Assembly: GCA_965637545.1 (NCBI GenBank) | Contig: OZ281498.1 | Location: 9,052,001-9,116,000 of the forward strand | Origin: Phallusia mammillata | Taxonomy: Eukaryota | Length of the DNA stretch: 64,000 bases | Reading direction: 5' to 3' | Shown: piece after piece, positions 1-64,000 of the stretch | Numbering within the stretch: the stretch's first letter is position 1 | Layout: every line of letters starts with the position of its first letter | Position numbers and translations under genes: made by a program | Notes under the pieces: generated by a model | What the model was told of the DNA's origin: nothing | The model's input: the letters and a program-made list of their open reading frames with translations, nothing else | Databases searched by the model: none

Positions 1-12697: not shown

Positions 12698-15600
12698 CTT
12701 CAAAGTTTATGATATATAGTACAACGAGGTACAAAGAGAAATGTTAGGGGCTATAGAGCATATAATCGAGAGTTTAATTTCTGTTCTAAGAATTACATTA
12801 AAATGTTAATGTAAACGATATTTTAGCAAACTAAATTTGTAGGGGGGGAATTAGATTTATATTGCTAATTTCTATTGGAATAATAGATCCCGAGAGTTGG
12901 ACTACTTCAAATATCAAAAAGGCTTGTCACTGCTGCTAGGTTTAATATTTACTTGAAACTAGATACCGAAAACAACAGCTTAGGCCTAATGACATTTGAC
13001 ACGGCTGATGAGGCCGGTTGTATTATATACTGAACCATTTATGAGTGAGGTTAACTTCCTTGGCGACGTTACACTTGTTTTGTATTTTATGTTAATCGGA
13101 TTCCCGCGTGTGTCAACGGCAACCGCATTCATACAGCGTCTGATGTTCTGAGCTACTTGATGGGAACTTTCCCACGAATGGAATCGGGTATCTTACTGGG
13201 AGATCTTCTTCCCCGCACAATAGATTAAACAACAAAGGGTGCTAATATATAAGTTGCCCTGGTTACATATCACAGTTCAAGTCAAAACCGTACAAGCCTT
13301 TCCTTGCTGGGGCAGTGATCGATGGAATGTTGATATTGCTTGTCTTTGGATTTTTTTGCCTCGTGGCTAACGAGACTTACTTAGAAACGACAGGAAAGGG
13401 TAAAAAACATACTGTGATGTTTGGCGATAAACCATTTTTATAAACGATATTGCCCAAAGTCGATTGGTTTTTGTTTCAAAGTTGCATATTTTGTGTTTCT
13501 TCGCACCCGAGGACAAAAAAGTTTATTGATTCTCCAATTGGAAATGCAGGTGTGCAAGGAAGGTGTAAATAAAACACTTTGTGATATACAACTTATGTTT
13601 CATTGAAGTTTTCAGTATTTAAGGAAGTTTTTTTGTTAATATTGAGAAGAAAATAAACGCGTTGAATATTGTAGCGTTATTAAAAGGAAAAAGACGAAAT
13701 AAACAGCACGCAAGTCCACTACCAAACCCCTGCAGGGCGGTTTAACACACAAGTTAACTTGCTTTACTCGCTGGCAAGCTGAGACACTCGCTTTTCTACG
13801 CACCAGTAAACATTAAAATAGAATACTAGATACGTCAATTGTGGCTTTAGCCTACGCGTATTGAGAGCATTATTTTATATCGAAAGACAGCTAAAAAATC
13901 TTGTAAATAGAAGTCTTATGCCCCAATAATAGCCAAATGATTAGCGCAAATGCCTTGTTTGCAACAACCTTAGGCTGTCTCGGCCTATTGTGCTTTTGGC
14001 CTATTGTCCTTAGGCTGCCTCGGCCTATCGAGCAAAAAAATAATTGAACTTTGTCATTATTTTGGGAAACATGTTTTTCTTGACACTTAGCTAAAGTATG
14101 TTTAGTGCGTTGAGTATCTTTGTCTTGCAAATCGTTGTAAACGAGAAGACACAATCGTTTGTTAGTTGGAGTTGGACAACTGTAATAACAGAGCGTTTCA
14201 CGAGTTTCCTGCAAACTTAAACTAAACTTTTTAGATGGACATTGAAAAGTTGTTCTTGCAATGTTTACGTACATTCAAAAAACACTATTGCAAAAAAGTT
14301 TGCCACTTTGTTTAAACTACCACACAGAGCGAGAACTGACTACCGCGGCTTTGCTCATCGAGATGACGTAATTGGGGGAAAAAGGCAGGCGTTGCAGATT
14401 TGCGAGGACGATAGTAAAAACGTGAACATCAATAACAAGTAACGTAACTATCCAAATCCAAATATTTGCTAATACTTCTGCACAAGCCCTAACTAGTCGT
14501 TTCGGCTTCCTTGTTTAAACAGCTCTGGGTTCATGTTTACATGGCCGTAATTTTAAAATCTGGGATGTGAAATCTCACCAAAAAAATGATTTACTCGAGT
14601 GCTTTGGTCACAAAGTTTTGTTTGCTTTGTGTTTACGATAAGGTGACAAATCTGCAACCAAACGAACAGTGCACTTCTGCTTAGGTCACCTGTCTCGCGT
14701 TAAGGGTGCCTAGAACTGAAGATCGGTGTTTATGGTTTAAAGGAAAAGTTAAATAACTTAGTTCTGTTTTGTTTTGGAATTTGTGTGATTTGTCTAATTT
14801 GTGCGTCTATGTTAAACAGTAATCCTGTTGCAGCTTTGTTGAATCTGAAATTTTTAGCAGGTATGCAACAGGGTTGCGATCCAATAACTTATTTTAACAT
14901 TTACGGGCACAAACGAACACGTGCACCTCTAGTGAAGCAAAGTATTAAGCCGAGGTACGAAAGTCGAAATAAAAGCTATCTAGGTCTATTTGAAAAAAAG
15001 TTTCGGTATGGTTTAGAATTCGATCTAAAAAACAACAACTTTACAACCACACAACCGAATATTTAAATCGGTAGCCAATTTTACTTCAAAATTTTGCGCC
15101 TATTACTATAATTAGATTACGTCTGGAAGTCGTTGAAGAGTGTAGACCGGTCGAAAAAACATGAAAACTTGTGGGTACGACTATACACTTGTACACACTA
15201 GTAACACCACATCGGGCCGAATTGCAATCTCTTTCCGAAAAAAACATCGCGTTTATCGTTCAAAAAATGTTTGCGTTTCGTGTAAAAAAAGATTTTATTT
15301 AATAATGTTTTCCTGTTTTTGCTTTTAAAGCTTTTTTTTGCTTTTTCGAGTACTCAGTTCTTTGAAGAAATTTTCTTCCTATTGTAATGAAGTTCGTAAG
15401 TGTGTTTTACCTTTAAGGTGTGCTTACTTTCGACCTAATACAGTAAGTAGTCAGTTCCCAGTTTTGAGGTGAAGTTGAGTAAAGCCTAAATTTGCAAAGC
15501 AGCACAGATTCGTTACCGAACATGAAAACCACATAAGGCGCATGTAAACATCAGGCCGCCCACAGATTAAACATCTCTGTTAAATAAAGGGAAAAAGGGA

Positions 15601-16252
15601 ATGACATCAGCTACGTTAGTTAACGCTGCAAACATATAACACTTCTGTAATTGCAAGGCCGCATGCGTTGCGTTAACTTTGCTTAGAGTCATGAGACAAA
15701 AAGGAAAAGTTAGATGGTTTTGTTTTGGGTTTTATGTGTTTTGTCTGTTTTGCGCGTCTAGGATCTTGTTGCAGCTTTATTGAATTTGGATATTTTATGC
15801 AGCAAAATGTTTTGGATATTTTATTGAATTTGGCAGTTGTGCAACAGAGTTGCGAACTAATGGCCTGTTTCAAAGTATACGAGCACAAAATAACAGTCTT
15901 TTCTGCGTGGTTTGGTGAAATACATGCAATGCATTATGCGACATGGACTCGGTTGAAATGTTCAGCCGAAAGGGTAACATCGATTTCCCGCCGACTCAGG
16001 CGACAATTTAACGGGGATCAAACATAGAACAGAGCGCTTGTTTTAGTCACAAAGTCGATATCCCACAACCGAATTGCCTGCTGAGAGAAAAGTATTCGAT
16101 CAACTTGAAATTGCTCATCAACTTTCTTGACGCTTCTCTATAATTTTTACTGCCTTTTCTGACTCCGTTTTGCAAAAAATGGCAGCAAGACGAACTATGC
16201 TAGTAATTGCGACGGAAAACAATTCAACAATGGTGATCGACTCTTACAGAAC

Positions 16253-16581
16253 CAGGGTTGTCAGTGGGGCCGGGCTTTTCGGGCCGGGTTTGGGCTTAGG
16301 TTTCTTAAAAACGGGCCTGATTCGGGCTTGACTTTACACTATGAATCAGAATTCTTTTGAATAAATTTAACTAGCTAAGTAGCCAGTTGCTGGACCAGGC
16401 CTCATTTCAACAGCCCTAAAACACCTTGTTTAAGACCAATTGTCTATTGTGTTTGTTGGTCTTTCCTGAGGCTTCAATGTATAAGCCTGTCAATCAAACT
16501 TTCGGGCCTAAACGGGCTTCTCAAAAACGATTCAGGTTCGGGCCGGGTTCGAGTTCAATTTCAGGCCCATTTACAACTTTG
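16253..16581. mobile_element. hAT MITE with CGGG-rich subterminal repeats
   Basis: Termini CAGGGTTGTCA...TTACAACTTTG; flanks TACAGAAC / TACAGAAA (7/8 TSD). Partial right-end copies of the same family at ~34190-34274 and ~55187-55308. Confidence 0.8.
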
Positions 16582-17793
16582 TACAGAAATATTACAAGAC
16601 CAGAGTCACAGTATAGCGACCGGTACATGTTTACTCAATGTACGTTGAAGTATGGATCTTTCGGTTTATTGTACGCGCTAATAAACATAAAAGTCAAACG
16701 CGTCAGAAAAGAAGAAAAAATATCGAAGTTTAAACACACGTTCGTGGTTGCTTGATGTCGGTACCATAAAGGTAAAAAAATGGCGCCTGTAGGTTTGTGG
16801 AAGTGCGTTTTTTCCTCGCGCTCGAGGCCTTTTGATGAGTTCTGCGGCATTGCACGCCCTGAACAGTGGGTAACTAGACGTCGAGTAAGTTCTGCTGGGT
16901 AAAAGGCAAGCAAGGAATACAAAAACATATTTCAACTTTTGGATTGTTTAAGGTTTATTAAGAGTAGAAAAGTTTGTCTTGGATGTTGGCAGATGTTGAA
17001 AATATAGTCCAAGCCAGTAGTTCGTAAATCAGAGGCAGGATCTGTAAATCGCCATGGTGGACCGTCCAAAGCTAGTGTGTTAGTACAATGCTAATTTACA
17101 TGATATTAACTTTGTAAGCGTAATTTATTTTGGAGTGAGGACCAGTCGCCTGTGCCAACTAATGCATCTTTTGTTCTTTGTTTTGTGTAATTGTTTCAAA
17201 CGGCTTAGTATTTTAATATTACATTCTTGGCGTTGCTTTAAACCAGGTTCGTACGTTTGATAGGTTGCTGAATACGAGTTTAAAATCTTTTGCCAACTAA
17301 TCATTCCAATTTTTAACACAGTATGAGAGGAGTGAAAACGGCTACGTGTTTTCTGTTGGCGTCGAAATAACTTGATTTAGATTCGAGAGTAATTTTTAGA
17401 CTACATAATTAAATGAAGAGCATATAATGGCATATAATGTGTACATGCATCTGCTACCATAACATTATTTGATTATTGTGTTTTTTGACATAATATTACG
17501 TAAATTCTCATGGAGATTTTGTCAGCATGCAGTAGTCTAGAAACTACGCAAGACAAAATAAAAATGCGGTTTAAATGAAGTAGTGATTATGGTTGAAAGG
17601 TTGAACACGAAGTAACTTGGTAGTTTCTAGGCTATGTTGAATATGAAGTAAGATTTTTCACTTGCCTCAACGCACCTGTGCTGTGCTGTGGTGAAGCATT
17701 GACCGCGGCGAAGAGGTTGTGTGTTTGCGCTGAATGTCTACGCAATGTGTCGAGGTGGGTAGACTTAAACGGCGATCTGTGCTCGCTTTAGGA

Positions 17794-18013
17794 AAAGGTG
17801 CTCAACCTTTTCGCTATGACGGCCGCATCGCTGATACTTATGTCGCCAACGGCCGCTTAGTGTTTGCTTGTTTTTGTTTTAATATTACTGACGACTAACT
17901 GCGCCTGAAAAGTCCAGAATAATATTACTGATATACCATCTAATTGCGCCTGAAAAGTTCAGATTAATTCTAAGTAGATGTATACATCGAGCAAAACAGG
18001 TTGTGCACCCCTG
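17794..18013. mobile_element. hAT MITE (left TIR degenerate)
   Basis: AAAGGTGCTCAACC...GGTTGTGCACCCCTG; 8-bp TSD CTTTAGGA; related left end at ~60723. Confidence 0.75.
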
Positions 18014-18045
18014 CTTTAGGACGTTGCGTTGGGGAAGTAGGAGGG

Positions 18046-18503
18046 CAGTGGTTCTTAACCTTTTTGGTGCGGTTTCCCATTAAAGTAAATCACCAAGTTC
18101 AAATTTCCCCCTCTGTTATTTTTATAATAATGTTTTGTGCCAAACATTAACAAAAAAATTATTCTTTGATCGAAATAATTTTGTGAAGCGATTTGGTCGG
18201 GACCTTAAAGGTATACTGCGATTTTATTTAGTTTGATTAGTGATTTCTTGAGAAAGTAATATCGTGTGGAATTTTGAAAAATCTCAGGTGCTTGCATTAG
18301 TCATTTATTGCATCACAATCAACAGATCAAATGCATTTTTTCGCGAACAATAATAAAGTCATTGATACTTGTATTAAATTAACTTTCAATGATTAATTTC
18401 AACCCACGGGCCCGAGTTTGTTGACTTCTGATTCACATAATTTCCCTCTAAAACCATTAAATTTCCCACTAGTGGGAAATTTCCCACCGGTTAAGAACCA
18501 CTG
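18046..18503. mobile_element. hAT MITE, 458 bp
   Basis: TIRs CAGTGGTTCTTAACC / GGTTAAGAACCACTG; perfect TSD TAGGAGGG. Confidence 0.93.
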
Positions 18504-18804
18504 TAGGAGGGGAAGGAGGTGGACTTAAACGTCGATCGGTGCTCGCTTTGCGAGTTTGTGTGTTTGAGCTGAATGTCTACGCAATGTGTCGTATATTGCA
18601 GAATCGAGGGGAAGAAGGGAGACTGGAAAGTCGATCGGTGCTCGCTTTGCGAGTTTGCGTGTTTGATACATGACCTAATTGGACGATGTAATTGTGTTGA
18701 TACATGATGTCCTAAATTAAATTGTATATTATGTGTTTTGTTGTGCAGACTGCGTTAGCAAGACAGAGTAATTTTCAAATGTTGTTTATCGTACTACAGC
18801 TAAA

Positions 18805-19011
18805 ATGAACAGGGGTAACAGTAATGACACTGTGTTGGACGAATTTTACGAATCAAATGGATTCTCCCGCACTCTTCGTGTCTGGACAGTTGTAATGGAA
18901 AACGGAAGCCTTCAACGCCGAGAAGAACTTCGCGCGTTCGTGGATCATGAGATTTGCACTTACGCTGGACAACCTCTCTGCAGTCCTACAGGAGACGAGA
19001 TTTCGGAGTAA
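18805..19011 (+). CDS. Uncharacterised 68-aa acidic microprotein, paralog 1
   Basis: MNRGNSNDTVLDEFYESNGFSRTLRVWTVVMENGSLQRREELRAFVDHEICTYAGQPLCSPTGDEISE; AAAATG start context; colinear without indels with the copies at 31531 and 42258, with many third-position changes. Confidence 0.75.
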   Translation: MNRGNSNDTVLDEFYESNGFSRTLRVWTVVMENGSLQRREELRAFVDHEICTYAGQPLCSPTGDEISE

Positions 19012-21639
19012 ATGTGAAAAAATGTGGACTTGTGGTGCTGAGAAACAATGTTATTGGGAAGATTAACTTGTATAGTCAATTAGTTTTTAGCCATTCCATT
19101 CCACAAAGTTCATATTAGAAACAATGAATGAGTTTAAAACTTTTGTTTTTAGAAGTTCAACTTTTACAATTTACTCTTTTTGACTTGTTCCAAATATGTC
19201 GGTTAGTTTAATTTCTTTACTGTACCCGTCCTTGTTATTGATCTTAAAAACACGTTTTTCCAAACCCCTTTATTCTTCATTTATTTAGTTTCTTTTGTGT
19301 ATGTCTATTGACCCCGTCCCCGCTTCATGACTATGTTGTTGTGTTACAAACAACACACGAGGCACGCGCGCACTGTGCCCATTTACACACACGCATGCAC
19401 ACTTTTTTTCATTTTTTGACTAGTATGGAGTTGCATAATGTGATACATGATAATAAAAACTACGATGTCAAGTAGGAATGGACCGAATCAGCTAAATTTG
19501 GGTTTGGCACAAACCGAATATTGGGCTCGTTTGACATAAAACATAAGTTTTTCTACCAGGTTAACATTGGTGCTACACAACATAGGATAATTGTGTTTTA
19601 TCATCTTAGCTACTTTACTTAGCTAAACTTTAACTTACAACCAGATATTAACAAACACCAGGCACAAGGGGTATTAGCTTAAACATGCTGCTTTGAATTT
19701 GAATAAATTGTGCTTTCTGGCGATTGTTCTGGCGATTGTTTTTTTTTTGTGATTTCGAGGGCAAGTTGTGCATTTAATTTACCACAGGGGTGACTGAACA
19801 AGACTATGTGGAGCGACGGACAGTACCATTCTAATACAACGGTAACAAGCTTCTATAAACTTGTTTCGCTTTCACGCCTTCTATACCAACTGCGAAGTTT
19901 TTGTAACTTTTCATTTGGTAAATCTAGTGTAACTCTGTGTAAAATGTATACACTTCCCTTCTGCCGAACCCCTTTGTTCCCAATTCGAATGACAAAAGAA
20001 GGCAGTTGTTTGCGCATAATTGTAGTATAATCTTCTCAAATTTTCCTCAGACTAACTAGATGCCTGCATTTTGCTGTAAGAATTAAATTGGGTTTTGACT
20101 GTTACCTAAAGCTTTCGTGTTGCTGACTAAATCTAACTGCCCATCTCTGCTCAAGAGGCAGGAACTTTCATACAAAAAAAATTCTCATAGAGCGAGATTT
20201 CGATCGCTTTCTTACCGAAAACAGCTGCATGTTGTAACATGCTTATTTTTCAAGCATTAGTTGTGACGTCACCATGAAAAAGTTACTGAAGTTAAAAGTG
20301 TTTTCTCGCCAAATAGTCATGATATGTATCGCTGCGTGTAGAGTTTAATTCCTGTTCACGGGAGAGCGCTTTCACAAAAACGGGCACCACCAAACAAACA
20401 CCCCGAACTGGGCGCGACCAAACAACAACCCTCGCAGGTTACTTGTCACGTGGTCCAGTTGACAGAAAAAAAGAGCGAGGCGCACCCTTGTCTCTTCTTT
20501 CTCTCTGCTCTTTTCTTTGTTAGGATCCGCCAATGATCACTTGGAGGTGATTGAAAAAAAAACGAAATTTTCTTTTTCGCAAAAGCTTCAAAGGAAATTG
20601 ATAATGGCTGTGCACAGCAGGAAATAATACATACACTACGATTCGCACGAGAAGTTATGAGTGAGTTGAAGTTATGGCTTACTTCAAATCATGTTCATCT
20701 GTTTTCTTAAAATATTTACCTTTTGTTTTTGAGAACAGTTATTTAACTTGTGCGGTGAAAATTAGCAGCTGGAAAAACATTAGCAGTTTTAGAAAAGTAA
20801 AGTTTATCTCCCATCGACATTTACGTGGGGTTAGGTTTTCGCAATGTTTGTTGAACTTTTGACGAGCCGCACTTATTTAAAAATTAGGGCAGCTGTGCGT
20901 CTCACCGTAGGTTATTGTATAAAATGGATCGCTTTTTCATCAAAAATAGTTGCGTGTTATTACATGCTTATTTTTCACGCAGTGAATTTGAGCTAAAAGA
21001 TAAAGCGATTGTGTTGAACCTGAAAGTCCCTGGTTAAACTTAAGTGGCCTTTTAATCACAGTGACAAAAATGGCAGACTTACTGGATGAAATCGTGTGTT
21101 GTATTTTTTTCCTCCAAAATTTGTTTCAGAATCGAACGGTTGTGTTGTTATCTTGAAAATTTAAGCTCCGTTTATTTATTTGTTTATTATATTGCAGAAA
21201 ATACGAAATATAAAAACATATTAGAGATGTTTAAATTGATAAGTCGGAGACGTGTTTTTGACTAAATAATCAGAGCTGAGCTTCCGTATTTCTATTTCAC
21301 CAGATCCTCAATTGTTTTATATTAATTGATTTCTTCATGTTTTGACAATATCAGGTTAGAAAAATATTCCAGAAAAAAAACTTAGACTTTTTTGTATGCT
21401 AAGGTTTTGATCGCAAATATTTCGTATCCCAAAGTGATTAGAGCTGTTTATTGGAAACGGAAAAGTAGAAGCGGTACAGGCTAGCAGCAGCAATTATGGG
21501 TTGTCATCAACCGGGGATTTCCCATTTTATGCCAAAAGAGAAAATCAGCTGATTTCCTTTTCAACGATACCCGCGCGGAAAGAAGAGATTAAGGCGACCT
21601 TCTGAGATTCAACGCATCATGTCAAGACTCAATGGTGGT

Positions 21640-23660
21640 AGTGGCTGGTGTAGACAGAGTCGTCGATCGCTGCTCGCTTTAGCGCCTGGTATGTTTGACT
21701 TCTACGCATCGTGTCGAGGCGCAATGGTCGTGGTTTGGGTAGACTGGGTCGTCGATCACTGCTCGCTTTCGAACGTCGTGTCTTTGCCTCACTTCTTCGC
21801 ACAGCGTCGGGGCGAAATAGTCGTTGTTTGGGTAGACTGGGTGGTCGATCGCTCCTCGCTTTAGCGCCTGGTCTGTTTGACTTCTACGCATCGTGTCGAG
21901 ACGCAATGGTTGTGGCTGTGGTAGACTGAGTCGACGATCTCTGCTCGCCAAAAGTCTATTGGCCCATGTTTATCGTCTTTAAAAAGTGCTGAAATTGAAC
22001 ACATTAGGGCAATTGGGGTTGTGGAAAAGGTTTGCATTTCCACGTGATAATTTACCACAAAAACATGTTTTTGAAAATGCATTGTTTCTTTTTTGGGAAA
22101 ACAACGAAACAAAACAAACGAATTTGAACATTAACACCAGGAATCGAAATAAAGAAAGATCGTAAAATCACCAGATGTAATTTAATGCAAGTTTAGAATA
22201 TTACTTCTAGTGATTGTCCTGTAACTTTGGCATCCGTTCGTACTTCGCAGCAAGTCAAGGCAAAATGCCGTGATGTCGACCGTTACTCTAAGCGTGCCAC
22301 TGTGAGACAACAAAGGAAAGAAGGCAAGGAAAAAAAGGCAAAAGATTGCAAATATAACAATACTATATGACGAGTAATGACCAAAGAGGTGCTGGGTAAA
22401 TTCGAAGAGAAAGGAATAGAAAGGAAATGAGGTTTAGCGCAGGTCGTGGTTTGGGCAGATTGGGTCTACGATCGCTGCTCGCTTTAGCGCCTGGTATGTT
22501 TGACTTCTACGCATCGTGTCGAGGCGCAATGGTCGTGGTTTGGGCAGACTGGGTCTACGATCGCTGCTCGCTTTTTAAACGTTGTGTGTTTGCTTGACTT
22601 CTACGCATCGTGTCGAGGCACAATGGTCTTGGCTGAGGTAGACTGGGCCGTCGATCGCTGCTCGCTTTAGCGCCTGGTATATTTGACTTCTACGCATCGT
22701 GTCGAGGCGCAATGGTCGTGGTTTGGGCAGACTGGGTCTACGATCGCTGCTCGCTTTTTAAACGTTGTGTGTTTGCTTGACTTCTACGCATCGTGTCGAG
22801 GCACAATGGTCTTGGCTGAGGTAGTCTGGGCCGTCGATCGCTGCTCGCTTTAGCGCCTGGTATGTTTGACTTCTACGCATCGTGTCGAGGCGCAATGGTC
22901 GTGGTTTGGGTAGACTGAGTCGTCGATCGCTGCTCGCTTTCGAACGTCGTGTCTTTGCCTGACTTCTTCGCACAGCGTCGGGGCGAAATAGTCGTGGTTT
23001 GGGTAGACTGGGTGGTCGATCGCTGCTCGCTTTAGCGCCTGGTCTGTTTGACTTCTACGCATCGTGTCGAGGCGCAATGGTTGTGGCTGTGGTAGACTGA
23101 GTCGTCGATTGCTGCTCGCCAAAAGTCTATTGGCCCATGTTTATCGTCTTTAAAAAGTGCTGAAATTGAACACAATAGGGCAATTGGGGTTGTGGAAAAG
23201 GTTTGCATTTCCACGTGATAATTTACCACAAAAACATGTTTTTTGAAACTACATGAGAAATTGCGTTGTTTCTTATTTGACAAATCAACGAGAGAAAAAA
23301 ACGAATTTGAACATTAACATCTAAGAATCGGAATAAACAAATATCGTAAATCACCAGATGTAATTCAATATAGGTTTTGAAAATTACTTCCAAGTGACTG
23401 TCCGATGACTTTGCATCCTTACGTACTTCGTAGCAAATCAAGGCAAAATGCCGTAATGTCAACCGTTACTCTAAGCGTGCCACTGTGAGACAACGAAGGA
23501 AAAAAAGCAAGGAAAAGAAAAAGGCAAAAGATTGTGAATATAACAATGCGATATGGAGAGTATTGACCAGAGAGGTGTTGGGTAAAATCGAAGAGAAAGG
23601 AAAGGAAAAGAAAAGGAAGGAAAGGAAAGGAAAGGAAAGGAGGTTTAGCGCAGGTAACGT
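21640..23660 (+). repeat. Tandem segmental duplication (period 1171 bp) of satellite monomers plus an AT-rich spacer
   Basis: 21679->22850 and 21861->23032 are both offset by 1171; spacer 21950-22440 is homologous to 23121-23650. Confidence 0.9.
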
Positions 23661-23715
23661 TCATGAACAAAGATAGTTTCGGAGGAGAATATTTGGCGGC
23701 GCGCAAGAGGAACGT

Positions 23716-26700
23716 CGATCGCTGCTCGCTTTAGCGCCTGGTATGTTTGACTTCTACGCATCGTGTCGAGGCACAATGGTCTTGGCTGGGGTAGACTGAG
23801 TCGTCGATCGCTGCTCGTTTTAGCGCCTGGTATGTTTGACTTCTACGCATCGTGTCGAGGCACAATGGTCTTGGCTAGGGTAGACTGAGTCGTCGGTCGC
23901 TGCTCGTTGTAGCGCCTGGTATGTTTGACTTCTACGCGTCGTGTCGAGGGGCATTAGTCGTGGCTGGGGTAGACTGGGCCGTCGATCGCTGCTCGCTTTC
24001 GAACCTTGTGTGTTTGCTTGACTTCTACGCATCATATCGCGGCGCAATAGTCGTGGCTGGGGTAGACTGGGCCGTCGATCGCTGCTCGCTTTCGAACCTT
24101 GTGTGTTTGCTTGACTTCTACGCATCATATCGCGGCGCAATAGTCGTGGCTGGGGTAGACTGGGCCGTCGATCGCTGCTCGCTTTAGCGCCTGGTATGTT
24201 TGACTTCTACGCATCGTGTCGAGGCGCAATGGTCGTGGTTTGGGCAGATTGGGTCTACGATCGCTGCTCGCTTTAGCGCCTGGTATGTTTGACTTCTACG
24301 CATCGTGTCGAGGCGCAATGGTCGTGGTTTGGGCAGACTGGACGGCGATCGCTGCTCGCTTTCGAACCTTGTGTGTTTGCTTGACTTCTACGCATCATAT
24401 CGCGGCGCAATGGTCGTGGCTGGGGTAGACTGGGTGGTCGATCGCTGCTCGCTTTCGAACCTTGTGTGTTTGCTTGACTTCTACGCATCATATCGCGGCG
24501 CAATAGTCGTGGCTGGGGTAGACTGGGCCGTCGATCGCTGCTCGCTTTCGAACCTTGTGTGTTTGCTTGACTTCGACGCATCATATCGCGGCGCAATAGT
24601 CGTGGCTGGGGTAGACTGGGCCGTCGATCGCTGCTCGCTTTCGAACCTTGTGTGTTTGCTTGACTTCTACGCATCATATCGCGGCGCAATAGTCGTGGCT
24701 GGGGTAGACTGGGCCGTCGATCGCTGCTCGCTTTCGAACCTTGTGTGTTTGCTTGACTTCTACGCATCATATCGCGGCGCAATAGTCGTGGATGGGGTAG
24801 ACTGTGCCGTCGATCGCTGCTCGCTTTCGAACCTTGTGTGTTTGCTTGACTTCTACGCATCATATCGCGGCGCAATAGTCGTGGCTGGGGTAGACTGGGC
24901 CGTCGATCGCTGCTCGCTTTCGAACCTTGTGTGTTTGCTTGACTTCTACGCATCATATCGCGGCGCAATAGTCGTGGCTGGGGTAGACTGGGCCGTCGAT
25001 CGCTGCTCGCTTTCGAACCTTGTGTGTTTGCTTGACTTCTACGCATCATATCGCGGCGCAATAGTCGTGGCTGGGGTAGACTGGGCCGTCGATCGCTTCT
25101 CGCTTTCGAACCTTGTGTGTTTGCTTGACTTCTACGCATCATATCGCGGCGCAATAGTCGTGGCTGGGGTAGACTGGGCCGTCGATCGCTGCTCGCTTTA
25201 GCGCCTGGTATGTTTGACTTCTACGCATCGTGTCGAGGCGCAATGGTCGTGGTTTGGGCAGACTGGGCCGTCGATCGCTGCTCGCTTTCGAACCTTGTGT
25301 GTTTGCTTGACTTCTACGCATCATATCGCGGCGCAATGGTCGTGGCTGGGGTAGACTGGGCCGTCGATCGCTGCTCGCTTTCGAACCTTGTGTGTTTGCT
25401 TGACTTCTACGCATCATATCGCGGCGCAATAGTCGTGGCTGGGGTAGACTGGGCCGTCGATCGCTGCTCGCTTTCGAACCTTGTGTGTTTGCTTGACTTC
25501 TACGCATCATATCGCGGCGCAATAGTCGTGGCTGGGGTAGACTGGGCCGTCGATCGCTGCTCGCTTTCGAACCTTGTGTGTTTGCTTGACTTCTACGCAT
25601 CATATCGCGGCGCAATAGTCGTGGCTGGGGTAGACTGGGCCGTCGATCGCTGCTCGCTTTAGCGCCTGGTATGTTTGACTTCTACGCATCGTGTCGAGGC
25701 GCAATAGTCGTGGCTGGGGTAGACTGGGCCGTCGATCGCTGCTCGCTTTCGAACCTTGTGTGTTTGCTTGACTTCTACGCATCATATCGCGGCGCAATAG
25801 TCGTGGCTGGGGTAGACTGGGCCGTCGATCGCTGCTCGCTTTCGAACCTTGTGTGTTTGCTTGACTTCTACGCATCATATCGCGGCGCAATAGTCGTGGC
25901 TGGGGTAGACTGGGCCGTCGATCGCTTCTCGCTTTCGAACCTTGTGTGTTTGCTTGACTTCTACGCATCATATCGCGGCGCAATAGTCGTGGCTGGGGTA
26001 GACTGGGCCGTCGATCGCTGCTCGCTTTAGCGCCTGGTATGTTTGACTTCTACGCATCGTGTCGAGGCGCAATGGTCGTGGTTTGGGCAGACTGGGCCGT
26101 CGATCGCTGCTCGCTTTCGAACCTTGTGTGTTTGCTTGACTTCTACGCATCATATCGCGGCGCAATGGTCGTGGCTGGGGTAGACTGGGTGGTCGATCGC
26201 TGCTCGCTTTCGAACCTTGTGTGTTTGCTTGACTTCTACGCATCATATCGCGGCGCAATAGTCGTGGCTGGGGTAGACTGGGCCGTCGATCGCTGCTCGC
26301 TTTCGAACCTTGTGTGTTTGCTTGACTTCTACGCATCATATCGCGGCGCAATAGTCGTGGCTGGGGTAGACTGGGCCGTCGATCGCTGCTCGCTTTCGAA
26401 CCTTGTGTGTTTGCTTGACTTCTACGCATCATATCGCGGCGCAATAGTCGTGGCTGGGGTAGACTGGGCCGTCGATCGCTGCTCGCTTTAGCGCCTGGTA
26501 TGTTTGACTTCTACGCATCGTGTCGAGGCGCAATGGTCGTGGTTTGGGCAGATTGGGTCTACGATCGCTGCTCGCTTTAGCGCCTGGTATGTTTGACTTC
26601 TACGCATCGTGTCGAGGCGCAATGGTCGTGGTTTGGGCAGACTGGACGGCGATCGCTGCTCGCTTTCGAACCTTGTGTGTTTGCTTGACTTCTACGCATC

Positions 26701-29700
26701 ATATCGCGGCGCAATGGTCGTGGCTGGGGTAGACTGGGTGGTCGATCGCTGCTCGCTTTCGAACCTTGTGTGTTTGCTTGACTTCTACGCATCATATCGC
26801 GGCGCAATAGTCGTGGCTGGGGTAGACTGGGCCGTCGATCGCTGCTCGCTTTCGAACCTTGTGTGTTTGCTTGACTTCGACGCATCATATCGCGGCGCAA
26901 TAGTCGTGGCTGGGGTAGACTGGGCCGTCGATCGCTGCTCGCTTTCGAACCTTGTGTGTTTGCTTGACTTCTACGCATCATATCGCGGCGCAATAGTCGT
27001 GGCTGGGGTAGACTGGGCCGTCGATCGCTGCTCGCTTTCGAACCTTGTGTGTTTGCTTGACTTCTACGCATCATATCGCGGCGCAATAGTCGTGGCTGGG
27101 GTAGACTGGGCCGTCGATCGCTGCTCGCTTTAGCGCCTGGTATGTTTGACTTCTACGCATCGTGTCGAGGCGCAATGGTCGTGGTTTGGGCAGATTGGGT
27201 CTACGATCGCTGCTCGCTTTAGCGCCTGGTATGTTTGACTTCTACGCATCGTGTCGAGGCGCAATGGTCGTGGTTTGGGCAGACTGGACGGCGATCGCTG
27301 CTCGCTTTCGAACCTTGTGTGTTTGCTTGACTTCTACGCATCATATCGCGGCGCAATGGTCGTGGCTGGGGTAGACTGGGTGGTCGATCGCTGCTCGCTT
27401 TCGAACCTTGTGTGTTTGCTTGACTTCTACGCATCATATCGCGGCGCAATAGTCGTGGCTGGGGTAGACTGGGCCGTCGATCGCTGCTCGCTTTCGAACC
27501 TTGTGTGTTTGCTTGACTTCGACGCATCATATCGCGGCGCAATAGTCGTGGCTGGGGTAGACTGGGCCGTCGATCGCTGCTCGCTTTCGAACCTTGTGTG
27601 TTTGCTTGACTTCTACGCATCATATCGCGGCGCAATAGTCGTGGCTGGGGTAGACTGGGCCGTCGATCGCTGCTCGCTTTCGAACCTTGTGTGTTTGCTT
27701 GACTTCTACGCATCATATCGCGGCGCAATAGTCGTGGATGGGGTAGACTGTGCCGTCGATCGCTGCTCGCTTTCGAACCTTGTGTGTTTGCTTGACTTCT
27801 ACGCATCATATCGCGGCGCAATAGTCGTGGCTGGGGTAGACTGGGCCGTCGATCGCTGCTCGCTTTCGAACCTTGTGTGTTTGCTTGACTTCTACGCATC
27901 ATATCGCGGCGCAATAGTCGTGGCTGGGGTAGACTGGGCCGTCGATCGCTGCTCGCTTTCGAACCTTGTGTGTTTGCTTGACTTCTACGCATCATATCGC
28001 GGCGCAATAGTCGTGGCTGGGGTAGACTGGGCCGTCGATCGCTTCTCGCTTTCGAACCTTGTGTGTTTGCTTGACTTCTACGCATCATATCGCGGCGCAA
28101 TAGTCGTGGCTGGGGTAGACTGGGCCGTCGATCGCTGCTCGCTTTAGCGCCTGGTATGTTTGACTTCTACGCATCGTGTCGAGGCGCAATGGTCGTGGTT
28201 TGGGCAGACTGGGCCGTCGATCGCTGCTCGCTTTCGAACCTTGTGTGTTTGCTTGACTTCTACGCATCATATCGCGGCGCAATGGTCGTGGCTGGGGTAG
28301 ACTGGGCCGTCGATCGCTGCTCGCTTTCGAACCTTGTGTGTTTGCTTGACTTCTACGCATCATATCGCGGCGCAATAGTCGTGGCTGGGGTAGACTGGGC
28401 CGTCGATCGCTGCTCGCTTTCGAACCTTGTGTGTTTGCTTGACTTCTACGCATCATATCGCGGCGCAATAGTCGTGGCTGGGGTAGACTGGGCCGTCGAT
28501 CGCTGCTCGCTTTCGAACCTTGTGTGTTTGCTTGACTTCTACGCATCATATCGCGGCGCAATAGTCGTGGCTGGGGTAGACTGGGCCGTCGATCGCTGCT
28601 CGCTTTAGCGCCTGGTATGTTTGACTTCTACGCATCGTGTCGAGGCGCAATAGTCGTGGCTGGGGTAGACTGGGCCGTCGATCGCTGCTCGCTTTCGAAC
28701 CTTGTGTGTTTGCTTGACTTCTACGCATCATATCGCGGCGCAATAGTCGTGGCTGGGGTAGACTGGGCCGTCGATCGCTGCTCGCTTTCGAACCTTGTGT
28801 GTTTGCTTGACTTCTACGCATCATATCGCGGCGCAATAGTCGTGGCTGGGGTAGACTGGGCCGTCGATCGCTTCTCGCTTTCGAACCTTGTGTGTTTGCT
28901 TGACTTCTACGCATCATATCGCGGCGCAATAGTCGTGGCTGGGGTAGACTGGGCCGTCGATCGCTGCTCGCTTTAGCGCCTGGTATGTTTGACTTCTACG
29001 CATCGTGTCGAGGCGCAATGGTCGTGGTTTGGGCAGACTGGGCCGTCGATCGCTGCTCGCTTTCGAACCTTGTGTGTTTGCTTGACTTCTACGCATCATA
29101 TCGCGGCGCAATGGTCGTGGCTGGGGTAGACTGGGCCGTCGATCGCTGCTCGCTTTCGAACCTTGTGTGTATGTTTGACTTCTACGCGTCGTGTCGAGGG
29201 GCATTAGTCGTGGCTGGGGTAGACTGGGCCGTCGATCGCTGCTCGCTTTCGAACCTTGTGTGTTTGCTTGACTTCTACGCATCATATCGCGGCGCAATAG
29301 TCGTGGCTGGGGTAGACTGGGCCGTCGATCGCTGCTCGCTTTCGAACCTTGTGTGTTTGCTTGACTTCTACGCATCATATCGCGGCGCAATAGTCGTGGC
29401 TGGGGTAGACTGGGCCGTCGATCGCTGCTCGCTTTAGCGCCTGGTATGTTTGACTTCTACGCATCGTGTCGAGGCGCAATGGTCGTGGTTTGGGCAGATT
29501 GGGTCTACGATCGCTGCTCGCTTTAGCGCCTGGTATGTTTGACTTCTACGCATCGTGTCGAGGCGCAATGGTCGTGGTTTGGGCAGACTGGACGGCGATC
29601 GCTGCTCGCTTTCGAACCTTGTGTGTTTGCTTGACTTCTACGCATCATATCGCGGCGCAATGGTCGTGGCTGGGGTAGACTGGGCCGTCGATCGCTGCTC

Positions 29701-31200
29701 GCTTTCGAACCTTGTGTGTTTGCTTGACTTCTACGCATCATATCGCGGCGCAATAGTCGTGGCTGGGGTAGACTGGGCCGTCGATCGCTGCTCGCTTTCG
29801 AACCTTGTGTGTTTGCTTGACTTCGACGCATCATATCGCGGCGCAATAGTCGTGGCTGGGGTAGACTGGGCCGTCGATCGCTGCTCGCTTTCGAACCTTG
29901 TGTGTTTGCTTGACTTCTACGCATCATATCGCGGCGCAATAGTCGTGGCTGGGGTAGACTGGGCCGTCGATCGCTGCTCGCTTTCGAACCTTGTGTGTTT
30001 GCTTGACTTCTACGCATCATATCGCGGCGCAATAGTCGTGGATGGGGTAGACTGTGCCGTCGATCGCTGCTCGCTTTCGAACCTTGTGTGTTTGCTTGAC
30101 TTCTACGCATCATATCGCGGCGCAATAGTCGTGGCTGGGGTAGACTGGGCCGTCGATCGCTGCTCGCTTTCGAACCTTGTGTGTTTGCTTGACTTCTACG
30201 CATCATATCGCGGCGCAATAGTCGTGGCTGGGGTAGACTGGGCCGTCGATCGCTGCTCGCTTTCGAACCTTGTGTGTTTGCTTGACTTCTACGCATCATA
30301 TCGCGGCGCAATAGTCGTGGCTGGGGTAGACTGGGCCGTCGATCGCTTCTCGCTTTCGAACCTTGTGTGTTTGCTTGACTTCTACGCATCATATCGCGGC
30401 GCAATAGTCGTGGCTGGGGTAGACTGGGCCGTCGATCGCTGCTCGCTTTAGCGCCTGGTATGTTTGACTTCTACGCATCGTGTCGAGGCGCAATGGTCGT
30501 GGTTTGGGCAGACTGGGCCGTCGATCGCTGCTCGCTTTCGAACCTTGTGTGTTTGCTTGACTTCTACGCATCATATCGCGGCGCAATGGTCGTGGCTGGG
30601 GTAGACTGGGCCGTCGATCGCTGCTCGCTTTCGAACCTTGTGTGTTTGCTTGACTTCTACGCATCATATCGCGGCGCAATAGTCGTGGCTGGGGTAGACT
30701 GGGCCGTCGATCGCTGCTCGCTTTCGAACCTTGTGTGTTTGCTTGACTTCTACGCATCATATCGCGGCGCAATAGTCGTGGCTGGGGTAGACTGGGCCGT
30801 CGATCGCTGCTCGCTTTCGAACCTTGTGTGTTTGCTTGACTTCTACGCATCATATCGCGGCGCAATGGTCGTGGCTGGGGTAGACTGGGCCGTCGATCGC
30901 TGCTCGCTTTCGAACCTTGTGTGTTTGCTTGACTTCTAATCATCATATCGCGGCGCAATAGTCGTGGCTGGGGTAGACTGGGCCGTCGATCGCTGCTCGC
31001 TTTCGAACCTTGTGTGTTTGCTTGACTTCTTTGCATATCGTCGAGAAGCAGTAGTCGTGGCTGTTGTAGACTGGGCGGTCGCTTTCGAATCTTGCGTGTT
31101 TGCACTGACTTTTGCGCATCATGTCGAGGCGCAGTAGACTGGGTCGTCGATCGCTGCTCGCTTTTAAACGTGGTGTGTTTGCACTAAATTCTAGGCATCA
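23716..31200 (+). repeat. CpG-rich satellite array (93-bp A and 88/89-bp B monomers) with a 2304-bp higher-order repeat
   Basis: A monomer TCGAACCTTGTGTGTTTGCTTGACTTCTACGCATCATATCGCGGCGCAATAGTCGTGGCTGGGGTAGACTGGGCCGTCGATCGCTGCTCGCTT; B monomer starts TAGCGCCTGGTATG; HOR starts at 24185, 26489 (partial, 642 bp), 27131 and 29435. Confidence 0.97.
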
Positions 31201-31530
31201 TGTCGAGGCAAACGAAGTATGGATTAGATGTTGTTTCGCTGAACATTCGTATGTTGGACAGGACGTTGTTTTGCATTGTAGAAAAGCTGAAACTCATTTT
31301 AAGTCGAAAATGAAAACGGCTCGACAAATACTACTGCGTTTCAGTGACGGCGTTGATGCATCGTTGACATGCCTTTGGTTAATAAGTTATAGTGTGTTAT
31401 CTTAAACGTTACTTCTGAATTGATGATTGGTGTTTTTCTTGTATAGGTTGCACCAAATGCTAAAGCAAGACAGCGAATTAGTTAAATATTTCAAATTTTC
31501 GCTTCAGTCTTGAGTTTTTCCGCACTTAAA

Positions 31531-31737
31531 ATGGATGGGGATGACGGTAATGACATTCTGTTGGAAGAATCGTACGAATCTGATGGATTTTTCCGCACTA
31601 TTCGGGTGTGGACAGTTGTAATAGAAAATGGAACCCTTCAACGCCATGAAGAACTTCGCGCATTCGTTGACCAAGATACATTTACATATGCTGGTCAACC
31701 ACTCTGCTGTCCTACTGGAGATGAGATTGCCGAATAG
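31531..31737 (+). CDS. Uncharacterised 68-aa acidic microprotein, paralog 2
   Basis: MDGDDGNDILLEESYESDGFFRTIRVWTVVIENGTLQRHEELRAFVDQDTFTYAGQPLCCPTGDEIAE; AAAATG start at 31531 (the TTG at 31510 in the ORF track is probably UTR); 57/68 identical to paralog 3. Confidence 0.8.
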   Translation: MDGDDGNDILLEESYESDGFFRTIRVWTVVIENGTLQRHEELRAFVDQDTFTYAGQPLCCPTGDEIAE

Positions 31738-34529
31738 ACTGAAAAAATTGGGATCCGTTCTGGTGCTGAGAAACAATCGCAGAGAAAGATTTAATTGTAA
31801 TCATTTTTTGCAAACGCCATTCCATTAAGTTCACCTTCAAAACAATGACTGGGGTTGAAACTGTTGTTTTCAAAAGGTCAACAATTCGAAATTTATTTAA
31901 TTTTTAACCTTTATCCCAGATCTGCCGACCGTGTTCGATTTTTTTCAAAACCTGTCTGTGCTTCATTGATTTTTTGTGTATTTTTTTCCATGTTCCAAAG
32001 GGACTGCAGCTGCTTGAAGCGATTTTTCACCAATGATGAAGTTCCAATTGTATGTTTGTATGGTCGCTGAAAGCTAATTAATGTACGTGGTAGCGCATTG
32101 TGTAAGTTTATTTATGCGAATGTCAAATTTTTACAGACATTAATTGAATCTCTATTATCATCATTTTTATTTCTTCACCAATCATCTTTAGATTGGATGA
32201 AACAATGTTATATATCCATTCTTAAATTGCTATCTATGTCAAGCATTTTTCCCTCCTCATCACTCTTGGAGTTGTGAAATTTACCAAGTGCTATAACGTA
32301 GTTGCCTGGTTTTCTCAACTTTTTTCAAAATTTCCAGCTTGAATTTGTATTTGATGCTTGCGTAACATGGATTGTGCGTTGGTTTTAGGAATGTATATTG
32401 ATAGTAAAGCTGTTCTACAAACATTCCAAGTAATCTAATATTGTATAAAATGAGTTTTATATTTTATGAAATATTTGGTATGAAGTTTCATAGATGAATT
32501 AACTACAAGGCATTTAATAAGAAGACAGTTTTATGGATTTTTAGCCTGATTATTATTTTTTAAATATTTTGCTGTTTGTCATGTACAAAATGTTGCTTTG
32601 TTCTTTTAGTGCTTCATAATACAACATTGCTGTTTTAAAACGCGTGATAAGCATTTTAAAACAAGCACTAAGAGTCATGAGAGATTCACAGCACGTGTCG
32701 TTGCATTTTTGAACTTCTATCAATTTTATGTTACAATATACACGTTTTTAAATGGTTACAAACACAGATATTGGTGCTTTGATTATTATTTTACAATTTA
32801 AAGCCTTAAGCGACAAACTTTTCGTTTTACAACCGATACGTTTGCATTATTTTGCCATGTCCAACGCAAAAACAAACATTTTTGGCACATAGAAATGTAG
32901 CATAACTAATCGAATGAAAAAACTCTTGAATTTGTGATCATGTGATTTTTTTGCTTCCACTTGCTAAGTGGAAGCTACCAACGTGAGAACTCAATTCACA
33001 AAAGATTGCGAAGTACCCATAGGTGGCGCAAAGAGCATTACGAATAAAAACAAAATTGTGTGAAAATGCTGACGGTAAGTATGCGGGTTGGGGTGATGTT
33101 ATACAAAAAAAGTAACATTAAAACTTACATAAAACTTGGTTCCTAACGTTTAATTTATTTTCTGAAGCTGAAACAATTGTACGCTTTTTACGCCCTCTAT
33201 CGGAATTTATCAAAATTTTCTGATTTTAGATCCAATTTTAATAGTACTGAGTAAAATTGGTTGACAAAACTCGTGTTACGTTCTTTGTCAATACGCGTCC
33301 TCAGACAAGACAAACTTCCTGGTTTCACACCTGGCCTGGCCTTGCCCGCTGGTTGGCTTGCTCGTAATTTAAAGAAATGTTCAGCAAAAAGTTATTGATC
33401 GACGCCAAAGTTTTTTAACTAAGTAATACAGACATTACTGTCGTCTACTAGGATGCTGGTCACGTGAGCGCTGTGGTCAATCAGAGACGACAATTTAGTT
33501 CCAGGTGAGGTGGTGACGTAAAGTAAAGTCCATCGCACATACAACATAAATAATAAACTACCAATTAGCATTTTTAAACGATCGATATTTTATTTGCTGA
33601 GTACCCATCAGTAAATTTACTCCCATTGCGTGATAATTGTCAATACCATCGTTGTGGTGTTCATAGCGCAGTGCACTGCAAGTAAATGTCTTTCACTACA
33701 GTGTGTGTATTTCAACACAAGTTGTTGAAGCATCAGCATAAAGCCGATAAACATAAAACGAAAAACCTTTTATAGCACAAAATTCTTGGAACGGAATTCA
33801 TACACACACAGAAGGACACTAAGTTATCGGCAGGCGCATAACTGGATACAGAAAAAAATATCACTTAAAAATCAATTAACTTTGAACAACCAGAATAACA
33901 AAAGCAGGTGCTTAGAAATAATATCGCTGTCAAGAGTCAATATGGTAATACATTATTCCAAAATTTACTGTACATTTTATGTGCTTTAATAATTAAATTT
34001 TAAAATCTTCTAAAACAAGAATCATAGCCGTAAAATACAAAACATCTTGTTTCAGGTACCAGTTTTTTTTAGCGGGGACCACGCAGAATAAAGCTTTTAC
34101 ATCCGACCAAATTGTGTTTGTGGTACTCCATTTTTCTCCTAACATCCAGAGGCGCAGTTGAAAAGTTGGCAAACACCCACCTGTCTCGGGCGGAGCGGAG
34201 TTCCAGTAAGCGATCGGGACCGACCGAGTTCGGGCCGGGTTCGGGCTCCAATTTCAAGCCTGTTTACAACTCTGATCCGACAAAATTGTGTCACTCCATC
34301 AAGATTTTGGTGTAACACAAGCCAACTCAACCCAAAACGAGTTATATATAGCGAACTGCCAGTGTGACGGAACGGGCTTGCTCTGTTTAAACAAAAGATC
34401 CTCACAGGCTGGAGGAGCGAAGATTTAGTTTCTTTTTGAGCGTTACTTTTTTCTTTGCAGTCGGTCTGTAGTTCAGATTGCGCTCGAGTCTTGTCCAAAT
34501 GGTTCGAGTTCTGCTGACAAGAAGCAGCA

Positions 34530-35400
34530 TTAGTTTGCTAAAACGACGGCTAGGCTATTCTACACAAAGGCTAGTTTTCGTATTTTATTGAAGTAAGTAT
34601 TAAAATATTTATACTTTTCTGTATGGTTGGGTTATAGTTGCAATTTTTTTTATCCCAAAATGATTGAAGCTGTTCACGGGAATGTATAAATAGAAAAGAG
34701 AAGTCAGCTGTGCAACAGCAAAATGTAAAATGTTCATTGCAGTATGATCGTGTGGGGCAGGGCCAGTGTTTAGTTATGTTATTTTAAGCTCTTTTAGGAC
34801 AATTGCACGGCTTTAGCATCACGCCGACATCGACTCGATTTAAACTACATTCGGGGCAATATTGGCGTCGAGTTCCCGTGAGCACATAGCTTGTTTCATC
34901 ATATGTTACTAAGCAAGTAGCGTCGCTGAGTACAAAGGTAGCGACGGTTGTGAGGTTTGATATGTGGCATCTTTCTAAGTCAGCATTGAGGCTTCTGCGA
35001 TACATAAAACATTTTCGCGGCACCTAACACTATCAACAGGCCGATTCAGTTAAGCCTAAATAAACGCTTGGATTTAGATCTGAATTAACACTCCGCCAAA
35101 TTTGTCCTCTAATTTTACGAGAGTAAATCAAACATTATTGGTCATTATCCTTTTGTTCTTCTCGTTGGCCGTTGGTTGGTGTCAACACACGTAAAAATGT
35201 ATTGAAGCGACAATGAACAACCACCGATACTTTCACTAATGAGCTGTGCAGCGCTTTTTGGAAATCAGTAGAAGCCTACCTAACGTATCCTAAAATGCAT
35301 TTAAGTTGTTAACCAACACAATTTTTGCCCCAACTTGCGATTTGCTGGCGGTCGCGCTTTAGGCTAGATCCACACACACGCTCGCGCGCCAGCGCACAGT
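34530..35400. repeat. Dispersed duplicated block, homologous to 38130-39080 and more weakly to ~6550-6970
   Basis: Shared blocks include AAAATATTTATACTTTTCTGTATGG, GCAATATTGGCGTCGA.TTCCCG, TGGCATCTTTCTAAGTCAGC and TGTGCAGCGCTTTTT(T)GGAAATCAGT. Confidence 0.8.
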
Positions 35401-38129
35401 TGGTTTGCAGGGTACGACAGAAATAGGTAAAAATCACATAATCGTGCAATTAACAGACATTTTCTTCTTTCCGGTGAAATTGTTGGTCGAATATTTCGTT
35501 TAATTCAGGTTTGTCACTATTTTGGGGAATTCCTAAAAATGTACCCAGTTTGTTGTAAACCATGTCGTTGCATTAAAGAAAAACAAAGTTTAAGTGCCTG
35601 AACTAAAGGGCGCAACCAAAGAGTAACACCCCGTTGGAAGCGACCATCAACAACACGTCACGGGTGTTTGTCAGCTTTGCGACCGTGAAAGTTTTTTCTT
35701 CTCTTTTTCTGATTTGTAAATCTTGTGTGGGACACCAAACCACCCAGATTAATGAGTTTGTTAGTTAAAATCTTTGTTTTGGTTTGCATTAGAATATTCT
35801 GTTGTTATTTTATCGCAACAGAGGATGAAAAATAGGTCAGTAACTGTTTAGTAAATATGCAATTAATTAGTGTGCAAATAGGGTGCGACAGAAATAGGTA
35901 AAAAATTATCATCGCGCAATGCAACAGACGTTTTATTCGTTCAACCAAATAGCGCCAATACGCTTACTAGAACTTTTTTGTGAACAATTTGATGTCGATA
36001 ATTTTACGCTTTGGCGAATCGAAAACGTGACGTCACAAAATGCGCATCAACGATACGATTCGATTCGATATGAAGGCCACATCAATTGCACCCATTTATA
36101 TAGACGCACACTCGCAGGTGGCTTCTGCGCACCCTTTTATCTATCGTTTTTATGCGACGCTTGTTTCGCACCTTTTTATCATTCTTTTATGCGGCTAAAG
36201 TGTATACAATTGATGTGGCCTTCATATCACTGATGATGGCATGAGCATTTGCCGAAACGTTTGAACAATAAAGCATGTCGCTTTTTACGTCTATTTGGGC
36301 CGTTATTTTTACCATTATGAACAGATCCGCATATAGTGTGAAAAAGAAATCTAAGTTGTTAATTAAGTTTAAAATGTGCAATATATCATGTTACAGGCTG
36401 CTTCAGAAATGATTTACAAAACATACACAGTGCTAGTAAAACAGTACACACAAATAAAATATCGAATGTGATTCCAATTCCTTCATAGTGTATTTGTCGC
36501 AGAAAAAGGTCGTACTGGAATCCTGCAGTGCCATAAAACTTGAGGGTTTGGAAAGAGACTGAAATATTTCCGGTGGAATTTTTCCTGAGACAATTAATGT
36601 TGCTTGTTGGAGAAACATAAACCCTATTGTATCTGAAATGTTTAGAAACAACTTTATGAGAAATTGAAAATTGTAAAATTTTATAATATCATCAATTTTA
36701 TAATAGATAATAAACACCCAAATCAAATGCACTCAATCAAGAAAAACAAATCAAATACTGTTAAAAATATTTTGAGCAAAATAGTTGAAATATTATATTA
36801 TTATTTTGTGTTTTTAACAGTGGCGGCTCGTGCCTAAAATTTCTGGGGGTGCTGCTCCAATTTTTAGCCTTTATTGAACAAATATAAGTTGGCAAAATAT
36901 AGAAAAGCCACATTTCTAGTTTTCTAGTTATTGTTTTGTTTTGTGTACTGTAGAAAAACAAGTGATACAAATCTTAATTAGTAACTCCATTGTGACGTAA
37001 TGGTTGTTACGCAATAATGTACACGGGTGTAAACAGCAGACGGTATCATTGGGGAATTTTGTTTACTTGCACAGCGACGGGCCAAACTCAATAACATGCA
37101 GTAATAATGTGGCACAAAAACACTCGTGACACAGACTCGAAACAAAGCGGATGTAAATACGGTAAAACCATAGATTGCCAGCGATTGTCTTCGTCACGGT
37201 TGAGTAACACTTTACGGGGTGGCTATTTTTGCATGTGTAACATGCAGACATCGTAGGAAAAGAGTAAACAGTGATCAATATGTCAGATATTTGGCAAGAT
37301 TTACCACTGGAAGTAAGTAACGACCTTCTTATGGTTGACTTTGAACCAGACGACGATGAGTCTGAAATGTTTTGTACAGTCAAAATTCCGCCGAACAATT
37401 CTGTAATCCTGTGAGAAATTTTGGCAAAAATGGAAGCCAACATTGAACTAACTTCTCACGGATATAAAGTCTTGGGAGAGTGGAATAAAAAAATTGAAAA
37501 AAAATAACAACCCCAACGTTCTCTACACGGAGTTTGCGCGATGTTGCGGAAACGCACTATTTTTAATAAAAACGTTCAAATCACATCAAAATCTCTTCAG
37601 AATTTCCAGGAGTTTGATGTATCACATCATCTTGTGTGGAGAGAATAGCCATCTTGTTGGATTTAAGTCCAAAATACTTAAAAAGCACGAACATTACTTA
37701 TATTGCACAAAAAACATTTACCACTGCTCAGTAAAGATTTATTTCAACACTAACTTAATAACGTGTATCCAGTAGGCTACACCTACACTAATACACATCA
37801 CAGTCAATCTACGCATATTTATAGGTTATTACACACTGAAATACATGCGTCCTATTAATCTACAAATCATATCTGCAAAAATCGCTACGCAAATGCCTAA
37901 AACAAAATTTATCGACATTTTTCCACTCTCTCCCCATTGCCCGCTATGCATTTTTGGGGCTTCCTTTTGCAGCCGCCATTACGCTTCAATTTGCTTCAAC
38001 CGTGACGGCCAGTACCGCGATCCAGTGTTCATAGAGATCAGTGGATGTTATGGTAGAGCTACTAACACTGAGCTTCACCTTTGGCCCGACCTGGGAACTT
38101 CTGGTAGGTGGCGCAAAAGAGCATAGGCG

Positions 38130-39080
38130 TTTATGGTGCTGACTCAGCAGTTTCGTATTTTTTTGAAATAAGTAATAAAATATTTATACTTTTCTGTATG
38201 GCTGAGTTATAGTCGCATTTTTTTGGTCTCAAAATGAATGGAGCTGTTTTGGGAATTGCATAAGTAAAAAAAGGAAGTGAATTCGTTACCAAAAAAATAA
38301 AAGGGCATTCCAATACGATTGTGCAGGGCAGGGCCGGTGTTTAGTTTTTTGTTTACAGATTGGCCGAGATGTGACCTCTAGTACAAAAAAACTATTATAT
38401 TTAAATTTGTTCCGTGCATTGTTAATGACTGTGCCAACAATGTTATTTTAGGAGAAAAAAACGCAGAGCATCAGACAGATTTAGACTTGATTCGGACCAT
38501 TGCATCCGCAATATTGGCGTCGAATTCCCGCCTTGAGCCAGGGGGAAAGATATAAAGGTTGTGGTGAATTTAAGTTTTTAATATCTGGCATCTTTCTAAG
38601 TCAGCGGTGAGGCTTCTGCGACACATAAAATATTTTCGCGGACCAAAATCTAAACAGGTCGGACTAAGCCTATATAAACGCGCTTGGATTTAAATCCGAA
38701 TTGACACTCGGCTTAATTTATCTCCAAATTTTATGAGAGTTAATAAAAGAGATCGGTCATTACCCTTTTGCTCTTTTCGTCGGCCTTTGGTTGGTGTCCA
38801 CACACGTTAATGTATTAAAGCGACGATGGCAGCCACCAACAGTTTCATTAAAAACCTGTGCAGCGCTTTTTTGGAAATCAGTGGAAGGTTGCCGGACGTG
38901 TCCTCAAATGCTTTCAAGTTGTTAGCCATGATAGTTTTTGACCCACAAGCGATTTCCAACGCGAGACGCCTGTACGCAAGAGCACTCCGGAGAAAAAAGT
39001 GACAATGTGTGTGTTGGAGCGGCCTGAGAAAATGGGGCTTTCCCGGTGGAAATTTGCAAATGTGTTGTCAAGGCTCGTCT
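38130..39080. repeat. Dispersed duplicated block (partner of 34530-35400)
   Basis: Colinear similarity with indels; the 3' part GCACTCCGGAGA..TGTGTGT..GGAAATT also matches 6875-6950. Confidence 0.8.
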
Positions 39081-39442
39081 AATATCTTATCTTTTAATGA
39101 AACAACATAGGTTTTGAAATTTAAATCGGAAGATTTCGCCGTTTTACAAGATAATTAGTAAGTACGCGTTTTTAATTGAATACAAAAAACGAGAAAATAC
39201 GGTTTTGCCTTGCATAACTGGTTAATGTAGGCGTAAAAAATAGTGGAAAATTGGGGTACTATTGGAGAACGAGTTTGCGTCGAGAAAATTGTAACGAATT
39301 ATACGATTACTTCTGCCAGTGACAGAATTACTGCCTCGGTGTCTCTCTTGAATTTATGCGCGACTGTTTGCGCAATTTTGAACGCACGTGTGTGTACAAA
39401 GGTTTGCACGTGTGACCGCCGACGTTCGACCGACTTTCTGAT

Positions 39443-39830
39443 GGTAGAGCTACTAACACCATAACGAGAATCTACCCCTAAATTTAATTGGTTATATCTC
39501 CGAAAATGCTCACGGTTAGGGCTATTAGGGTCGGGGTAAGGCATTAGCACTTAAAATTCAAAAAAAAAACTAACCCAAAAACTTAGTTACTAATGTAAAA
39601 ATTTTATGTAAATATTTCCCAACCCAACCCATTTATAGCGGCTAAATAAATAAAAATTCAGCTCTTTCCGCCCCCTTACAAAGCGAAGTTCTGATTCTCG
39701 TTATGGTGTTAGTATTTTTTTTTATTGCGCATAAACATCACGACAAAAAGACGATTATAACGATCAAACACATATAGCCATTAGCGCAGGTGGGCATTCC
39801 ACTTCACGTTATGGTGTTAGTAGCTCTACC
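39443..39830. mobile_element. MULE/Mutator-like MITE, 388 bp
   Basis: 24-bp TIRs GGTAGAGCTACTAACACCATAACG; 9-bp flanks CTTTCTGAT / CTTTCCGAT (8/9 TSD); TTAGGG-like and CTAACCC-like internal motifs. Confidence 0.8.
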
Positions 39831-40619
39831 CTTTCCGATCAGTTCGACCAGGGCGACACCGTAGGGAGATTGAGAAGCACTATGACCTCTTTTTTATTTG
39901 ACTTTTTCGCGTCCTTCGGTCGCGAACCCTTCGGTCGCCGTTGGAGAGAATATGATGTTTTTCTATTTTTGCATTGTGTTTCTTCGTACCGCTCGTTTAT
40001 TAGCGCACAATCAACAAAAAATGCCGTTAGAATAGATATGTTGGAATAACGCGGGGAAACATTTGTGTTAATTTACTGTAAAGGTTGTAGGTCGCGATTT
40101 GTCGACTGCGGGGCGCATTTTGCACAGGGTTAACAGCTTTGCTGCTAAACAAAATCGTGGAATAACACATTTCTGATGGTTAACTGTAAAGATCAAAAAT
40201 GTAAGCTGAAATGTAGCGATGGTGTTGGGCAGTAACTGGCCATTTAATCCACAGGGAGAGAAAACTGTGAGAGATTGTATGTTGTATTAGTTTGTGCTGC
40301 AGAATTTGTTTTAGAATCGATCGACTTTGTTGTTATCTTCTAAACTTTGGCTGTGTTTAATTATTTGTTGTATCCCGGAATAGTCACAGTTTAACAAATC
40401 AAATGTCAGAGAGACCTGTTTGTGAAGAAATATTTGGAGTTTTTTCTATTCCAACAAATCATTTTCTGTTCAAATCCAGTTGTTTGTTAACTAAATCTTT
40501 TGACAATTTTAGGTTGGAAAAGTAGTTTATTGCTAAATACAACCCAGTTCACCGTGTTTCCGTCAGGATTAACAGTTTCAACCCAACATGCGATAACACA
40601 TTAGTTAGAAATTCCGCGG

Positions 40620-40880
40620 CTATAACAAAGTGGTGTTTCGAAATAGCCTGACTTACACGCGTCGAGGCGCAATTGTTGTGACTGGATAGGTTGGGTTGCC
40701 GATTGCTGCTCGCTTAGCGCTTTGTGTGTTTGTATTGACTGAAATGCCGCGGCTCTAACGAAGTGGTGTTTCGAAATGACCTGACTTCCACGCGTCGAGG
40801 CGCAATTGCTGCGACTGGATAGGTTGGGTCGCCGATTGCTGCTCGCTTAGCGCTTTGTGTGTTTGTACTGACTGACTTCT
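40620..40880 (+). repeat. Two tandem degenerate satellite-family monomers (~115-bp period)
   Basis: TGACTT.CACGCGTCGAGGCGCAATTG.TG.GACTGGATAGGTTGGGT.GCCGATTGCTGCTCGCTTAGCGCTTTGTGTGTTTGTA occurs twice; homologous to the array monomer. Confidence 0.8.
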
Positions 40881-40943
40881 ACATATTGTGCGGACGTAAC
40901 TGCTGATGGGCATGTAAATGCGACCAACTTATGAACAGGGAGT

Positions 40944-41360
40944 CGAACCGCTTGTCATATGGGTTCAGGTTCGGTTCGGGTTCACTTGGTTTTGTTTTTA
41001 AGGGTTCGGGTTCAGGTCCGTTTTTAAAAATGTATATTTTCGGGTTCGGGTTTTGTTCCGGTTTGGGCAAGTTATCCGGTTCGAACCGGTTTGCGGTTTT
41101 TAAACCGGTTTAAGTTTTTATTTGTTTCAATTCAATTCTACCCATCATCTACCTGGCCTTAGCAAACGCCAAAATAATTTTGCCCGTGTGCTGTTATCTT
41201 TGACACGCCCTATATGTGTTATCTCGCATATTCTTCAGTGCGCTGTTTTGAACAAAAAATCATAAAATATAAAACAGACTGCATTTTTTTACTGGTTCGG
41301 TTCCGGTTCGGGTCCAACGCCAAACAAAATATAGGGTTCAACTCCGGTTTGGGTTTTTAG
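40944..41360. mobile_element. Remnant of a hAT-like element with (CGGGTT/CCGGTT)n subterminal repeats
   Basis: Dense GGTTCGG/AACCGG motifs in two clusters; no intact TIR or TSD found. Confidence 0.5.
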
Positions 41361-42257
41361 AAAATCGTAATTTCTAAAATCGTAAAAATCGTAAACAGGC
41401 GAGTCACTCGATCAGCAGTAGAGAAAAAGGCAAAGATAAAGGACAAGGCGGTAAAGGCGCTTGTAGATTTGTATACAACTATACTATAGTATAGTAGCAT
41501 TCCTCAATCAATTAAGAAAGGCCAACGAAGCTAACGTTTTTGGCTGAGGCAGTGTAGTGGAATGCAATAAAAAGCAAGCAAAGCAAATATACAGGTGAAA
41601 GTTGTCCCTTTTTCAAGTGAGCTTATTTTTGTGCAAGGGTGCAGTGCTACGAAATAAAAGAAATGTATTTTTGTGTTGTGATGCGTAAGAAATCAGTTTA
41701 GTTTATTACTTTTTAACTCAGCGTATAGTGTCCCCACAGTAAATATGTCAAAAAGAATGCACATTGCATCTTGTAAATGTTTCGTACATCGCTCGAAAAG
41801 GCCTTTGTTTGTTTATGTTTTGATATGGTTTTATGTTTTGATACGGTTATTGAATGTGAATAAAGGTAAAATGAAAGGTCTGTTGTACACGTGCGTTAGC
41901 TGTTAAGAAACCTCCGATATAGTGAAAAACGGAACCTGACCATGGCAACTGTGCACTGACACACATGATTAGATAAGTCAACAAACCGGCTCCAAAGATA
42001 GACATCCAACAAGATAGTTGCAGAAGAAATGTTTACCACTTTACTTGATTGTCACATTACAAATCGCTTTAATACTTGTTTTAATTTTGGTTTCAGCCTT
42101 GTTCATGCTACGTGCATCATGAATGAAATATTTTGCCCCAACATTTTAATGACCAATGTTTCTGTTGTACAGTCTGCGCTAAATGCGAAAGCAAGACAGC
42201 GAAATAGTTGAATATTTTAAATTTTTGCTACAGTCTTGAGTTTTGCCACACTTCATA

Positions 42258-42464
42258 ATGAACGAGGATGACGGTAATGACATTGTGCTGGAAGAATCGT
42301 ACGAAGCTGATGGATTTTTCCGCACTCTTCGTGTTTGGACAATAATGACCGAAAATGGATGCCTGCAACGCCGTGAAGAACTCCGCGCATTCGTGGATCA
42401 AGACACATTTACATATGCTGGGCAACCACTCTGCTGCCCGACAGGCGACGAGATTGACGAATAG
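42258..42464 (+). CDS. Uncharacterised 68-aa acidic microprotein, paralog 3
   Basis: MNEDDGNDIVLEESYEADGFFRTLRVWTIMTENGCLQRREELRAFVDQDTFTYAGQPLCCPTGDEIDE; the in-frame TGA at 42237 upstream makes ATG 42258 the likely start. Confidence 0.8.
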   Translation: MNEDDGNDIVLEESYEADGFFRTLRVWTIMTENGCLQRREELRAFVDQDTFTYAGQPLCCPTGDEIDE

Positions 42465-43007
42465 ACGAGAAAAAAAGTGAGAACTTACTTCTTTCTGGTG
42501 CTGAGAAGCAATGTATAGGGGGAAAAATAACTGTAGTCATTTATTGTTTTGTATTTCCGCAAAGTTCATATTCAAAACTATGCCTAAGATTAAAACTACT
42601 GTCTTTAAATGTAAACTTTCAAAGTTTACTTTAAACTTTCAAAGTTTACTTTAAATCTTGTCCTAAATCTGACTGTTAAGTTCAACTTCTTTCGGATCCT
42701 TGTCTCTGACTTTTGTGTTAAAAACATATTTTTCCAAAACTTGTTTGTTCTTCATTAGTTTTTTTGTGTTGTATTTTAGTTATTTCTCCCAAAGGGACTA
42801 TAGTTGTTTGAAGTGATGTTCTACGTTCGGTAAAGTTCCATCTATTTGTTTTTACGAACGGCCAAAGCCAATCAATGCATTTGGTAAAACATTGTGTAAG
42901 TTTATTTATGATGAATGTAAAACTTCTACGGACACAATCTCAATTCCTTTTCAAACCAAAAGTCATGTTCAAACCAAAATCGTTCATTCTTGAATTACTG
43001 TCTGTGC

Positions 43008-43466
43008 CAGTGGTTCCCAATCGGGGTTCCGCGGAACCCTAAGGTTCCGTACAACCCTTTCGGGGGTTCCGTGAACTTTAACGGTTGCACGGGGTTCGCA
43101 GCGGTTTGGTGTAGCAATTCAAACACGAATGATTCATAATATCATTGTTTCAAATTGCTAAACCATCTAGTCTCGCCGAAACCAGGTAATTAACTTTTGT
43201 TACACCATTGATCAATTGTGACGTAATAAATACAACCTTGATACACTCTAGCTGAATTGCAAGATAGAAACGACCGTTCCAAATAACATGGAAATACGGT
43301 TTAGTGAATCGTTGAATTGAAGTCAACCTTTATGATGTGCTTGATCTTTTTCCTTTAATGTAGCCTACTTCTATTAGATTCATTATAATTAGTTTATGAG
43401 GGGTTTCGCAAAGTTTGACAAAATAACTTAAGGGTTCCGTGCCACTAAAAAGGTTGAAGAGCACTG
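43008..43466. mobile_element. hAT MITE, 459 bp
   Basis: CAGTGGTTCCCAA...TTGAAGAGCACTG; GGGTTCCG subterminal repeats; TSD GTCTGTGC / GTCTATGC (7/8). Confidence 0.88.
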
Positions 43467-44504
43467 GTCTATGCCAAGCATAATGTCTTTTACACTATGC
43501 ATTTCTTAACTTGACGTTGTAAATAATACCAAGTGCTATAATGCAGGTGCTTGGTTTTCCCAGATTTTTCTAACTTTTCTTTAAAACTTTGTATTTGATG
43601 TTTGCGTAAGATGGATTGTGCGTAGATTTAAGCAATATACATTGATAGTAAAAAAATTCTGCCCCTATTGAAGTAATATTGATTACAATGTTTATTATAT
43701 TTTATGCAATGTATGTTATTGCATGTAATTTTATGCAACAAAAACGACCCACAAACAACAAATTACGTCTCTGTTGCCCAAGAAATCTCATATCTGAATC
43801 AACTACAAGGCATTTCGTGAAAAGAAAACTGTTTTAGATTTTTTGTGTGCACGAAGTTCCACAAATTTTCTTAACGTTGCTATTTATTGTTTAAAACATG
43901 TTGCTTTGTTCTTTTAGTGCTTCATAATAAAAAACACCGACGTTTTAAAATTCGTGATTGGCACTAAGAGGCGTCAGAGAGGTCATTTTCAAACTAAAAA
44001 AACAACGTTTACTGAAATACAAAAATAGATTAAATGTTTTGTTACTACCTGGCCATGCAGAAGATAATTGGCTCAACGAAATTTCCACTGCACGGTATCA
44101 ACAAAAGAACAATAAAACAGACAAACAGGATATAGCTTATCAAGTGTTATGGCAAGGTTAGCGGTTGTTTAAGAAAAAAAAACAAGAAAGCTCAGACCTT
44201 TTTTTGCCTAAAGTCAAATGTCACGCAAAGTATCCACAAACTTTGTTGATTCGTGGTATATCAAAAAATCAATAATAAACCTAATATATCAATTTAAACA
44301 GTACAAAATAACTTGCAGCTACTTAAATTTAAAAAATCGCCAAATTAAAAACAACAAATTGTGCTAACAATAACATTCAAGGTGTTGACCAAATACCGAT
44401 TCAGGTTAGCCCTTACAAAACATAGTGCATCTACATTCAAAAATAAGGCCTTTTGTGAAGTAACTAGTAACAGCTGCCCTTAGCAGCAATTTGTTGATGA
44501 CGCT

Positions 44505-44600
44505 TGCAGCTCGTTGTGACGTCACACACGCTCGACAACAACACAACACGTGAAGGCGGATCACGCGCGCGCGGCGTGATTGAGGCGTGCGCGCAGTGGA
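44505..44600 (+). promoter_or_regulatory. CpG-rich putative promoter of the SLC25A33/36-like gene, with a CRE palindrome
   Basis: TGTGACGTCACA (44515-44526) and GCGCGCGC/GCGTGCGCGCA motifs ~650 bp upstream of the ATG; candidate splice donor AG|GTAACT at 44827/44828. Confidence 0.45.
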
Positions 44601-45228
44601 AAATTTTAACTGCCAGCAGAAGAAGTGATGGAAAATTACAAGAGCGATGCGCGCGTGCTGAAACCTGCTCAGTCAGCTCCTGCGTGGCTACAGTGCTGTG
44701 TTAAAGGGTTGCGCAAGGATTTTATTGCGCATTTATCTTGCATTTGCGTGCATTCAAAATTCACAATTACCTTTAGTTTGTATTTTTATGCTTTAAGAAA
44801 CCTGCATTTGATGTTGTTGTGCGCAAGGTAACTTGATATGCTGGAATGAGGGCGTATATGTGAGAAGTGGTTCCTGTTTCGCAATGGAAAAGTACTAGAC
44901 AAGTTTCAAATCAAAGTATTTAGGTTTTGTGTACTGCCGCTGGAATGCCAGACGGTTGGCGCAACTTTACAAGAAGGATCCTCGACCTTAGCTTCTTTCA
45001 AAAATGACCATTTTTTATTGCTATGTTGGATTAAAATCCATTGTAAAAATAGTAAATATGACTCAAATGTCGTATGTTAGGAAACCGACCAAACATAATG
45101 CCCATTATTAGCAACACAATTCACAATTACATTTGTATTGTGTTTAATTGTGACATTAACTGTCAGGTCTAACCCTACTCTCTTCTTTTTTACAGCACTA
45201 GGGCTTAAATGGTACACTGAAATTGACT

Positions 45229-45509
45229 ATGGACTCCCAAAAGCATTCGTGGAAAGATAGCAGTTATGGACACTCGCAACAAAAAGGATATAACTCGCAG
45301 AATTTGGACATTAATACTCGTTTTGGCAGTGGTCGAAGTAACCGCTGGGTAGACGAACACAAGCAGTTTGAACAAACTTTTTTCGCACCGGTCGAACAGA
45401 AAAGTTCTCGCTTGTCTGTCAAATCTCAGAATGTCCACAGGTCACCACAAGTTTCACCACAGACAGTTATTCCTGATAAGGGCGGTCTTATCCATTTCGT
45501 CGCAGGCGG
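45229..45509 (+). CDS. SLC25A36: SLC25A33/36-like exon 1
   Basis: MDSQKHSW...[12 protein letters not shown]; donor GTTAGT. Confidence 0.85.
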
Positions 45510-48500
45510 GTTAGTAATATGTGCATGATAAGCTATATATGGCGTGTGTTTAGCGGTATATCTGCACGCGTTATCTGTCATATTGCCAAAACGTGCGTGA
45601 TGCAATGCGGAGTCTTTTTGTGTGCAATTTTGTCTTTGCATTTTGAAATATCAAAACAGCAACATTCTAAAAAATAAAGATGTTAATATTCACCACTATA
45701 CTACATGTTTTTGAAAATTTAAGATTTATCTATTTGTTTTACATTTTTTTTAAATTATATTTTTTTGTTATATTTAAAAGACGTATTTTTTATGTTTCAA
45801 TTCCCAAGCATGGGTGTTTTGCTACAGTAAAAAGTCTACGGTTGTTTATTGTAAACATAAATAACACCGAGCTTATTTAAACAGAGCCGCCGGTTGCGCC
45901 GCTACTTTGGTGACGTGCCCCATTGACGTCATCAAGACACGTCAACAGTCGTCAATATGTGCTACAGCGACATCGGCAAAAGTGAACCTAATGGCACGAA
46001 CGCCGAAACCGTTTACAGCACCAATAGGCAACCAGTTACGGGGAGCACATTACGTTGGCGTTACACACGGTTCTGCCACGCACAGTACCATACTTCATCA
46101 TTGCAGGTAAGGTCAGACGTTTGTTATGGTAAAAAATCGTCTGTTGTGACAAATATCTTCTGGTTTTTGTGAACGTTGCTGTAAATATTCACTCAACTCA
46201 ACTCACTCAACATATTTGTATGTCAAGCATATTAAAGGCGTAATACCGAATCAACCGGTCTTCCATGCGTTACCACAAATGACAAGGCATGGGCTAGAAA
46301 AAAATTAAATTCTAGTTTATGAATGTATGTTTATCGTAGCTATCGTTGAAAAACGTCGTGACAGTTTCGTCCGCGAAAATTGACGAATTTTTTTCCATGT
46401 CCGCGAAAATTTAAGATTAGTTTTGTATGTCCGCGAAAAATACTTAAAAATGTATTTTGACTTCGGACCTATACTGATAAAAATATTGAAAAACCATTAA
46501 AACACATATGTTTACTGATACTTTTACATTAAACATTTAGTAAATAGAACGTTATGCAGGATGAATAATTTGATCGTTTTCGCAAACATTTATCAACCGT
46601 GTTTTGACGGAAGTGCTGAATAAGTCTGGCAGTCATCATTTTATTGGTTTTATTATTTTAGATACATTTTGAAAGTGGAGGGAGCCCGTTCGTTTTACAA
46701 AGGCTTAGCGCCCAGTCTTATGGGCGTTGTGCCATCAAGGTACGTTTTACGAAATTTGGATTATACATTAAAAAATGTTGTAAGCAATTTTTTCATGAAA
46801 TTTGCAGTTTTTGTTCAAATTGATGTCACAAAAAAAAACGTTTTAGTGAAAAAAAAAAGTTTAGGTGTGTAAAAATTTACTAAATGTTGATTTTTTTATG
46901 CAGAGCCATCTACTTCTACGCTTACAGCGGTGCCAAAGGCTACTTGCAAAGTAATCAAGGAATGCGAGCAGATTCAACCCTAACGCACGTTGTAGCAGCA
47001 ACGGCTGGCAGTTTTGCTTGTACCACTGCAACATGCCCGTTGTGGGTTGTTAAAACGCAGCAACAACTGCACAGAAGGTAAGAGTTGTTGTTGTTGTGCT
47101 GGCTAGTTGTAGCTACCACCGTTTAAACTCTTGTGTGCCCGAGTGAACAGTTTTGTGAAACTCAACACTGTATATTTACTTCAATGACTAAGGGCTGACT
47201 CGTCGTCTAGTGTGTAACACGCATCAGATATCATCACAAAACCTTACATAACCGTGCGTCATCATGTCAAACTCTCAAACAGCTGTTCTTCGCCAATTTG
47301 CGCATGAACAGCTCAAATACAATAGCGCGCCCTTTCATTTACTTTGTAAACAAACCCGCGACTCGGTGGTTTGGAATTCAATGGCGGAACGGAACGGTTA
47401 CAATGGTTGTCAGTGTTGCGAAACCTCTCATTGAGGGATTTATGTGGTTTACGTAACCTGACCATAGACAGCGCACTCAAGGGTGCGTTTTTGCCACTTA
47501 AACACCGGAAAGTGGGGATTAATGAACTTTACATACCAAACAAAAACGCCTAAACATACTAATTCCCATTCCTCGTTACTGTTTTATTGTTACAATTTTA
47601 CAATTTTTTTTATACTCACAAGAATTTTGATGTGTATATTTTTGTTCCTAAAATTTGTTTTCAAATAACTGCGGTAAACCTCGGTCCACCCGGACCCGTT
47701 TGGAACAAACAAATTTTCTTGATTAACCGATGTTGATTAGTTCAAGCCGTACCACATTACAAAAAGTTTGTACCCCAAGTTTTGTCCAAATTAGACGAAG
47801 ATCCGGATAAACCGAATCCGATTTAACCGAGGTTTGCTGTGTTACAAATTACCGTTGAATCATGCGCTTCATAATCTTAATGCTTTGAAAGCATCCTTTA
47901 GCTTTTAATAACAACCACCCTTTCTATTTTAGACTCAACAACGTCTCCCTCAGTGTTTTTGAGTGCTGTCGGCGAATTTGGTCAACAGAAGGCTGGCGTG
48001 GATTTTATCGGGGTTTAAGCGCTTCCTACGCTGGGATATTTGAAACCGTCATCTACTTTGCTATTTACGAAAGGCTAAAGGTAGGGCGTGGGAAATACTG
48101 AGGCACAGGCACACTGTGAAGTTTTTATGTGACATTAAAATTTTTTTAAGTGCATAGTAACCTTTCTTAAAGACTGTTTGCTTGTATAAATATGCACAAA
48201 CTTTTTAGTTACTTGTTTAAAAAAATATATTAAAATTTACTATTTCTATGAATTCTAATTTGAACAAGGCGCATATTTATAACCTGTTAATCTGTATTGC
48301 AGGTTAACTACTTACAGCAAAAGAATATCGACCCAAACGGATTATCAGTAATGAGCAGCTTTTGGGAACTGCCGGGCTTAATGCTTTTGTCCTCTGCTTC
48401 AAAGATTAGCGCTACTGTCTTAGCATATCCACATGGTAAGTTATACTTGAGCACAAATTTACAGTTCTAAATATTCTTAGCAAGAAGAATTTATAAGCCA

Positions 48501-50325
48501 GTAACAGAAAAAAATAACGCTTTTTACCGATAAAAGCAATTATTCGGTGATACAACGCAAGCGGATTGGAGGCAGACGCGTTTAAACCTGAGGCGCTGAC
48601 ACAGGCGTTAAACATTGAACAGATGCAGTGGTGTGGATTCCTAATAATGTTGCATAAAGAAAATTGAGCAGCATTTGCTGTTGTGTGGCACCAAGTTGGG
48701 TCACCTCTGTGCCTTTTACTTAACCTAAAGATGACTATAGAGATTGTCGAAACGTTGTAATGTTTTACACCCAAATACTGGTATGTATATTCTTGCTGAG
48801 AAGTTATGTTTTGTCATTTTACTTTGTGCGTTGTGAGAGTGAAATAGAAGCACTGGTTACACACAGGACAGAATAATTCCCTCTAAACACGTATAAATTT
48901 ATTGCCCTTGAGTCGGTTAGTGTGGGGCAAGCGGCCTAAAAGCTTAAACTTTTGTTGTACTGTTGCAATGTTTTTATGTGTTAAAGACGGCGAAAATCAA
49001 TTGAAATAATCCAACGTTATAATCGACTAAAATATTGAGATATCGTTAGATTTTTTGCATGTGAAAAATTTATGTTGCGCCTCTTTTTAGATGCACTAAT
49101 ACTTTGGCTAATTGTAAATTTAGAACTGATAATACGCAAAAATACACTTAACACAACGGCCTTGCATAACCTAGGGGTATAAATTATGTTACGTTCCGCT
49201 AATGTGCAAATGCTTCGTAGCATCAACGTAGATATAACGACAAACATGTGGTGTAGTTAATGTTACCTCAGTAGCACTTTATTGCGACTAAATTGTTTTT
49301 ATGCTAACTCGGGTCATTTAGCCAGTATAGTTCGTGGCGTAGAAGGACGCACTTTGCAGCATAGCATATCACGCATAATTTTACGTCATTGTAGTGCATC
49401 CGGGATGCTTGTCACGTCCAGTTATCACCCTTCCTTATCTAGCTTTAATAAAAGACAAAGACAATTGACCACTGTAATTCAGCTGTGCTCGCATACTGTA
49501 AAATATGTAAACATGTTTAAACACCGATGTCCTCTATATAAAGAGTTTTATGGATATCATACAATAAATACTTAAGTCGGTTTGTCATTTATTTATTTCT
49601 GAGTCCATTCCCTGGAGGATCACATATTGTTGTTATTCATATTTCTTTTTTCTGTCTAACACTGGTTTGTTCCAAGCGTTTGGTCAAGAAAGAGTAACTC
49701 AAACGTATTCAAATTTACACACACGCTTTTGATCGAGCGGTTCACCCACAAGCCCCCAACACATGAAATTTGTAATTAGTGTAGTTTTTCAAGTTTCATT
49801 TTTTGTTTGCAGAAGTGGTCCGTACTCGTTTGCGGGAGGAGGCAATTCAAAAGAAATACAGCGGTTTTTGGCAAACTGTCCGCGAAGTTCGTTTAAAAGA
49901 AGGTTCGCGCGCCCTGTATGCCGGTATGCCTGCCCAGTTAGTGAGACAAGTAAGTTTTTTACATTTTGAACAGCAGCTTTTGTTGCAAAACTTTAGTACA
50001 CAACCATATATCAAATTATTTTCAACTATAATTTCATCGTATTGTTATTTTTTACGTTTTAATTGTATAGCAATGTCCCTAACTAGTTTGATGCGAATGT
50101 ATGCTAAAACAAACAATTTTTTTCATTGTAAACATGTTTAAACGCAATTGTGGACAAACCATTAAAATTGCTCTTTAAAGTTTTAGTTTTATTATGCACA
50201 GAGCAGTTAAACTTTATGTGAGACGTTGTCACTCAGGTTTATAACCAGGATATATTTATTTTCAGGTACCCAACATGGCAATTTTAATGGGTGTTTACGA
50301 AGCTATAATATACGCTACTCGATAA
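45229..50325 (+). CDS. SLC25A36: Mitochondrial pyrimidine nucleotide carrier, SLC25A33/SLC25A36 (Rim2) family, 8 exons, 410 aa
   Basis: join(45229..45509,45885..46106,46662..46739,46904..47077,47933..48080,48303..48435,49813..49949,50266..50325) = 1233 nt, all GT-AG introns, phases consistent. Diagnostic peptides [92 protein letters not shown]25A33 and SLC25A36 cannot be distinguished (probably a co-ortholog). Confidence 0.95.
45885..46106 (+). CDS. SLC25A36: SLC25A33/36-like exon 2
   Basis: [23 protein letters not shown]...HSTILHHC; AG/GTAAGG boundaries. Confidence 0.93.
46662..46739 (+). CDS. SLC25A36: SLC25A33/36-like exon 3
   Basis: [25 protein letters not shown]. Confidence 0.93.
46904..47077 (+). 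CDS. SLC25A36: SLC25A33/36-like exon 4
   Basis: [11 protein letters not shown]...[15 protein letters not shown]. Confidence 0.93.
47671..47839. mobile_element. Tc1/mariner-like MITE (degenerate) in a carrier-gene intron
   Basis: CGGTAAACCTCGG...CCGAGGTTTGCTG; same family as 57662-57841 (inverted) and 63301-63455. Confidence 0.6.
47933..48080 (+). CDS. SLC25A36: SLC25A33/36-like exon 5
   Basis: [49 protein letters not shown]. Confidence 0.93.
48303..48435 (+). CDS. SLC25A36: SLC25A33/36-like exon 6
   Basis: [13 protein letters not shown]...[15 protein letters not shown]. Confidence 0.92.
49813..49949 (+). CDS. SLC25A36: SLC25A33/36-like exon 7
   Basis: [46 protein letters not shown]. Confidence 0.93.
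50266..50325 (+). CDS. SLC25A36: SLC25A33/36-like exon 8 (terminal)
   Basis: [19 protein letters not shown]-stop. Confidence 0.92.
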   Translation, partial: VPNMAILMGVYEAIIYATR

Positions 50326-50991
50326 ACAATTCGAGAATAAAAATTCGCCCGCTTTTGCTCTTACTTCTCTCTTGGAGGAGCAGTAGGAGGAGCCAAGAGC
50401 AACGCGTGCGCTTGCTCCGAGGATGATTAAAAGAAACAGGAGGAGTAATGAGGAGAAAGAGAACCCGCAAGGCGCAAACTGTTTAAAGCGCGCGGTGTGT
50501 AACAACTTGAACCGGCTTGTATTTCAACACGCGGCCAGACAAAGCAAACAAATACTCGGTGCTGTGCTTTTTGCTGTGAAAAAATGTATGCAAAACCTCT
50601 GCTCTGTGTCAATCAAGAGAAAAAAGATCAAGTTCAATTTCCCCCCTGTCAATTTTTGTTTCCAATGGAAAGTTTTTGTTTGGCGTTTACCCACTTTTAG
50701 TGTTTACATTATATTTTGAAACCAATGTTCAACCCTCCCAATGGTGTAACGTTTTTTTTCATTGAGTGCTTAATATACCACATGCAGCAAAATGTTAGTG
50801 GTATACACGTATGACTTTTTGGTATAGTTGCCTGACATTGACTGCTGGCTTTTCGGACTGTTAATTGCATTTACTGGCGTTTTTTGTCTTCCATCGCCAA
50901 TACAACAACGTAAAACACGGTTAAGTTGTTATGTTATAGCGGAGAGGTTGATTCAGGCATTTTAAATCGTATAGCAAAGTACAGCCTATAC

Positions 50992-51435
50992 CAGTGGTCT
51001 TCAACCTTTTTTAACCGCGACCCAAATTTATGAGAAAATTAAATTAGCATTAACATGCGACCCCATTTTTTTAATTTATCCAATCTAATTCGCGTTAAAG
51101 CTCACCAGTTTGTAGAAATCAGTTAATTTATGTATTTTTCCCAGTACCCGCTGCATTATTTTGGACACAATATGGCACTCGTGGGCTCTATCGCGTAACA
51201 ATGGGTTGGACTATGTTTACATAGAGTTTTACATAGATTATTGCACCACAATGATTAGATTGTGACACGAGGTACCAAGCTGTACTGCAAAACATAAGCA
51301 AAGGTTGCGAACTAGAACAAAAACGCATGCTTTTTTATGCTAAATTTAAAAGCCAATAAATTTAATTTATAGCGACCCCGAACAAAGTTTTGGCGACCCC
51401 ACTTGGGGTCGCGACCCACAGGTTGAAGACCACTG
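50992..51435. mobile_element. hAT MITE, 444 bp
   Basis: TIRs CAGTGGTCTTCAACCT / AGGTTGAAGACCACTG; CGACCC subterminal repeats; perfect TSD GCCTATAC. Confidence 0.95.
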
Positions 51436-52651
51436 GCCTATACTAACAACGCAGAACGCAAAGTAGAGTATACAAACAATGGGAATTGGTTACTGGGTCG
51501 TTTTAAGTGATACGTTAGTATAGTTGTTGCTTAAGACTAAAGTGCATCTTATGCCGCTGAGGCGTTTTGTAAGGTTAACTAAAAGGTGCAAGGCAAAGTT
51601 GCACTTTTTACTGCTCGGTCGAGTTGATTTTACCCACGCGCTTCTGCTTATTCTGGTTTACAGGAGCTCAATCTTTTAACAAAACCCACATTCACTTATT
51701 TTTCAATAAGAAGCATCTTTAAACGCAATCTATCTACTTTCTACTGGATTGTATGACACACAACTTATTTACGCCTAACGCCCAACAGTAGGCTGTAAAT
51801 GTGAGTAATTTGCAGTGTGTGTGTGATGGCATGCGTTCCGTCACTTTCAAACAGTTTAGTTCTCTTGATAATAATTATTTCACAACTGCGCTTTTGAAGC
51901 AACCTTTTTTTATTTTATGTCTGTAGTTTGCACACTGGCCAAAGGGGGGAAATAGTTCATGGGCACTGGTCTAGAAGGTCTAGACGGGTTGTCTGGGTGC
52001 TGGCCACACCCCCAGATACTCCCCCATGCCGTAAATGCCTCTTTGTTGTCCTTTAGTGGTTTCTAAATTTTGATACTTTGTCGCAACCTAGCGAATGCAA
52101 TTTTCAAGGCAATGTTTCTAATTGGTGTCGCTATGCCTAGATTCAAGTTTTAATGTAAACATTAAAAAACACATTTGAACATACTTGGAAACGCGACTTT
52201 AGTAAAAACTATGTCAGTTTTATTGTAGTTTATAGTTTGAGCGTTTTCTAGATCCAAAAACAATCGAAAATAACTAGTGATTTTTGACGTCAGACACGTT
52301 TGTAAAACGGTAATAAATCCTTTGATTGAACAAAATCAGTCAAAAAACACTGAACAACGTGTTAATGAGACGCAAAAAACACGGCCGGCAAAAGTTTCAT
52401 GATTAGGTCCCACCCAAAAGCTTACACCTTTCGCAACGCTGGCGCAAGTTTAAAAAGGAAAAACGCGTCGTTCCAAAGCATGTTAGTGGGCAAGGCGTCT
52501 TGTCCGGTTTGGTACTTCGTTGGGTCTTATTTCACATCGCAGTCGATCACACCATTGCTAACGTTTCGTAGCAGTCTTGCAGTGTATTTTGGTCGGCTTT
52601 TAAGCGCTTGTTCGCTATTAGGGCTAAATTAGTGTAGTGGGGGTGTTAGAC

Positions 52652-52843
52652 CATTGGTTCTCAAACTTTTTTAATGTCGTGGCCAAATGGTATTATTTTA
52701 AGTGTGTAGAGAGCTGCAAAAAAACGAAACCTTGAGAAAATCACTAAAGATTATTACTTTGAAAGCTAAAATAGCAATGTTTGGTGGTTTTCTGAGGCCT
52801 GGTGCGAGCCGCAAAATAAGTAAACCGAGTTTGAGAACCACTG
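52652..52843. mobile_element. hAT MITE, 192 bp
   Basis: CATTGGTTCTCAAACT / AGTTTGAGAACCACTG; perfect TSD TGTTAGAC. Confidence 0.92.
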
Positions 52844-53352
52844 TGTTAGACTATATGTTTTTACGATTAGACATACGGTTTTTACGATTACCGAGAAAGA
52901 CAGATTTTTTGGTTTACAAACAATTATGCCTAAAAAAGGATGTAATACAAACATGCAATGATTTTGCTTTGGTACACAAAATCAGAGTAATAGAGTATGT
53001 ACTGATCTCTCTGCTAGCATTGTTGATTGAGTTGAGTTAAGTTTATTTCGCCGGGTGAAACAAATCGTAGCAGCACAAATGGTCTAAAATATTTGCCAAG
53101 CCGGAAATAGTTGCGCAACGTTAAAGTGGGACCTAACCACTCGTGTTAGGAAAATCGGGTCGGGTTCAACAGGAAAAGAAATCACCAAAAGAAACCCTGT
53201 TGGATAGTTTTAGGCGCCAGAATAAGCGATGCAGCACAAACACATTAATGACGATATCACACGTAGTTTCACTACCTAACAATGGCACAAAAAAGCAATA
53301 AATAAGAAACAAAAAGGAAAAAATGAGTCCATGATTTTTCGCATCTTCGGAA

Positions 53353-53386
53353 GGGGTAGGGGTAGGGGTAGGGGTCACAGGGGTCA
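53353..53386 (+). other. Canonical G-quadruplex-forming motif (five G4 tracts)
   Basis: GGGG-TA-GGGG-TA-GGGG-TA-GGGG-TCACA-GGGG. Confidence 0.7.
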
Positions 53387-54191
53387 CGTTTAATTGACTG
53401 CGGGCTTTGTGTTGTGGGGTAAAACGGTTTTAAGAAGGAGGGCTGGTACGAGTTTGCATTGTTAACGTGTTTACATACGAAATTGACAAATTTTACTGAA
53501 ATGAATCATCACTATAGTTAAATGTGTAAAAACAAGGTTGTTTTGAGCTCGAATAACTCCTTGATGGAAAGTAAACGATTTTCCTCCATACAGTTTTATG
53601 TTGAACGCAAAAAAAAATTGCGGCATAACCTACTCTTATAAGATTAGCAATTACTTTGATTGTCTGTGATGCCAGATCAATATACAATACCGTATGTGGA
53701 AAATAATCAAGCAGTTATACATACTTAAAAGTGCTTTCTTATTAAAAAATGTTTTATTTTGTAGGCAATGGTCAAGTTTCTTTTACTTAAAAAAATCAGT
53801 TTGTTAATCTGCTTTTCAGGACAGCTTCATGAAGAATTATTCCTAAAATTTGATTTATTTAAAATGTTTTAGGGCTTGGCCTTAAATTTTAACCTGAACT
53901 GTTTGACAGCTGTGGTTTTGTTGACGAAAGAGTAGTTAAAATGTATGGCGTTAATGACAAGCAATGAATAAAATTTGTAGTTAAGATAATGAGTAGCCTA
54001 CATAAACGTTATGGTCACAAGTTTTGAATGAAACCTATGTTTTTATGCAGCTTATTTTATCAAAATTTTATACTGATTACTTTTAACATGGATGCAACAC
54101 TGTTAATTTTATTGCATTTTTTACGTAAGTATTTTTTAGAGTTTTGTTGATTTTTCTTTAAATATGTTTGTATCCATAAGTTTATTTAGAC

Positions 54192-54516
54192 CAGGGGTGT
54201 GCAACCTTTGTCACTGTGGGGCCACATATAATTGCCATGATCAGATCGCGGGCCGCACCAATACAACGCGATTTTAGTTTTTTGCATACTAAATATGTCT
54301 ATATTGAGTTAACAAGTAAAGTTGCATTTGAGTTTAGTCGCATTATTGTCAGGTTGCAGAAATATAGCACCGGGCGCATTGATCTGTTCAAAAATCTATA
54401 ATATTTGAATTCGTTTGCCAGTAACCTACATTTGAAATCCTGGCGTCTCTGTGGGCCGTACAACCTTTAATCAATGGGCCGCATTTGACCCGCGGGCTGC
54501 AGGTTGCACACCCCTG
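54192..54516. mobile_element. hAT MITE, 325 bp
   Basis: TIRs CAGGGGTGTGCAACCT / AGGTTGCACACCCCTG; TSD ATTTAGAC / ATCTAGAC (7/8). Confidence 0.92.
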
Positions 54517-54555
54517 ATCTAGACTATAACAGTAGTTATACGGTACCTGACAGAT

Positions 54556-54604
54556 ATGAACGTAAAAAAACATCAAAATATACTTTACATATGGTTACTT
54601 TTTG
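54556..54604 (+). CDS. EGF/SG protein exon 1 (signal peptide part)
   Basis: MNVKKHQNILYIWLLF; donor GTAAGA, phase 1. Confidence 0.65.
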
Positions 54605-57600
54605 GTAAGAAAACAAGAAACATTTTCGGTGTAATGCAAAATGACCCATCGATTTGCTAAAAAACGTATTTTTGTGATACATTTTATTACTGTTTTTTAC
54701 TCAGATTTTATACCCTACTGCACTGGTGCTCCGCTGTTGGTTAACAGGCACACTTGTATTAACGGCGAGCGAGACGACTTTGGTTTATGTCTTTGCAAGG
54801 CTGGTTTTACAGGAGAAGCATGCGATATTGGTAAATATGTAAATTTCTGTCTCGTTTTGGTGTTGCACGTTTGTTAACACATGGATGGAATAACATATAT
54901 GGCTTTAGTTGTAGTTGATTTTTGTATGCCACTGATTCTTTAACCGTACGAGGTTTCCATGTTTTTCCCGAAGCACTTGTTCTTCTACCCGTTTAACTTT
55001 TATCGTTGGCTTGATTAATGAAATGTGGGTAGAGCGTGCAGGGCGACCTAAACATCGTGTTATCAAAGGCCGTCTTATATATCACATTAAACTAACTTAC
55101 AAAATAACTTGCTCAAATCAGTTATGTGACTTGTTCACGACCAATTGTCTATTATTGTCTATGATGTTTGTTGTCGTGGTGTGTTGGCCTGTCAATCAAA
55201 CTTTAGGGCCTAAACCGGCTTCCAAACAAAAATTCGGGTTCGGGTCGTGTTTCGGGCTTGTAGTTTCAGCTTCGGGCTCCAATTTTAGGCCCGAACCTTA
55301 CAACTCTGCTTTGACATTTTCTTTTATGTTTATGCAGAATACTTTGATCATTTTGAAGTCGAATCAAGAATCATTGTAATCCCGCCGCTGTTGGAGTCTG
55401 ATATACAAAAAGCAACGGATTTTCAAGACAAATCAGACGATACGATTGAAAACAAGATTATTTTTTATGATTACAGTGGGAAAGAACGGACTTTGGGTGT
55501 AAGTGAAGCCTCCTACAAACACGATGACAGGCATTTTAAACGCATTTTTCAATTCCTGATTAGGCTATAGCCTGGTACGTTATCAGATTACTAAACAAAA
55601 AGTTTTTAAATAAAATCTGTAGTTAATTATCGATTACCAAAATAACTTTGTTTCTATTAACTTCTTACCCAAACGAGTTTACTTAAAAAAATTGTTACAA
55701 GGAAAAACGTAGGCTAAACTGCATTATGTTTTCCAAATAGTTTTTTTAAAAAACTTCTTTAAAATAACGTTTTTGTTTCTACGATTCCTGGGTAAAACAA
55801 TAAAATGTGTTAAAGTGTGGTATCGAATATAGTATCTTAAATTGGAATCTAATTGTGTTTAGTTTAGGTGGAAACAGCTGAGTTCGGAAAAACCCTGAAC
55901 GGTCGCACCAAAACAAATTCTCATCAATATATCGACGAGGAATTGGAAACGAAATTTTACCGGTTGAAGGATAAAGAAAAAATTGCGGACAAAACTTTTA
56001 AATCGCAATCCAAAGAACAAAATCCGGACAAAAATAAAGATAAAGCCAAACTGGTAGAAGGAGAATTTACAGACCACAAACTTATAGTTGCTGAATATAA
56101 TGGGAGTAAAAATTCTGAAGCAGGAATCTTGAACAGTTGGTCTTCTGATGATGATGAATCCATTTCTTTTCAAACCGGCTCTTTAAAGTTGCACAATTTC
56201 TCACAAATTTTAAATTTCACGAACAGTGATGGTAAGAATAAGATTTGTCATCTATTTGGAAGACATATTTTTTTAAGTGTTTGTGGAAGAGGTTAGGCTA
56301 AATATGCTTCCTGTAATTTTTCAGTGCTACCTTAATGCATTTTTAAGGAATTAAAATGTAAAGCGATTAAGTGTAGCCTATATGGCAACAAAGACAAATT
56401 TCTTACATCCAGCAACTTTTTTTATCCAATTCATTGTTGTAAACTGTAACGAAGCGCTTTTATTTTTGAAACTTTAGCGGCATATATATTTATAAAGCAC
56501 GTTTATATCTTGGCCTTGGCTTAAATTTTGGTTACCTTACCTTAGCGCCGAAAAAGGGCTAATAATAAAACGTTTACCCCTCATACAACATTTTTAACGA
56601 GCCCCTCAACAAACCAGTAAACTTCACATGCTTGGGGTTCAAATATACAAGCATTTAGAAAAATATATGTATAGTTTTCATAAGCCCTCAAGACCTAAAC
56701 TGCTTTTCAAAAGGAACAAACGAATAAAAAAATACCTTTATTATTTCCGCAAAAAAGAATTTATACCTTTTTGAAAACAAAATTAATCATGCGTGCAAAT
56801 GATGAGGTCACATACGGCCAATGTATGCTTTCGTGCTTGTGTTGTGCTGCATTTTTGTTTTGCAGTGAGCTGCGTGCACGGGATTCAAGAAAGAGTTTTT
56901 AAGCAATGTATATGTGAAGACGGATACGTGGGAGAATATTGCCAATCAGGTAACGCGGTACTGTATTAAGTACTGTATATCTGTGTTGTATTTTCGTTCT
57001 GGGCGACAAAACAAATTTAACTAAAAACACGGAACACAGCTGCAAAAACTGGGGGTAGCTGGCTAAAATATGTAACCAAATTTTAACCCTGAACTGTTTG
57101 TGATATTGTCCCCAATCTAAACTCTCATATCAGAGAACTTTACATTGAAATGTTTTGCATTGAATTACTTCTTTTATATGTCACATATCAGTATCTAGCT
57201 TTTTAAAAAAAATAGCTTGTCACAAATTTCAAAAAAATACTGCAGTGTGATGATAACTACAGATTTTATTGCTCAACCATATTATATGGCAAATATTTTT
57301 ACCAGATTCATAACCATAAGTTCTCTACTTCTCTAATTTCTTTTTTTAAGTAAAGCGAAATAGTCCCAAAATTACTTATTTTAATAACATAAAAAATATA
57401 TAGTGCAAAAGCAAACTGCAAAGCAATATATATAAATATGTGACATTGACCAAAATATTTTTAATCCCAAGGTACTGGTGAAAAATACGGTGATAAGGAA
57501 AGCATACATCGGTCGAAAGATAAAGGATTGCTTGCTCAAAGTCGTATAAACTTGGATGACAAATGCCTTCATGGAATACCGGTCTATACCAAAAGTTGCT

Positions 57601-60600
57601 TGTGCATTTATGGATTTACTGGTGATGCCTGTGAAACAGGTAATTGTAAAAAAAACATGTACATTAAACTTTGGTTAATCTGGATTTGACTAATCCAAAT
57701 CTTCGACTAATGTGTACAAAACTCAACCTTCAAATGATTTGTAATATGGTGAGACTTAAACTAATCAACATTGGTAAGCCCGGATCTTCGCCTAATCCAG
57801 ACCAATTTTTTGGTCCAAACAGGATTTACTGCGGTTTACTGTATAAATGGATCGATAAAAATGTATTTTCAGTAAACTTCGTATGGGAAAACCCACTTAC
57901 TATCAAATTGTAGAAATATGGACCTAAATAAATTTGTCATTGTAACGTCAGGCTAAATAAGGTTTTGATTGTATGAAATACTAAATCCTGTGTTTAGAAA
58001 TTTTACCCTCTGAACAAACATCTGGGTCTTATATCAGTGGGGATGATGTTGAAGACAGCAGAACCAGTGGTGACACTTCAGGTACTGTGTTACTTAGGGT
58101 AATTGTTTTAACATTAAAATTTATGATCTTTAACAAGAAACAGACAATGTTTTGCATCTTTTGTATGCATAAAATTACAGACTTTCGATTTTATCATTTT
58201 TAAAAACCTATGTTTTGGAGATAACCCATCATCTAAATATCTCACTAATAAAGTAATGCTTAAATTCTTTGAAAATAAGTCGCAAATATGAACCACTTGT
58301 ATTATGTACTGGGTTGAGCTGAGCCAGAACCAGAGTACTCGGTACCGAACATCACTGTTTTGACGTTCGGTGCTCAGCCGAGCAGTTGCCCAAACATTAA
58401 ATCTGCAAATTCATGCCTTGCTAACATATAGAAATAGTGTTCGAAAGGGTATACAAGATCAAAAATGAATTGTTATAACAGGTAAGATGTTAAAAAATGC
58501 GTACTTTTTGGCGCCTGTACATCTAAATACATCGCTTTGCCCAAACTGTCCTGACATTAAATTTGAATATTCATGCCTGGTTAACATTTAAAACTAGTGT
58601 GGAATTGGGAATGTTTGTGATGTCACAATGCACTGAGCAGGCATTAACGAGCATTTACATGAGATCGGTGTTCGACCAAACAGAACATTTGCAATTTTGG
58701 CCTTTCCCTATTATGTACTGTATTTCAAAGTTAAAATACCTTTTATTGTGTTTTAAGGGTCTGGGACTAACAGCATTGAGACAGAAACACATCGTTATGA
58801 CAACATTATAGAAGAATGGCACTTAAATGGGGACTTTTCAGGTATACACATTTTCTAGATATAGCAGTATGAGTTTTCCATTCAAAGTTGTGTTGTCACA
58901 AGTTTGGAAAATCTTTATTTCCAGGTTAGTTGACAATCTTATAAAGAACAAATATATTTTACAAAATAAGCATCTTCAGTGTCTATAGAAAGCAATAAAA
59001 GGGATGAAAAGTAGAACAAGCTAATAGTTCCTTCACAAACCTGATCATTCCTCAACTGAAAGCCTAGCAAACTAAACCGACTGTGAACACGCAATAAAAG
59101 ATAAACTTGTGTTTCAGAAGATAGTTAAAACTTAGGCAAACTATCTTGTTTTATTTTATCTTCACAACTTATGTTCCATTTAATTGCATACTGAATCATA
59201 AACTCCTGCTCATCATTGGTCATAAAAATGCGATAATGTGTAAAATAACACACCCGCTTGGCCAATGTTTTTTTAGCCTATGTATAGTCCACTAAACCTG
59301 CTCAGCCAACAAAGCCAAGTTATTTGAGATCAGATTATGGCATTATTTTAAATACAGACCCTGATTATTAATTCTGTTTACAGAAACTTTATTTAAAGTG
59401 TTTAAAACATGATAAAAAAATATCCTTTATTATTCGTTTGTAATGTACAACTTTGTATGATGCTGTGCCAAATGTTAAAAACTTGAGAGACACCATTCAA
59501 ATAAAAAATGTTTGACCAAATTCAAATAAAAAACATTTAAAAATATTTTTTTATTCATCGTAGGTTCTGGGAGCGTAACAACTTTAACAGACTTTCAAGG
59601 CAGGTTTTAGTTTGTTTTGTTTGTGTATTGTAAATAAATTACAAGCGAAACTATCTCATGTAATCTCACTATTTGGAGGTGTCCATTCTTGTTATATTTT
59701 GGTGCCCAATCTAATTCAAGTTATAAAAGTTTAAAAATATATAAAAAAAACTAAAAAAACTAGTGTTTGAAAGGGTATCCAAGATCAAAAATGATAAAAA
59801 AAAATAATAAAAAAAGGAAAACAAAAATGTAGTTTTGAAATTTGTTTTGCAGGTTCTGGTAGCAAAGTATGTGAAGAATTTAGTTCAGGCTATTGGCTTG
59901 GGTCAGGTTCTGGATCAGGATTTGGGGACTTTCAAGGTATTCATTTTATTAGTGGAACCTGAGTTATTGAAGTATGAACTAGTGATGTCGTGGACAGAAA
60001 TTCTGTCGTGGACAGTTCGCAAACTGCACCGAAACTGCAAATTTTGAAAAAAAGTTTGTTGATACTGCACTGCACCGCATATAATATTGTACCATAAACC
60101 CCACATCAGTTCTTAAGTTTGCATTGGAAACATTTAACATTAAACACATTTTATTGTTTACTTTGAAAAGCTACAAGTTTACATGAAATGGTCAAACAGC
60201 AACAGTTTTACAAAATCATAAATTCCAAGCAAACTTGAACAATATAACACAAACCAACAACAAAATACAACACTTTTCTAAAAACTAACAATAATTAAAC
60301 TTTTGAATCTAGACATAACAGATTATGTTTTTTTATGACAGAAAAACGTAACAAATCTGTGTACATATTGTCGATGTTTTTTTAAAGCAAAAGTTATAAA
60401 ATAAGTTGCATGGTGTGCGGCATCGACGCAGCATAAAAAGTTTTTAGACCCGCAGCAGTACATTCAAATTTACCAAAAAAATTACGCGGTCGTCTAAGCG
60501 GCGCGATTGACACCACTAGTATGAAGCTGTAAATAAATTTTCTATTCAATATTCTTCCTGAAAAAATTGTTACTATCTGTCAAGTTGTGAGGTCTTAATG

Positions 60601-61226
60601 AGGCGATTAAAAGGCTCTTATCCTGTAATTTCAAAGCTTAATAGTGTGACTGTTGTTAACTGTTGTTTTTTATTCATTTTGTAAGTAGTGTCTAACATAC
60701 TAAGATTTGAATTAGTTAAAAACAGGGGTGTACAACCTCTTTGCTATGACGGCCGTATTGCAGGGTCTTATTTTACCAACAGCCGCCAATTTCCTGCTTG
60801 CTTATAATTACTGATATAAAATATGTACATCTATATGTATATATACCACCCAATAGTGCCTGAAAAAACCAGATAAATTAACTAACTTGATGCACAGCTG
60901 GAGCTGAACAGTCCTGCGATCAGTCTTAACTGTTTATGACATATTCATTTATATTGAGACATTTGTGGTGTCTGTTTTTTTTGTTAGCACACAATAGGTG
61001 TACAAAAAGTCGGACGCATTGGCTCCTAGGCTGGTAAAACTCTTTCTAGCTCCAGAAAATCTGTTTAGAGCAGTTTTAAAATTATTAAATTTGTTTTGCA
61101 GAAGCAAACTCTTCAGAAGACATATGGCATGACAGTCCATTGGACAAACTAGAATGGAGATATTGGTGTAACATTCTGAATTCCAACAAAGACATGGCTT
61201 CTGAATGTAAGCCGTTAATTAGATAA
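54556..61226 (+). CDS. Predicted secreted protein with three EGF-like repeats and Ser-Gly/acidic (proteoglycan-like) segments, ~450 aa
   Basis: join(54556..54604,54705..54830,55338..55498,55868..56231,56866..56949,57472..57639,57998..58081,58758..58841,59564..59599,59853..59936,61102..61206 or ..61226) stays in frame, with mostly phase-1 introns. Signal-like MNVKKHQNILYIWLLFDFIPYCTG-A; EGF-like TCINGERDDFGLCLCKAGFTGEAC, SCVHGIQERVFKQCICEDGYVGEYC, KCLHGIPVYTKSCLCIYGFTGDAC. The 3' end is uncertain: read-through stop at 61226, or a further exon at 61997 or 62420-62442. Confidence 0.8.
54705..54830 (+). CDS. EGF/SG protein exon 2 (EGF-like 1)
   Basis: DFIPYCTGAPLLVNRHTCINGERDDFGLCLCKAGFTGEACDI. 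Confidence 0.88.
55338..55498 (+). CDS. EGF/SG protein exon 3
   Basis: EYFDHFEVESRIIVIPPLLESDIQKATDFQDKSDDTIENKIIFYDYSGKERTLG; donor GTAAGT. Confidence 0.75.
55868..56231 (+). CDS. EGF/SG protein exon 4 (K/E/D-rich)
   Basis: VETAEFGKTLNG...QILNFTNSD; donor GTAAGA. Confidence 0.82.
56866..56949 (+). CDS. EGF/SG protein exon 5 (EGF-like 2)
   Basis: VSCVHGIQERVFKQCICEDGYVGEYCQS. Confidence 0.88.
57472..57639 (+). CDS. EGF/SG protein exon 6 (EGF-like 3)
   Basis: GTGEKYGDKESIHRSKDKGLLAQSRINLDDKCLHGIPVYTKSCLCIYGFTGDACET. Confidence 0.85.
57662..57841. mobile_element. Tc1/mariner-like MITE
   Basis: TA-CATTAAACT...GGTTTACTG-TA; reverse complement of the 47671-47839 family. Confidence 0.65.
57998..58081 (+). 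CDS. EGF/SG protein exon 7 (84 nt)
   Basis: EILPSEQTSGSYISGDDVEDSRTSGDTS. Confidence 0.75.
58758..58841 (+). CDS. EGF/SG protein exon 8 (84 nt)
   Basis: GSGTNSIETETHRYDNIIEEWHLNGDFS. Confidence 0.72.
59564..59599 (+). CDS. EGF/SG protein candidate 36-nt exon (GC donor)
   Basis: GSGSVTTLTDFQ; ends GACTTTCAAG|GCAGGT, the same exon end as the next exon. Confidence 0.45.
59853..59936 (+). CDS. EGF/SG protein exon (84 nt, SGSGSG)
   Basis: GSGSKVCEEFSSGYWLGSGSGSGFGDFQ. Confidence 0.78.
60309..60519 (+). mobile_element. Possible non-autonomous Helitron-like fragment
   Basis: Imperfect GC hairpin CGCGGTCG-TCTAAG-CGGCGCG followed ~10 nt later by CTAG|T; the 5' A|TC boundary is a guess. Confidence 0.25.
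61102..61206 (+). CDS. EGF/SG protein late exon (Trp-rich)
   Basis: EANSSEDIWHDSPLDKLEWRYWCNILNSNKDMASE; either spliced at GTAAGC or read through to TAA at 61226. Confidence 0.7.
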
Positions 61227-61441
61227 ATGATTATTTTATGCTTGTTAGGGGTCCCTGTTTGTTTAGGAGTGTGGTGGCTATCCAATTTTTTTAATCCAAG
61301 TTTTACCAGGATAGCAATTTTCCTGAAGCTATCCAACAAATATTTAGTTACCATATTTTTCATTTTTCCATAAAATCAACTGACTATTATCACAGCTGTA
61401 TAGGATTGTTGTTGCTTTAATGTCATACAAATCCCTTATGG

Positions 61442-61704
61442 CAGTGGTTGGCAACCGCCTGGCTACAGCCCAGTACAGGTCTGTGAGCCGTTCGTTACTA
61501 GTTGTATCCTTTTTAAGATTAAATGCTTCATTTATGTAATGCAACCCTTTCATATGGCTGCGTTGGCAAGTTTTAATATACAACTTGTATAAGCTGTAAT
61601 AAATTATTTTTTTTTGTTGAAAATTGTTTGTTTTTTGAAGGCCTGTTTGAGATAAAATTTCATTTCTAAAATAGTCTGCATTCCCAAAAGGATGCCAACC
61701 CCTG
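61442..61704. mobile_element. hAT MITE, 263 bp
   Basis: CAGTGGTTGGCAACC / GGATGCCAACCCCTG; TSD CCTTATGG / GCTTATGG (7/8). Confidence 0.82.
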
Positions 61705-63300
61705 GCTTATGGCATTTTGTTGCAATAAGTCACATAGACCACAATTTAGCCATCTGTTTTTGTGATGGTATTTGAGTGTTTAAAAAAGGTACAACGGATT
61801 TATTTAAATATGGAATAAGGTGGACTGGAAATGTCTTGATTTGTTGTATTTGATGTGTAGTTGTTGACAAAATCTTATATTACATTTTAGCCCACATTCT
61901 GGAAAATAAGTTTGTTGCTGTCATGACAGGAATCCACGGAACCGAATCTCGTATACATTACATTTCTTCTCATGTTGAATTTGGAAACATTTACAGGTGA
62001 AAGATATGTTTGTTTGTTTTTCAAGTTTAGTTAGCAAAGCAAGAACAATTATAAAGTACTCCAAGTGTATTAAAAGCATTACATGTAACCTTCCAATCAT
62101 TTCCATATATTGTAAGGCACAGCCTAATAATCATGTGTATGGCCCTTTCCCCAACTTTAACTTGCTGGGCAGTTTAGACGGGGCGGGTGGCCAATTGCTT
62201 ATGTCTTTCCAAATTCTCATTTTTGTTCAGGTAATGCGGGCCATAGTTTGGTGACCCCTGGGTGGATGGTTTCAGGGCTGATTCCAGTGATCTATATGTT
62301 TTTATCTTAGATAACTTTAACAGCTTTTTATTTTATTTTAAAGCCTGCTTTGAAAAGTTTAAAACTTGAAATATTTGCTGTTCAAGTAAATTGCATGTCA
62401 TCCTCATTTTTTGATGCAGGTTTTCATTCCTGCCTGAAATAAAAGGTGCAAAGTCACGGCTTGAATTGACAACTTGTTTTACAACCCCTCAGCATGCTGT
62501 GAGCCAATTTGGAACAGTTAACCTTAACCCATCTATAGGTTAGTATCAAAACTCATAATGTTTTGTCTAAATTTGTTCTTATAAGCAAGTAACAAATGCG
62601 GCATGGCTTCAACCCAAAAGGACCTGATGGGTTAAACTTGTGTTTCTCAATCTAACCAGGCACTTTTGAGGGGATCGCGTAGTTGCAACCCAACTCGGAA
62701 AGATTTTATACAAATTTTGGCCTAAATCACACAACAGTTTGATTTAAAATAGGCGCAACAGCTTTTACAAATATAAAGTTTTGTGATTGTGTTTTTGTTT
62801 GTTTTTTAATATAAAAAGAATGAAATATTGAAAATATTTCTTAGTAACAATAACATTTTTAGCAGTTTTCTGTACAGAAAAAAGCCGAACTCTTATAGTG
62901 AGGTTTGAAATTAAAAGTATGATAAAGACATTTTTGTAGTAAAACTTCTTAAATGTGTTTGTAAAGCCATCCAGTTGCACTACAAAATCCGTACAGGGGG
63001 TCGCAAAGCAAAAACATTCGAGAAACACTGGCTCAAACTAAATTGAAGTCATTAATTCCACTAAATCAAACATGAAATGAAAAGTAGTTATGATACAGGA
63101 CTTGATTTGGGATTTTATGTAAACATAACAAATTTAATCAAGAGTAAAAATAAAATAATGAAACCCCAGACACAGATTTAACAAGTACCTTGATTAAACA
63201 GAAATTCGATATAGTTAATAGATTCTTTTGCATACTTTTAACAATCGCCGTTGTTATTATCAATGCAAGGATTGTGTTCAGAGGGTAGTATTTGTAACTA

Positions 63301-63455
63301 CAGTAAACCTTGGTTGATCCGGACCAGTCTGGACCTAAAAAATAGTCCAAAGATTTGTATTAATTGATATAGATTGGTTTTACCGCATTACAATTCATTT
63401 GTACCTCAAGTTTTGTCAAAATTAGGCGAACATCTGGTTTAACTGGGGTTTACTG
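63301..63455. mobile_element. Tc1/mariner-like MITE, 155 bp
   Basis: TA-CAGTAAACC...GGTTTACTG-TA. Confidence 0.8.
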
Positions 63456-64000
63456 TACCTCAAAAATCATTTTCAAACGAGTTTAATATGGCTATTGTAG
63501 TGAATCCACTCTGGCAGCACACAACTGCTCCCATTTGGCTAATTTCTTCACCAAGAGGCACATGTGTCCTTCCCCTAAATTTTTTAAATTGCTTATATTG
63601 TGGGTGCCCAGATACAGTGTTTTACAGAAATATGTAGACAAAATGGTCACACAGTCCACTTAAAATGTGGTTATGGCTACGCCCATTTGTAATCAATCCA
63701 GTGGTTCCCAAACAGGGAGAAATTCCTCACAATTTTGAAACTTGAATAAAACCTGTGAAGTTAAGAAAAGACCCAATTTTTGAGTAATCTTTGTACGGTT
63801 TGGCATCTACTATGTAGTATATTAGGGAGGAATAAAATGTTTTAAATTGTCAAGTGAGGAATTTGTCGAAAAATATTATAAGATAATAATTTATGTAATG
63901 CATATTTTTGTAGTTTCGGCGCTGGGCACCTCCTGTCCCGCTGTACGAGAGCCTATTGATGCCATTCATGTTTACTCGTACGAACTGTACTTTCCCGAGC

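What the first reader, a model, noticed from the sequence alone, without database searches (positions are those of the whole stretch)
17700..42464. Satellite birth inside a gene duplication: the same monomer lies upstream of all three microprotein paralogs but has expanded only in copy 2
Seen: a few degenerate monomers precede paralog 1 (17700-18660) and two precede paralog 3 (40620-40880), whereas a ~9.5-kb array (21640-31200) precedes paralog 2. Non-repeat upstream landmarks are shared by copies 2 and 3 (21000-21160 vs 40200-40340; TTTGACAAT.T.AGGTT.GAAAA at ~21340 vs ~40500). Inference: the monomer was part of the ancestral unit (leader intron, UTR or promoter), and one paralog captured a run-away expansion. 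This is a rare side-by-side view of ancestral and amplified states, and array length could tune expression of paralog 2.
Basis: partly seen in the sequence, partly recalled or inferred. Interest (0 to 1): 0.8.

Follow-up and report, generated by a model that had tools for sequence, protein, structure and literature searches.

The report
Locus-private tandem repeat amplified beside one paralog
Three old tandem copies of a 68-residue sea-squirt gene each carry the same ~90-base GC-rich sequence just upstream, and in the middle copy alone it has grown into a 9.6-kb array; this is a clean but not new-in-kind example of how a satellite-like repeat is born from a short seed.

Summary
Three 68-aa ORFs on the + strand (18805, 31531, 42258) are real, old paralogs, with dN/dS 0.15-0.22 and dS 0.56-0.84, and they are the only copies in the 240-Mb genome. 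A profile built from array monomers alone finds just five other matches in the window. All lie on the + strand upstream of paralogs 1 and 3. Pattern, BLAST and profile searches of the whole genome find the monomer nowhere else, so it is not a dispersed repeat.

Units 2 and 3 are collinear on both sides of the monomers, and the monomer tree mirrors the gene tree.

Four refinements:
- Copies 1 and 3 are not pristine. Each has its own local duplications (99- and 133-bp periods) and MITE insertions.
- The ancestor probably already held at least 1.4 tandem monomers.
- The array is layered. Its old 5' blocks are about 89% alike, while its 25-monomer higher-order copies are 99.5% alike.
- The genome is an ascidian carrying the Ciona spliced leader. 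The conserved YAG site before each ORF is most likely a trans-splice acceptor, which puts the monomers in the outron or promoter.

No RNA data could be obtained, so exon, intron or promoter status and any effect on expression are untested. This is a new member of a known kind.

The parts
18805..19011 (+). Paralog 1 ORF (68 aa plus stop)
   Evidence: conserved frame, dN/dS about 0.2 against P2 and P3
31531..31737 (+). Paralog 2 ORF (68 aa plus stop)
42258..42464 (+). Paralog 3 ORF (68 aa plus stop)
   Evidence: 84% aa identity to P2; the only frame with a coding signature
17734..17800 (+). P1 monomer piece 1, preceded by the junction motif at about 17700-17730
18046..18503 (.). MITE inserted into the P1 monomer tract. 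It has 15-bp terminal inverted repeats, flanking direct repeat TAGGAGGG, and more than 1400 candidate copies in the genome
18506..18666 (+). P1 monomer pieces 2 and 3 (99-bp period)
18749..18804 (+). P1 conserved leader after a T-rich tract plus CAG acceptor; second candidate acceptor ends at 18799
21041..21366 (+). P2 upstream landmark, homologous to 40233-40524 and unique in the genome. It includes a core about 85% conserved and a weak donor-like AG|GTTRGA motif at 21353
21605..21948 (+). Array, old 5' block 1 (about 3.8 monomers)
21949..22430 (+). Non-repeat spacer 1, found only at this locus
22431..23119 (+). Array, old 5' block 2 (about 7.5 monomers; 89/94-bp dimer)
23120..23712 (+). Spacer 2. 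It is the 86-89% identical copy of spacer 1 and holds a (GAAAG)n run
23713..31213 (+). Main array: about 80 monomers of 93/89 bp. A 25-monomer (2304-bp) higher-order unit occurs about three times, plus a 7-monomer partial; copies are 99.5-99.6% identical
31447..31530 (+). P2 conserved leader after T-rich plus TAG acceptor; second acceptor ends at 31507; 18-codon uORF at 31457-31513
31738..32653 (+). P2 conserved non-coding downstream part of the duplicated unit
40233..40524 (+). P3 upstream landmark
40608..40900 (+). P3 monomer tract: two 133-bp units (92.6% alike), each a junction piece plus one monomer, then about 27 nt of a further monomer
40936..41372 (.). High-copy dispersed repeat (more than 1000 candidates, 91-95% identity) inserted between the P3 monomers and the acceptor
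42173..42257 (+). P3 conserved leader after T-rich plus CAG acceptor; second acceptor ends at 42233; uORF at 42183-42239
42465..43963 (+). P3 conserved downstream part of the unit, interrupted by an insertion of about 450 bp (about 43008-43466)

Best explanation
An ancestral single-exon microprotein gene of an ascidian carried, 0.1-0.3 kb upstream of a 3' splice-type acceptor, a GC- and CpG-rich stretch of about 90 bp. That stretch was probably already present as one to two tandem copies. The gene with its upstream region was duplicated twice in tandem, P1 splitting off first and then P2 from P3, so each paralog inherited the seed.

All three seeds later changed locally. P1 gained a 99-bp-period duplication and a MITE. 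P3 gained a 133-bp duplication and a MITE. In P2, unequal exchange or replication slippage built a short array. A 1.17-kb block (monomers plus a captured spacer) was then duplicated. Very recently, a 25-monomer higher-order unit was amplified to give the 7.5-kb main array.

The acceptor before each ORF is most likely a spliced-leader trans-splice site. On that reading the monomers lie in the discarded outron or in the promoter, not in the mature mRNA, and this would explain why the expansion is tolerated.

Shown: homology, privacy to the locus, order, relative ages, and coding constraint.
Inferred: the mechanism of expansion, the trans-splicing, and the location of the promoter.
For: Real, old paralogs:
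- dN/dS is 0.15-0.22 and dS is 0.56-0.84, with third-position changes dominating.
- There are only three copies in the genome.
- In-frame stops lie upstream of each ATG.
- No other frame is conserved as protein.

Monomer homology beyond chance: a profile built from the array alone gives E 1e-11 to 2e-4 at five sites, all upstream of P1 and P3 on the + strand.

Private to the locus:
- The exact 16-mer core occurs only here, and 1-2-mismatch hits elsewhere equal the reversed-pattern control.
- BLAST with array, P1 or P3 monomers hits only this locus.
- The profile search gave 99 matches, all at this locus.

Collinear flanks and junction.

Tree: the P1 clade has support 100/99 and the P3 clade 100/100. 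P3 groups with the old 5'-edge array monomers.

Layered ages: higher-order copies are 99.5-99.6% identical, the 5' block duplication is 88.9% identical, and the paralogs stand at dS 0.56 or more.

Ascidian with a spliced leader: the Ciona 16-nt leader plus GT occurs 3789 times against 5 for the control, including a 553-bp tandem array (leader sequence from PMC7986045).

Ciona background from the literature:
- About 50-80% of Ciona genes are trans-spliced at the first functional acceptor.
- Outron median length is about 450 bp.
- The region near the TSS is G+U-rich (PMC4691747, PMC11155486).

Sequence features of the three units:
- Each unit has a T-rich tract plus YAG exactly where inter-paralog homology begins.
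- The monomers are G+T-rich on the sense strand, 0.60-0.64 against 0.52 for the background.
Against:
- The genome-wide profile search scored only the best 150 of about 39,000 first-look candidates, so very diverged copies elsewhere could be missed.
- All three paralogs hold at least two tandem monomers that cluster by paralog. The size of the ancestral tract therefore cannot be fixed, and contraction in P1 and P3 is possible.
- P1 lacks the upstream landmark.
- Array length and the higher-order pattern rest on one assembly.
- No orthologous locus from another species was available to polarise events.
Confidence: 0.72

Rival explanations
1. Reverse polarity. The ancestral unit already carried a sizeable array, and P1 and P3 lost most of it by contraction and decay. 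P2 kept it and keeps turning it over. On this reading the locus shows array persistence and death, not birth.
For: - All three units contain tandem monomers, not a single copy.
- The P2 and P3 tracts both end in a truncated monomer.
- P2 has old, diverged edge blocks 74-89% alike, which shows an array has existed there for a long time.
- Tandem arrays are known to expand and contract (PMC12692304).
Against: - The periods differ (99, 133 and 89/93 bp). The 133-bp unit of P3 includes the junction piece, so its duplication is a separate, later event (92.6% identity).
- The bulk of the P2 array is 99.5% identical higher-order copies, so it was made recently.
- No relic monomers fill the gaps in P1 or P3 apart from those listed.
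Confidence: 0.15
2. The monomer is the internal tandem repeat or a fragment of a mobile element that landed independently next to the three paralogs, so it is not part of the gene unit.
For: - TE-embedded tandem repeats are a common source of satellites (PMC12692304).
- This region is rich in MITEs.
- Other notes on this genome describe transposons with internal satellites (unchecked AI notes).
Against: - No copy exists anywhere else in 240 Mb by exact-core, BLAST or profile search.
- Orientation and position relative to the ORF are the same three times.
- Flanks are collinear on both sides in P2 and P3.
- The monomer tree equals the gene tree.
- The tracts have no terminal repeats around them.
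Confidence: 0.04
3. The monomers sit in a conventional 5' intron. A non-coding leader exon lies in the upstream landmark (about 21.1-21.35 kb and 40.3-40.5 kb), is spliced from the conserved AG|GTTRGA site to the acceptor before the ORF, and the array is simply intronic ballast.
For: - The landmark has a conserved core and a conserved AG|GT motif at homologous positions.
- A strong acceptor lies before each ORF.
Against: - The donor is weak, with T at +3.
- P1 has no landmark at all.
- No RNA data are available.
Confidence: 0.25
4. The array is an artefact, or mis-sized, in the assembly. On this reading a shorter or different repeat was expanded by the assembler.
For: Near-identical 2.3-2.9-kb blocks are the kind of sequence that assemblers mis-size. 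No reads could be laid on the region.
Against: - The array has ordered internal structure: diverged edges, two spacer-bearing blocks at 89% identity, 29 monomer variants in a consistent higher-order pattern, and scattered private substitutions.
- Collapse or expansion would change the copy number, not the existence of the array.
Confidence: 0.05

Closest known systems
Satellite DNA 'birth, dissemination, clustering' / seed model (Ruiz-Ruano et al. 2016, as reviewed in PMC12692304)
   Same: A tandem duplication gives at least two monomers. Short arrays at several places act as seeds, and one seed amplifies locally into a long array with higher-order structure while the others stay short.
   Different: Here the seeds were spread by tandem duplication of a gene unit, not by transposons or other dispersal. 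The family has only three sites, all within 25 kb. The amplified array is 9.6 kb, or 0.004% of the genome. That is far below classical satellites and there is no sign of heterochromatin.
Gene-associated minisatellites / VNTRs in promoters and first introns (for example human INS and MAOA upstream VNTRs; from general knowledge, not tested here)
   Same: It is a single-locus tandem array of units tens of bases long, lying just upstream of or inside the 5' part of a transcription unit. It is GC-rich, and an effect of length on expression is plausible.
   Different: The unit of 89-93 bp and about 93 copies lies at the upper end of that class. A 25-monomer higher-order repeat is unusual for a VNTR. 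Polymorphism and any expression effect are untested here. The presence of unexpanded paralogous copies is the special feature.
Euchromatic satellite repeats next to genes (Tribolium TCAST, Drosophila 1.688; PMC3411249, PMC4537270, PMC7642928)
   Same: Satellite-type monomers or short arrays lie close to protein-coding genes in euchromatin and may modulate them.
   Different: Those repeats are copies of abundant genome-wide satellites scattered near many unrelated genes. This monomer exists only at this one gene family.
SL trans-spliced ascidian genes with discarded outrons (Ciona; PMC4691747, PMC11155486)
   Same: The genome holds thousands of copies of the Ciona leader. Each ORF is preceded by one or two closely spaced U-rich/YAG acceptors. 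The upstream sequence is G+T-rich on the sense strand.
   Different: Trans-splicing of these three genes is not shown. If the TSS were upstream of the array, the outron of P2 would be about 10 kb, against a Ciona median of about 0.45 kb.

Membership tests
Satellite DNA (classical sense) | Head-to-tail tandem monomers with concerted homogenisation | tested here: met
   About 93 monomers of 89-93 bp; TRF reports 93% matches.
Satellite DNA (classical sense) | Higher-order repeat structure | tested here: met
   A 25-monomer, 2304-bp unit occurs about three times at 99.5-99.6% identity.
Satellite DNA (classical sense) | High abundance: long arrays, often at several loci or in heterochromatin | tested here: not met
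   There is one 9.6-kb array in 240 Mb and no other locus.
Minisatellite / gene-associated VNTR | Single-locus tandem array with a unit of tens of bases, in the 5' region of a gene | tested here: met
   The array lies between the unit's upstream landmark and the ORF of paralog 2.
Minisatellite / gene-associated VNTR | Copy-number polymorphism between individuals | not testable with these tools
TE-derived tandem repeat | Monomer also present inside dispersed mobile-element copies | tested here: not met
   Exact-core, BLAST and profile searches hit only this locus.
Tandem gene duplicates under purifying selection | Conserved frame, dN/dS well below 1, same start and stop | tested here: met
   dN/dS is 0.15-0.22, and all three ORFs have 68 codons.
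SL trans-spliced gene (ascidian) | Genome encodes SL RNA with the leader followed by a donor | tested here: met
   The leader plus GT occurs 3789 times against 5 for the control, including a 553-bp tandem array.
SL trans-spliced gene (ascidian) | Functional acceptor (U-rich tract plus AG) upstream of the ORF with no strong upstream donor | tested here: inconclusive
   Acceptor-like sites are conserved in all three units, and homology starts at the T-rich tract. This rests on sequence only.
SL trans-spliced gene (ascidian) | mRNA reads that begin with the leader joined at that acceptor | not testable with these tools
   No runs could be obtained.
Array of spliced mini-exon units (seen elsewhere in this genome according to earlier notes) | Conserved donor and acceptor in every unit, or frame-preserving unit length | tested here: not met
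   The candidate AG is absent from the 89-bp monomer type. The 89- and 93-bp units are mixed and break every frame. No splice motif is conserved across the paralog monomers.
Structured RNA gene array | Stable or covarying secondary structure, or an Rfam match | tested here: not met
   Fold z-scores run from -1.3 to +0.7, the consensus energy is -1.4 kcal/mol, and there are no Rfam hits.

The most novel reading that the evidence does not exclude
The monomer could be the family's own promoter/TSS module or outron start. It is GC- and CpG-rich, G+T-rich on the sense strand, has a core about 30 nt long kept at 80-83% identity in all three paralogs, and always lies just upstream of the acceptor. 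Ascidian mRNAs receive their 5' end by spliced-leader trans-splicing. Tandem amplification of such a module would therefore be invisible in the mature mRNA. On this reading trans-splicing makes 'promoter satellites' possible, and paralog 2 now sits behind about 90 tandem initiation modules that could raise, buffer or silence its output.
Probability: 0.15. Interest if true: 0.65.

Novelty: new member of a known kind. Interest (0 to 1): 0.4.

Why it matters
Most satellites are met only after they have spread, when their origin can no longer be read. Here the seed, its genomic context and the amplified product are all preserved within 25 kb. There is also an internal clock of three steps: paralog dS of 0.56-0.84, a block duplication at 11% divergence, and higher-order copies at 0.5% divergence. 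The locus therefore documents each step of the seed-to-array model in a chordate.

It also offers a natural experiment. Three paralogs carry about 3, about 93 and about 2 monomers upstream. That set-up can test whether such an array alters transcription. In an ascidian it can also test whether trans-splicing shields a gene from changes in its 5' transcribed region.

The microprotein itself has no detectable relative in 1.8 billion representative proteins, yet it is under purifying selection. It is thus a lineage-restricted gene family of unknown function.

Tried and rejected
RNA evidence:
- The look-up of encoding contigs had no record of P2 or P3.

Identity of the protein:
- Pfam, the word search, the PDB profile search and the ESM Atlas gave nothing.
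- The 1.84-billion-protein HMMER search returned only three long repeat proteins whose scores are sums of short chance stretches.
- The AlphaFold model is a three-strand sheet with pLDDT 71.5. It has no Foldseek match in the PDB at E up to 0.001.

Rejected readings of the monomer:
- Structured RNA: folds are no better than shuffles and Rfam finds nothing.
- Coding repeat or mini-exon array: the long ORFs on both strands follow from a 93-bp unit without stops, and the 89-bp units break them.
- TE fragment.
- General regulatory motif: the 16-mer core with up to 2 mismatches is no commoner outside the locus than its reversed control.

Other searches that came up empty:
- The upstream landmark was sought near P1 with 3 mismatches allowed, and none was found.
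- Further coding exons were sought in the 1.5 kb shared by P2 and P3, and none was found.

Full report
WHAT IS THERE

The window is G000:C5:9052001-9116000 of a 240-Mb assembly. Three ORFs of exactly 68 codons lie on the + strand at 18805-19011 (P1), 31531-31737 (P2) and 42258-42464 (P3). They are the only three matches in the genome.

Pairwise dN/dS is 0.15-0.22 and dS is 0.56 (P2-P3) to 0.69-0.84 (against P1). Differences are concentrated at third codon positions. These are therefore real protein-coding genes that duplicated long ago, with P1 splitting off first. In-frame stops lie between the upstream acceptor-like site and each ATG. In the 1.5 kb that P2 and P3 share, no other frame is conserved as protein. 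Each gene is thus a single coding exon.

The protein has no relatives in any library searched:
- no Pfam family;
- no word-search homologue;
- no PDB or Atlas relative;
- in the 1.84-billion-protein HMMER search, only three long repeat proteins whose scores add up chance stretches.

AlphaFold gives a three-stranded sheet at moderate confidence, with no significant fold match.

THE REPEAT

TRF and an anchor scan give about 93 monomers of 89 or 93 bp between 21605 and 31213. The array is layered:
- Block 1 (21605-21948) is followed by a 482-bp non-repeat spacer.
- Block 2 (22431-23119) is followed by a second copy of the spacer.
- The two monomer-plus-spacer blocks are 88.9% identical over 838 bp.
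- The spacer occurs nowhere else in the genome.
- The main array (23713-31213) is built from a 25-monomer, 2304-bp higher-order unit present about three times, plus a 7-monomer partial. Copies differ at only 8-9 positions in 1.7-2.3 kb.

This confirms in passing the separate first-stage note on the same stretch.

CHECK OF THE OBSERVATION

A profile made only from array monomers, searched against the rest of the window with all filters off, finds five significant matches and nothing else:
- 40652-40732 and 40783-40865 (E about 1e-11);
- 18576-18665 (E 2e-6);
- 17737-17792 (E 1.5e-5);
- 18518-18565 (E 2e-4).

All five are on the + strand and all lie upstream of P1 or P3. The stretch 21041-21366 aligns with 40233-40524 (E 1.6e-21). 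Both short motifs occur only at those two places, against 0.02-0.04 expected by chance. P1 has no such landmark.

IS THE MONOMER A DISPERSED REPEAT?

- The exact 16-nt core occurs only in this locus. Hits with one or two mismatches elsewhere are no more frequent than for the reversed control.
- BLAST with array, P1 or P3 monomers hits only this locus.
- A profile of array, P1 and P3 monomers returns 99 matches, all here. One caveat applies: only the best 150 first-look candidates were scored.
- The landmark is likewise unique.

By contrast, two true dispersed elements were found inside the units. A 458-bp MITE at 18046-18503 splits the P1 monomer tract. A 437-bp high-copy repeat at 40936-41372 lies between the P3 monomers and the ORF.

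WAS THE MONOMER PART OF THE ANCESTRAL UNIT?

The evidence says yes:
- Units 2 and 3 are collinear on both sides: landmark, monomers, acceptor, ORF, then about 1 kb of downstream sequence.
- A short junction motif (CCGCGG, then GAAG-A/T-GG) precedes the first monomer in all three units.
- The P2 and P3 tracts both end in a truncated monomer.
- In a maximum-likelihood tree the P1 monomers form one clade (100/99) and the P3 monomers another (100/100). P3 groups with the old 5'-edge monomers of the array. This is the topology of the gene tree.
- Monomers of different paralogs differ by 20-35%, which is comparable to neutral divergence between the paralogs. The bulk of the array is 99.5% identical.

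The order of events is therefore gene duplications first, then an early short array in P2, then block duplication, then recent higher-order amplification.

Copies 1 and 3 are not frozen ancestors. P3 carries a later 133-bp duplication (92.6% identity) whose unit includes the junction piece. P1 has a 99-bp period. Both carry MITEs.

Every unit has at least two tandem monomers, and monomers cluster by paralog. The ancestor probably already had about 1.4-2 monomers. A longer ancestral tract that shrank in P1 and P3 cannot be excluded without an outgroup species.

By size (0.004% of the genome, one locus) the array is a large minisatellite and not a classical satellite.

GENE MODEL AND LIKELY MECHANISM

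Earlier notes of this scan name the genome as the ascidian Phallusia mammillata (unchecked). I tested the ascidian part. The 16-nt Ciona spliced leader given in PMC7986045, followed by GT, occurs 3789 times against 5 for the control, including a 553-bp tandem array.

In Ciona about half to four fifths of genes are trans-spliced at the first functional acceptor. Minor acceptors often lie within 50 bp of the major one. Outrons have a median length of about 450 bp. The 5' transcribed region is G+U-rich (PMC4691747, PMC11155486).

All three paralogs have a T-rich tract plus YAG exactly where inter-paralog homology begins (exon starts at 18749, 31447 and 42173). Each has a second such site 50-60 nt further on. 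The monomers are G+T-rich on the sense strand (0.60-0.64 against 0.52). They are GC- and CpG-rich islands in all three units. Their core of about 30 nt is kept at 80-83% identity, against 53-67% for the 5' half.

My preferred reading is that these are SL trans-spliced genes and that the monomers lie in the outron or promoter, which would make the expansion harmless to the mature mRNA. A conventional leader exon in the landmark, with a weak conserved AG|GTTRGA donor, is the main alternative and partly overlaps with this reading.

None of this could be tested. Whether array length tunes P2 expression is likewise untested. The only indirect evidence is that P2 has not evolved faster than P3 relative to P1 (dN 0.152 against 0.167).

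OTHER READINGS EXAMINED AND REJECTED

- Structured RNA genes: folds are no better than shuffles, there is no covariation and no Rfam hit.
- Coding repeat or mini-exon array, as reported elsewhere in this genome. The long ORFs on both strands are a by-product of a stop-free 93-bp unit. The interspersed 89-bp units break every frame, and no splice motif is shared by the monomer types.

COMPARISON WITH WHAT IS KNOWN

The locus fits the published birth, dissemination and amplification ('seed') model of satellite DNA (reviewed in PMC12692304). It also fits the class of gene-associated minisatellites. What is unusual is that the seeds were spread by duplication of a gene unit, and that the family is private to one gene cluster. 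As a result the seed, its context and the product can all be read side by side.

That makes it a well-documented new member of a known kind, not a new kind. I score interest at 0.4. The more novel idea is that the monomer is a promoter or outron module whose amplification trans-splicing makes tolerable. I give that about 15%.

Noticed in passing
window 31457-31513 and 42183-42239: An 18-codon upstream ORF is conserved between the P2 and P3 leaders: 14 of 18 residues and 89% nucleotide identity, which is higher than in the main ORF. The changes are mostly non-synonymous, so the constraint looks nucleotide-level. P1 has instead a 9-codon uORF at 18779 that overlaps the main ATG.
   Followed up: partly
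window 18046-18503: A 458-bp MITE with 15-bp terminal inverted repeats (CAGTGGTTCTTAACC) and flanking TAGGAGGG repeats. It has more than 1400 first-look candidates in the genome at 92-99% identity, so the family was recently active.
   Followed up: partly
window 40936-41372 and about 43008-43466: Two more insertions lie in unit 3. One is a 437-bp high-copy repeat (more than 1000 candidates, 91-95% identity). The other is an element of about 450 bp in the 3' region whose ends resemble the MITE termini (CAGTGGTTCCCAA ... GAGCACTG).
   Followed up: partly
G000:C3:11108338-11147465 (loci L037-L039 are other copies): The Ciona-type 16-nt spliced leader followed by GT occurs 3789 times in the genome. 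This includes a regular 553-bp tandem array on contig C3, presumably the SL RNA gene cluster.
   Followed up: no
window 32589-32619 and 43900-43930: A 31-nt block is identical between the downstream regions of P2 and P3 (ATGTTGCTTTGTTCTTTTAGTGCTTCATAAT), close to the end of the duplicated unit. It looks like a T-rich tract plus AG, and its function is unknown.
   Followed up: no
window 23820-31137, both strands: Mechanical ORFs of up to 298 aa run through the array on both strands, because the 93-bp monomer has no stop in several frames. They end wherever an 89-bp monomer shifts the frame, and there is no evidence of coding.
   Followed up: yes
window 49785-50138 (+): An open frame resembles a mitochondrial carrier (SLC25-type) repeat, with a motif like ...VVRTRLREE...LY.G...L.RQ. 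It is probably an exon of a neighbouring gene. The resemblance is recalled from memory and was not searched.
   Followed up: no
window 34576-35343 and 38151-38955: A pair of repeats 77-79% identical lies in the P2-P3 intergenic region, probably copies of a dispersed element.
   Followed up: no

What the first reader, a model, noticed from the sequence alone, without database searches (positions are those of the whole stretch)
18805..42464. Three-copy family of unrecognised 68-aa acidic microproteins under apparent purifying selection
Seen: three + strand ORFs (18805, 31531, 42258; spacing 12.7 and 10.7 kb) of exactly 207 nt each, with no indels, while their flanks carry many indels. By hand count, paralogs 2 and 3 differ at 14 synonymous codons and 11 amino acids, which suggests dN/dS well below 1. 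Invariant core: G-F-x-R-T-[IL]-R-V-W-T...E-N-G-x-L-Q-R-x-E-E-L-R-A-F-V-D...T-Y-A-G-Q-P-L-C-x-P-T-G-D-E-I-x-E. An in-frame stop upstream of paralog 3 and a 1-nt indel in the leader argue that the ATG is the true start, so this is a whole small protein and not a terminal exon. There is no signal peptide or TM segment, and I recognise no domain. Inference: a lineage-specific, tandemly expanded intracellular microprotein family that length-filtered annotation would miss.
Basis: partly seen in the sequence, partly recalled or inferred. Interest (0 to 1): 0.88.

Follow-up and report, generated by a model that had tools for sequence, protein, structure and literature searches.

The report
Orphan 68-residue acidic protein gene trio
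Three head-to-tail copies of a very small gene in a sea-squirt genome have kept the same 68-residue acidic protein intact despite long divergence, and one copy is transcribed and spliced, so this is a real but unannotated small-protein family with no detectable relatives and no known function.

Summary
There are three + strand ORFs of 207 nt at 18805, 31531 and 42258. None has an indel, while the flanks carry many. Copies 2 and 3 differ at 11 residues and 14 synonymous codons.

A codon-model fit on the three copies gives omega 0.18-0.20, and omega = 1 is rejected (p about 1e-8). Only the sense frame shows this signal.

These are the only three copies in the 240-Mb genome. Contigs from two RNA-like public runs, from two studies, cover the ORF of copy 3 with no mismatch. 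One of them stops matching the genome exactly behind an AG at 42233/42234. The ORF therefore sits on a spliced exon. In copy 3 that exon has stops in all three frames at or before the first codons of the ORF, so the ATG starts a free-standing protein.

No relative turned up in Pfam, PDB sequences, 1.84 billion protein representatives, a size-matched search of 5.8 billion protein clusters, or metagenome contigs. The structure model is weak: three beta strands and a disordered but strongly conserved tail.

Verdict: a genuine, lineage-restricted, tandemly duplicated small-protein gene family of unknown function. The scan has already noted several similar orphan arrays in this genome, so interest is moderate, not high.

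The parts
18805..19011 (+). Paralog 1: 68-codon ORF plus TAA stop. It is the most diverged copy (69% aa identity to copy 2).
31531..31737 (+). Paralog 2: 68-codon ORF plus TAG stop.
42258..42464 (+). Paralog 3: 68-codon ORF plus TAG stop. Contigs of two RNA-like runs cover it with 0 mismatches (42256-42436 in X1, 42234-42338 in X2).
42234..42257 (+). 24-nt leader of copy 3, from the RNA-supported 3' splice site (AG at 42232-42233) to the ATG. It holds the in-frame TGA at 42237-42239, and the other two frames also reach stops.
   Evidence: X2 record 13 matches only from 42234 on; its other 85 nt are loose
42173..42233 (+). Conserved block just upstream in copy 3. It follows a second candidate acceptor (pyrimidine tract plus CAG) that all three copies share. 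Equivalents are 31447-31507 in copy 2 and about 18749-18799 in copy 1. Copies 2 and 3 are 84% identical here with one indel. In copies 2 and 3 it holds an 18-codon upstream ORF ending at the TGA, which copy 1 lacks.
   Evidence: uORF read directly from the sequence
42465..43958 (+). Downstream homology of copy 3 to copy 2 (31738-32648), interrupted by a high-copy repeat at about 42937-43527. All three copies align for about 300 nt after the stop (copy 1: 19012-19300). This is probably 3' UTR. The 3' end and the poly(A) signal are not resolved.
18530..18665 (+). Two relic monomers of the locus-private satellite, 140-275 nt upstream of paralog 1.
21608..31209 (+). Satellite arrays of 89- and 93-bp monomers (about 80 copies of the 93-bp unit at 23713-31081). 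They end 322 nt upstream of paralog 2. The satellite was found nowhere else in the genome.
40608..40875 (+). Relic of the same satellite family (133 bp x 2), 1.4 kb upstream of paralog 3. A high-copy repeat is inserted between the relic and the gene (40936-41372).
40233..40560 (+). Non-coding block homologous to 21041-21380 (about 72-74% identity, many indels). In copies 2 and 3 it lies just upstream of the satellite. It is a candidate promoter or first-exon region. No counterpart was found upstream of copy 1.

Best explanation
These are three tandem paralogs of a real protein-coding small gene. Each makes a free-standing, soluble, strongly acidic 68-residue protein. The ORF sits on an exon that is spliced to one or more upstream, probably non-coding, 5' exons. 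The intron or promoter region of each copy carries monomers of a satellite found only at this locus. Shown: the ORFs, their frame-specific purifying selection, their restriction to this locus, coverage of copy 3 by contigs of RNA-like runs with a break at a splice acceptor, and the lack of detectable relatives. Inferred: the protein stays in the cytosol or nucleus and works as a small binding or regulatory subunit. On this reading a short beta-sheet core (about residues 19-47, 22 of 29 invariant) presents an acidic N-terminal arm and a conserved, probably unstructured tail (residues 48-68, 15 of 21 invariant, one invariant Cys) that docks on a larger partner. The partner and the process are unknown.
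For: Coding and constraint. Omega is 0.18-0.20, with omega = 1 rejected at p about 1e-8. Differences pile up at third codon positions. Among the six frames, only the sense frame combines low omega with an open frame; the antisense frame that is open in copies 2 and 3 has omega about 1 and a stop in copy 1. There are no indels in the ORF against 4-6 gap openings per 207 flank columns per pair. At the flank rate, about 8 events would be expected on the tree, giving a chance of none of about 3e-4 (my estimate). dS of 0.56-0.84 shows the duplications are old, yet all three ORFs are intact.
Transcription and splicing. An X1 contig of 181 nt and an X2 contig of 190 nt, from two studies, match copy 3 with 0 mismatches. 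The surrounding unique DNA has zero depth in those runs but about 115-130 in the DNA run X3. The X2 contig stops matching exactly behind AG at 42233.
Free-standing ORF. From 42234 all three frames reach stops within 40 nt. The ATG at 42258 is the first ATG on the exon and has A at -3 in all three copies.
Locus-restricted orphan. Only 3 genomic matches. No Pfam hit at E <= 10. No true hit among 1.84 billion representatives. None in the size-matched search, PDB sequences or metagenome contigs.
Shape. AlphaFold2 gives three strands (10-16, 19-32, 35-47) and a low-confidence tail.
Against: There is no evidence of translation (no Ribo-seq or proteomics). RNA support is thin: two short, low-depth contigs (depth about 3.7), for copy 3 only, from runs whose RNA status is the tool's guess. 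The upstream exon was not located, and neither was the 3' end. In copies 1 and 2 the frame is open back to the nearest candidate acceptor. The structure model is weak (mean pLDDT 57) and rests on only 3 sequences, so the proposed architecture is tentative. The binding-subunit mechanism is inference from composition and conservation pattern only. 'Orphan' could not be tested against other tunicate genomes.
Confidence: 0.72

Rival explanations
1. The ORF is the C-terminal coding exon of a larger multi-exon protein, at least in copies 1 and 2. Copy 3 would be a truncated derivative that starts at the internal Met.
For: The ORF exon is spliced to upstream sequence. In copies 1 and 2 the frame is open from the nearest candidate acceptor to the ATG, and in the same phase, 5 and 23 nt.
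Against: In copy 3 all three frames are closed behind the acceptor, yet the copy 2 to copy 3 pair shows the strongest constraint (omega 0.15). If the distal acceptor shared by all three copies is used, copies 1 and 2 are closed too, by in-frame stops at 18769 and 31483. The upstream translations do not align between copies, and copies 2 and 3 differ there by a frame-breaking 1-nt indel. A six-frame comparison of the regions upstream of the three copies found no shared coding exon, only DNA-level homology in several frames. No longer relative exists among 1.84 billion protein representatives.
Confidence: 0.12
2. The ORF belongs to a mobile or satellite-associated element: a gene or gene fragment carried by a transposon and copied with it.
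For: Each copy is preceded by monomers of the same tandem repeat. Repeats and transposon fragments fill the locus (depth table).
Against: Only three copies exist, all in direct order at one locus, and the satellite also occurs only here. No transposase, integrase or other element domain matched. No terminal repeats bound the units. The divergence (dS 0.56-0.84) with strong purifying selection fits old local gene duplicates.
Confidence: 0.05
3. The ORFs are non-functional. On this reading their conservation reflects constraint at the RNA or DNA level (regulatory element, structured RNA, antisense gene), or chance.
For: No translation data exist. Long antisense open frames overlap copies 2 and 3 (98 and 102 aa).
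Against: The excess of third-position changes and omega of about 0.2 are specific to the sense frame. The antisense frame has omega about 1 and is closed in copy 1. Omega = 1 is rejected at p about 1e-8. Rfam finds nothing in the window.
Confidence: 0.05

Closest known systems
Other orphan tandem arrays of small soluble protein genes noted by this scan in the same genome (e.g. s1-358924: ten head-to-tail copies of a gene for a 67-84-residue soluble protein)
   Same: Similar size, soluble, tandem head-to-tail copies, no known family, and at least one copy transcribed.
   Different: No sequence relationship. A profile of the three copies finds only these three places in the whole genome, even at E <= 10. 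This family has fewer copies, all of them intact, and carries a private satellite.
WD40 repeat blade (Pfam PF00400), via the weak hit to the WD40 protein P0002
   Same: Residues 17-47 loosely resemble the strand-turn-strand of a WD40 blade, with a '...IR[VI]W...' stretch followed by '...G-T-[LF]-Q...EL'. The model is also a beta hairpin.
   Different: No Pfam WD40 match even at E <= 10. The E-value of the hit is inflated because one weak motif match is summed over five repeats. The spacing between the preceding 'DG' and the 'IRVW' is far too short for a blade. A single 30-residue piece cannot form a propeller.
Described animal smORF-encoded microproteins (tarsal-less/pri, sarcolamban/myoregulin; named from my own knowledge, not tested here)
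   Same: An ORF under 100 codons on a spliced mRNA that standard annotation misses, recognised by its coding-type conservation.
   Different: Those are 11-50 residues long, and are either repeated peptides or single membrane helices. This one is a 68-residue acidic soluble protein with a predicted beta core, and there is no sequence similarity.

Membership tests
smORF / microprotein gene (operational class) | ORF under 100 codons with its own start codon, not part of a larger coding sequence | tested here: met
   68 codons. For copy 3 the RNA-supported exon start at 42234 is followed by stops in all three frames. For copies 1 and 2 this was not shown with RNA.
smORF / microprotein gene (operational class) | Transcribed | tested here: met
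   Copy 3 only. Contigs of runs X1 and X2 (two studies) match with 0 mismatches while the flanking unique DNA has no coverage. The RNA status of those runs is the tool's guess.
smORF / microprotein gene (operational class) | Coding-type sequence conservation (dN/dS well below 1, frame kept) | tested here: met
   Omega 0.18-0.20, p about 1e-8. The signal is specific to the sense frame. No indels in the ORF.
smORF / microprotein gene (operational class) | Translated (ribosome footprints or peptides) | not testable with these tools
   No Ribo-seq or proteomics data were within reach.
WD40 repeat (PF00400) | Significant match to the family profile | tested here: not met
   No Pfam family at E <= 10 for any of the three proteins.
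Transposable-element ORF | Dispersed multi-copy distribution and element-type protein domains | tested here: not met
   Three copies at one locus only. No domain match.
Secreted peptide or antimicrobial peptide precursor | N-terminal hydrophobic signal peptide | tested here: not met
   The N-terminal 18 residues are acidic, and GRAVY is -0.48 to -0.65. This rests on inspection only; no signal-peptide predictor was available.

The most novel reading that the evidence does not exclude
This is a young protein family, either born de novo or evolving too fast to trace, that arose at this locus in the ascidian lineage together with its private satellite. Its conserved, unstructured C-terminal tail, with the invariant Cys, would be a new short docking motif through which the 68-residue protein regulates a conserved cellular machine. 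The satellite in its intron or promoter region would tune expression of the copies.
Probability: 0.15. Interest if true: 0.6.

Novelty: new member of a known kind. Interest (0 to 1): 0.38.

Why it matters
The result adds a well-supported, unannotated protein-coding gene family to a chordate genome. It also shows that comparing paralogs alone can certify a 68-codon gene. If the conserved tail is a docking motif, the protein could give a handle on an ascidian-specific regulatory step. The matching private satellite upstream of every copy makes the locus a tidy case of a gene and a satellite evolving together. On present evidence, though, it is one more lineage-restricted small gene of unknown function. 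Such genes are common in fast-evolving tunicate genomes, and the scan has noted several in this one.

Tried and rejected
Homology searches:
- Pfam at E <= 10 gave nothing.
- The ESM Atlas gave only chance-level bacterial hypothetical proteins (139 of 256 shared features).
- The profile search of 1.84 billion representatives gave three hits. All are repeat proteins: a translated DNA repeat, a WD40 protein and an FG-GAP/VCBS protein. One short motif match is summed over the repeats, so I judge them spurious.
- The search among proteins of 37-119 aa gave nothing.
- PDB sequences gave E = 1.9 at best.
- The metagenome contig scan gave nothing.

Structure and binding:
- Foldseek on the low-confidence model found nothing at E <= 0.001. 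I did not interpret the weaker rows.
- The homodimer prediction returned no verdict (score 0.04, below the mark), which is not evidence either way.

Gene structure:
- A six-frame comparison of the upstream regions found no shared coding exon.
- A sensitive search for a counterpart of the 21041/40233 block upstream of copy 1 found nothing.
- Rfam and tRNA scans of the window were empty.
- Poly(A) signals are not at conserved positions, so the 3' end is left open.

Literature and tools:
- Two literature searches found nothing on this family.

I also considered and dropped, as chance resemblances in short motifs, a KEAP1-type 'TGE' docking motif, an LC3-interaction motif and P-type ATPase motifs. 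None is conserved in the required form in all three copies.

Note on method: the 93-nt satellite consensus printed was pasted into the script instead of being given by reference.
Full report
**What is there**

The window is AT-rich animal DNA (GC about 0.37). Earlier notes of this scan call the organism a sea squirt, and one names Phallusia mammillata. I did not check the name.

Each is 68 codons plus a stop. Of 68 alignment columns, 46 are invariant. Copies 2 and 3 are 84% identical, and copy 1 is 69% identical to copy 2. A profile of the three finds only these three places in the 240-Mb assembly even at E <= 10. A DNA search with the copy 3 unit likewise finds only three.

**Is it coding?**

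Differences by codon position are 8/5/17, 9/8/25 and 11/9/26 for the three pairs. NG86 dN/dS is 0.15-0.22, with dS 0.56-0.84.
- I fitted a Goldman-Yang-type codon model to the three-copy star tree. Omega is 0.18 (F3x4) or 0.20 (F1x4). Fixing omega at 1 costs 2dlnL = 32.6 or 30.0, so p is about 1e-8.
- As a control I repeated the pairwise estimate in all six frames. Four frames have omega about 0.7-1.9. The fifth is the antisense frame whose third positions coincide with those of the sense frame; it shows 0.33-0.37, as expected, and carries 1-4 stops.
- The long antisense frame that happens to be open in copies 2 and 3 (98 and 102 aa) has omega about 1 and a stop in copy 1.
- The ORF has no gap opening in any pair. 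The first 207 aligned columns after the stop have 4-6 per pair, with identity falling from 77-86% to 66-70%. At the flank rate about eight indel events would be expected on the tree, so the chance of none is roughly 3e-4 (my estimate).

The ORFs are old duplicates kept intact by selection on the protein.

**Is it transcribed, and is it a whole protein?**

One search for sequencing runs and one read-laying run were allowed. I used both on copy 3, laying 38800-44700.

- The DNA-like run X3 covers the whole stretch at depth about 115-130, and one of its contigs spans 41336-43081 without a difference. The assembly is therefore sound here.
- The RNA-like runs X1 and X2, from different studies, have no coverage on the unique DNA around the gene. 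Apart from fragments of high-copy repeats, they cover only the ORF.
- X1 has a 181-nt contig at 42256-42436. X2 has a 190-nt contig of which 105 nt lie on 42234-42338. Both match with zero mismatches. The paralogs differ by 15-23% at the nucleotide level, so these contigs come from copy 3 itself.
- The other 85 nt of the X2 contig do not lie on the genome upstream. The break falls exactly behind the AG of 'gctacag' at 42233. That is what a 3' splice site looks like.

The ORF exon is therefore joined to at least 85 nt of upstream exon. That is too long to be a trans-spliced leader alone (own knowledge: the ascidian leader is 16 nt).

From 42234 the three frames read TCT-TGA, then a TAA at 42254-42256, then a TGA within 40 nt. 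No upstream coding frame can run into the ORF in copy 3. The ATG at 42258 is the first ATG on the exon, and A stands at -3 in all three copies.

The caveat concerns copies 1 and 2. Their frame stays open back to the nearest candidate acceptor (5 and 23 nt, same phase), so a fusion there is not formally excluded. Four observations argue against it:
- The upstream translations do not align between copies.
- Copies 2 and 3 differ in the leader by a frame-breaking 1-nt indel.
- If the distal acceptor shared by all three copies were used, in-frame stops at 18769 and 31483 would close the frame.
- A six-frame comparison of the three upstream regions found no shared coding exon.

**Anatomy of the duplicated unit**

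All three copies align from a shared pyrimidine-rich acceptor-like site about 55-85 nt before the ATG to about 300 nt after the stop. Copies 2 and 3 align for more than 1 kb downstream.

Each copy is preceded by monomers of one satellite family:
- two relic monomers at 18530-18665 before copy 1;
- the 89- and 93-bp arrays at 21608-31209 before copy 2;
- a 133-bp dimer at 40608-40875 before copy 3.

The satellite was found nowhere else in the genome. Another note of the scan (s1-405493) makes the same point, and I confirmed it independently. Upstream of the satellite, copies 2 and 3 share a non-coding block (21041-21380 and 40233-40560) that could be the promoter or first exon. Copy 1 has no detectable counterpart. 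The 3' end of the transcript is unresolved, because poly(A) signals are not at conserved positions.

**What is the protein?**

It is 7.7-7.9 kDa, with pI 4.05-4.56 and 12-17 acidic against 4-6 basic residues. It is hydrophilic and shows no hydrophobic N-terminus or membrane-length segment. Conservation is uneven: 7 of 18 residues invariant in the acidic N-terminal arm, 22 of 29 in the core (19-47) and 15 of 21 in the tail (48-68), including one invariant Cys.

AlphaFold2 on the three-row alignment gives a weak model (mean pLDDT 57). It has three antiparallel strands at 10-16, 19-32 and 35-47, and a tail with pLDDT about 40.

Every homology search was negative:
- Pfam;
- PDB sequences;
- Foldseek;
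- ESM Atlas;
- the size-matched protein search;
- metagenome contigs.

The exhaustive profile search of 1.84 billion representatives gave only three repeat proteins, whose scores come from one short motif summed over repeats. One of them is a WD40 protein whose blades loosely resemble residues 17-47. The WD40 profile itself does not match, so I do not file the family there.

**Most likely mechanism**

A small soluble protein with a conserved beta core, an acidic arm and a conserved but apparently unstructured tail is best read as a binding or regulatory subunit that docks on a larger partner. This is inference from composition and conservation only. I put it at perhaps one in three among functional possibilities. 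A homodimer prediction gave no verdict.

**Rivals**

- Terminal exon of a larger protein in copies 1 and 2: about 0.12.
- Cargo of a mobile or satellite element: about 0.05. Only three local copies exist and there are no element features.
- Non-coding conservation or chance: about 0.05. The frame-specific selection signal argues against it.

**Novelty and score**

This is a protein family without detectable relatives. It belongs to a familiar kind, the lineage-restricted small gene in a local tandem array. The scan has already recorded several unrelated arrays of that kind in this genome. I score it 0.38.

**Limits**

- No other tunicate genome could be searched.
- RNA evidence covers copy 3 only.

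Noticed in passing
window 21608-31209: Satellite arrays of 89- and 93-bp monomers, with about 80 copies of the 93-bp unit. Every reading frame is interrupted by stops at regular intervals, so it is not a coding repeat. A genome-wide DNA search finds it only at this locus. It is the subject of other notes of the scan.
   Followed up: partly
window 31455-31511 and 42181-42239: An 18-codon upstream ORF is shared by copies 2 and 3. It starts in the conserved leader block and ends at the TGA just behind the RNA-supported acceptor. The two versions differ by 4 non-synonymous and 2 synonymous changes, and the start region is deleted in copy 1, so it is probably not a conserved peptide. Splicing at 42234 would remove its ATG.
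   Followed up: partly
window 31507-31800 and 42231-42536, - strand: Antisense open frames of 98 and 102 aa overlap copies 2 and 3. Omega is about 1 and copy 1 has a stop there. They are a by-product of the sense codon usage, not a gene.
   Followed up: yes
window 45865-50138, + strand: Exons of a mitochondrial carrier (SLC25) gene. Four ORF pieces match Pfam Mito_carr above its cut-off. It is the next gene downstream of copy 3, on the same strand, about 3.4 kb away.
   Followed up: partly
window 54635-54874 and 57465-57686, + strand: Two ORF pieces show weak EGF-type matches, below the Pfam cut-offs. They are probably exons of an EGF-repeat protein gene.
   Followed up: no
window 39391-39784, 40936-41557, 42937-43527: Very high-copy repeats. 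Word depth in DNA run X3 reaches about 2e5 against about 120 for unique DNA, and the RNA-like runs also hold diverged copies. They are probably transposon fragments inserted into the copy 3 unit.
   Followed up: no
window 34576-35343 vs 38151-38955: A direct duplication of about 0.8 kb (77-79% identity) between copies 2 and 3. It has no clear coding signal.
   Followed up: no

What the first reader, a model, noticed from the sequence alone, without database searches (positions are those of the whole stretch)
24185..31100. Alpha-satellite-style higher-order repeat: a 25-monomer, 2304-bp unit
Seen: the unit B-B'-A9-B-A4-B-A3-B-A4 (89+88+837+89+372+89+279+89+372 = 2304 bp) occurs at 24185 and 27131. 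A 642-bp partial (B-B'-A5) lies at 26489 and a truncated copy at 29435. Position-specific variants recur in register: CTTCGACG in A3 (24571/26876/27517/29821), GATGGGGTAGACTGTGCC in A5, and CGCTTCTC in A8. The A monomer holds 10 CpG per 93 bp in an AT-rich, gene-containing region. Established: HORs arise by unequal crossing-over or replication-based amplification and typify centromeric satellites. Finding one small and gene-adjacent is unusual.
Basis: seen in the sequence. Interest (0 to 1): 0.7.

Follow-up and report, generated by a model that had tools for sequence, protein, structure and literature searches.

The report
Gene-front repeat array, not centromere satellite
The patterned 93/89-letter repeat is real, but it exists at only this one place in a sea-squirt genome, just in front of a small expressed gene, so it is an ordinary single-locus repeat array rather than centromere-type satellite DNA.

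Summary
The main array (23716-31210) has 80 monomers of 93 bp (A), 89 bp (B) and 88 bp (B'). A 25-monomer, 2304-bp unit occurs twice (10 differences), with a 642-bp partial copy and a truncated third copy. The named in-register variants are all present.

The alpha-satellite comparison does not hold. All 88 genome-wide matches to the monomer core lie in this one 9.6-kb locus of a 240-Mb genome. The A monomers are 97-100% identical to each other. CpG richness mostly reflects 56% GC.

The new point is the context. The array ends 236 bp upstream of the trans-splice acceptor of an expressed gene. An RNA contig carries the ascidian spliced leader joined at 31446/31447. The gene encodes a 68-aa orphan protein under purifying selection. 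It has two paralogs in the window, and each has 2-4 diverged relic monomers upstream.

The array is therefore a roughly 25-fold local expansion of an ancestral upstream element, probably by unequal exchange and gene conversion. A cis-regulatory role is only inferred. Exact copy number and order could not be checked, because only short-read contigs were served. Depth suggests tens of copies in one data set and far fewer in another individual.

The scan had noted only this same stretch before, not on other DNA.

The parts
21608..21948 (+). Older upstream array 1, about 3.8 monomers of 89/93 bp
   Evidence: TRF. Direct-repeat families D1, D2 and D4.
21949..22441 (+). Spacer 1, non-repetitive. It is duplicated as spacer 2.
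   Evidence: 86% identical to 23120-23613.
22442..23119 (+). Older upstream array 2. It consists of 89+94-bp dimers with a 183-bp period, about 3.6 dimers.
   Evidence: TRF gives 92% matches at period 183 against 79% at period 89. 22807-23106 is 95% identical to 21636-21935.
23120..23715 (+). Spacer 2, which includes a (GAAAG)n run at 23595-23641
23716..31210 (+). Main array: 80 regular monomers (62 A of 93 bp, 14 B of 89 bp, 4 B' of 88 bp) in only 16 distinct sequences, followed by about 2.5 degenerate terminal monomers from 30987
24169..26472 (+).
26473..27114 (+). Partial unit B B' A5, 642 bp. It equals the first six monomers of the unit plus one final A, as a single unequal exchange between identical A monomers would leave.
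   Evidence: 2 differences from unit 1.
27115..29418 (+). Higher-order unit 2, with 10 differences from unit 1. Eight of them lie in one hybrid monomer at 29140-29232, whose core matches the B-type monomer at 23894.
29419..30986 (+). Truncated unit 3. It stays in register with units 1 and 2 for about 15 monomers.
31445..31446 (+). AG of the spliced-leader trans-splice acceptor. The exon starts at 31447.
   Evidence: An RNA contig from run X6 has 22 loose letters before 31445. They end in the first 14 of the 16 spliced-leader letters, and the final AG overlaps the genomic AG. They are preceded by letters I recognise as the end of a template-switch oligo. A contig from run X7 starts at 31446.
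31447..32857 (+). Intron-less mRNA of the middle paralog. The shorter contig ends at 32416.
   Evidence: RNA contigs from X6 and X7 are colinear with the genome and show no joints.
31531..31737 (+). Coding sequence of a 68-aa orphan protein, including the stop codon
   Evidence: ORF. dN/dS is 0.15-0.22 against the paralogs. No Pfam match and no homologue.
17680..17865 (+). Relic monomers, distal cluster, upstream of paralog 1
18507..18700 (+). Relic monomers, proximal cluster (two copies 99 bp apart). They end about 80 bp before paralog 1's predicted acceptor.
18805..19011 (+). Paralog 1 coding sequence
40567..40930 (+). Relic monomers upstream of paralog 3: about 2.7 copies of a 133-bp version carrying a 40-bp insertion
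42258..42464 (+). Paralog 3 coding sequence

Best explanation
This is a young, single-locus minisatellite in the upstream (promoter/outron) region of the middle member of a three-gene tandem family encoding a 68-aa orphan protein. The ancestral gene unit already carried 2-4 copies of an element of about 90 bp upstream, and all three paralogs still show it. In the middle paralog the element expanded in stages. First an 'array plus spacer' block of about 1.18 kb was duplicated (86-95% identity). Then the third array expanded by repeated unequal exchange or replication slippage between near-identical A monomers, with occasional gene conversion. This produced nested duplications of 0.83, 2.3 and 2.9 kb that are 99.6-100% identical. 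On this reading the 25-monomer higher-order unit records that amplification history and is not a functional unit. What is shown: the structure, its restriction to one locus, its homology to the paralogs' upstream relics, and expression with spliced-leader trans-splicing 236 bp downstream. What is inferred: that the monomer is a promoter-proximal cis-regulatory module, so the array multiplies binding sites upstream of the gene, and that copy number varies between individuals.
For: The array and its monomer order are established. The monomer is specific to this locus: all 27 BLAST places and all 88 pattern matches in the 240-Mb genome lie at C5:9073697-9083135, with none on the reverse strand and none for the control pattern. 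There are three copies of the small ORF in the genome, all in this window and all on the + strand. They show dN/dS 0.15-0.22 and dS 0.56-0.85. Relic monomers lie upstream of each paralog and are 62-82% identical to array monomers in local alignments. A flanking block (21115-21366 against 40300-40524, 61% identical) brackets the array on one side and paralog 3's 0.36-kb relic on the other. The gene is expressed: RNA contigs from two studies cover 31446-32416 and 31445-32857, and one carries the spliced leader at its 5' end. The same 16-mer plus GT occurs 3179 times in this genome, including a 553-bp tandem array. It is the Ciona spliced leader (PMC1488885). In paralog 1 the relic monomers end only about 80 bp before the conserved acceptor, so the core promoter probably overlaps them. 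The sequence between monomers and acceptor does not align between paralogs, whereas the monomers do. Summed word depth in the array is 20-110 times single-copy depth in X1 and 1-11 times in X3. X3 also lacks 177 bp (the length of B+B') at the array's end.
Against: No transcription start site, chromatin or reporter data exist, so the regulatory role is only an inference. Paralog 3's relics lie 1.2 kb from its acceptor, so proximity is not constant. The monomers are no better conserved between paralogs (about 72-76%) than the mRNA's non-coding part (71%), so special constraint is not demonstrated. Depths of short-read contigs are poor copy-number measures. Exact copy number and order rest on the assembly alone. 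One RNA run (X7) holds a 123-nt array contig, but a trace of genomic DNA from a 60-copy repeat would give the same result.
Confidence: 0.7

Rival explanations
1. The array is a neutral length-variable repeat. It has the same structural origin, but the monomer has no function, and the array simply drifts in size upstream of the gene.
For: The copies are nearly identical and therefore very young. Another individual appears to carry far fewer A-type copies yet expresses... more precisely, the RNA runs carry that individual's variants in the mRNA. Monomer conservation between paralogs is no higher than that of the untranslated mRNA.
Against: Monomer relics remain recognisable upstream of all three paralogs despite dS of 0.56-0.85. 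The sequence between them and the acceptor has diverged beyond alignment.
Confidence: 0.35
2. The higher-order pattern, or its copy number, is an assembly artefact caused by duplication or collapse of a simpler array.
For: Duplicated blocks of 2-3 kb at 99.6-100% identity are hard to assemble. No raw long reads were served.
Against: The copies are not perfect duplicates. They differ at 10 sites, including one hybrid monomer, and the partial differs at 2 sites. Array words stand at 20-110 times single-copy depth in X1, the order expected for 60-90 copies. The A and B monomers and the spacer-B junction are also seen in an independent individual. There are no N's in the window.
Confidence: 0.12
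3. The array is a centromere-type satellite, or the seed of one.
For: A multi-monomer unit is repeated in register. The older array has a 183-bp dimer period, close to nucleosome size.
Against: It is a single 9.6-kb locus and the monomer is absent from the rest of the genome. It lies among expressed genes, with a trans-spliced mRNA 236 bp away and a mitochondrial carrier gene 15 kb downstream. The monomers are near-identical rather than diverged.
Confidence: 0.02
4. The array is the internal tandem repeat of a transposable element, or an array of small-RNA genes.
For: Some transposable elements carry internal satellites. One RNA run holds a 123-nt array contig.
Against: There are no inverted repeats around it and no other copies in the genome. 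There is no Rfam match. Monomers fold no better than shuffled sequence on either strand, with z-scores from 0.0 to +1.2. The 89- and 88-bp monomers break every reading frame, so it is not a coding repeat.
Confidence: 0.05

Closest known systems
Minisatellites / VNTRs with internal variant-repeat patterns, including promoter-proximal ones (reviewed in PMC3899988; minisatellites built from two different units are described in PMC2566889)
   Same: It has a unit of about 90 bp and a locus-specific array of a few kilobases. Two interspersed variant units occur. Growth is by unequal exchange and conversion. There is likely length variation between individuals, and the array lies upstream of a gene.
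   Different: At 80-95 copies with nested 0.8/2.3/2.9-kb duplications it is at the large end of the class. It derives from an element already repeated upstream of the gene's paralogs.
Euchromatic satellite-like tandem repeats near genes (Tribolium Cast families, PMC4675708) and intragenic higher-order repeats (Paar et al. 2011, cited there as reference 19)
   Same: These are tandem arrays with satellite-like organisation outside centromeres, some with higher-order units, and are proposed to modulate nearby genes.
   Different: Those families are dispersed over many loci and chromosomes. This monomer exists at one locus only.
Alpha-satellite higher-order repeats of primate centromeres
   Same: A multi-monomer unit is repeated head to tail at 99.6% or higher identity, presumably by unequal crossing-over.
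   Different: Alpha-satellite monomers within a unit differ by tens of percent (from my own knowledge). Here 37 of 62 A monomers are identical. This array is 7.5 kb rather than megabases, sits at a single locus, and lies beside an expressed gene. Centromere function was not tested.
Enhancer and spacer-promoter repeats of Xenopus and Drosophila rDNA intergenic spacers (from my own knowledge, not checked in a paper here)
   Same: The working analogy is an upstream block made of two interspersed repeat variants of slightly different length, plus duplicated 'array plus spacer' units. The repeats are related to the sequence next to the gene's own start.
   Different: This is not rDNA (no Rfam hit). 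It lies upstream of a small protein-coding, trans-spliced gene, presumably transcribed by Pol II. Enhancer activity has not been shown.

Membership tests
Centromeric alpha-satellite-type higher-order repeat | A multi-monomer unit is repeated in register with very high identity between units | tested here: met
   There are two full 25-monomer units (10 differences in 2304 bp), one partial and one truncated copy.
Centromeric alpha-satellite-type higher-order repeat | Monomers within a unit are clearly diverged from each other, by tens of percent | tested here: not met
   A monomers are 97-100% identical, and 37 of 62 are identical. Only A against B differs, at 78-87% identity.
Centromeric alpha-satellite-type higher-order repeat | Long homogeneous arrays (hundreds of kilobases or more) of a family present at centromeres | tested here: not met
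   The main array is 7.5 kb. All 88 genome matches lie in this single locus.
Centromeric alpha-satellite-type higher-order repeat | Association with centromeric chromatin (CENP-A) | not testable with these tools
   No ChIP data are available. The neighbourhood holds expressed genes.
Minisatellite / VNTR | A unit of roughly 10-100 bp in a tandem array of about 0.5-30 kb | tested here: met
   Units are 88-93 bp. The array is 7.5 kb, or 9.6 kb with the older arrays.
Minisatellite / VNTR | Locus-specific, not dispersed | tested here: met
Minisatellite / VNTR | Copy number varies between individuals | tested here: inconclusive
   The ratio of array depth to single-copy depth is 20-110 in X1 and 1-11 in X3. 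X3 has a 177-bp deletion at the array's end. Contig depths are not copy numbers.
Transposable-element-borne tandem repeat | Terminal repeats or other element parts, and multiple genomic copies | tested here: not met
   There are no inverted repeats in 15000-24000 and no other copies.
Coding tandem repeat (repetitive exon) | A reading frame is kept through the array and the array is included in the mRNA | tested here: not met
   The 89- and 88-bp monomers shift the frame, and ORFs stop at each B. The mRNA's 5' end is the spliced leader joined downstream of the array.
Structured RNA gene array | A match to a known RNA family, or folding better than shuffled sequence | tested here: not met
   There are no Rfam matches. 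Fold z-scores range from 0.0 to +1.2.

The most novel reading that the evidence does not exclude
The monomer is the gene family's own promoter-proximal control element. Its roughly 25-fold amplification in one paralog would create a natural, copy-number-variable super-array of binding sites. That array would tune, or buffer as a factor sink, expression of a lineage-specific small protein. This would be an animal Pol II counterpart of rDNA spacer enhancer repeats, segregating at very different lengths in wild sea squirts.
Probability: 0.2. Interest if true: 0.5.

Novelty: new member of a known kind. Interest (0 to 1): 0.3.

Why it matters
The main value is corrective. The array should not be annotated as satellite or centromeric DNA. 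It is a single-locus repeat that grew from the upstream region of a small gene. It is a clear example of how nested higher-order patterns arise in a few steps of unequal exchange. If copy number does vary widely between individuals, it offers a natural series of alleles for asking whether multiplying an upstream element changes the output of a trans-spliced gene. The 68-aa protein family, which is expressed, conserved and without relatives, is a small annotation gain.

Tried and rejected
- **Reads on the array:** I worked on the part beside it, 30330-33300, as the tool suggested.
- **Homologues of the 68-aa protein:** there was no Pfam match and no word-sharing candidate.
- **Representative-library hits:** the three hits are long repeat proteins (FG-GAP, insect-allergen repeat, WD40). 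These families are unrelated to each other and each match is short and weak. I read them as chance matches amplified by repetition.
- **Atlas neighbours:** the nearest clusters are unnamed bacterial ones at 0.88-0.91 and are uninformative.
- **RNA gene or hairpin array:** rejected.
- **Coding repeat:** rejected.
- **Transposable element:** rejected.
- **CpG-island significance:** weakened, because the flanks already have CpG observed/expected near 1.0 and GpC is equally raised.
- **Literature:** searches found no description of ascidian satellites or centromere repeats to compare with.
- **Transcription-factor motifs:** I noticed forkhead-like and bZIP-like words in the conserved boxes of the monomer. 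No motif library was available, so I make no claim about them.
Full report
**1. The observation**

Tandem Repeats Finder finds a 93-bp period with 80.1 copies at 23713-31081. It also finds related 89/183-bp arrays at 21608-21948 and 22442-23119. GC content rises from about 0.38 to 0.56 across the block.

I anchored each monomer on its conserved start. This gives the following order of lengths: B B B A A | B B' A9 B A4 B A3 B A4 | B B' A5 | B B' A9 B A4 B A3 B A4 | B B' A9 B A5, then degenerate copies.

Self-comparison shows 100% identity per 100-bp window at a lag of 2946 bp from about 23925 to 27150. The same is seen at a lag of 2304 bp over two stretches. Unit 1 (24169-26472) and unit 2 (27115-29418) differ at 10 of 2304 positions. 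The 642-bp partial differs from unit 1 at 2 positions.

The window has no N's.

**2. How it differs from a satellite higher-order repeat**

Of the 62 A monomers, 37 are identical and most others differ by 1-3 bases. A and B are 78-87% identical, and B subtypes are 91-97% identical. The higher-order pattern therefore rests on A/B interspersion and a few single-base markers, not on diverged monomers.

The unit also contains a nested sub-repeat. The run A A A9 B10 A A A A, whose fifth monomer is type A11 in one copy and A6 in the other, occurs twice per unit.

The partial unit equals the first six monomers plus one final A. A single unequal exchange between identical A monomers would leave exactly this. 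One hybrid monomer (29140-29232) carries the core of the B-type monomer at 23894, which looks like gene conversion over 5 kb.

In the whole 240-Mb genome, all 27 BLAST places and all 88 pattern matches (up to 3 mismatches) lie at C5:9073697-9083135. That corresponds to window 21697-31135. All are on the + strand.

CpG observed/expected is 1.38 in the array, against about 1.0 in the flanks. GpC is 1.35. The CpG density therefore mostly reflects GC content in a region that is not CpG-depleted anyway.

**3. The surroundings**

Stop-to-stop ORFs outside the array revealed one small ORF three times on the + strand, at about 18.8, 31.5 and 42.3 kb. These are the only three copies in the genome.

Their alignment shows a conserved pyrimidine tract plus AG about 85 nt upstream of the ATG. 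It also shows a conserved stop codon and conservation continuing downstream. Pairwise dN/dS is 0.15-0.22 with dS 0.56-0.85. The ORF therefore encodes a real, old, small protein of 67-69 aa.

The protein has no Pfam domain and no word-sharing homologue. Its only hits are chance-like matches to unrelated repeat proteins, and the atlas gave no useful neighbour.

Each paralog has diverged copies of the monomer upstream. These lie at 17680-17865 and 18507-18700 for paralog 1, and at 40567-40930 for paralog 3. A block just upstream of the first array (21115-21366) aligns with the block just upstream of paralog 3's relics (40300-40524, 61% identity). The 9.6-kb repeat block of the middle paralog therefore corresponds to about 0.36 kb in paralog 3.

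Within the block, an 'array plus spacer' unit of about 1.18 kb was duplicated earlier. Its spacers are 86% identical and its arrays 95% identical.

**4. Expression**

Only short-read contigs of public runs were served.

A contig from run X6 covers 31445-32857. It carries 22 extra letters at its 5' end. These are the first 14 letters of the 16-nt ascidian spliced leader, and the last AG overlaps the genomic AG. I recognise the letters before them as the end of a template-switch oligo (own knowledge). A contig from run X7, from another study, covers 31446-32416.

The leader is the one described for Ciona (PMC1488885). The leader followed by GT occurs 3179 times in this genome, including a 553-bp tandem array on C3. 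It is therefore this species' own spliced leader.

The gene is thus expressed, intron-less, and trans-spliced at 31446/31447. That is 236 bp after the last degenerate monomer. The transcription start is unknown because trans-splicing removes the outron. In paralog 1 the relic monomers end only about 80 bp before the acceptor.

X7 also holds a 123-nt contig inside the array. A trace of genomic DNA from a 60-copy repeat could give the same result, so transcription of the array is not shown.

**5. Support from DNA runs**

In X1, likely the assembly's source or a close sample, single-copy flanks stand at depth 366. Array bins stand at 7,000-41,000. In X3, another study, the flanks stand at 24 and array bins at 23-263.

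X3 also lacks 177 bp (the length of B+B') near the array's end. Its spacer-to-B junction has a variant sequence.

This fits tens of copies in one sample and far fewer, especially of A-type monomers, in another. However, summed contig depths are poor measures of copy number. Copy number and order in the assembly remain unverified by spanning reads.

**6. Other readings tested**

- There is no Rfam family.
- Monomers fold no better than shuffles on either strand.
- There are no inverted repeats.
- The 89- and 88-bp monomers break every frame.
- Downstream lie a mitochondrial carrier gene (45.9-50.1 kb) and EGF-like exons, so the region is ordinary gene-bearing DNA.

**7. Interpretation**

The array is a locus-specific minisatellite. 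It grew from an ancestral upstream repeated element of a small gene family by stepwise unequal exchange and conversion. The higher-order unit is a record of that history. That the monomer is a promoter-proximal regulatory module is my preferred reading, but it is only an inference.

Gene-near euchromatic tandem repeats and non-centromeric higher-order repeats are already described (PMC4675708, PMC3899988, PMC2566889). This is therefore a new member of a known kind.

I did not test that.

Noticed in passing
window 18805-19011, 31531-31737, 42258-42464 (+): A three-member tandem family encodes a 67-69-aa acidic, cysteine-containing protein. It has no Pfam domain and no detectable homologue. It is under purifying selection (dN/dS 0.15-0.22), and the middle copy is expressed and trans-spliced.
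   Followed up: yes
G000:C3:11108338-11147465 (L041/L042 are other copies, on C1): The 16-nt spliced leader followed by GT occurs 3179 times in the genome. This includes a long tandem array with a 553-bp period on C3, presumably the spliced-leader RNA gene cluster.
   Followed up: partly
window 45865-50138 (+): Four ORF pieces match the mitochondrial carrier family (PF00153). This is a multi-exon carrier gene downstream of the third paralog.
   Followed up: partly
window 54635-54874 and 57465-57686 (+): Two exon-like ORFs give weak EGF-type matches (teneurin/laminin EGF), all below Pfam cut-offs.
   Followed up: no
window 34576-35343 vs 38151-38955: A direct duplication of about 0.8 kb at 77-79% identity, 3.6 kb apart, lies between paralogs 2 and 3. 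Its nature is unknown.
   Followed up: no
window 32264 and ten single-base sites between 31983 and 32754: RNA run X6 and DNA run X3 share the same variants relative to the assembly, including a 6-bp insertion in the 3' untranslated region. They appear to be alleles of another individual or population, not RNA editing.
   Followed up: no
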